35,510 nt of DNA from an uncultured Lentisphaerales bacterium (GCA_943788985.1 CALSSJ010000047.1:1-35510), one strand, 5' to 3'. Positions 1 through 35,510 are shown, counted from the first letter of the stretch. The notes: generated by a model not told the origin, from the letters alone. Made by a program: numbers and translations.

Positions 1-277
1 ACAGAATCATGTCCTACTTCGCCATGGCTTGCAGGAACTTGGCTTCAAATACCTGGTCTCACCAGAGTATCGCTTGCCGATGCTGAACGCAGTGCATCTT
101 CCTTCTGGTTGTGAGGATGCCGCACTGCGCGGCGCACTGTTAGATCGTTATGGAATCGAAGTGGGAGGCGGGCTTGGACAGTTCGCCGGCAAGCTCTGGC
201 GAATCGGCCTGATGGGCGAGAGCTGTACGCCAAACCACGTACACATGCTATTGTCTGCACTTCGCTCGTTACTTTAA
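1..277 (+). CDS. Alanine-glyoxylate/serine-pyruvate aminotransferase family (class V PLP enzyme), 3' part only
   Basis: Frame open from the window edge; C-terminal motifs RLPMLNAV and YGIEVGGGLGQFAGKLWRIGLMG are typical of AGT-family aminotransferases. Confidence 0.85.
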   Translation, partial: QNHVLLRHGLQELGFKYLVSPEYRLPMLNAVHLPSGCEDAALRGALLDRYGIEVGGGLGQFAGKLWRIGLMGESCTPNHVHMLLSALRSLL

Positions 278-289
278 GGATCCCAGCCT

Positions 290-454
290 ATGCAACTGCT
301 CTCTCTCACTCTGCTCACTGCCATCTTGGCCGTCGGCTGTATTAAGGTGAAGTCTGACCCCATTCGAATCGAGCCCATTCAGATTACGATCGACGTCAAT
401 GTGAAGATCGATCGCGCGCTGGATGATTTTTTTGATGACCTGGATTCGGAATAG
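290..454 (+). CDS. YnbE-like small lipoprotein (54 aa, below the ORF-track cutoff)
   Basis: Manual translation: MQLLSLTLLTAILAVGCIKVKSDPIRIEPIQITIDVNVKIDRALDDFFDDLDSE*. It has an AVGC lipobox, the YnbE-type PI.I.I.VNVKID...DDFF motif and an AAGGA RBS, and lies directly upstream of a ydbL-like gene. Confidence 0.85.
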   Translation: MQLLSLTLLTAILAVGCIKVKSDPIRIEPIQITIDVNVKIDRALDDFFDDLDSE

Positions 455-462
455 GAGCTGGC

Positions 463-819
463 ATGAAACACCTACTACTTACTTTTCTCTTGCTGAGCAC
501 GACTACATTCGCCGCCAGCCTCTCGACGATCAAGGCCCAGATGAAGGCCCGTGCTGGGGAGATTGCAACACTGAAGGCGTCGGGCCACCTCGGTGAGGAT
601 GCCAAAGGCCTCCTGAGCGTCCGCACTGCCACACCGGCAGCCACCGCGACCGCGCAAGCTGAGAATGCGGACCGCAAACTCGTGTACCGCGCACTCGCCG
701 CCAAGGCAGGCGGTAGCGCAGACGCAGTCGGGCAAAGAGCTGCTGCTCGTTACGCAGAACGTTCACCGGCCGGCACCTGGCTGCAAGCCGTCGACGGAAC
801 CTGGTCCCAAAAGGAGTAG
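463..819 (+). CDS. YdbL family (DUF1318) exported protein
   Basis: Signal peptide; motifs LKASGHLGED..GLL, AENADRKLVY and GTWLQ..DGTWSQK; AGGAG RBS. Confidence 0.85.
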   Translation: MKHLLLTFLLLSTTTFAASLSTIKAQMKARAGEIATLKASGHLGEDAKGLLSVRTATPAATATAQAENADRKLVYRALAAKAGGSADAVGQRAAARYAERSPAGTWLQAVDGTWSQKE

Positions 820-822
820 CCC

Positions 823-2292
823 ATGCACTTTACCAGCGCCTTTCTTGTTGCGATGGTCGCAACCTTTACTTACGCCCAGAACATGACGCCGGTCTGGGCA
901 GTCATGCCCGACGATCTAGCGCCGAAAGCGATTGATCCAGTCGACCCTGATAATGGGCAGCTGATCGTCTTCGTGCGCCCGAATCAGTCCGAGGTCGACA
1001 ATACCTTCCAAGAGGAAGTCCTGCCGGAAGTACGCAAAATTGCCGCTGAAATTGGCACCGCGCTGCATGTCTGGGATAGCCGCCTTGGCAGCCCTGAGGG
1101 AATAACGATCACGCCGAGCATCGTCTTCGAGAATTCCCGCGGGCGCTCGGTGTACCAAGGCCGTTATCGCAACTTGGACCGCATTCGCACCTTTATTCGT
1201 ACCTCACGCTACGTGCCCCGAGGCGACAGCCTGCGCGAGTGGTCGAACATTCCAGTCTGGACCAACGGCCGCGCTCACCTGATCGCACCGATCAAAGTCA
1301 GCTCTCTCGGCGGCACACTGCCAGAAGAGTACTGCGAGAAGCTTTGGCAGCAGGACACCCGCCACTGGGTGGACGAAGGCTTGGTCAAATTCTGGAATAA
1401 GGAGACCTACATGCAAGGCTCCATGGACCGGCTGTTCTACATGGATTTCTACCCGTGGCTCGGCGAGGACGGGACGCTGCATGTATCTGCCTCGCTGTTT
1501 TCGCAATTTCACTGCAAGAAGCCAGTCTTCACCACCGGCGACACTCCATTCAAAGGTCCGTGGAAATACCGGCGCTGGATCTTCCGCCGCGCAGCCCGCG
1601 CGCTCGAGGACGCCGTGGCAGTCACCATGGCCGATCCATCGCTCGGCGATGGCTTTGACATTGTCGAGTCCTACATGTGCAAGTTCCGCTGGGCTGCCCT
1701 AGCAATGCCCGTGCCTGCCCCGGCAGAGAACGCCCCGCTGGCGGTCGCCCCGAAGCTGCCCACATCCTACAGAGTTGCGAACTCCGCAAATCTGCCGCCG
1801 CAGGTGCAGTTCGCCTTTCCTGCCCCGCTCGATGGCCATCGCGGTGAAGCGCAGGGCGTCAGCGGTACACTCAATATCCCTGGACTGGACATCAACAAAG
1901 CCAGCGGCATCATCACCGTGGACGTAGGCCGCCTCACCATGGGCGACTCTGAGTTGGACGCAGTGATTCGCGGCAGCTTGTATCTGGATGCGAAGACGCA
2001 CCCAAAGGCAAGCTTCGCAATCAAGTCGCTCGTTGCAGAACAGCCTCTGACGTACGGCGTGCAGGTCCCGACAGAGATGAGTGGCACCTTCACCATGAAA
2101 GGAAAGCCGAGCCAGCTGACGCTACCTAGCTTTCTGGAAGCCGTCGTCATGGAGAATGGCAAGCCCGCCGTCATCCTGACCAGCGGTTTTGACGTGAATC
2201 TGAATGACTACGGCATTCCCCCTGCGGACGGACCAGAGCCAGAGAATCACACGCTAAATTTTGATATCCGCACGGTTTTCGCTGGACAATAG
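823..2292 (+). CDS. Exported multidomain protein with C-terminal YceI-like (polyisoprenoid-binding) domain
   Basis: Signal peptide. The C-terminal ~180 aa carry a YceI pattern (GITVDVGRLTMGDSELD..IRGSLYLDAKTHPKASF, GTFTMKG, F.VNLNDYGI). The N-terminal part resembles a thioredoxin-like fold (GITITPSIVF) with no CxxC. Confidence 0.7.
   Translation: MHFTSAFLVAMVATFTYAQNMTPVWAVMPDDLAPKAIDPVDPDNGQLIVFVRPNQSEVDNTFQEEVLPEVRKIAAEIGTALHVWDSRLGSPEGITITPSIVFENSRGRSVYQGRYRNLDRIRTFIRTSRYVPRGDSLREWSNIPVWTNGRAHLIAPIKVSSLGGTLPEEYCEKLWQQDTRHWVDEGLVKFWNKETYMQGSMDRLFYMDFYPWLGEDGTLHVSASLFSQFHCKKPVFTTGDTPFKGPWKYRRWIFRRAARALEDAVAVTMADPSLGDGFDIVESYMCKFRWAALAMPVPAPAENAPLAVAPKLPTSYRVANSANLPPQVQFAFPAPLDGHRGEAQGVSGTLNIPGLDINKASGIITVDVGRLTMGDSELDAVIRGSLYLDAKTHPKASFAIKSLVAEQPLTYGVQVPTEMSGTFTMKGKPSQLTLPSFLEAVVMENGKPAVILTSGFDVNLNDYGIPPADGPEPENHTLNFDIRTVFAGQ
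1775..1789 (+). repeat. Dispersed 15-bp quasi-palindrome TTGCGAACTCCGCAA (exact copy)
   Basis: Read directly; lies inside the YceI-domain gene (V-A-N-S-A-N). Confidence 0.85.
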
Positions 2293-2294
2293 CC

Positions 2295-3581
2295 CTGCAA
2301 CAGCCCTGGAGTTTCACGGACGCTGAGGCGTTCCTAGAGGATCTGTGCCGAGGCGGCGTAAAGCTGGGTCTCGAGAACACCAGCGAGCTGCTGGCTGCGT
2401 TGGAGAATCCGCAACGCCAGCTGCCCGCGATCCACGTGGCCGGCACCAACGGCAAAGGCTCGGTATGCTCGCTACTCTCGGCCGCGCTGACCAGCCAGGG
2501 GCTGCGGCCGGGCCTGTATACGTCCCCGCACCTCGTCTCAGTCCGGGAACGCTTGCGAATTGGTGGTGAAGCAATCAGCGAAGCCAAGTTTGCGGAGATC
2601 GCAGCCGGCATCCGAGCAGACGCCGCACGGCTCTTCCCAGCCGTCGGCCCCACCCCGACCTTCTTCGAGTTTCTCACGGCCATGGCATGGCGCTGGTTTG
2701 CCCAGGAAAGTGCTAAGTTCGCAATCCTGGAAGTGGGCATGGGCGGCAGGCTGGACTCGACTAATGTCTGCGAGCCCGCGATTACGGTGATCACCTCAAT
2801 CGGGCTGGATCACATCGGCGCGCTGGGCAATACCCTGGCAGAGATCGCGGCCGAGAAGGCGGGCATTCTCAAGCCAGGCGTGCCATTGGTTTGCGGAGTT
2901 CGCAACCCTGAGGCGCGGGAGGTGATTATGGCCAGAGCCAGTGAGCTGCGGGTGCCGGTCTGGCAGCTGGGTGAGGACTTCGCGGTGTTGGCGACGGAGC
3001 CAACGGACGCTGGGCAGCAGGTGCAGCTACGCCTGCCGACCGGGCAATGTACTGCGGAGATCGCACTGCGAGGTTCGCATCAGGCAGACAATACGGCAGT
3101 GGCAGCGGCGACGCTGGCGCGGCTGGCTCGCCCGACTACCGGGCTAGAGCGAGCGCGTTGGCCAGGGCGTCTGGAGCAGCTGTCGAACACGGTGTTATTG
3201 GATGGAGCGCACAACATGGCTGCGATGCATGAGTTAGTGGCGGCACTTCCCGCGAACGAGCGCTATGTGGCACTGTTCGCTACGATGATTGACAAGGAGT
3301 GGCAGGAGATGTTGGCACTGTTGGCACCGCATCTTTGCGAACTCCGCATCACCCGGGCGGAAAACCCGCGGTCAGTGGATCCGCAGGTCGTGGCGCTGCA
3401 TGTGCGGGAGAAGCACCCAGCGCTGCAGGTGGTCACGGAGCCGGACGCCTATGCGGCAGCCGAGCTGATCGCGCAAGAGCAGCGACCTGCCCTGATCGTC
3501 GGGTCCCTGTATCTCGCGGGGGACGTGTACAGCGTCTTTCGCGGGAATGCACCGCCGCCGATCTACTGCGAATCAGGTTGA
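2295..3581 (+). CDS. folC: Bifunctional folylpolyglutamate synthase/dihydrofolate synthase
   Basis: Motifs IHVAGTNGKGS, GLYTSPHL, TFFE, EVGMGGRLDSTN, WPGRLE, LDGAHN and GSLYLAG. The homologous region extends upstream of the 2400 TTG (GVKLGLEN), and the likely start is CTG at 2295. Confidence 0.93.
   Translation: MQQPWSFTDAEAFLEDLCRGGVKLGLENTSELLAALENPQRQLPAIHVAGTNGKGSVCSLLSAALTSQGLRPGLYTSPHLVSVRERLRIGGEAISEAKFAEIAAGIRADAARLFPAVGPTPTFFEFLTAMAWRWFAQESAKFAILEVGMGGRLDSTNVCEPAITVITSIGLDHIGALGNTLAEIAAEKAGILKPGVPLVCGVRNPEAREVIMARASELRVPVWQLGEDFAVLATEPTDAGQQVQLRLPTGQCTAEIALRGSHQADNTAVAAATLARLARPTTGLERARWPGRLEQLSNTVLLDGAHNMAAMHELVAALPANERYVALFATMIDKEWQEMLALLAPHLCELRITRAENPRSVDPQVVALHVREKHPALQVVTEPDAYAAAELIAQEQRPALIVGSLYLAGDVYSVFRGNAPPPIYCESG
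2891..2905 (-). repeat. Dispersed 15-bp quasi-palindrome (exact copy, reverse orientation TTGCGGAGTTCGCAA)
   Basis: Read directly; lies inside folC (C-G-V-R-N). Confidence 0.85.
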
Positions 3582-3583
3582 TT

Positions 3584-3643
3584 GGACAAGAAAAATTAGG
3601 GGACAAGAATTTGCTACGCCCCAGACATGTGATGTTCTTGTCC
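3584..3643. repeat. REP-like inverted repeat or possible bidirectional terminator between convergent genes
   Basis: GGACAAGAA at 3584-3592 and 3601-3609, with inverted copy TTCTTGTCC at 3635-3643. Confidence 0.55.
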
Positions 3644-3673
3644 TGAATATCTTCCCATCCCAGGAAGGAATTT

Positions 3674-5983
3674 CTATTTTTTCTGGTCTTTCTGGTCTTT
3701 CTGGTCGTCAGGGATGTCGCTCCAAGGATGCTCGAAGGCTTGATTCAATAGCTCCAGCATGCGCTTGGCATCCGCATGGTCGGGATCCAACTCGAGGGTG
3801 CGCCGGTAAGAGATGCGGCTGTTTTTGTATTCTTTGAGCCGCAACTCTGCGGTACCGCGGTTGGCCCAAGCGGTCACCGAGGCGGGGGCCAATTCAGTGG
3901 CCGTGGTGAAAGCCTGTAGCGCCTCTCGCAGCCTGTTTAACTGAAAAAGCGCGCCGCCAAGGTTCAGGTTGGCCTCCAAGGAGTTCGGCTGTGCAGCAAT
4001 GGCCTGTTCTAAATCCTCCACGGCTGTGGCCCAGTCTGACTGGCAAATAGCCAGCATTCCGCGCACGTAGGGAACCAGCACATGATCGGCACCTGCCGCG
4101 ATAAACTGACGATAGTGGCCAGCGGCTAGGTCCATCGCACCGTGAGTGCGGTACATATCACCAACCCCGAGCCGAAGATCGAGGGCACTGCTGTCCGCCC
4201 GGATAGCCGCTAGATAAGCCTTTTCCTGGGCCGCCGGATCTGCGTTCTCCGATTCCGCCATCACCCAGAGCCGCTGTGCATCGGTTACGGTCGGATTCTT
4301 GGCAGCCAGAGCACGAGCCTCATCGGCAGCAGTGCTGTCGCCCTCGGCAAGACGAATCCTGAGCAGCCCGATGGCGGCACTGAGGTCGTCGGGAAACTGG
4401 CCGTATAGCTCTCGAGCCGCCGCGAAGTTCCCAGTGCCAAGCGCGAGATCGGCGCGCGCGAGCTGGATGGACTTGTTCCCAGCGTTGCCTTGCAACAGCT
4501 CCCGGGCTGCCTCTGGATCCCCGTGGCGTGCAAGCGCAGTCGCGCGATGGACCAGCAACTCGCTGTTTCGTGGATCGAGCTCGAGGGCTTCGGCGTACAG
4601 CTTGCTGGCCTGCTCCCACTGCCCCATGGCAAAGGCGAAGCAGGCGCGGGCTTCGAGTGCAGATGCCTCCGTGCGACTGGCGCAGAGTTGGTCCAATTCC
4701 CGCGCATTGTCGATGCGGCCAAGGTTTAGCAGCACTTTCATGCGGTTGGCCGGAAGCTCGCGATGATTGGGGTTCACGGTGATCACACGGTCGAAGGCTG
4801 CCAGCGCCTCCTGATCCTTCCCCACGGCCATGAGAGCCGTGCCAAGGTTGAGCAGGCTGACATCATGCCGCGGGTGTTTGCGCACGGCATCCTCCCACAA
4901 CGTCTGCGAACTACGCCAGACCGCGCTGCGTTGCCACGAAATAGCGCAAAGAATGAGCGCAACCACCGGCAGCACGAAGCGGTCTCCACGACGCGCCAGC
5001 CAGGTTGCGAACATCGCAAACGGACCAATTGCGGCGATGTAGAGATGGCGATCGCCAGTCCCATGGTCGAGTGGAAGAATGCACAGGGCAGGGAGCAGCG
5101 CTGCCGCGAACCAGAGCAGCGGTGCGGCACCGGCGTGTTTGCGACGTACGCAAAAAATGACGGTGGCGACCACCAGGACACCGCTGATCATGGCCCAGGC
5201 GGGGATGTCTAGCGTGGGATACACCGCGCAGAGCTGGAACGGCAGGACCAGATGGACGGCTGCCAGCCCAAGCGCATGAAATGGCATACTCCCGCCTCCG
5301 GCATGCGCCTCGGCGATCGCGGCCACGTCTCGAACGACCAGCCCAAGCAGCAGCACGGCGACGGCGGCTAGGGGAAGCAGTTGGTAGATGCTGCGAGCTG
5401 CGGGCCTGGGCGCGGCTCTCAGAGAAATCCACAGCAGGGGCAGAACGGCACCGAGGGGGCTAGACAGCATGGCCAGCAGTGCCAGCCCGCAAGCACCCGC
5501 AAGCCAGCCGCGGCCTGGTCGTAGCCAGCAATAGGTGGCCGCAAACAGGAAGAATGCGAACAGGCCAAACTCTCGTCCGGCGATCCAAATCACGGGTTCA
5601 ACATTAACTGGATGCACAATAAACAGCAGCGCGGTGCCAAAGGCTGCGGCGGTCGCGATATTGCTCTTGTCGGCAAGCAGAAGGCGGATCACAAGAAAGA
5701 GAAGCACAGCACTGAGCGCATGCAGAAGTACGTTCACGGCACGATGGCCGGCGGGACTCTCCCCCCAGAGACGCCAATCCACCGCGTGGCTTAGGTCTCG
5801 CAGAGGTTGGTACCAGTAGCCGTTCTCGGGCACAAAGAGGCCGGGAAGCGGCTCGCCTTGGATTCGATGGTTCTGCACGATGAGGGCTGGATCATCCCAG
5901 TTCGTGAACGGGAAACCAAGGCGCGGACCGAAGAGCGCGAATGGCGTGATGAGCAATATGGCAATGGCGATTTTGCGATTCAT
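3674..5983 (-). CDS. TMTC-like multi-pass membrane glycosyltransferase (GT-C type) with C-terminal TPR array
   Basis: N-terminal NWDD, YQPLRDLS, GHRAVNVLLH, HPVNVEPV.WIAGR, GDRHLY and WRSSQTLW motifs with about 11 hydrophobic segments, followed by many TPR repeats. Confidence 0.8.
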   Translation of the reverse strand: MNRKIAIAILLITPFALFGPRLGFPFTNWDDPALIVQNHRIQGEPLPGLFVPENGYWYQPLRDLSHAVDWRLWGESPAGHRAVNVLLHALSAVLLFLVIRLLLADKSNIATAAAFGTALLFIVHPVNVEPVIWIAGREFGLFAFFLFAATYCWLRPGRGWLAGACGLALLAMLSSPLGAVLPLLWISLRAAPRPAARSIYQLLPLAAVAVLLLGLVVRDVAAIAEAHAGGGSMPFHALGLAAVHLVLPFQLCAVYPTLDIPAWAMISGVLVVATVIFCVRRKHAGAAPLLWFAAALLPALCILPLDHGTGDRHLYIAAIGPFAMFATWLARRGDRFVLPVVALILCAISWQRSAVWRSSQTLWEDAVRKHPRHDVSLLNLGTALMAVGKDQEALAAFDRVITVNPNHRELPANRMKVLLNLGRIDNARELDQLCASRTEASALEARACFAFAMGQWEQASKLYAEALELDPRNSELLVHRATALARHGDPEAARELLQGNAGNKSIQLARADLALGTGNFAAARELYGQFPDDLSAAIGLLRIRLAEGDSTAADEARALAAKNPTVTDAQRLWVMAESENADPAAQEKAYLAAIRADSSALDLRLGVGDMYRTHGAMDLAAGHYRQFIAAGADHVLVPYVRGMLAICQSDWATAVEDLEQAIAAQPNSLEANLNLGGALFQLNRLREALQAFTTATELAPASVTAWANRGTAELRLKEYKNSRISYRRTLELDPDHADAKRMLELLNQAFEHPWSDIPDDQKDQKDQKK
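3680..3706. repeat. 9-bp tandem repeat x3 (TTTCTGGTC) encoding DQK-DQK-DQK at the TPR protein C-terminus
   Basis: Three exact units read directly from the sequence. Confidence 0.9.
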
Positions 5984-6080
5984 CTCTATAACATCGGGAC
6001 CAGTTGCGACAGGTCCAGTCGACTGGCGAGATATCGCAAAATATCTATTACTTTTCTAACTCGATGTCAGCAATGGACTT

Positions 6081-7000
6081 TTGGCTACCGGTGCGCTACC
6101 GCAGCCGGAGTTTTATGCAGGCACGGGGACGAATGAAGGCCCTGAAAATATACTATGGATGATCGCAGTTTTCTCGCTTCTCTGCGCGCCGCTGAGCGCA
6201 GACGAGGAAAGCGATATATCGAAGCTCAAGCAGCTGTATTTAGCGGCGCTGTTACGGGTCGATATTGCGCCCCTAACGACCGTGTCTAGGCGAGAACAAA
6301 CGATAACCGCGGGGCCCGGCAAGGTGCAGCTGATCGACGAGCACGATATTCGTTTATGGGGCTACCGCTCGCTTAAGGACATGCTCTGCGATCTCCTAAG
6401 CGTCGAGACGACTGAAAACTACTTCAGCGAGATCGGGATGCAGACCACGGTCCGTGGCCTGGCTCGAAACAAACGAACCGTGGTCCTAGTGAATGGGATG
6501 CGAGTGAATCCGCTGGGCGGTGAGTTTTCCCCTGCGAAATGACTTCAGCATTCGTAGGGCAAAGCAGATCGAAGTGACGTTTAGCCCCGCATCGACGCTC
6601 TATGGCCAGGATACGATGAGCTCGGTCATTATTGTGAGGACACGCATGCCAGCGAGCAAGGAGGTAGTATTCTACGGCGGCCTGGAGTACGGGCTAAACG
6701 CCGAGCAAGAGATCTGGTTTTCCTTCCAGGACGTGCTGGAAAACGGTTTTAAGCTGTCCGGGCACCTGCAATGACATCGCCCGGAGTTGACGGAGCTGAA
6801 CGAACACTACGAGCACTGGTGGGCAGACTACGCTAAAGTCGCTGGCACCAAGCAGACGGCGCCCTGCCGGAGCGCTGGGACGATGGCGAAAGTGCATTTC
6901 TGCGGGTTGAAGCGGGAGACATGACTCTGCAGACTTGGTACCGGGGCTCAGAGCACAGCAGTTCAAAAGGCTTCTTTCCGGCTCTTGCCTATACGGACTA
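6081..7000 (+). pseudogene. Decayed TonB-dependent receptor (plug domain), frameshifted
   Basis: TTVSRREQTITAGPGKV..I.EHDIRLWGYRSLKDML, VRG and VVLVNGMRVN in one frame. It continues after a frameshift near 6525 as KQIEVTFSPASTLYGQDTMSSVIIVRT, with a stop at 6772-6774. End coordinate approximate. Confidence 0.75.
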
Positions 7001-7524
7001 TGCAGTCTGGGGGATCACTCTTGGGTGACTGAGTTTCGCTATCAGCTAGACTTGAGCGAGCGGATGCCGCTGGGGTCGCGGGCGACGGCAAGCTGATACG
7101 GGATCTCGCCTGACTCGCGCTATGTCTTCCCGGCGAGCGATACACAATAATTCAAGGATGATTTAAAGTACGGTCGCCAATTAGGCCTGACGCTCGATGA
7201 GACCCTGCACTACGATGTCTCGGACACGCTCGCAGCACAGTTCGGGCTGAGCATTGGCACCGCCAGCAAAGGTGAACGCACCAGCACCAGCCGATGTGCA
7301 AGCAACGACCAACAGCATGAGCGTTGCCGGGCCTAAAAAGTGCCCACCGTGGCTGCGGACCATTTTCACGGAGGGCACGCTCACTCCGCCTACTTGTCGC
7401 TTGGTACCGTATGCATGTGAACATCCCGCTGTGGGAACGGAATGCTGATGCCAGCTTCATCGAAGGCCTTCTTGACCTTCTCATGGGTGCCGAAATACAC
7501 ATCCCAGTAATCAGCCACGCGGCA

Positions 7525-7895
7525 CTAGGGCCGACAAGCAAAATTCACACTACTGTCTCCCAGTTCGATCACCGCGACCGTGGGGACCGGCTCGCTCAGC
7601 ACCTGTTTATCCTCGCGCAACACGCGCTCCATGACTTCCTTCGCCTTATCAATGTTGTCGCCGTAGCCAATCCCAAACACCAAGTCCACGCGCAGCAGAT
7701 CCTTGGTCCAGAAGTTCGCAATGTTGTCACCGGACATCTTGGCATTCGGCACAATCGCCAGCTTGTTATCCAGCGTCAAGACGTGGGTGATGAGGGTATT
7801 AATGTCCTCGACCACACGAAGTACGCCACCACCTTCGACCAAATCGCCTACTTTGAACGGACGGAACAGAATGATCAGCACCCCAGCAGCAGCGG
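7525..7895 (-). pseudogene. Small-conductance mechanosensitive channel (MscS family) fragment
   Basis: AAGVLIILFRPFKVGDLVE, DNKLAIVPNAK, RVDLVFGIGYGDNIDKAK and ELGDSSVNF; lacks the N-terminal TM helices and the C-terminal end. Confidence 0.8.
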
Positions 7896-7955
7896 TGGTG
7901 GCGATTGGGTCGGCTGTCTCCTGCATTATGGATCCTTTGCTCGGTTATTCTCACG

Positions 7956-7988
7956 GGACCTCGAGCCTGTCGGACCTCGCAGCCTGTC
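7956..7988. repeat. Short tandem duplication GGACCTCG(C)AGCCTGTC x2
   Basis: 7956-7971 and 7972-7988 differ by one inserted C. Confidence 0.7.
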
Positions 7989-8105
7989 GGCCTTAGCCGC
8001 ACCGGCTGAAAAACCGTCTCCACTTGAGTAATGTAGCCCGCAATTCCCCGATTATCCGGCATTGCGCGACGATTCAGAGAATCCCAATCACTCGAAGCCA
8101 AGACC

Positions 8106-8134
8106 TTGCACCATAGGCTGTTCTACGTTATCTT
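8106..8134 (+). promoter_or_regulatory. Putative sigma70 promoter
   Basis: TTGCAC-17 nt-TATCTT upstream of the methyltransferase remnant and thiE. Confidence 0.45.
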
Positions 8135-8156
8135 CTCCGAGTATTCATAAGGCGGC

Positions 8157-8177
8157 GATTCAACATGGCGTTGAATC
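8157..8177. promoter_or_regulatory. Perfect 8-bp inverted repeat (operator or leader hairpin)
   Basis: GATTCAAC-ATGGC-GTTGAATC, just downstream of the putative promoter. Confidence 0.45.
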
Positions 8178-8189
8178 CCGGCACAATTC

Positions 8190-8792
8190 TTGCCCACATG
8201 GAGTACACGCGTGAAACGATTTCTGTTGCTCATCTGGTATCTAAAGCGGCCCCAGATGATGTCGCACTTATTCTGCCGTATTTTTCATCGCAGTGGGCAA
8301 GATGAGAGAGAATCCACGCGGACTGAGTCCGAGAAATGGGCCGATGAGATCGCCATCAGCCAAGAAGAAGCAGTCGCGCAAATGCTCGGCGGCGAATCCT
8401 CCACGCCCATTTACGAGCTATGTGCGGACGAAATGAAGGCTGCGCACGCAGCGGCGGACGCCTGCCCAATCCGAATGGGCGGCCCCGGCGTCGCCTGTGG
8501 CTGGTCATCCCTGGCCCTGCTGCTTTCCGTGTCCCAGCGCGACGGCACGGTTGTCAACTCCGACATGCCCTGTCCGGGACGTAACAACGATGCGTGCGTC
8601 GGCTCCGTGGTCCCGCTATCACTGCGTAAATTCTGGAAGCTGCTGCGCACGCCAGACCGCCAGTCGTTGCCGAAAGCCTTGAGCATCCTGGGCGAGTCGG
8701 AGCTCTGCCACTACGATAGCGGCGAAAGCTACGACGGCCGCATGTGGGCATACCCACTGCTCTCGAATGCCCTGCGCAAGCAATGGCCGTGA
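8190..8792 (+). pseudogene. Class I SAM-dependent methyltransferase (Methyltransf_24-like), internally deleted or truncated
   Basis: MGGPG is fused directly to GVACGWSSLALL, so the usual intervening segment ending in VETG is absent. CHYDSGESYDGRMWAYPLL is present, but the expected GG...SDD C-terminal part is missing. Confidence 0.6.
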
Positions 8793-9445
8793 CCCGCGCT
8801 GAACGGGTTGCGAAGTTCGCAGCCACAGACATCTATCCGGTCACCTGCGAGGTCCTCTCTGCCGGTCGCACCGACTTGGAGATCCTCAGACAGGTGGCCC
8901 ATGGCGGAGCCAAAGTCATTCAATTGCGTGACAAAACCTCCAGCCGACGCGGCCTCTACAAGAAGGCGGCAGCGTTCCGGGAACTGACAGCTGAACTGGG
9001 CATGCTCCTGATCATCAACGACTACGTGGACATTGCCTTGGCGGTCGATGCCGATGGCGTACATCTCGGCCAGGGCGACCTCCCGATCGAGGTGGCTCGG
9101 CAACTGGCTCCCGAGCAGATCATAGGCTCGTCCTGCCACTCACTACCGGATATCCACGAAGCCATGCGTCTGGGCGCAGACTATACCAACCTCGGCCCAG
9201 TGTTCGCCACCCAGACCAAGGACACCCCGGTCGTCCCGTTGGGGCTGGATCTGGTGCGCGAGGCGCACGCAAAGTTCAGCCACCCCGTGACCGTCATGGG
9301 CGGCATCAAGCTCCACCATGTCAGCGACCTAGCAGCCGCTGGGGCCCGCCATCTCGCAGTCGTAACCGCAGTCACCCAGGCCGATGATATCGCAGCCGAG
9401 ACTGCCGTCTGGCGCAACGCAATCCAAACAGCAATGGCCGGTTGA
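8783..9445 (+). CDS. thiE: Thiamine-phosphate synthase
   Basis: Motifs IQLRDK, LIINDYVDIALAVDADGVHLGQGD, IIGSSCHS, GPVFATQTK and MGGI. Start is ATG 8783 or GTG 8789. Confidence 0.93.
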   Translation: MAVTRAERVAKFAATDIYPVTCEVLSAGRTDLEILRQVAHGGAKVIQLRDKTSSRRGLYKKAAAFRELTAELGMLLIINDYVDIALAVDADGVHLGQGDLPIEVARQLAPEQIIGSSCHSLPDIHEAMRLGADYTNLGPVFATQTKDTPVVPLGLDLVREAHAKFSHPVTVMGGIKLHHVSDLAAAGARHLAVVTAVTQADDIAAETAVWRNAIQTAMAG

Positions 9446-9469
9446 CAGCCCTGTCGAATTGCCTATTGT
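9442..9469 (+). promoter_or_regulatory. Putative sigma70 promoter for sodN
   Basis: Consensus TTGACA-16 nt-TATTGT; small dyad GACAG-CC-CTGTC (9444-9455) overlaps the -35 box. Confidence 0.55.
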
Positions 9470-9507
9470 CCTTCTTCCCCCAAACCAACCATCAAGGATC
9501 ATCCCTC

Positions 9508-9936
9508 ATGCGGACTCTCTCAGTTCTCTCTCTTTTTCTCTTCGCCAGCTTCTGTAGTGCCCACTGCCAGATTCCATGCGGGATCTACGGCGACGACGCT
9601 CGGTTCACGGCAATGCTCGAAGACGCCGCCACGCTGCGCAAATCAATCACTCAGATTGAAACGCTCTCGAAAGAGAAGACGCCAAATCACAACCAGCTCG
9701 CGCGTTGGATTGCGAACAAAGACGCGCATGCCCAGAAAATCCAACAGACCGTACTGGACTACTTCCTCGCCCAACGCATCAAGGAAGGGCAGCCTCACTA
9801 TGACAAAAAACTAGCTCATCTGCACAAGATTATTGTGCTGGCGATGAAGGCGAAGCAGACCACGGACGTGGCCCATGTCGATGCCCTTGAAGCCGAGATC
9901 AAGGCATTCCAGACCCTCTATCGCCACAAGCATTGA
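9508..9936 (+). CDS. sodN: Nickel superoxide dismutase precursor with Sec-type signal peptide
   Basis: Ni-hook HCQIPCGIY follows the hydrophobic leader MRTLSVLSLFLFASFCSA; NQLARWI.NKD.HA.KIQ..V.DYFLAQRIK; AAGGA RBS. Confidence 0.93.
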   Translation: MRTLSVLSLFLFASFCSAHCQIPCGIYGDDARFTAMLEDAATLRKSITQIETLSKEKTPNHNQLARWIANKDAHAQKIQQTVLDYFLAQRIKEGQPHYDKKLAHLHKIIVLAMKAKQTTDVAHVDALEAEIKAFQTLYRHKH

Positions 9937-9945
9937 CAGAGACAT

Positions 9946-10956
9946 ATGGGACGGGGACCCGCGCCTACGCTGCTTGAGGACATTGATGACTTGGGCAAGC
10001 ACAAGAAGCCCAAATTTGGCTGGCCGGACGAAGTTGAAGAAATCGTCTACCAAAGTCCGTCCGACGAGTCAGACCAGGCGGCGACCATCTATGTCCCCGA
10101 CAGCACGGCGCCCGTCCCACTTCTTATTGATTTTCACGGCTGGTCCCAGAACTACCAGTATCCGTCCGGTGCCCAAGCAGCACGCTGGTGCATAGACTCC
10201 AATTGGGCATTCCTGTATCCGGACTTTAGAGGTGCCAGCAACCACCCGGACGGCCTTTGTTCAGAGCACGTCGTGCATGACATACTCGGCGCCATTGCCT
10301 CGATCGCGACTTTTGTACCAATCGACCGCAATCGCATCTACCTCCTCGGTGGCAAGACCGCTGGCCATGTCGCGCTCTACATGGCCGGACGCGCTCCAGA
10401 TGTTTGGGCCGGTGTCTCCGTCTGGGGACCTTGGGTAGATCTCAAGATGTGGTGGAAAGAGCGCATTGGCTGCCGGAAGAACTGGAAATACGCGGGCCAT
10501 ATCGAGCTCGCCTGCGGGGGCAAGCCCAGCGCGAGCGAAGAAGTCGCCGAAGAGTACGAACTGCGCTCCCCCATCACCTGGCTCCAGAACGCAGTCGGCG
10601 TCCCGATCGACCTGAACGCAGGGCTGAACGATGGCAGAATTGGGCCGGTCGCTTACCGCCATTCTCTGCACGCCTATAACGAGCTTGCGGCCGATGCGGA
10701 CAGGTTTAGCGACGAAGAAATCGAGCATTTCTATAACGCCATGCGGCCGCCCAAAGGCACTCCTCCTCCAGATCCAGACCCGCTCTACGGGAGCAACGCT
10801 TTGGTCTTTCGTGGCATCTCGAATAATGTCCGGCTGACCATCTTTCGCGGTGGCCATGAAGTCTTCTATGACGCCTCCTTGAACTGGCTCGCACAGCAGC
10901 GACGCGGCGAACCCGCAGTCTGGAAGTGCGCCCCCAAGTTCTCGATCGGCGGATGA
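9946..10956 (+). CDS. Alpha/beta-hydrolase fold protein (prolyl oligopeptidase/esterase-like) lacking the catalytic Ser
   Basis: Motifs VPLLIDFHGWS, PDFRG, IDRNRIYLLG, RSPI, G.NDG and IFRGGHE. The nucleophile elbow reads GGKTAGH. Confidence 0.8.
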   Translation: MGRGPAPTLLEDIDDLGKHKKPKFGWPDEVEEIVYQSPSDESDQAATIYVPDSTAPVPLLIDFHGWSQNYQYPSGAQAARWCIDSNWAFLYPDFRGASNHPDGLCSEHVVHDILGAIASIATFVPIDRNRIYLLGGKTAGHVALYMAGRAPDVWAGVSVWGPWVDLKMWWKERIGCRKNWKYAGHIELACGGKPSASEEVAEEYELRSPITWLQNAVGVPIDLNAGLNDGRIGPVAYRHSLHAYNELAADADRFSDEEIEHFYNAMRPPKGTPPPDPDPLYGSNALVFRGISNNVRLTIFRGGHEVFYDASLNWLAQQRRGEPAVWKCAPKFSIGG

Positions 10957-11357
10957 CTCGCATTCTGCATGTAGAGGACAGCGCCAGTGATCGCGCGCTG
11001 ACCAAGGAAGCCATCGACATCGTCGGCATCGACTGCGAATTGATTCAGGTCCAATCTGCTGCGGATGCCCTGGTGGCGATCGCAGCCTCCCCCCCCCAGC
11101 TCATTCTTCTCGACCTCAATCTTCCGGGAATGAAGGGCCATGAGTTGCTAAGTACCCTGAAGCAGAACCCGAAGTGGCTCTCGATACCGGTGCTGATCCT
11201 GTCAAGCTCGGAGAACCAGCGCGAGATCGCCCGCAGCTACGCCTTGCACGCAAATGGCTACCTCGCCAAGCCGACGGATTTCGACGGATTCATCTCCTTG
11301 TTTGAAGCCATTGACCAGTTCTGGCTGCGCCACGCCCGCCTCCCCAGCCCCGGATGA
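10953..11357 (+). CDS. Single-domain response regulator (Rcp1/CheY-like receiver)
   Basis: RILHVEDSASD, LILLDLNLPGMKG, IPVLILSSS and ANGYLAKP; ATGA overlap with the upstream gene. Confidence 0.92.
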   Translation: MTRILHVEDSASDRALTKEAIDIVGIDCELIQVQSAADALVAIAASPPQLILLDLNLPGMKGHELLSTLKQNPKWLSIPVLILSSSENQREIARSYALHANGYLAKPTDFDGFISLFEAIDQFWLRHARLPSPG

Positions 11358-11945
11358 TGAATGACACACCGGCGGAGAAATGCGATCCGCTCTCACGAGC
11401 CCCTTATCTACTGATCAATCGCCTTGGTGTGGCTGTGCTATTTTTCCTTCCGGCGGCCGATATGGCTTTGTGGCATTTTGATTTCACCCAGATCACTGCC
11501 CCCTGCTTCTTGCGCGTTTCCTTCTTTTCTGGGGGCTCGCATGGGCAATCCTTACGCGGAAGTTCTGAGCCTAAAGAACAGCCAGCTGGCTTGCTGTTCT
11601 GGCCATCTCAAGTTCTGTAGCAGCATACCTTCTCAATTCTAGTGCCACTTCTTTGTTACGGGCCTAGCGCGCCTATTGGGCTTCTTGCCGCTAATCGGCT
11701 TTCAATTTATTCCTTCGGCCGCGATCCGCTGCCGGTAACCAGACACACTTTCCGCAGGTACGGAAAACGAGAAGAAAAACAGCGGCTGGGCGCTTGCCTC
11801 CCTAGCTTGCCGAGTATTGTCCTTTGCCCATATGAAGCTTTCGGAGGACTTCTCGCACTCGGCGTGGGATGTAAAGCAAGAAGTCAGGAAGGGATTGGTC
11901 CTAGGCTGTAATGGATTGATAAATACCTGAGGCAAGATCTACTAC

Positions 11946-12392
11946 ATGACACAGTGGGCCAAGCCCACGTGGGCAGCCGATAAAGGAAAGTGGGATCGGG
12001 CGCTCGCCCTGAAAGTGAGGATCAGCTGTGCCGAAAACATGAAGCGAGTGGCCAGTGCCCGCCAGCAGTAGGCAGCGCACAACAGTGGGGATTTCCCAAG
12101 TGAGATCGACGCTCTCACGCTGCCAGCAGGAATAACCCTGAAGTGCCCAAGTGCAGAAGCTGACCTGGAGTACCACTATCGCTATTTCGGTCGCGGGCTC
12201 CGCGCCGATGTCGACAATCCGGAGCAGCTCCTATTGCTGGCAGATGTTCCATCGAATCATCCCTTTCAGGAGGGGATTAAGGTCGCGTTATTTGACGGCA
12301 ACATCAATGGTTTCAAGGCTGCGAGCTATGCAGATCTTAAGGAAGGGGGAATTTCTTTCCCAAACGCCCCTGTTTTACTACCGGATCAGTAG
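11946..12392 (+). pseudogene. DUF1559/H-X9-DG-type pseudopilin-like gene interrupted by an in-frame TAG (not in the ORF track)
   Basis: Manual translation: ...KVRISCAENMKRVASARQQ*AAHNSGDFP...LKCPS...YRYFGRGL...LLLADVPSNHPFQEGIKVALFDGNI...PDQ*. The TAG is at 12069-12071, and further in-frame stops occur upstream. Confidence 0.65.
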
Positions 12393-12416
12393 ACCGAGCA
12401 ATCACCTCAGCGGTCT

Positions 12417-12740
12417 CTAATCAACTGAAAGATCCAAGGCAAAGTCGATTGCCGCAGAGACCGCCCGCATCAAAATCCTTGAAAGCGAAGTGACTAAGCC
12501 GCCAATTTTACCGCAGCTCACGCAATGCAGATGATCGCAGTTTACGACGCAAGCCTTTGGCATTCCATCTCGCTCATTCAGGAAGACCTCGCTTGAAATG
12601 TCGCGAATGGTGGAGGTGATCTGCACCACGGTCACTTCGCCAAGGCGATTGATGATCAAGTCCCGCGCTACAAGCAGCACGGGACGGCGACGGTCGGGAG
12701 TCGGGAAGTTGCACCAGCGCACTTGACCACGCTTCAGCAT
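12417..12740 (-). CDS. Type II toxin, PemK/MazF family endoribonuclease
   Basis: KRGQVRW, PDRRRPVLLV, VTVVQITSTIR, DGMPKACVVNCD and AIDFALDL. Confidence 0.9.
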   Translation of the reverse strand: MLKRGQVRWCNFPTPDRRRPVLLVARDLIINRLGEVTVVQITSTIRDISSEVFLNERDGMPKACVVNCDHLHCVSCGKIGGLVTSLSRILMRAVSAAIDFALDLSVD

Positions 12741-12963
12741 CGCTCAACTCTCCGTCGTCCAACGTTAGAAACTCACCCGTCTGCACAGGAAATTTTGTAT
12801 ATCCATCCTGCTGCTGTTGCTCTCGGCGCTTGATGCCGCTGCGTTTTAGCGCAGCACGCAGCGGATCGCGAGTGAAGGCAGAGCGACTAGTCTTCAACTC
12901 AGCAGCCAAGGCATCAACCGCTGCGACTAATTCCGGTTTAAGGGTCATTTGAACAGTTCTCAT
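12574..12963 (-). CDS. Ribbon-helix-helix (CopG-type) antitoxin with extended C-terminus
   Basis: MRTVQMTL..ELV.AVD.LA.ELKTSRSAFTR..LR, then GY...PV..GEF; GAGGTG RBS; directly upstream of the toxin. Confidence 0.8.
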   Translation of the reverse strand: MRTVQMTLKPELVAAVDALAAELKTSRSAFTRDPLRAALKRSGIKRREQQQQDGYTKFPVQTGEFLTLDDGELSDAEAWSSALVQLPDSRPSPSRAACSAGLDHQSPWRSDRGADHLHHSRHFKRGLPE

Positions 12964-13123
12964 ACTCACCTCTTTAAGCAATGTGGATTCATATAGCTGT
13001 AAGTCGCCCTAGTCACGCATCCGTGCAAGCTATCAGCGCCTCTCCGTCCCCGTGGCAGATCCCTCTTCCACATAAATACATAATCCTTCAAGACAGCGGC
13101 ATCTTCCTCGTGTAGAGTTACGC

Positions 13124-14290
13124 ATGCGAAAAAATACTTTTCTAATCTTCCTTATTGCCCTCTCCCTCGTTTCCTGTGGGAAACCTGAGCCCGAACCAGA
13201 GAACAAAACCGTAAAAATTGGCATTCTTGTGCCGCTGGATATGCCGCTGGTCAAGCTGGGCGCCGGGATCAGTGGTGGAGTCCGACAGCGGGTTTCTGAG
13301 GCAAATCGTAAGCAGGAATTGGGCGAATACACGCATCTTGTGCTACAGACTCGATCCGTCTATGACAACTGGCAGATCGACGAGAAGATGCAATCTCCAA
13401 GTTCAGCCTACCGGAATCTTGTCAACGAAGGCGTAGTGGCCATCATCGGCCCTGTGACAGGCGATGTCTGTCACGAGATCATTAGCTCGATCGAAGCTAG
13501 CCAAACACCGACGATAACCCCGTCCGCTACACTCAATGGCCTGCCCGGCAAGAGCCAGTACCTGTTTCGTAACTGCTTCGATGACACCTTCCAGGCGAAG
13601 GCACTGGTGGATCACGCAGTTCGCCAGCAGGGACTGTTCAAGGCAGCCATTCTTACCCAAAAGGCGAGTTACGACGCCTCTGGCTTGGCGGACGCCTTCA
13701 AGGCAGCGTTCATCGAGGCGGGCGGTGAGATTGTCAGCGAGCAATCATACTTTAGCGGCGACAAGAGCTTTTTCCCGCAACTCAAGGCGATAAAGAAGGC
13801 TGGCGCCGAAATAGTTTTCCTTTCAGGACGCAGCCCCGATGTCCCTACCATCTTGGCCGGTGCCGAGTATATCCAAATGGAGCAACCGTTCTGTGGCAAT
13901 ATGTACTGGGACGATGACTTATTGCTGAACAACGCTGGCACCTCGATCTTCCGGAGCTTTTTCTGCGCAGCCTTTTCCGCTACCGATCCCCAGCCCGGCA
14001 CTGTTGAGTTTATCGAAGCAATGAATGACAGAGACGTTTCGCCGAATTCCTACACTGCTCTTGGCTACGATGCTGCTGATCTGATCATCAAGGCCATCCA
14101 GACAGCTGGTGCCAGTGACCGCGCCTCGATTCTGCAGGGCCTGAAGCAGTTGGAAACGGTAGACCAGATCACTGGTCCTATGCAGTTTAACGTCGAGGGT
14201 GGTGCCATCAAGAGCGGCCTAATCCTCGGAGTCGAACCCCGCGACGGCCGCGCAGTACGCAAGTGGATCAGTACAGCCAAAGGCGAGTAA
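13124..14290 (+). CDS. ABC transporter substrate-binding lipoprotein, LivJ/LivK (branched-chain amino acid) family
   Basis: LVSC lipobox; VKIGILVPL, VVAIIGP, ITPSAT, YLFRNCFDDTFQ, ALGYDAA and ITGPMQF. Confidence 0.88.
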   Translation: MRKNTFLIFLIALSLVSCGKPEPEPENKTVKIGILVPLDMPLVKLGAGISGGVRQRVSEANRKQELGEYTHLVLQTRSVYDNWQIDEKMQSPSSAYRNLVNEGVVAIIGPVTGDVCHEIISSIEASQTPTITPSATLNGLPGKSQYLFRNCFDDTFQAKALVDHAVRQQGLFKAAILTQKASYDASGLADAFKAAFIEAGGEIVSEQSYFSGDKSFFPQLKAIKKAGAEIVFLSGRSPDVPTILAGAEYIQMEQPFCGNMYWDDDLLLNNAGTSIFRSFFCAAFSATDPQPGTVEFIEAMNDRDVSPNSYTALGYDAADLIIKAIQTAGASDRASILQGLKQLETVDQITGPMQFNVEGGAIKSGLILGVEPRDGRAVRKWISTAKGE

Positions 14291-14418
14291 TGGCCGGGGC
14301 CTAGATGAAGCCAAGCACTGCAATGCGTTCAGAACTGGGAAAGACCAGGCCCCTTGGTCGCTCTTGCTCCGCAGCCTGCGGCGCTGATGCCGCGAAACAG
14401 ACAGACAAGCAGGATTCA

Positions 14419-16749
14419 ATGACCCGCAAGCAAAAACCACAGAAGAATAGCAAGCATTCACACGAAGAATCCCCAAAGAAGAGCCGTGGCGGTAGCCAGC
14501 CCCCCACGCTGGACCGCCGCACAGTTCTTCGATTTATGGGCCAGACCGACTATCGCCCCATGCGATTCTCTGAGCTGGCAGAGGCCATGGGCCTCCAAGA
14601 CGAGCAGACCGTCCAGCTTTCCGAGCTGCTGCACGACCTAAGGACCGAAGGCATAGTCGTTAATCTCAAGCACAAGGGCCTGGCCCTAGCCCGCGACACG
14701 GATTTGATTCGCGGCACCATCACCCTCACTCGCTCAGGGGCCGCCTTCGTCTCCGCTAAAGGCTCGAAGCGCGAGATCTTCATCCCTGGCAGTAACACCG
14801 GCACCGCCCTTCCTGGCGACACTGTTCTAGTACGCCTCACGAGAGGCCGAGAAGCAGCCGGATCCCGTCTTTCCGAAGGCGTCGTCGTACGTGTCGAAGA
14901 ACGTGCCAACCGCACCATAGTAGGTGCCGTCCGCCGTGGACATCGCGCCTGGTTTGTCGAGCCAATGCAGGCGACCATCAGCCATCGTATCGTCGTGGCC
15001 GAGACTGCGGGTGCCCAGGAGGGCGACCGCGTCCTGGTGGAGCTAGACCCATGGGAAGATCCACAGCAGGCTCCTGAAGGGCGTATTGTCGAGGTGATCG
15101 GCCCCGAAGACGATCCGGCATTCGACACCCTCTCTGTGATCAAGTCCCACGACCTCCCGCTGGAATTCCCTGCGGCCGTCATCGACGAGGCAGAGAAAGC
15201 CACCATCGACGAGAGTACGATCGCCGAGCGCGTCGACTTCCGCAAGCGCTTTGTCTTTACCATCGATCCCGCCACTGCCCGCGATTTTGACGATGCCCTC
15301 TCTCTCGAGCGCACCAAGCTCGGTTGGCGCTTGGGCGTGCACATCGCAGACGTCAGTCATTTTGTCCAACCCGGTTCCGCCCTTGACGAATGCGCCCTTG
15401 AGCGCGCCACCAGCGTTTACCTGCCGGACCGCGTCATCCCGATGCTGCCCGAGCAACTCTCAAACGGCCTCTGCAGCCTCCAAGAGAACCGAGACCGCCT
15501 GGCATTCAGCGTCTTTATCACCCTCAGTGATGAGGCAGAGATCAAGAAAGTCAACTTTGCGGAGACCGTCATCCACAGCCGCCTTCGCCTCAGCTACGAG
15601 CAAGCGCTCGAAGTCCTGGAAGCGCCCGAGGACAAGCTCCCCGACTTCATTACCCGCAAGGCTGCGGATAAGCTCCTCGCAGTAAACCGTCTGGCGCGGA
15701 AACTGCGTGCAGAGCGCTTCGCCGCGGGATCCTTGGAAATGTCGGTCCCGGAAATCCGCATCGTCGTCGGCGATGATGGCCGCATTGAAGCACTCCAGCC
15801 CCAGACCACCGACGAGGCGCATCAGCTGATCGAAGAATGTATGATCCTGGCCAACCAGGAAGTCTGCCGCGCGCTGAGCCTCAAGGGCTGGACGCACATG
15901 CATCGCATTCACGAAGAGCCCGACCCGCTCAAGCTCGCCGAGCTCGAGGAACGTCTGGTCGCATCTGGCATCATTCCGGGCGATCTCACCCGCCGCGAGA
16001 ACATGAATGCGCTCCTGGAAAACATCGCAGATCTGCCCACGGCCCATGCCTGGAACACTGCTGTGCTGCGTTCCCTCAAACGCGCCGCCTACTCCCACCA
16101 GCAAGTAGGGCACTACGGCCTTGCCAAAGAGTTTTACAGCCATTTCACCTCTCCTATCCGGCGCTACCCGGATCTCGTCGAGCATCGAATGCTGAAGGCC
16201 GCCTTGCTCCGCGCAAAGACCCCCTACCCGCCGCATGATGTTGCAGAGGTTGCATTGCACTGCTCGGAACTTGAAAACCGGGCCAAGCGGGCAGAGCGCG
16301 ACGTGGTCGAGCTGAAGAAGCTACGCTATTTCAGCGAACAACTCGAGCGTGGCAATCCCCTACCCTACCGGGCCATCGTAACCGATGTCCGCAATCACGG
16401 CGCAATGGTCGACATTCCCCAAGTCCAGGCCATCGGCATGGTGCACATCAGCCATCTCGAGCACGACTTCTTCGACTATGATGCAGCGCGTAGGGAACTT
16501 CGCGGCCGCCGCACGGGCGACGTGATCACCACCGGCACAGAGTTGTCCGTGATCGTTGCCAAAGTCAACGTGGCCAAGCGCTTTCTGGATTTCATCCCGG
16601 TGAGCATTGACCCCAAGCCCGGGACCAAGGCCAAGAAGAAAGGCAGCAAGCCAGCTCGGCCACCTGCCAAAGACGCCAAAAACGCTAGAAGCTCAAAGCG
16701 CCCTAAAAGTGCAAAGCAGGAAAAGCGTGACAAGAAGAGGCGCGGCTGA
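14419..16749 (+). CDS. rnr: Ribonuclease R
   Basis: RNB motifs FTIDPATARDFDDALS, ATSVYLPDRVIPMLP..LSNGLCSL and YSHFTSPIRRYPDL; cold-shock and S1 domains; Lys/Arg-rich tail. ATG 14419 has an AGGA RBS. Confidence 0.95.
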   Translation: MTRKQKPQKNSKHSHEESPKKSRGGSQPPTLDRRTVLRFMGQTDYRPMRFSELAEAMGLQDEQTVQLSELLHDLRTEGIVVNLKHKGLALARDTDLIRGTITLTRSGAAFVSAKGSKREIFIPGSNTGTALPGDTVLVRLTRGREAAGSRLSEGVVVRVEERANRTIVGAVRRGHRAWFVEPMQATISHRIVVAETAGAQEGDRVLVELDPWEDPQQAPEGRIVEVIGPEDDPAFDTLSVIKSHDLPLEFPAAVIDEAEKATIDESTIAERVDFRKRFVFTIDPATARDFDDALSLERTKLGWRLGVHIADVSHFVQPGSALDECALERATSVYLPDRVIPMLPEQLSNGLCSLQENRDRLAFSVFITLSDEAEIKKVNFAETVIHSRLRLSYEQALEVLEAPEDKLPDFITRKAADKLLAVNRLARKLRAERFAAGSLEMSVPEIRIVVGDDGRIEALQPQTTDEAHQLIEECMILANQEVCRALSLKGWTHMHRIHEEPDPLKLAELEERLVASGIIPGDLTRRENMNALLENIADLPTAHAWNTAVLRSLKRAAYSHQQVGHYGLAKEFYSHFTSPIRRYPDLVEHRMLKAALLRAKTPYPPHDVAEVALHCSELENRAKRAERDVVELKKLRYFSEQLERGNPLPYRAIVTDVRNHGAMVDIPQVQAIGMVHISHLEHDFFDYDAARRELRGRRTGDVITTGTELSVIVAKVNVAKRFLDFIPVSIDPKPGTKAKKKGSKPARPPAKDAKNARSSKRPKSAKQEKRDKKRRG

Positions 16750-16756
16750 GGCTAGC

Positions 16757-17165
16757 TCAGTCCACGTAGCCGCCCAAATCTGCGACCGGAGCACCCAAAG
16801 GCACGTCTTCCTGCCGACGGCGCAACGCATAGCGACGATAGCCGCCAAGCACCATGGCAAACGCGATAGCGCACAGATAGAAGCCAAAGTGGTCGTGGTG
16901 AATTGGCAACACGCCCTCCAGCAGAATATCAAGAATCACCGCACCGTGTATTCCCGTGTCCGCTCGCGAGGCGAAATAACCGCGCTGCCAGAAGTAGATC
17001 ATCGCGCTCGCCATGGCCACGGTCCAGATCACCGCTGTGGTCACCACCCAGCGGTACGCATCCTGGCTGCCCATTGCGTCTGTAAGCGCGTACCAGATAT
17101 GAAAGATCGCCAAATATAGAATGGTGAGAATTACACTGAAGTGCCAATCTTTAATACTCGTTCAT
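16757..17165 (-). CDS. Hypothetical 4-TM membrane protein (5' end ambiguous, possibly frameshifted)
   Basis: Hydrophobic ORF 17113-16757 with frame open up to the larB stop. The coupled ATG at 17165 is out of frame (MNEY*). Confidence 0.55.
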
Positions 17166-17914
17166 TCCTTTTTCAAGTGTAGCATCCTCGTGGCCGCGCT
17201 GGCGGCACCGAATCCATTGTCGATATTCACTACAGTGATCCCAGAAGCACAAGAATTCAACATCCCGAGCAAAGATGATAGTCCCTGAAAGCTTGCACCA
17301 TACCCCACACTAGTGGGAACAGCTATGACAGGAGCTGCAACAAGCCCACCCAGCACACTCGGCAACGCTCCTTCCATTCCTGCAACGACAATGACGATGT
17401 CACATTCCCGAATCTCTTCGAGCCGACGCACCAGCCGGTGAATGCCAGCCACTCCCACATCTGAGATCTGCACGGCTGCCACCCCAAAGAACGCCAGGGT
17501 CCGCATCGCCTCCCCAGATACCGGTGCATCCGACGCCCCCGCGGAAACCACAGCCACGCACCCACACCGCCGTGGAACCGGCGCGCTGAGCAGCTGCCAG
17601 GTACGCGCGACCTCATCGCTCTGCGCACTTTCATAACCCATTGCAAGCTCCTTTGCGATCTCCGCACGAATCCGCGTAATCAGGACGTTCCTCCCGGCCG
17701 CGGCCATGCTCGCCACGATGCTCCGCAGCTGTGAATTGCTCTTTCCCGCACCAAACACCACCTCAGGCTGCCCACAGCGCACATCGCGCTCGAGGTCCAA
17801 AACCACATCGTCTACCTCCAGGATCGCGCGCAGCTCACAACGCGCCTCGTCTGGTGCCACGCTCCCCTCAGCGACTCGTTGGAGCAGCTTATCCAGATCC
17901 TGCTCAGAAATCAT
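17162..17914 (-). CDS. larB: Nickel-pincer cofactor biosynthesis protein LarB (AIR carboxylase-like)
   Basis: PEVVFGAGKS, SAGASD.PV..EA, DVGVAGIHRL, VAGMEGALPSVLGGL, PTSVGYGA and VVNIDNGFGAA. Confidence 0.93.
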   Translation of the reverse strand: MISEQDLDKLLQRVAEGSVAPDEARCELRAILEVDDVVLDLERDVRCGQPEVVFGAGKSNSQLRSIVASMAAAGRNVLITRIRAEIAKELAMGYESAQSDEVARTWQLLSAPVPRRCGCVAVVSAGASDAPVSGEAMRTLAFFGVAAVQISDVGVAGIHRLVRRLEEIRECDIVIVVAGMEGALPSVLGGLVAAPVIAVPTSVGYGASFQGLSSLLGMLNSCASGITVVNIDNGFGAASAATRMLHLKKE

Positions 17915-19773
17915 GCGCCCACCTTCAAGGTAGCACGGCAGCGCGCGATGCGGTTTAGATGTTCCTTGTTCCAGGCCGGCAACGCGTTGCTCGCGGTCAG
18001 ATTATCCAAGCGCGCTAACCGCGCCTGCGCACGCTGAAATTCCCCTTCCTCCAGCATGCTCTCCAGACCCGAAACCACACCCTCCACGACGATACCCACA
18101 ACGTCTTTCGGCAAGCCCGGCCCATTCGCCAGACGCGCCAACAGAGAATCAATCAAAGCCTGATAGCGCACATCGAACACTCCGTTCCACGTCACTGAAG
18201 GATGATTGCGGACCGCGTCCAGCAGCTTCAGATGTTCAATCGCCCCGGCCAGCCCGCCAGCATCGAGGCGTTGTTCGCAAGCAGCCAGGCAGCTGTCAAT
18301 CAGGTACGTGACCCGCAGTCCCAGCAGTTGCGTCCGCAACGCCCGAAACGCTGCCCGATCATCGTCCGTCATAGCCATGGCACCGTGCACTTTCGCAGGC
18401 AGTCCCCGATATGTCTGCAGCGTCTTGAACGCGTCTGCAAAATCGCCAGAGTCCATCCCCACCTTCAGACGCAGCAGCCAGCTCTCAGCCAGCGCCTGGC
18501 GTACGTCATCCGGCACCGCGCTCGCGCGACGCGTGATCGCCTCGTTGACTGTCGCCTGCACAGCCAGTGTGGCCTGCCGGCAATCCTTCCATAATAACGT
18601 CGGATCCAAACTCGCCCGTTCAGCCTCTAGAATTGCGCGTTGCGAAGTCCGCATCGCCACGATCTGCGCTTGCCCGGCATCCACAAGCCGTTGCACATCA
18701 CGCACCTCATGCATCCGCCCACCGACCAAGAGCGAGCTCAGCACCATCACCACCGCTAGCAGACCCGCGGCCAGCGGTTTCCGCCGTGCATACTTGGTCA
18801 CATGATCGTAAATCGTGCTTCGCCGCGCCGAAATCGGCTGCAAGTCAATCGCCCGTTGCACGTCCGCATGCAGCAGCTTTGCATTGTCGTAGCGGGCGTT
18901 TGGCGCCTGCGCCAGTGCCTTCCCGCAAATACTGGCGAACTCCTTCGAATCGGTAATTGGCGGAAATTCAGCAGCCTTGATCGCCGCCAGCGTCTCGCGC
19001 ACAGTTTCCTTCGCGAACGGGTGCGTGCCGGTCACAATCTCATACAAGATGATGCCGATTGCGAACACGTCCGACTGATAGCCGATACGCTTCACCATCC
19101 CCATCGCCTGCTCCGGGGACATATAGTTTGGCGTGCCCTTCGCTTGTCCGGGCTGCGTCAAGTTCAGATCTCCTTCATTCACTGCCAGCTTGCAGGTCAC
19201 CGACGCTGGCGTTTCGTCGTCCGCGTTGAAATCCTTCGCAATCCCCCAATCCATTACGTAGATCTGGTCAAACTCTTCCACCATGATGTTCTCTGGCTTG
19301 ACGTCCCGATGCGCCACGCCCTTGCTGTGCGCAAACGCCACAATCTCGCAGACACGCTCCATGATCCGCAACAACCGCCGCCGCGGCCATTCCGCCGGCT
19401 TCTCCTTCGCCTCGCGCAGAATTTCCCGTAAGGTCAACCCGTCCACGCGCTCCATCGCAAAAAACAAAGCACCGTTCAGCACGCCGATGTCATGAATCGG
19501 CACGATCCCAGGATGATGCAAGCGGGCCGTAAGCATCCCCTCGCGCAAGAATCGCTGCACGGCCAAATCCGATTTATGCTGGCCGATCAGCAAAGATTTG
19601 ATCGCCACCTGTCGCCGCAAATGCGTGTCGATCGCGAGACTAACGGTGGCCTCCCCGCCGCGGCCGATCTCATCCAACAGTCGATACCGATCCCCAGCAT
19701 CTGGTAACGTCGCCCAGCGATCGTTCTTCAGTGCGCCGAGAGGCTTTGCCCGCTTGCGTACCGTGGCTGGCAT
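17911..19773 (-). CDS. Hanks-type Ser/Thr protein kinase with one TM segment and helical C-terminal domain
   Basis: IGRGG, VAIK, HPGIVPIHD, HRDVKPENIM, DWGIAK, GTPNYMSPEQ and SDVFAIG; TM segment LAAGLLAVVMVLSSLLVGG. Confidence 0.92.
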   Translation of the reverse strand: MPATVRKRAKPLGALKNDRWATLPDAGDRYRLLDEIGRGGEATVSLAIDTHLRRQVAIKSLLIGQHKSDLAVQRFLREGMLTARLHHPGIVPIHDIGVLNGALFFAMERVDGLTLREILREAKEKPAEWPRRRLLRIMERVCEIVAFAHSKGVAHRDVKPENIMVEEFDQIYVMDWGIAKDFNADDETPASVTCKLAVNEGDLNLTQPGQAKGTPNYMSPEQAMGMVKRIGYQSDVFAIGIILYEIVTGTHPFAKETVRETLAAIKAAEFPPITDSKEFASICGKALAQAPNARYDNAKLLHADVQRAIDLQPISARRSTIYDHVTKYARRKPLAAGLLAVVMVLSSLLVGGRMHEVRDVQRLVDAGQAQIVAMRTSQRAILEAERASLDPTLLWKDCRQATLAVQATVNEAITRRASAVPDDVRQALAESWLLRLKVGMDSGDFADAFKTLQTYRGLPAKVHGAMAMTDDDRAAFRALRTQLLGLRVTYLIDSCLAACEQRLDAGGLAGAIEHLKLLDAVRNHPSVTWNGVFDVRYQALIDSLLARLANGPGLPKDVVGIVVEGVVSGLESMLEEGEFQRAQARLARLDNLTASNALPAWNKEHLNRIARCRATLKVGA

Positions 19774-20567
19774 TAGCCGGCGTCCACGAACGCTCGAACC
19801 GTTCCGATCGTGTCGGCAGCCCGCACGAAAGTTTCACCGATCAGAAAGCGTCGAATCCCAACTTTTGTGAACTCCGCAATATCCGCTGGCTGCTTCAGCC
19901 CGGATTCCGCCACGATAGCCGTGCCCTCCGGTGCCAGCTTGCTCAGCTCGAAGGTGATCTCCTGATTGGTCGAGAACGTCTTCAAGTTTCGATTATTGAT
20001 TCCCAGCAGGTCAAACTCAACGTTGGCTACAGCCCGATCAATCTCTTCGGCGGTGTGCGTTTCTGCCAGCACATCCATGCCCAGCTCCTGCGCCAACTGA
20101 GACAGCTCCCGCGCCTGCGAATCGCTGAGAATCGCCAAGATCAGCAAGACGCAGTCCGCGCCGAGCGCCCGCGATTCATACAGCTGGTATGAATCGATGA
20201 TGAAGTCCTTGCGCAGCATAGGCAGCTTCACCTGCTCTCGTACGACTGCGAAGTCCGCATCCGCGCCATAGAAGAAATGTTCGTCGGTAAGCACCGACAA
20301 CGCGGCCGCACCGCCATTTTCATACCTGCTCGCCTGCTCGGCGGCATCCAGACCCGGAAACAAAAGACCTAGCGACGGGGAACCGCGCTTCACTTCTGCG
20401 ATGATCGCAGCTTCCGTGGCAGCAGTCCGCGTGAGCGCAGTGGCAAAGCCACGGGTCGCGGGAGCCGCCTGGGCAAGCGCCAGCGTCTCCGCCGGAGACC
20501 GCTGTTGCTTCCGGTTCGCGATTTCGGTTTTCTTGTACGCGACGATTTCGTCGAGAATTGTAGTCAT
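19773..20567 (-). CDS. trpC: Indole-3-glycerol phosphate synthase
   Basis: MTTILDEIV, IIAEVKRGSPS, LSVLTDEHFF, LRKDFIID.YQ, GINNRNL, ESG and FLIGE. Confidence 0.95.
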   Translation of the reverse strand: MTTILDEIVAYKKTEIANRKQQRSPAETLALAQAAPATRGFATALTRTAATEAAIIAEVKRGSPSLGLLFPGLDAAEQASRYENGGAAALSVLTDEHFFYGADADFAVVREQVKLPMLRKDFIIDSYQLYESRALGADCVLLILAILSDSQARELSQLAQELGMDVLAETHTAEEIDRAVANVEFDLLGINNRNLKTFSTNQEITFELSKLAPEGTAIVAESGLKQPADIAEFTKVGIRRFLIGETFVRAADTIGTVRAFVDAG

Positions 20568-20666
20568 TGTGATCCCATGTGCCCAGTACGCAGTAGTGGC
20601 AATATACACGCCCCTGCTTATCTTCCGCCCCTTTTTACCGCTCTAACCCAAGCAGGTCCTCATACC

Positions 20667-21680
20667 ATGCGCACACTCCTCTTCCTCCTGGCAACCGCAA
20701 GCATTCTGTTCGCGGATTCCGTCACCACCAATGATGGCTCCATTCTGAATGGAACGCTCAGCAACTATTCCACCGATGCCGTCACCATCCAGACCGATTT
20801 CGCTGGCGCAGTCACCATTCAGCGCGCGGCGATCAAAGAGATTCGCAGCAGCGAGCAACGTTACTACCGGTTGAGCAGCGGCAACACGCTGTTGGGCGGG
20901 CTGACGATCTCTGGCGACAACAAGACCATCCAGACTGCGAACGGCGCCATGAACGTCACCAATGACACCATCTCCGCCACCTGGGGCCAGGGGGAAGACG
21001 ACCCCGCAGTAGCCGTCGTCAAAAATGCGGCCAGCCATTGGACCTACGAGGCGGCCTTTGACCTCGCCGGCAAGAGCGGCAATACCGAGAAGATGGCCGT
21101 TGGCGGCCGCCTGGCTGCCACCCTCGCAAGCCCTGAGGAAAAGCTGCTGCTGTTCATCTCTGGGAAAAACGCCGAAGAAAACGGCGAACTGACTGAGAAA
21201 GAGATCAAGGGCGGCATCGATTTCGAACGCAAGACCGTGAAGCCATTCTCATGGTACACGCGCGTCGGCATGGAGCATGATGAGATCGAGAAGCTGGACA
21301 TGCGCACCACGGCAGCTGCCGGTCTCGGCATGTATCTCATCGAAAAGGAAGATCACGAGCTGCGCGGTCGCCTCGGTCTCCAGGTCACCCACGAATCCTA
21401 CGAGACCGGGACCAACGAGACCAGCCCCGGTATCGATGTGGGCCTGTACCAGAAACTCAAGCTCGCCAGCTACGTCTTCACGACCAACGTCGAATACAAA
21501 CCTGCGTTCGAAGACTTCTCGCGCTACACCGTCGCCCATGAGAGTCACGTCGGCATTCCGCTAGCCAAGAACTGGGCAATGCGCTTGGGCGTCACTAACG
21601 ACTATAACAGCCAGCCGGCTGGCGGGACCGAAGAGCTCGACACTGGCTACTTCGCCCATCTCGTCCTGAAGTGGCAGTAA
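20667..21680 (+). CDS. DUF481/YdiY-type outer-membrane beta-barrel protein
   Basis: Signal peptide; D.V...DGS.L.G N-terminal domain; GKSGNTE; alternating beta-strand pattern; aromatic residue near the C-terminus (LKWQ). Confidence 0.8.
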   Translation: MRTLLFLLATASILFADSVTTNDGSILNGTLSNYSTDAVTIQTDFAGAVTIQRAAIKEIRSSEQRYYRLSSGNTLLGGLTISGDNKTIQTANGAMNVTNDTISATWGQGEDDPAVAVVKNAASHWTYEAAFDLAGKSGNTEKMAVGGRLAATLASPEEKLLLFISGKNAEENGELTEKEIKGGIDFERKTVKPFSWYTRVGMEHDEIEKLDMRTTAAAGLGMYLIEKEDHELRGRLGLQVTHESYETGTNETSPGIDVGLYQKLKLASYVFTTNVEYKPAFEDFSRYTVAHESHVGIPLAKNWAMRLGVTNDYNSQPAGGTEELDTGYFAHLVLKWQ

Positions 21681-21699
21681 ACACCCCCGATCACAGAGC

Positions 21700-21714
21700 T
21701 TGCGAACTCCGCAA
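21700..21714 (+). repeat. Dispersed 15-bp quasi-palindrome TTGCGAACTCCGCAA (exact copy, intergenic)
   Basis: Read directly; lies upstream of rplU. Confidence 0.85.
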
Positions 21715-21734
21715 CGCTCGCTAGATTACCCGGC

Positions 21735-21763
21735 TTGCCGCAGATCGTGGCATGCTTTTAAAC
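21735..21763 (+). promoter_or_regulatory. Putative sigma70 promoter for the rplU operon
   Basis: TTGCCG-17 nt-TAAACT; a second candidate, TTGCGA-16 nt-TAGATT, lies at 21700-21727. Confidence 0.5.
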
Positions 21764-21787
21764 TTATGAAGCCGAATGAGGAACAAC

Positions 21788-22102
21788 ATGTACGCAATTA
21801 TTGAAAGCGGCAGTAAGCAATACCGAGTTGAAACCGGTGACCAAGTAGATCTCGAATTGCTCGAATCAGCAGAAGACGGTAGCGTCGACTTCGACCGCGT
21901 CCTCGCAGTCGGGGACGGCGATGATGTAGAGTTTGGCACACCTCTTCTGGAAAACGCATCCGTAACCGGGCGTCTGATCCAAGAGGGCCGCGCCGAGAAA
22001 CTTGTCGTCTTCAAGATGAAGCGCCGCAAAGGCTATCGTAAGAAGCAAGGCCATCGCCAGAGCTTCGCACGCGTTGAGATTCTCAACATTTCCCGCGGCT
22101 GA
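21788..22102 (+). CDS. rplU: 50S ribosomal protein L21
   Basis: MYAIIESGSKQYRV, GTP and VFKMKRRKGYRKKQGHRQ; GAGG RBS. Confidence 0.97.
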   Translation: MYAIIESGSKQYRVETGDQVDLELLESAEDGSVDFDRVLAVGDGDDVEFGTPLLENASVTGRLIQEGRAEKLVVFKMKRRKGYRKKQGHRQSFARVEILNISRG

Positions 22103-22110
22103 CCCAAGGA

Positions 22111-22527
22111 ATGATTGGCTGCGCCTTCTGCGAAATTCTGCGGGGCAAAGCGGCAGCAGAGCGACTCTATGATGGCGAGCATTGTGTCGCCTTTCTGGAC
22201 GTCGCGCCTATCAATCCTGGACACGCGCTGATCGTGCCCAGAGGCCATCACGTTAGTTTGACGACGGTCCCCGCCGAAGCGCTTGCTGAGATTATGACCA
22301 TCGCTCCGCGTTTGGGGCAGGCCTTGGCGCGCGAGACCGACTGCGACGGCTTCAACCTGCATCTGGCAAATGGTACCTGTGCAGGGCAAGCTGTCCCGCA
22401 CGCCCACTTGCATGTCATCCCGCGCAGTGGTACTGATGGGTTCACTTGGAACTGGCGCACGCTCCCGCGCGACGATGCGCAGTCCGCAGAACTTACAGCA
22501 GCAATCCACAGGAGACTCGGCACGTGA
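22111..22527 (+). CDS. HIT family nucleotide hydrolase
   Basis: CAFC, AFLDVAPINPGHALIVP and AGQAVPHAHLHVIPR (HxHxH triad). Confidence 0.93.
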   Translation: MIGCAFCEILRGKAAAERLYDGEHCVAFLDVAPINPGHALIVPRGHHVSLTTVPAEALAEIMTIAPRLGQALARETDCDGFNLHLANGTCAGQAVPHAHLHVIPRSGTDGFTWNWRTLPRDDAQSAELTAAIHRRLGT

Positions 22528-22931
22528 ACCAGAACGAATACCATCGTCAGGTTTGCCGGATCGCAGGTGAAGACGGGCGCTACGAGCCCGCAGCCTTTGC
22601 TTTTGTCCAGCACGCAGTGCAATATGCTGCCACGGAAATTTCCCGCAGCACACGCGAAGACCACATTCGCGGCCAAGATCTGCTGCTGGGTATTCGCGAC
22701 CTAGCGGTCCGCCAATTCGGCCCCATGACCAAACCACTATTGAGTGAGTGGGGCATTCATGAGAGCATCGACTTCGGCCACATCGTCTTTTTGCTCGTCC
22801 AGCATAAGCTGCTGCGAGCTAGCAAGCAGGATTCGCTCGATGATTTCGCAGACGGCCTGGATTTTCACGAGGCTTTCGTCAAGGATTTTGAACCAGAGGG
22901 GAAGGTAGTCGAGCTGCCGACAATCGCATGA
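22524..22931 (+). CDS. Minf_1886 family (PVC-restricted) protein
   Basis: DGRY..AAFAFV, HIRGQDLL.G.R.LA..QFGPM, WGI.ESIDFG.IVF.LV and DSLDDF; GTGA overlap with the HIT gene. Confidence 0.85.
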   Translation: MNQNEYHRQVCRIAGEDGRYEPAAFAFVQHAVQYAATEISRSTREDHIRGQDLLLGIRDLAVRQFGPMTKPLLSEWGIHESIDFGHIVFLLVQHKLLRASKQDSLDDFADGLDFHEAFVKDFEPEGKVVELPTIA

Positions 22932-24142
22932 AAATTTTGGGTTTGGTCATCATGCTGCAAGTTTCTATGTTCAGCACATTTGCTGGCGACTTTGCTCTCG
23001 GGGTAGATGTCTTTCTGCGGGGCTACACGCAGTTAGTACAAGGCAAGAAAGTAGGCCTGATCACCAATCAGACCGGCAAGAACGCTGCTGGCCAGACCAC
23101 CATCGATCTGCTCTATGCCCATCCGGACGTGAATCTTGTCGCGCTGTTCTCCCCCGAGCATGGCATCCGTGGTGTCGTAGAAGCTGGCGAGCACGTCGAC
23201 GACGGAAAAGACTCCGGCACCGGCCTGCCCATCCATTCCCTCTATGGCGGCAGCCATCGTCCAGACGCCAAGGTGCTGGCCCAACTCGATGTCCTGATTT
23301 ACGACATCCAAGACGTGGGCAGCCGCGCCTATACCTACATCTGGACCCTGGCCGAGGCACTTGCCGCAGCGGGCGAACAGCATAAGACCGTGATCGTCCT
23401 GGACCGGCCCAACCCGCTGGCTGGCGGCGTGATCGACGGCCCCGTCACCCATGACGGCTGGGACTCATTCCTCGGTCTCTATCCGATCCCACGCGTCTAC
23501 GGCACCACCCCCGGCGAAATTGGCCGCTACTTCAATGCCGTCCACAAACTCAACTGTCGGCTCATCGTCATTCCTATGGCTGGCTATCGACGCTCCATGA
23601 CTTACGATCAGACCGGTCTGAACTGGATCGGCCCGAGCCCCAATATTCCCTCTGTGAACTCGGCCATCTGCTTCGCTGCCACCGGCACCATTGGCACGCT
23701 TGGAAACATGAACATCGGAATCGGCACTCGCTATCCCTTTCAGCTTGTCGGTGCCCCATGGCTCGATGCCCAGAAGTCTGCCGAAATCCTCAACAAGGCC
23801 AATCTTCCCGGCATAAAGTTTCTGCCCACCGAGTTCACCATGCCCACCGGTCCCTGGAAGGGCGAAGTCACCCGCGCAATTTTCCTCGGGGTTAGCGATG
23901 TTCGCAAGTTTCTGCCGTCCACCACCGAGTACGTGGTCTTGGACCACCTGCAGCGCTACTATCCAAGCCGCTTCAAATGGAATCCGGAGAAGTTTCGCGC
24001 CTTCGACGTCGCCATGGGCACCGACCGGGTCCGCAAGTGGTTGATGGCCGAGCAGGCCCCGCGGACCATGCTGAAAGCCTGGACACGCAATCAGCGCCTG
24101 TATCGTGGCGCGATCGACACCTACCGCATTTACCAAGATTGA
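22928..24142 (+). CDS. namZ: Exo-beta-N-acetylmuramidase NamZ family (DUF1343)
   Basis: VGLITNQTG, LFSPEHGIRG, SLYG, YDIQDVGSRAYTY, VLDRPNP, PSPNIP and PFQLVGAPW. Confidence 0.9.
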   Translation: MKILGLVIMLQVSMFSTFAGDFALGVDVFLRGYTQLVQGKKVGLITNQTGKNAAGQTTIDLLYAHPDVNLVALFSPEHGIRGVVEAGEHVDDGKDSGTGLPIHSLYGGSHRPDAKVLAQLDVLIYDIQDVGSRAYTYIWTLAEALAAAGEQHKTVIVLDRPNPLAGGVIDGPVTHDGWDSFLGLYPIPRVYGTTPGEIGRYFNAVHKLNCRLIVIPMAGYRRSMTYDQTGLNWIGPSPNIPSVNSAICFAATGTIGTLGNMNIGIGTRYPFQLVGAPWLDAQKSAEILNKANLPGIKFLPTEFTMPTGPWKGEVTRAIFLGVSDVRKFLPSTTEYVVLDHLQRYYPSRFKWNPEKFRAFDVAMGTDRVRKWLMAEQAPRTMLKAWTRNQRLYRGAIDTYRIYQD

Positions 24143-25530
24143 GCGACGCCCCCGAGCCACTGCCAGTCCAGATCGAGCGCCTCGCCGAAGATGGTCAGGG
24201 CATCGCCACTGTGGACGGTCGCGAGGTTCATGTGCGCGACGCCGTTCCCGGCGATCTCGTCACCCTCAGCGCAGTGCGCAAGCGCCGCAAACGCCGCCGT
24301 GAAAGCAGCATTGACGAATTACACACGGCTGGCGACGACCGCGCCACGCCACGCTGCGCGCACACCACCGATTGCGGCGGCTGCCGCCTGCAGCACGTAG
24401 CCTACGAAGCACAGCTCCGGTTCAAGGAGTGCGAACTCCGCAATCGCCTCGAGCCGCTATTTGGCCAGGACCAACCCGAATGGCGCACTATCCTCGGCTG
24501 CGACAATCCCTTCGAGTACCGCAACAAGCTCGAGTTCAGCTTCTGCGATCAGCGCTGGCTCTCCCAGCAGGACATCGACTCAGACGCCACCTTTACCCGG
24601 CTTCCAGCTGCCGGCTTTCATCCACAGGGGCAGTTCGCCAAGATTCTCCATCTCGACCGCTGCCATCTCATGCCCGCTGTAGCCGACTCGCTCCGCCTGC
24701 AGATGTACGACTACGCGATCGCGCACGAGCTCCCGTTCTACAACGTTCGCGAGAAGCACGGGATCATGCGGAACCTGATTGTGCGCCAGACCACACGCGG
24801 CGAGACTATGGCCATCGCCTCGTTTGGCGAAGACCACCCTGCCCTCGCTGGCTTGCTGGACCAGCTCGCCGCCACCGAAGGCGTCACCTCCGTACACAAG
24901 GTGATCAATCCCAAGGGCAACGACAGCATCTACGATCTGCCCCTGGAGCACACCCACGGTGAGCCGTCCATCCTCGAAGACCTCGGCGGCTCCGTCCTCT
25001 GCGTCCGGCCCAAGTCCTTTCTCCAGCCCAATTCTCGCCAGGCCCGCATCCTCTACGACGTAATTGCGGAATTCGCAAAACTCGAGGGGCACGAGAAAGT
25101 GCTGGATCTCTACTCCGGGATTGGCTCGATCAGTCTGATGATTGCCCGCCAGGCCGGGCATGTACACGGCATCGAAGAAGTCCCAGACGCGGTCCGCGAC
25201 GCAAACGAGAACGCGGCCCGCAACGAGATCGAGAACATCTCATTTGCCACCGCCAAGGTCGAAAGCGTGTTGGCAGATCATACTGACAACGTAGACCTTG
25301 TAATCTGCGATCCGCCCCGTGCCGGCATCCATCCCGCGGCCATTCGCGCCATGATACAGCTCGCCGCTCCGCGCATCATCTACGTGAGCTGCAACCCCAA
25401 ATCACTTGCGCGCGACCTGCAGGCCCTATCCCTGCACTACCGCTGCGTACGCGTTCAGCCCGTCGATATGTTCCCCCACACGCTGCACCTCGAGACCGTC
25501 GTCGAGCTGGTGAAGCGCGAGCTTACCTGA
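24139..25530 (+). CDS. rlmD: 23S rRNA (uracil-C5)-methyltransferase RlmD/RumA
   Basis: TRAM domain, C...CGGC Fe-S motif, YRNKLEFSF, LDLYSGIGSI, DPPRAG, YVSCNP and QPVDMFPHT.H.E; TTGA overlap start at 24139. Confidence 0.92.
   Translation: MSDAPEPLPVQIERLAEDGQGIATVDGREVHVRDAVPGDLVTLSAVRKRRKRRRESSIDELHTAGDDRATPRCAHTTDCGGCRLQHVAYEAQLRFKECELRNRLEPLFGQDQPEWRTILGCDNPFEYRNKLEFSFCDQRWLSQQDIDSDATFTRLPAAGFHPQGQFAKILHLDRCHLMPAVADSLRLQMYDYAIAHELPFYNVREKHGIMRNLIVRQTTRGETMAIASFGEDHPALAGLLDQLAATEGVTSVHKVINPKGNDSIYDLPLEHTHGEPSILEDLGGSVLCVRPKSFLQPNSRQARILYDVIAEFAKLEGHEKVLDLYSGIGSISLMIARQAGHVHGIEEVPDAVRDANENAARNEIENISFATAKVESVLADHTDNVDLVICDPPRAGIHPAAIRAMIQLAAPRIIYVSCNPKSLARDLQALSLHYRCVRVQPVDMFPHTLHLETVVELVKRELT
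25064..25078. repeat. Dispersed 15-bp quasi-palindrome variant TTGCGGAATTCGCAA
   Basis: Read directly; lies inside rlmD (I-A-E-F-A-K). Confidence 0.8.
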
Positions 25531-25627
25531 CGGCCCAACGCAGCCATTTCTAGCGTCGCGTTGATTTGACCGGCCTATTCACCTCTGCCCTTGTCCGCGA
25601 CGACTCAACACTAGGAGGATCCCCGGC

Positions 25628-26539
25628 GTGACCTCAAATGTTGGCATCGGCATGCTTTACGGCTTTGGTGCGGCCATGGCCATCTCCGTGAGCTACATCC
25701 TCTCGCGGACCTTTGTGCGCCAGCCGGCTCGCTCGCCCCTGCAACTACTTATCCTCGCCCATGTAATCATGGGTATCTTCTCCCTCGCCCTGCTGCCGTG
25801 GACCTGGTCTGTGCCAGTTGGTGGCTGGGCCAGCGCTTGGCTCGCGGCCACCAGCGCTGCCCTCTTCTACCTGGCCGCGCAAGCGCTGCTGTTCTATATC
25901 CTGCGGGAAACTAGCGCGAGTAACATTGCGCCCCTACTGGGCTTGAAGATTGGGATCGCGGCGCTGATCGGCCTGGCACTCGGCAACACGCTTACCGGCC
26001 AGCAGTGGCTGGCGGTACTACTCACCCTAGTAGCTGCACTCCTTCTACGCAACAGCGCCGAAGGCGTCACCCTGCGGCTGATAGGCCTAGCCCTGGCGAC
26101 CTGTGGACTCTACTGCGGATCCGACTACAGCATCGGTGCGGTTATGGAGGCCTTTGGGGCTGCCCCGAACATCCGAACCGTCCTTTTCGCGGTCACTCTC
26201 CCCTACTTGGTCTGTGGGGCCCTTGCCTGTGCGGGGTTTGGGATCATTCGTCGCGCCACCAAGCGCGAGTGGCACCATGCGCTCGCCTATGCCAGTGCTT
26301 GGTACGCCGGCATGATTGGCCTCTTCGGCGCCATCAGCTACATCGGCGTGGTCTTTGGCATCATGATGCAGTCCACCCGCGGCATCATCACGGTCCTACT
26401 CGGAATCGTGCTCGTGGCTGTAGGAGTTGCCGCCGACGAGGGTACGCCCAGCGTCCAGACACGCTGCCGACAACTGATCGCCGCGGTTCTCATGATCACA
26501 GCCATCGCCCTCTACCAGAGCGGCCTCACACCTGCCTGA
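25628..26539 (+). CDS. EamA/DMT superfamily membrane transporter
   Basis: About 10 hydrophobic helices in two repeats; AS.IAPLLGLKI; AGGAGG RBS. Confidence 0.8.
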   Translation: MTSNVGIGMLYGFGAAMAISVSYILSRTFVRQPARSPLQLLILAHVIMGIFSLALLPWTWSVPVGGWASAWLAATSAALFYLAAQALLFYILRETSASNIAPLLGLKIGIAALIGLALGNTLTGQQWLAVLLTLVAALLLRNSAEGVTLRLIGLALATCGLYCGSDYSIGAVMEAFGAAPNIRTVLFAVTLPYLVCGALACAGFGIIRRATKREWHHALAYASAWYAGMIGLFGAISYIGVVFGIMMQSTRGIITVLLGIVLVAVGVAADEGTPSVQTRCRQLIAAVLMITAIALYQSGLTPA

Positions 26540-26639
26540 GCGCGCAGTAGGACGAGTCTCCGTGCTCGTCACTCCATCGGTTTTTGGTCAGGCACGGGAG
26601 AGCCGTTCTCCCGGCAGCAGCAATCCTTGCCGCTGCACC

Positions 26640-26870
26640 CTACGCTTCAGGCGGGAAATTATAGCCCGAGTTCTCGTTTTTTGGCGGATCCATCATCAGC
26701 TCTGCGCCTTTCAGCAGGCGGCAAAACTGCTTCTTGGTCACGGTTTGGCGCTTGCCGTCCCGGGACGCAAGATCCTCCATTTCCTTGTATGTCACAGACA
26801 GGCGTTCCAGCTGCACGATGCAGAGGTAGTACTCGTCCTTCTTCCAGATCTGGTTTTGATGTAATCTCAT
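26640..26870 (-). CDS. Small hypothetical protein (76 aa)
   Basis: MRLHQNQIWKKDEYYLCIVQLERLSVTYKEM...VTKKQFCRLLKGA. It resembles short conserved proteins I recall from Verrucomicrobia (unverified). Confidence 0.6.
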   Translation of the reverse strand: MRLHQNQIWKKDEYYLCIVQLERLSVTYKEMEDLASRDGKRQTVTKKQFCRLLKGAELMMDPPKNENSGYNFPPEA

Positions 26871-26967
26871 GTGAGTCAGGCGATCCTGTTTCTTTCGGGT
26901 AACGTGGTAAAGCTGTCGATACGAGACACGACAAAGCGAAAGGTGCAAGTCGGACACACCGACTGGT

Positions 26968-27061
26968 GTGAAGGGTAAAGGGCGAAGGCGGAAAGTCTCA
27001 CCTCATGTCGGCAGGCAATGCCTGCCCTTTCACACTTCTCCCTTCTCACCTAAAACTTCCC
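26968..27061. repeat. Degenerate heptamer-array inverted repeat enclosing a perfect palindrome
   Basis: Left arm GTGAAGG-GTAAAGG-GCGAAGG-CGGAAAG; core GGCAGGCA-A-TGCCTGCC (27010-27026); right arm CTTTCAC-ACTTCTC-CCTTCTC-ACCTAAA-ACTTCCC. Confidence 0.65.
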
Positions 27062-27159
27062 CTAGGTGCCTCGTTGAGAGCATTGCCAAGGAAGCCAGGC
27101 AAGCCAGTGCGTCCGCGTCGTCCCCAGTTGCCAAAGCAACTCGCATGACGATGTTTTGA

Positions 27160-28110
27160 GGCGCGATGATAGTGCGGATAGTGCCAGAACAGCGTGTCGC
27201 GCGGAAGGCTGTCCGACGCACCTGTCAGCAGCTGCACGATACTGACGCCATCTTTGTCCTCGTCCGCCCTTGGGGGCAGCCCAGCCATCTCCAAGATCGG
27301 CGGGTAAAATCCGTCCTGATGAACAACTCATCGCAGGTCGATCCCGGAGCGGTCCGCCCGGGCCAGCGGACAATCAACGGCTCGCGAACGCCCTCCTCGT
27401 GCGAGCCCCCCTTGAATCCCTTCAGCCCTCCCGTGCTCTGATCTTTATCGCCAGTCATAATCACCAACGTGTGGTCGGCAATCCCCAGTTCATCCGGTTT
27501 CTCGAGAATGCGCCCAACGCTCTGATCGAGGCTTTCAACCATGCCCGCGCGCTTTGGCTCGAAGTGCTCGTTTTTGCCGTTGGCAAAGGTTCCAAGCTTA
27601 GCCTTGTACTTGGCCTTCAACGCAGGTGGACAAATAATCGGCCCGTGAAGCGTATAATACGAGAAATAGAGGAAGAGTGTCTGGCGCGCATCGCGCGCAT
27701 CCAGGGAACTGATGGAGGCACCGCTCAGTTTATCCGTCAGGCGATCACCGGGCTCCCTGTCATCCAGGTTCGGCATACCGAACGGCGAAAAAAACTACAT
27801 GGGCCCTTCGGCTGCCCCCATTCACGGCCGCCGATATTCAGATCAAACTCGTGACTTGTGGGGGTACGCTGCTCGAAGTCTGGCTCCTCAATCGACATCA
27901 GGTGCCATTTCCCCAGAAATGCATTCGCATATCCTGCCTCTTTTAACGCTTCCGGCAAAAGAATCCGCTGTTGTTCGAGCTTCGTTGTCCACTTCGACAC
28001 CGCGAGTTTGGCGCAAGGCCTTCTATACCCGACGATCCAATCCGTCAGCTGCAGCCGTGCCGGATAGCGCCTGCTCAGAATCGCGGCCCGACTGGGCGAG
28101 CATTCTGCAT
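27160..28110 (-). pseudogene. Arylsulfatase (formylglycine-type) pseudogene with several frameshifts
   Basis: CSPSRAAILSRRYP signature (CSPSR at 28102-28088) and EALKEAGY..AFLGKWHL. Other frames give FLYFSYYTLHGP, MVESLDQSVGRIL, EEGVREPLIVRWPG and RDTLFWHYPHY. Both termini are lost. Confidence 0.88.
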
Positions 28111-28119
28111 GCCCGCCCG

Positions 28120-28440
28120 ATCTCGACCCTCATGACCAATCCCATGACGTGGCACGCCCATGAGATGGGCCTTGGCTATTCGATGGCCGTGATCGCGGGC
28201 TTTCTACTCACCGCAGTGCGCAACTGGCACGGCCGGGAAACCTGCACCGGTTGGCCACTCACTGGTCTTGCTGCGCTTTGGCTCGCTACCCGCTTTGTTT
28301 GGCTGCAACTTGGCCTTCTCCCTGGGCCCCCCCGGCAGCAATCATGCCGGGCTGCACCTGATCATCGCCCTCATTATCGTCATGTCCAGTCGGGTCCTTA
28401 CGTTCTTCAGCAAGGGAATTTCTGACTACGCCCGTAAAGC
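28120..28440 (+). pseudogene. NnrS family membrane protein fragment
   Basis: WHAHEMGLGYSMAVIAGFLLTAVRNW.G...GWPL.GLAALWLA.R, then a frameshift (HLIIALIIVMSSRVLTFF). Confidence 0.8.
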
Positions 28441-28492
28441 GCTGGCCACTGCTCGAGCGGCTCCCTGCCCCGGTCCTGTTTGCCTGCTGGAT

Positions 28493-28507
28493 TTGCGAAG
28501 TTCGCAA
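28493..28507. repeat. Dispersed 15-bp palindrome variant TTGCGAAGTTCGCAA
   Basis: Read directly; lies in decayed or non-coding DNA upstream of the serpin gene. Confidence 0.8.
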
Positions 28508-28683
28508 CCTGTCCAAGACGGCGGCCATCCTAGCTGGGCTGCTCTGCCTCATGCTGCGCGTTACTCGGCTTCCTACTCGTATTCACCGTGCCACTCTGGC
28601 AAGCGAGCGTAGACGCCAAGCCTCGCTGATCCCACACAGGCCTGTTGACTTGTCGGAAGACGCGGGTTGTGTAGTGTCCGCCC

Positions 28684-29853
28684 ATGGCTATTCTGCAACA
28701 GATTCTCGGCGCGATTCAAAGACGCGACAGCTCGCTCAGCCTGCCAATTGCAAACTCCGCAACCTCGGCCAGTAGGTTCCGCGAATTCGGCTTCGCCCTT
28801 CGCGGTGCACTGGCCAAGCCGCAGGGCAATGTCTTTTTTTCTCCGGTCGGCATCAGCCTCTGCCTAAGCATGTTGATCCCCGCAGCCCGTGGCCGTACGC
28901 GCGACGAACTCCGTATCGTTCTAGGTGTATCCACAGCTGATTGGGATGCCTTGGGGGGCCAGCTTGCAGAGTTAGCAAAGGACGGCGTGCTCGCGCTCAC
29001 AAATGGACTCTTCGCCCAGAGCGGGACCTCATTTCTGCCAGACTTCGAGGCGGGCTTGGGCCGATCGTTGGGCGCAAGCCCGCAAGTCTTGGATTTCCAC
29101 GAACAACCGCAGGAGAGCACCCAGCAACTGAACCACTGGTGTGCCAGCGAGACCGGGGGCTTAATCGAGCAGATCACAGAACGTGAATGTCTCTCAAACG
29201 CACGGCTGGTACTGGCAAATGCAACCTGTTTTCACGGAGACTGGGACCGGCCGTTTCGCAAACGCTCCACTCGCTGGGAGACCTTTCGAGGCAGCAAGAA
29301 GAGCAAGGTCCAGATGATGCGTCAGACCCTGACAGCCCGCTACGCTAAAAACGCGGACTTCGCAGCGGTCGACCTTCCTTACTTTAGCGGGCACCGAATG
29401 CTGATCGTGCTGCCAGAGCCCGATAAAACGGAAGAGGTCTTCGCGGCTTTCGACGCAAAGGCCTTCGAGGCGGTGTTTGGCACGTTCTCGAATCGGCTGG
29501 TCGATCTAACGCTTCCTCGCTTCACCATGGACGAAGAGACGGCGGATCTGGCCCAGGCCCTGGTGAAGTTGGGCATCCGTGAGGCGTTTGCGGAGTCCGC
29601 AGATCTGTCCGGAGGGACGACCGGGACGTTGGTAAGCCACGTCCTTCATCGTTCGCACCTGCACGTCACCGAGCAAGGGACGGAAGAAGCGGCGGTCGCG
29701 GCAACCGTAAGGCGCAAAGCCAACCCACGAGGACGTGATCTAAATCCCATAGACTTTCGGGTCGGCCACCCCTTTCTGTTTGTGGTCTGCGCACCGCGCA
29801 CACGCACCCCGGTATTTATCGGGCAAGTCCGAAATTTGCCGTCCGGCTACTAA
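28684..29853 (+). CDS. Serpin (serine protease inhibitor fold)
   Basis: NVFFSPVGIS, A.G.T.DEL, LNHW...TGGLI, LVLANATCFHGDW..PF, VQMMRQ, LPRF, TEQGTEEAA and FRVGHPFLFVV....T.TPVFIGQV. Confidence 0.92.
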   Translation: MAILQQILGAIQRRDSSLSLPIANSATSASRFREFGFALRGALAKPQGNVFFSPVGISLCLSMLIPAARGRTRDELRIVLGVSTADWDALGGQLAELAKDGVLALTNGLFAQSGTSFLPDFEAGLGRSLGASPQVLDFHEQPQESTQQLNHWCASETGGLIEQITERECLSNARLVLANATCFHGDWDRPFRKRSTRWETFRGSKKSKVQMMRQTLTARYAKNADFAAVDLPYFSGHRMLIVLPEPDKTEEVFAAFDAKAFEAVFGTFSNRLVDLTLPRFTMDEETADLAQALVKLGIREAFAESADLSGGTTGTLVSHVLHRSHLHVTEQGTEEAAVAATVRRKANPRGRDLNPIDFRVGHPFLFVVCAPRTRTPVFIGQVRNLPSGY

Positions 29854-29919
29854 TCGTTCCGACTTTTTGGCCCAGGCCCAGGCAGGCTGCGGTTTTCCTT
29901 ACTGGCTCGACTTCTTCCT

Positions 29920-30369
29920 TCAGTGATCGTGACCTTCGTGCCCGAGATCGACGAGGTAGGACTTGCCTGCAATCTTGATCGATATGCCTCCCTCTATTTC
30001 ACCTTTCAGGTGAGGACTCTGGGCTGAGAACTCGTCACTGAGCCCGTCCTTATCCGGAGCAACGGCGACCGTCTTCACTTGCTTGCGCCCACTCTTCAGC
30101 TGCAGGTTTAGCCGAGGCGCCTTGGCGATCTTTAGCCCCTTGTGGGTCTCTTCACTCAAAACGTGCAACACAATTGTGCCCGCCTTCTCGTCATGGATCA
30201 GTTCTATTTCAGCGACTCCGTTGCCGACCTCCAAGGTCACTGCGTCCCCGTGCTCATGGCTGGCGTGCTCGGCGTGGTCGTGCCCCTCATGGCCGTCCTT
30301 GGCCAGCGCAGATGTTGATAGACAAAGTGCCGAAACGGCGAGAATAAGTGATGCGGTTGTGGTTTTCAT
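29920..30369 (-). CDS. Exported His-rich putative metal-binding protein
   Basis: Signal peptide; GHEGHDHAEHASHEH N-terminal and HEGHDH C-terminal; last gene of the RND operon. Confidence 0.75.
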   Translation of the reverse strand: MKTTTASLILAVSALCLSTSALAKDGHEGHDHAEHASHEHGDAVTLEVGNGVAEIELIHDEKAGTIVLHVLSEETHKGLKIAKAPRLNLQLKSGRKQVKTVAVAPDKDGLSDEFSAQSPHLKGEIEGGISIKIAGKSYLVDLGHEGHDH

Positions 30370-30395
30370 GAGAATCTCCTTCTGGTGTTATTGGG

Positions 30396-33300
30396 TTAGG
30401 TGAGAATACTTTCTTGGCGCGATACTTCGGGGTCTGCTGCTCGGGATGCTGCTTTTCGACCAAAGCGGTAGAAAACGGCAGGCCGCACAATGAAGTCCAA
30501 GAGTGTACTCGAAATCAGGCCGCCAATAATAACGGTTGCGACTGGGTATAGGATCTCTTTGCCCGGTTGACCTGGGGCGAGCGCCAGCGGGATCAGGGCG
30601 ATTCCACTGGTGAGTGCCGTCATCATGACCGGGACCATTCGCTCTTGCCCGGCGAGCACAATGACGTCGGGGCCAAAGGGCTTTCCTTCGGCTTTCATGA
30701 GATGAATGTAATGATCCAGTAGCAAAATGGCATTGCGCGCAGCGATCCCGCCGAGCGAGATCAGACCTACGAGGGTCGCGACCGACAGCGTTTGGTGCGT
30801 TATGATGACGAACGCGACTGCGCCGACGAACGCCATGGGGATGCTGGCCATCACCTGCAGGCTCAGGTTCAGCGAACCAAAGTGCATATACAGGATGAGG
30901 ATCATGCACAGGAACGAGAGAACACTCAGGACGAGAATTCGCTTGGTAGCCTCCTGCTGCGCTTCAAACTGGCCGCTTATCTTGAGCGAGTAGCCACCTT
31001 TCTTAGCGAGGTCCTGGCGCACGGGCTCAAGGGCGCGATCCACGTCGGCCACGACTTCTCCCAGGGAGCGGCCAGCAACGTTGTGCTGGACGACAATGCG
31101 CCGCCCCACATTCTCGTGCTTGATATTGTTAGAGGTCATCGTCTGCTGCACCGCAGCCACATCCCCCAACCGGATCAGCTTGCCGTTGTGCTTGCGGATG
31201 TAGAGATTTTCGAGATCCTGCAACGACCGCCGATTCGCCTCCTTCAAGCGCAGCACGATTGGATAGGCATAGCGGCCATCGACCAAACGCGATATAGCCT
31301 CACCGCCAAGCGACAGCTCGACCGTGTCGCCAACGTCTTCGACGGCGAGTCCGTGGCGCGCCAGAAGTTCACGATTTGGCACAATGGCGATGTTTGGCAC
31401 GAGTACCTGGGGTTCAACCATCAGGTCCTTTACGCCATCGATTTCCTTCAGGCGGCCCTCCACGTCTTTGGCAACCGTGCGCAGCGTCTCCAGATCAGGG
31501 CCGTATATCTTAACTGCCACCTGGGCCTTGACACCAGAGAGCATCGCGCTGAGCAGATGGGCTAGCGGTTGGTCAACCGCAAAGGCAACACCGGGAAATT
31601 CCTCGCCGATTCGCGTGCGGACCTCGTCGATTATCTCTTCGCGGTCGCGCTCCACCGTTGGGTCGAAGGAAACGATTACCTCGGAACTGTTCACACCTTC
31701 GGCGTGCTCATCTCCCTCGGCTCTGCCAGTACGGCGCGTGACGTACTTGACCCCGTTGACCTTAATCAGCAGCTTTTCCAGCCGCAGGCCATAGGCGTTG
31801 GAGGTGGCCAGACCGGTATCCGGTGGCAACACCAGATTGATCTGCGCGACACCTTCGTTGAACGGAGGCAGGAATTGCGATCCCGCAGTAAGCAGCAGAT
31901 ACAAGGCAATTCCGACCAAGACAACCAATGTGGCGAGAACCGTCCGTGACCAGCGAATGCTGTTGCGAATTGCGAACTCCGCAATCACCTTGAGCTTGCG
32001 GACGACAAACGTGTCCTTGATCTCGCCCTTTGCCATAGTGTTGGGCAGCAGCAAGTAACACAACGCAGGTGTAACGGTCAAGGATACAAATAGCGATGCC
32101 GTGACGCTGACGATGTAGGCGATACCAATCGGCGAGAATAGCTTACCTTCCATGCCAGTCAGGAAAAACAGTGGCACATAGACCACGACGACGAGCATTG
32201 TGCCGATCAAGATCGGTCTTAGCACTTCACTACAGGCGTCATAGATGACCTGAATGGCGGGCCGCTGCTCGCCCTTATCAAGCCGGATGTTTTGTCCGAG
32301 CCTCCGGTAGACATTCTCCATCCCGACGATTGCGTCATCCACCAGCGCGCCAATTGCCACGGCCAGACCGCCAAGCGTCATGGTATTGATCGACAGTCCC
32401 AGTACCGAAAAGACAATCGCCGTGACTGCAATCGAAATCGGAATGGCCGTCAGCGTAATGAACGTCGTGCGCCAGTTCATCAGGAAGATGAACAAAATCA
32501 CCACGACCATGATGCCGCCATCGCGCACAGCCTCTTCCACATTGGCGATCGCGCGATTGATGAAGTCGGCTTGCTTGAACAAGTGCGGATTGATCTGCAG
32601 GTCTTCATCCATACCTGCCATCGACAGCTCAAGTGCGGCCTCCACCTCCTTGCTTAAGCGAATCGTGTCATAGCCGGGCTGCTTCATGACAATCATTGCG
32701 ACACCAGGCCGCCCCCCGACGCCGACCTCGCCGACTTTGATCGCTGCGGGGCCGAACTGGACGTCAGCTACATCCCGAATCCGGACAGGCCGTAGATCAT
32801 GCGGCAGCACGACCGCGTTCTCCAATTCCGCCTTATTGGTCAACAGCCCAGTTACGGTTATCGCCGGGGCCTTGGTCCCGATATTGATAAACGCGCCACT
32901 GCGATTCTGATTATTCCGGGTGACTGCGCTGGCGACATCGTTGACGGTCACGTTAAACGTGCGCAGCTTCTCGGCGTCCATGACAACTTGCAGTTGCTTG
33001 CCTGCACCACCGCCCACGATGACTTTGGCTACGCCTGCGATCGAGAGCAGGTCGTATTTCAGTTTGTAGTCCGCCAATGAACGAATGTCAGCCGTCGACA
33101 GCTTGCCGGTCTTGCTGCTCAAGCCAATGATCTGCACCTGGCCCATGATGCTGGAGATAGGCTCCATCGAAGGCGCAACGCCTTCGGGTAGGCGCTCCTT
33201 TGCCAGCTGCAGCTTTTCCGATACCACCTGGCGATTGCGGTAGATGTCCGTGCCCCAGCCAAACTCGACCTTTATCACGGACAACCCCAGCCCTGAAGAC

Positions 33301-33551
33301 GAACGTACTCGCTCGACGCCAGTGGCCCCGTTGAGGATTTGCTCAAGTGGCAAGGTCACCAGTTGCTCGACATCCTCCGGCACCATCGCATGGGCCTCGG
33401 TCATAATGACCACAGTCGGCCTGTTCAAATTAGGCAGCACGTCGATCGGCATTTGCGACGCCAGATAAGACCCGGTCATCGATACCAACAACGCCGCGAT
33501 TACGACGAACATTCGGTTCTTCAGAGAGAACGCAATAAGCTTATTTAACAT
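30396..33551 (-). CDS. Heavy-metal efflux RND permease, CusA/CzcA family
   Basis: 1051 aa; IDVLPNLN.P.V, NTMTLGGLAVAIGALVDDAIV..ENV, EGKLFSP, RRTGRAE.DEHA, ERMVPVMMTALT and PVATVIIGGLISST. Confidence 0.95.
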   Translation of the reverse strand: MLNKLIAFSLKNRMFVVIAALLVSMTGSYLASQMPIDVLPNLNRPTVVIMTEAHAMVPEDVEQLVTLPLEQILNGATGVERVRSSSGLGLSVIKVEFGWGTDIYRNRQVVSEKLQLAKERLPEGVAPSMEPISSIMGQVQIIGLSSKTGKLSTADIRSLADYKLKYDLLSIAGVAKVIVGGGAGKQLQVVMDAEKLRTFNVTVNDVASAVTRNNQNRSGAFINIGTKAPAITVTGLLTNKAELENAVVLPHDLRPVRIRDVADVQFGPAAIKVGEVGVGGRPGVAMIVMKQPGYDTIRLSKEVEAALELSMAGMDEDLQINPHLFKQADFINRAIANVEEAVRDGGIMVVVILFIFLMNWRTTFITLTAIPISIAVTAIVFSVLGLSINTMTLGGLAVAIGALVDDAIVGMENVYRRLGQNIRLDKGEQRPAIQVIYDACSEVLRPILIGTMLVVVVYVPLFFLTGMEGKLFSPIGIAYIVSVTASLFVSLTVTPALCYLLLPNTMAKGEIKDTFVVRKLKVIAEFAIRNSIRWSRTVLATLVVLVGIALYLLLTAGSQFLPPFNEGVAQINLVLPPDTGLATSNAYGLRLEKLLIKVNGVKYVTRRTGRAEGDEHAEGVNSSEVIVSFDPTVERDREEIIDEVRTRIGEEFPGVAFAVDQPLAHLLSAMLSGVKAQVAVKIYGPDLETLRTVAKDVEGRLKEIDGVKDLMVEPQVLVPNIAIVPNRELLARHGLAVEDVGDTVELSLGGEAISRLVDGRYAYPIVLRLKEANRRSLQDLENLYIRKHNGKLIRLGDVAAVQQTMTSNNIKHENVGRRIVVQHNVAGRSLGEVVADVDRALEPVRQDLAKKGGYSLKISGQFEAQQEATKRILVLSVLSFLCMILILYMHFGSLNLSLQVMASIPMAFVGAVAFVIITHQTLSVATLVGLISLGGIAARNAILLLDHYIHLMKAEGKPFGPDVIVLAGQERMVPVMMTALTSGIALIPLALAPGQPGKEILYPVATVIIGGLISSTLLDFIVRPAVFYRFGRKAASRAADPEVSRQESILT
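31970..31984 (+). repeat. Dispersed 15-bp quasi-palindrome TTGCGAACTCCGCAA (exact copy)
   Basis: Read directly; lies inside the RND permease gene (I-A-E-F-A-I on the minus strand). Confidence 0.85.
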
Positions 33552-33563
33552 CGGAATGACTCC

Positions 33564-35195
33564 TCAATGGTTGTGGCCAGCGTGCGGATCAACAGCCGCT
33601 GGCGTACCCGCGATCAAGGCCAGATGCAAGGCGAAGGCACCTTTTGTGACAGTCGGCTCTTCAGGGAGCAGGTCGGATCCCTCGCCAATCACCGCAACCT
33701 CATTGTCCTGATACACCACAACCACCTTTCGCCGAACATACTCACCATGCTCCCTGGCGAAAACGACCTTATCGGGCCCATATTGAATCACCGCCTCGCT
33801 CGGCAGGACGATCACATCTTCAAGGACTCGGGTCGGAACTTTGAGTATGTACTTCATGCCAGCCCGTAACGCCCAGTTTCGATAGGTGAACGCACCACGC
33901 TCTACTTCACTGCTCTGCGTATTGGCTACCGGCAGATAGACACGCGCGGCGCTGTCCTCACCGCGCATTTTAGTGATGGTTAATCCGCTGAGTTCCGGGC
34001 CAGTACCGGGTGTGAGCGGGATTGCATCGATGCTGTGCTGCTCGCGTGACGCGTCATTCAGAACCGAAATCTCGCTCCCGTTTGGGTCTGCCACCAGATA
34101 CAGATCGGACTCATTCTCCAGGAGCAGTAGCGGGGCGCCAGCAGCAACCCGCTGTCCGATCTTGATATCGACTGACCTGATGTCCCAACCATGCTCGGAA
34201 GCCGGTGCGCGCACGCTGATGATCGGCGTCAGCGCCCCCATATTGAACAGGCTTTGGATATCGGGAAGACTATGCCCTTCCTGCAGCAAAGTCGCGATCT
34301 TCAGGAGGTCGGATGTAGCAGCAGGAGTTTTCTCGAGCCACGCGAGAAGATCGTCGCTGATCAGGCTGGTCAGCGCCAATTCCGCGATCGTCGCTCCTAC
34401 CCACATATCTTGCCGCTGCGAGTCGTCCTGTAACAGGCCCCGTAGCGCGGCAGCCTTGCTGTTCCACGCCCCGTTTCTCCGCAGCGCGTTAAGCCAGAAG
34501 TCATCGCTTCGCATTGCTGTACCGCCGCTCTCTATGGTCGCGATTTCTGCAACCGTCAGCCCATGGAAGAGAAGCTTTTCGTGGGCAGTCTTAAGATCCT
34601 GCTCGACCTTGGCATACTGGTACTTCAGGTCGATAAGGTCCTTCTGCGGTAGGATCGACAGGTTATCCGAATCACCCTGGAACTTTTCCAGGCGCTGGAG
34701 CTCAGTGGACAATACGTCAAGCGACTTGCGTGTGCTTCGTAAATGCGCCACAGCACCGTGAAATTCCTCCGATGCGGGCGAGATCATTTCTGCCGTCACT
34801 GCGAGGCTCGGACGTGGAATCGGATCGCGCATGATCGTCACCAAAGCGTCACCGCTGACCGCCTTCGCTCCCTGATCAGACAACACCTGCTCGATTCTTC
34901 CCGAGAACGGTGCGTAAACCGGCTGCAGGTTCAGAGGACGAGATTCCACCCGCGCCGGCACTGGTAGAAAGAGGGTAAAGTTGGACGAGTCTATCTCCTC
35001 GATCTTCACGCCCATATTCTTCAACGCTTGCGGCGAAATTGCCGATACTGCGTCATCCACTGATTCGGGTTCGTCATGGTCGGAATGCTCAACGCCAGGC
35101 CCATGGTCGTGGCCCTCATGTGAGCTGTCTTGCCCCAAGAGTACGGATGGGGCGACCAGAAGGGCGAGGGTAACGATGATAGATAAATGCTTCAT
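33564..35195 (-). CDS. RND periplasmic adaptor (membrane fusion protein) with His-rich termini and a large insertion
   Basis: Signal peptide; HEGHDHGPGVEHSDH; lipoyl half-motifs VYAPFSGRI and GQRVAAGAPL; VLPSEAVI..GPDKVVF; ends DPHAGHNH. Confidence 0.85.
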   Translation of the reverse strand: MKHLSIIVTLALLVAPSVLLGQDSSHEGHDHGPGVEHSDHDEPESVDDAVSAISPQALKNMGVKIEEIDSSNFTLFLPVPARVESRPLNLQPVYAPFSGRIEQVLSDQGAKAVSGDALVTIMRDPIPRPSLAVTAEMISPASEEFHGAVAHLRSTRKSLDVLSTELQRLEKFQGDSDNLSILPQKDLIDLKYQYAKVEQDLKTAHEKLLFHGLTVAEIATIESGGTAMRSDDFWLNALRRNGAWNSKAAALRGLLQDDSQRQDMWVGATIAELALTSLISDDLLAWLEKTPAATSDLLKIATLLQEGHSLPDIQSLFNMGALTPIISVRAPASEHGWDIRSVDIKIGQRVAAGAPLLLLENESDLYLVADPNGSEISVLNDASREQHSIDAIPLTPGTGPELSGLTITKMRGEDSAARVYLPVANTQSSEVERGAFTYRNWALRAGMKYILKVPTRVLEDVIVLPSEAVIQYGPDKVVFAREHGEYVRRKVVVVYQDNEVAVIGEGSDLLPEEPTVTKGAFALHLALIAGTPAAVDPHAGHNH

Positions 35196-35510
35196 TATTC
35201 TAACTCCAGTAATTTCAAAGAATCCTTCAAGGGAGATAATTCATCGGCCATAAGGTTGACCAGTGGCAGCCCCACAAGCTGCTCCAAGCTGACGATCCCG
35301 CTCCAGCGCTCGCCTTCCAGCTCGACCTGTTTGATTTCAACCTGCCGGAGCTGTGATACAAAATCGAGATAACGCAAAACGTCGATTGCCCCAAACTTCA
35401 TCGCCCGTTCTCCTGCCTCCACATTTTTCCTCGCAGCGGGTAGAATCTCGGTCCGATAGACCTCTAGTTTTTGGGCAATCAACTGCAGCTTTGCATACTC
35501 CTCCTCCACT
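35195..35510 (-). CDS. TolC/CzcC family outer-membrane efflux protein, 3' part only
   Basis: Y..EILP.A.......A...G.IDVL.YLD and LEQLVG; TAATG coupling to the adaptor gene. Confidence 0.8.
   Translation of the reverse strand, partial: VEEEYAKLQLIAQKLEVYRTEILPAARKNVEAGERAMKFGAIDVLRYLDFVSQLRQVEIKQVELEGERWSGIVSLEQLVGLPLVNLMADELSPLKDSLKLLELE

Follow-up and report, generated by a model that had tools for sequence, protein, structure and literature searches.

The window analysed here, a stretch of 35,510 nucleotides (35.5 kb) from an uncultured Lentisphaerales bacterium, raises the question why one 15-bp near-palindrome recurs in unrelated genes and in the DNA between them, and what might read it. 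Nothing betrays a machine that distinguishes self from foreign DNA as clearly as a word iterated across a genome, and few such words are understood: USS, DUS and Chi, and HIP1 in part. In the window, TTGCGRANTYCGCAA has 23 matches (6 perfect, 8 with one mismatch and 9 with two mismatches; Table 1), which fall in all three codon frames and in two spacers. The genes concerned are unrelated to each other and encode a YceI-like protein, a Mur ligase, a TPR protein, ThiE, a Ser/Thr kinase, TrpC, an RNA methyltransferase, a serpin and AcrB. Dinucleotide shuffles of the window contained a perfect copy in 0 of 100 cases (mean 0.00), while one-mismatch copies averaged 0.03 (largest 1) versus the 8 observed, and matches of any class 0.66 (largest 3) versus 23. 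The coordinates in the preliminary description, which had been made from the sequence by manual scan, were all correct (6 perfect, 8 one-mismatch and 7 two-mismatch copies recovered); two-mismatch copies at 848 and 2400 were added to its list. It had also located no cognate protein in the window, and the gene annotation of the window agrees.

Table 1. Copies of the word in the 35.5-kb window, with their gene context
Position	Copy	Context
848..862	two-mismatch copy, newly listed	
1775..1789	perfect copy TTGCGAACTCCGCAA, the genome's preferred asymmetric form	in YceI-like gene 823-2292 (+), codon phase 1 (V-A-N-S-A)
2400..2414	two-mismatch copy, newly listed	
2590..2604	two-mismatch copy	
2710..2724	two-mismatch copy	
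2891..2905	perfect copy, asymmetric form reversed	in Mur-ligase-like gene 2400-3581 (+), phase 2
3335..3349	one-mismatch copy (last base)	in Mur-ligase-like gene 2400-3581 (+), phase 2
5005..5019	one-mismatch copy (position 9 T>A)	in TPR gene 3674-5983 (-), phase 1
5139..5153	two-mismatch copy	
8808..8822	one-mismatch copy	in ThiE gene 8744-9445 (+), phase 1
17653..17667	two-mismatch copy, A7>T variant (recurrent genome-wide)	
18640..18654	one-mismatch copy	in Ser/Thr kinase gene 17911-19773 (-), phase 0
19865..19879	one-mismatch copy	in TrpC gene 19773-20609 (-), phase 1 (I-A-E-F-T)
20246..20260	two-mismatch copy	in TrpC
21700..21714	perfect copy	spacer, 20 bases behind DUF481 gene 20505-21680
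23893..23907	two-mismatch copy	
24429..24443	one-mismatch copy (first base)	in RNA methyltransferase gene 23977-25530 (+), phase 2
25064..25078	perfect copy, central A (TTGCGGAATTCGCAA)	in RNA methyltransferase gene 23977-25530 (+), phase 1
28493..28507	perfect copy, AA-type palindromic form	spacer between NnrS-like ORF 27712-28425 and serpin gene
28748..28762	one-mismatch copy	in serpin gene 28684-29853 (+), phase 1
28964..28978	two-mismatch copy	
29588..29602	one-mismatch copy, GG-type form	in serpin gene 28684-29853 (+), phase 1
31970..31984	perfect copy, asymmetric form	in AcrB-family gene 30396-33551 (-), phase 1

Throughout the genome assembly (4.58 Mb, 48 contigs, 83.6% complete) the word is a near-palindrome of 13-15 bp with the consensus T-TGCGRA-S-TYCGCA-A and a 7-1-7 layout, represented by 403 perfect 15-mers, 1,007 cores GCGRASTYCGC and approximately 1,600 recognisable copies. 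Copies with 0, 1 and 2 mismatches number 380, 600 and 630, as compared with 0, 1 and 30 for the reversed control. The preliminary description had proposed to abandon the motif if its enrichment vanished outside the window or if codon-shuffled sequences gave similar counts. Perfect copies were detected on 44 of the 48 contigs, four being without, and amino-acid-preserving codon shuffles of all called genes of the genome (n=30) yielded 10.6 ± 3.0 13-mers versus 657 observed and 2.4 15-mers versus 302.

The unit is the whole word of 13-15 bp and not a shorter core. Its enrichment over an order-3 Markov model grows with length, from 1.0x for RASTY via 1.4x (7-mer), 5.8x (9-mer) and 46x (11-mer) to 794x for the 13-mer and 6,497x for the 15-mer; the excess of GRASTYC equals the count of full words, no inner core is enriched by itself, and the bases flanking the 15-mer are random. 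When other spacings and arrangements were compared, the half-sites formed pairs in inverted orientation and at a single distance only (898 pairs versus at most 14 elsewhere), with positions 2-6 and 10-14 of the word nearly invariant. The asymmetric form TTGCGAACTCCGCAA makes up 216 of the 380 S-centred perfect copies, versus 22 of the mirror-centre form. It is equally common in both orientations, and the counts (105/92/88/86) reveal no gene-strand bias. For the word at large, 250 copies in one orientation face 244 in the other. The spacing between copies is overdispersed: bins of 20 kb have a mean of 3.7 copies with a variance of 7.8, and 22 of them are empty versus 5.2 expected. Pairs in tandem at a distance of 16 bp show a slight excess.

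The word occurs without regard to location or strand. Called genes hold 81% of the copies at 0.22 per kb, tandem, convergent and divergent spacers have 0.18-0.22 per kb, and this comparison of called genes with spacer classes gave no preference for spacers, promoters or terminators. Genic 13-mers favour one frame, Ala-x-x-Ala being the reading of 465 out of 656, and through the word Ala-[EDNK]-[SF]-Ala has become three times as common in the proteome. There are 803 A[EDNK][SF]A tetrapeptides versus 243 expected (3.3x), while the mirror control tetrapeptides occur 216 times versus 243. The word's codons are used in 503 of the 803 (63%), about 1% being expected from codon usage. Furthermore, the residues beneath the word are less conserved, with identities of 29, 25 and 32% versus gene medians of 49, 35 and 44%. 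The codon shuffles, the copies in all frames, the density in spacers and the codons of the tetrapeptides thus uphold the original claim of a signal at the DNA level that protein coding does not explain.

Comparison with relatives shows that copies arise in place by substitution and turn over between lineages. Gap-free alignments were obtained in 102 of 118 comparisons of sites with their orthologues in three relatives, and none of these 102 orthologous 15-mers was a copy, the fewest mismatches being 4. Of the 102, 25 come from a relative that bears the motif itself (G028). The TrpC copy at 19865..19879 has neither a counterpart copy nor an indel in five orthologues. Copy density follows GC content (rho 0.58). 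The first 86.6 kb of contig C12 contain no copy at up to 2 mismatches; this island has 53-56% GC and encodes sulfatases, fucosidases and GH20/GH95 enzymes of glycan degradation as well as a DDE transposase. In 28 kb of a Mu-like phage (fragment G306) there are 9 copies with at most one mismatch, partly inside its head-protease and Gam genes; a process or selection inside the cell explains these more easily than DNA uptake would.

The word is restricted to one class, where it occurs in lineage dialects: a GG type, an AA type and the asymmetric type of this genome. If three perfect copies are the minimum for a carrier, 44 of the 301 genomes from this class qualify and none of the 234 from the phylum's other classes does. 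The named carriers are Lentisphaeria/Victivallales MAGs and Lentisphaera marina, in agreement with the PVC lineage first proposed, and at least one cultured species carries the word. In one relative (G042) its 58 perfect copies are spread along the whole of two large contigs. The GG form accounts for 118 of 133 perfect copies in G017, 53 of 61 in G032 and 123 of 183 in G116, and the AA form for 10 of 11, 37 of 42 and 37 of 47 in family f25. The asymmetric form reaches 216 of 403 in this genome versus 6-18% in ten relatives, most relatives favouring palindromic dialects. No replacement word was found in 400-kb samples of two motif-free relatives (G004 and G020). In the literature searched the word was not found in a bacterial context, which bears out the view of it as undescribed, and no match to an already characterised site emerged.

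Based on these patterns we tentatively regard the word as a self-DNA tag that resembles uptake sequences and spreads by molecular drive, a reading to which we give somewhat less than even credence. A sequence-specific reader, likely part of a DNA-uptake or other dsDNA-handling machine, would favour word-bearing DNA, and near-matches mutating towards the word would be over-transmitted by homologous recombination within the population. Under such a drive the word would build up wherever protein coding tolerates it, in proportion to the time the DNA has resided in the lineage. That the tag reader acts in DNA uptake is presumptive, as is its identity. An uptake or self-marking signal had been offered as the second option in the preliminary description, and it fits every population-genomic hallmark that could be tested. 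With slightly more reserve, it seems possible that Lentisphaeria possess a new sequence-specific self-DNA recognition, most simply a DNA-uptake specificity with a 15-bp 7-1-7 signal, a new kind of receptor and at least three dialects. If true, this would add a first example from elsewhere to the uptake specificities of Proteobacteria and Cyanobacteria, and the PVC superphylum would gain its first; co-variation of dialects with receptor residues would point to the receptor.

The genome encodes DprA, three secretins and numerous ATPases of the T2SS/T4P kind, some of them of PilT size. No ComEC turned up in the assembly, which is 83.6% complete, and tblastn with the proteins of three relatives likewise gave none. 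ComEC is present in 39 of 41 relatives, carriers and non-carriers alike (12 of 12 other carriers among the 41 genomes), and therefore does not track the word. The sole HhH (ComEA-like) protein found is equally present in motif-free families, and no report of natural transformation in Lentisphaeria was found in the literature searched. A second ComEC was tested as reader and rejected. Other candidates were rejected as well: a ParB/Noc-type reader (PF02195, ParB_N, in none of the 13 carriers and, among all 41 genomes, in 10, mostly as weak matches), Vsr repair (PF03852 in one of 13 carriers, G032, not found in this genome and present in several motif-free ones) and a type IV secretion reader (VirB4-type genes in one of 41 genomes).

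The copies might instead form an array of binding sites under weak per-site selection for an abundant intracellular DNA-binding protein, either a nucleoid-associated or segregation factor or a Chi-like self marker for a repair or defence nuclease, which we consider rather unlikely. The strict pairing of inverted half-sites at fixed spacing, their nearly invariant positions and the palindromic dialects of most relatives speak for such an array, and the 7-1-7 layout would suit a winged-helix or ribbon-helix-helix dimer. Fur-family 7-1-7 operators and the 15-bp CodY box likewise have a single central base flanked by inverted arms of 7 bases each, a geometry which implies that a 7-1-7 site is readable by a winged-helix dimer. 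A symmetric homodimer, however, cannot prefer an asymmetric word, so that the dimer first envisaged as reader is consistent with the palindromic dialects of the relatives but not with the favoured word of this genome. The slight excess of tandem pairs and the host-like density in the Mu-like phage, which is to be expected if the mark benefits resident or infecting DNA, would also fit an array, and since the class is mostly without ParB, another organising system is conceivable. Motif-free sister lineages are also without ParB, though, and the word is therefore no substitute for the missing protein. Against an array stand furthermore the complete lack of positional conservation between lineages (0/102), the indifference to spacers, promoters and terminators, a spacing that is overdispersed and not regular, and the failure to find a candidate protein. 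The more specific proposal of a chromosome-organising site of the matS, parS or Noc kind could not be maintained, given approximately 1,600 copies instead of tens, no macrodomain clustering and no ParB_N in the 13 carriers.

It appears improbable that the word is a HIP1-like palindrome of unknown function, part of which is read by an orphan methyltransferase while mismatch correction restores the whole. It is palindromic, hyper-abundant and in-frame within genes, patchy within one taxon and present in alternate forms, and its GG dialect contains GASTC, which is presumably compatible with a GANTC methylation site. The favoured form of this genome is without GANTC, however, and since no short inner core is enriched alone, the unit cannot be as small as a methylation site of 4-6 bp. 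In addition, Vsr was found neither in this genome nor in 12 of 13 carriers and occurs in several motif-free genomes. As HIP1 has lately been proposed as an uptake signal, this explanation partly merges with that of an uptake tag. We deem it very improbable that the word works as RNA, folding into a hairpin with a 5-bp stem and a 5-nt loop that an RNase or RNA-binding protein would recognise. The palindrome yields the same RNA word from either strand, so that the missing strand bias does not exclude such a role, but the stem is just 5 bp long and no base-pair covariation links position 6 to position 10, where combinations that cannot pair (A...C / G...T) are commonest (608 of 1,007 cores versus 494 expected under independence). 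Moreover, density is equal in spacers and genes, and the dialects alter both arms symmetrically at the DNA level. It is hardly credible that the word is a mini mobile insertion (REP/MITE-like), that it results from selection on proteins for Ala-x-x-Ala or that it stems from faulty assembly: 15 bp correspond to five codons, a multiple of three, and one frame dominates, but these readings are refuted by the synonymous shuffles, which abolish the word, by the orthologues without a gap and by the copies in all three frames and, at equal density, in spacers. Dozens of independent assemblies carry the word.

The word thus presents a long, near-palindromic form confined to one class of a little-studied superphylum, in which the identity of the reader and the gating of gene exchange become directly addressable. 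If the self-DNA tag reading holds, a drive at the DNA level would have altered the peptides at several hundred positions of a single proteome. In practice the word may serve as a marker of native versus foreign or mis-binned DNA in Lentisphaeria MAGs; in this genome, the four contigs and the 86-kb island are without it.

With matS/MatP, parS/ParB, Noc and SlmA sites the word shares a palindromic arm-spacer-arm structure of 12-16 bp that is tolerated in genes, whereas those sites number tens, are regional and have known readers, and the word occurs everywhere, is not positionally conserved and, in contrast to parS and Noc, is accompanied by a ParB_N gene in none of the 13 carriers searched. Fur and CodY operators differ in being promoter-located regulon sites; the word shows no promoter preference and has 100 times more copies. 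Unlike REP, REPIN and MITE elements, which are extragenic, inserted and of a longer unit, it is 81% genic and gap-free in 102 of 118 comparisons, with random flanks. Products of very-short-patch repair (CCWGG-type) compare poorly, Vsr occurring in one of 13 carriers and not in this genome. HIP1 (GCGATCGC) and the alternate cyanobacterial palindromes are similar in being abundant genic palindromes, taxon-restricted with exceptions and long of unknown function. HIP1, however, is an 8-base perfect palindrome with known methylation sites, as opposed to 13-15 bases with an inner 5-mer at 1.0x here, and it correlates with VirB4-type type IV secretion, which was found in one of 41 genomes here. The accounts of HIP1 drawn on here describe a hyper-abundant palindrome inside genes (PMC5861425, PMC4390886), lately linked to transformation (PMC13756078; bioRxiv 10.1101/2024.09.10.611283) and now proposed as an uptake signal (PMC13756078).

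For the uptake sequences of Haemophilus and Neisseria, the account drawn on here gives 1,471 and 1,892 copies per ~2 Mb and, for USS and DUS, a coding footprint in preferred frames with over-represented peptides and poorly conserved residues (Findlay & Redfield 2009, PMC2817400); dialects are described for the DUS of Neisseriaceae (PMC3630211). The word of Lentisphaeria differs from these in its 13-15 specified bases in a 7-1-7 near-palindrome, USS and DUS being asymmetric words of 9-12 bases, in a density that those of Haemophilus and Neisseria exceed by a factor of 3-10, and in its occurrence in the PVC superphylum, where sequence patterns suggest the putative tag and ComEC was not found in the present assembly. 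To our knowledge, none of the known uptake sequences is palindromic. Like USS (Pasteurellaceae) and DUS (Neisseriaceae), however, the word occurs hundreds to thousands of times, in either orientation, with a preferred genic frame, over-represented peptides and poorly conserved residues, shares their point-substitution origin and lineage dialects, and is missing from recently acquired DNA, here the 86.6-kb low-GC island of C12.

Six perfect matches to the near-palindromic word (13-15 bp, two arms of seven bases around one central base S; searched as TTGCGRANTYCGCAA) were detected in the window, and none of 100 dinucleotide-preserving shuffles contained any. Allowing up to one mismatch the search returned 14 copies (shuffle mean 0.03, maximum 1), and up to two mismatches 23 copies (shuffle mean 0.66, maximum 3). 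The coordinates in the preliminary description were all right, and its seven two-mismatch copies were all recovered together with two additional ones. The window encodes ordinary, mutually unrelated functions, namely YceI-like, Mur-ligase-like and TPR proteins, ThiE, a nickel superoxide dismutase, RNase R, a Ser/Thr kinase, TrpC, NamZ, an RNA methyltransferase, a serpin and AcrB. Twelve of the best 14 copies lie within nine genes, covering all three codon phases and reading in the Ala-x-x-Ala phase in eight cases, and two lie in spacers. The positions of these and further features are compiled in the following table.

Positions of word copies and of other loci discussed in the text
Sequence	Position	Feature
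Window	848	additional two-mismatch copy
Window	2400	additional two-mismatch copy
Window	21700	copy in a spacer
Window	28493	copy in a spacer
Window	9442-9936	nickel superoxide dismutase (Sod_Ni) gene, immediately after thiE
Contig C10, subject genome	313,600-327,000	tandem array, ~37-39 copies of a 335-337-bp unit
Contig C12, subject genome	1-86,600	word-free accessory glycan-degradation island
Contig C31 (L162/L292), subject genome	127,427-129,175	P0001, protein with helix-hairpin-helix (HhH) domain
L158 (G017)	3910-8811	ComEC-like protein and partner
L159 (G005)	4351-9260	ComEC-like protein and partner
L160 (G011)	2282-7047	ComEC-like protein and partner
L288 (phage G306)	15831-16382	183-aa early-region ORF

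The enrichment described for the window, which makes up contig C47 in its entirety, persists in the assembly to which it belongs (the subject genome; 4.58 Mb, 48 contigs, 58.3% GC, 83.6% complete), which holds 403 perfect 15-mers on 44 of its 48 contigs and 1,007 cores of the form GCGRASTYCGC. Counted against TTGCGRASTYCGCAA, copies with 0, 1, 2 and 3 mismatches number 380, 600, 630 and 778, compared with 0, 1, 30 and 357 for the reversed, non-complemented control, so that about 1,600 copies are recognisable (one per 2.8 kb). When k-mers were screened without bias, TGCGGAGT and TGCGAACT came out as the 8-mers with the strongest over-representation, and 12-mers of the word reached about 390 times the expectation of an order-3 Markov model. 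Under the same order of model, the enrichment grows with word length. RASTY stands at 1.0x, and the 7-, 9-, 11-, 13- and 15-mers at 1.4x, 5.8x, 46x, 794x and 6,497x, respectively. Every inner word is in excess by the number of full words; the enriched unit is the entire word. The bases on either side of the terminal T and A are random, and the word is thus not a piece of any longer repeat.

The only pairing of TGCGRA half-sites is that of inverted repeats with a single spacing, which accounts for 898 pairs; no alternative arrangement within 60 bp yields more than 14. Where a copy deviates at a single base, that base is hardly ever one of positions 2-6 or 10-14; positions 1 and 15 are altered most (345 of 600) and A/T swaps are frequent at positions 7 and 9. 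A replication polarity was considered and dismissed, as the ratio of 276:218 with GC skew points the way that the C-rich asymmetric form of the word, described below, would predict.

That protein coding does not explain the word, as the preliminary description had argued, is borne out by codon shuffling. Genes were taken from a crude caller of our own without validated annotation, which called 79% of bases coding. Thirty amino-acid-preserving shuffles of the synonymous codons within each gene yielded 10.6 +/- 3.0 13-mers (maximum 21) compared with 657 observed, and 2.4 15-mers (maximum 5) compared with 302. The word is a signal at the level of DNA. Of the copies with at most one mismatch 797 of 980 are genic, the density per kb being 0.22 in genes and 0.18, 0.22 and 0.19 in tandem, convergent and divergent spacers, respectively. 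No gene-strand bias of the copies was detected in the subject genome. Most of the 656 genic 13-mers (465) are read in the phase xTT GCG RAS TYC GCA Axx, and the other two phases account for 95 and 96. The word has also altered the proteins: A[EDNK][SF]A tetrapeptides occur 3.3 times as often as expected from the amino acid composition (803 versus 243), and 503 of the 803 are spelled with the codons of the word, compared with about 1% predicted by codon usage. No such enrichment is seen for the mirror control A[SF][EDNK]A (216 versus 243 expected).

Copies of the subject genome were furthermore mapped to putative orthologues from three relatives, represented by 400-kb samples; one of them carries the word (G028) and two do not (G004 and G020). 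The alignment was gap-free across the word in 102 of 118 comparisons, and none of these 102 orthologous 15-mers was itself a copy (0/25, 0/57 and 0/20 in G028, G004 and G020; fewest mismatches 4). The residues beneath the word were 29, 25 and 32% identical in the three comparisons, compared with gene medians of 49, 35 and 44%. In TrpC, the subject genome and the relative G017 each contain one copy, nine bases apart; both arose via amino-acid-changing substitutions, and four other orthologues have no copy at either position. Copies thus come about in place through point substitution, separately in each lineage, at sites where the protein tolerates them. No substitute word was found in the samples of the motif-free G004 and G020. 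In the sample of the low-GC genome G028 (L203-L222) the most over-represented word belongs to a different repeat of at least 18 bases, which contains CTACAGGTTCGGCTACAG and is present in about 14 copies.

Among 301 genomes sampled from the class, presumably Lentisphaeria, 68 contain one or more perfect S-centred copies, and of these 44 are carriers with at least three; the reversed control never exceeded two. The subject genome has the highest count of this sample (380). Carriers belong to the families f1, f3, f8, f9, f12, f13, f14, f16, f19, f20, f23, f24, f25, f27, f29 and f30, and all 13 genomes of f25 carry the word. The large families f7 (117 genomes), f6 (47), f11 (46) and f15 (9) do not exceed two copies per genome, and none of 234 genomes from other classes of the phylum reaches three. 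Among the matches listed, named records with the word are mostly Lentisphaeria/Victivallales MAGs, and four such genomes counted as a whole contain 58-194 copies. Reyranella appeared five times among the matches listed, but the one genome counted contains only three copies, and this lead was rejected.

The carriers differ in the dialect of the word. As a fraction of the perfect S-centred copies, the GG form TTGCGGASTCCGCAA accounts for 118/133 in G017, 53/61 in G032, 123/183 in G116, 24/39 in G005 and 29/70 in G048. In five f25 genomes the AA form TTGCGAASTTCGCAA makes up 10/11, 14/21, 25/34, 37/42 and 37/47 of these copies. The asymmetric form TTGCGAACTCCGCAA makes up 216 of the 403 copies in the subject genome and only 6-18% in ten relatives; the form with the mirrored centre, TTGCGAAGTCCGCAA, is present in the subject genome in only 22 copies. 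A symmetric homodimer bound to two independent half-sites can have no preference for one centre base in a mixed site, and the reader of this lineage therefore reads the word asymmetrically. The dialects speak for a specific reader protein with an evolving specificity.

Along the subject genome the copies are overdispersed (mean 3.7 and variance 7.8 per 20 kb; 22 of 207 bins empty versus 5.2 expected), and their density climbs with local GC content (Spearman 0.58). Contigs C9, C35, C37 and C45 contain no perfect copy. The block at the start of contig C12 (53-56% GC) lacks any copy at up to two mismatches. Its genes are all co-directional, and the 35 proteins scanned include seven sulfatases, three alpha-L-fucosidases, GH20, GH95 and rhamnosidase enzymes, sialate esterases and a DDE transposase. 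This accessory island was probably acquired horizontally and would serve the degradation of sulfated fucose-rich glycans. In G042, which holds locus L091 of Lentisphaera marina strain IMCC 11369, 58 perfect copies extend along the full length of both large contigs, and no matS- or parS-like clustering was seen. The words of the tandem array on contig C10 head the 15-mer enrichment list of the subject genome; since its period fluctuates by a single base up or down, the array may not simply be an in-frame protein repeat.

Two exact forms of the word match 36 and 60 stretches in IMG/VR (raw counts), and only two records are common to both scans. G306 is a 28-kb fragment (59% GC) of a Mu-like phage, with genes for a major head protein, protease, portal, terminase, MuA/MuB-like proteins and Gam. 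It contains nine copies at up to one mismatch, some within the protease and Gam genes, and has no blastn or tblastx match in the subject genome. G307 is a complete phage of 83 kb (70% GC) with three copies. It follows that phage DNA which is long-resident or co-evolving picks up the word. Three copies, two of which lie 18 bases apart, are found within a 330-base stretch of one early-region ORF of G306 without assigned function.

The reader was searched for among about ten hand-picked protein families in 41 relatives, 13 of which are carriers. ComEC was rejected as a correlate, as it is present in 39 of the 41 genomes irrespective of the word; in the subject assembly it was not found by family search and tblastn. 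The subject genome encodes other parts of an uptake machinery: DprA, a total of three secretins and numerous T2SS/T4P ATPases. A second long ComEC-like paralogue (944-1,214 aa, DUF4131 and Competence domains, beta-lactamase domain not found) and a conserved 682-aa partner at first seemed specific to carriers. The partner (665-693 aa) has no Pfam match, a hydrophobic C-terminal stretch and a GGHAGAA motif reminiscent of DHH/DHHA1 phosphoesterases. Its link to the word was rejected, as it occurs in only 11 of the 301 genomes of the class, including a motif-free one, and not in the subject genome. The only HhH hit, P0001 (at least 583 aa), consists mostly of disordered acidic and proline-rich low-complexity sequence with a ComEA-like HhH domain at the C-terminus. 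Related proteins of 680-1,005 aa are spread over the whole order. The protein is also found in the motif-free families f2, f4 and f5, and P0001 was discarded as the reader. ParB_N (0 of 13 carriers), Vsr (1 of 13) and the type IV secretion protein VirB4 (1 of 41 genomes) were likewise discarded. Genes with a ParB N-terminal domain were detected in 10 of the 41 genomes, most with weak scores; only two, with E values of about 1e-23 to 1e-25, resemble canonical ParB. A ParABS system may be lacking from most of the class. Autoregulation, with dense clusters of the word beside a small DNA-binding gene, was rejected as well, as the densest clusters lie inside housekeeping genes (MurC-like, BirA-like, FdhD-like and glycosyltransferase, names as read off the translations).

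The reading we rank first, albeit tentatively, is that of a self-DNA tag similar to uptake sequences which molecular drive would spread through the genome. Against it stand the absence of ComEC from the incomplete subject assembly, the lack of any competence gene that tracks the word, its palindromic nature, the host-like density in one Mu-like phage, and the fact that no report of competence in this group was found in the literature searched. An intracellular reader, either a nucleoid protein or a factor by which a repair or defence nuclease recognises self, is ranked second and seems rather unlikely. An origin in methylation or repair of the type discussed for HIP1 appears improbable and is ranked third, weakened by the enrichment of the whole word and by the absence of Vsr.

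In the openly accessible literature searched neither the 11- and 13-mers in a bacterial context nor anything relevant on palindromes, uptake sequences or competence in Lentisphaerae, Verrucomicrobia or Kiritimatiellae was found. New in the present analysis are the amino-acid-preserving null, the proteome footprint and the orthologue turnover test, furthermore the word-free island, the restriction to one class and the three dialects, and the rejected links to ParB, Vsr, type IV secretion and the ComEC paralogue. For the uptake sequences of Pasteurellaceae and Neisseriaceae (USS/DUS), Findlay & Redfield (PMC2817400) report a frame bias, inflated peptides, a location at poorly conserved residues and an absence from genes without homologues, and the word agrees with this pattern point for point. 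Dialects are known for DUS as well (PMC3630211), and HIP1, the other near relative of the word, is now itself proposed as an uptake signal (PMC13756078). It is this match with USS/DUS, the DUS dialects and the uptake proposal for HIP1 that places an uptake-like tag first.
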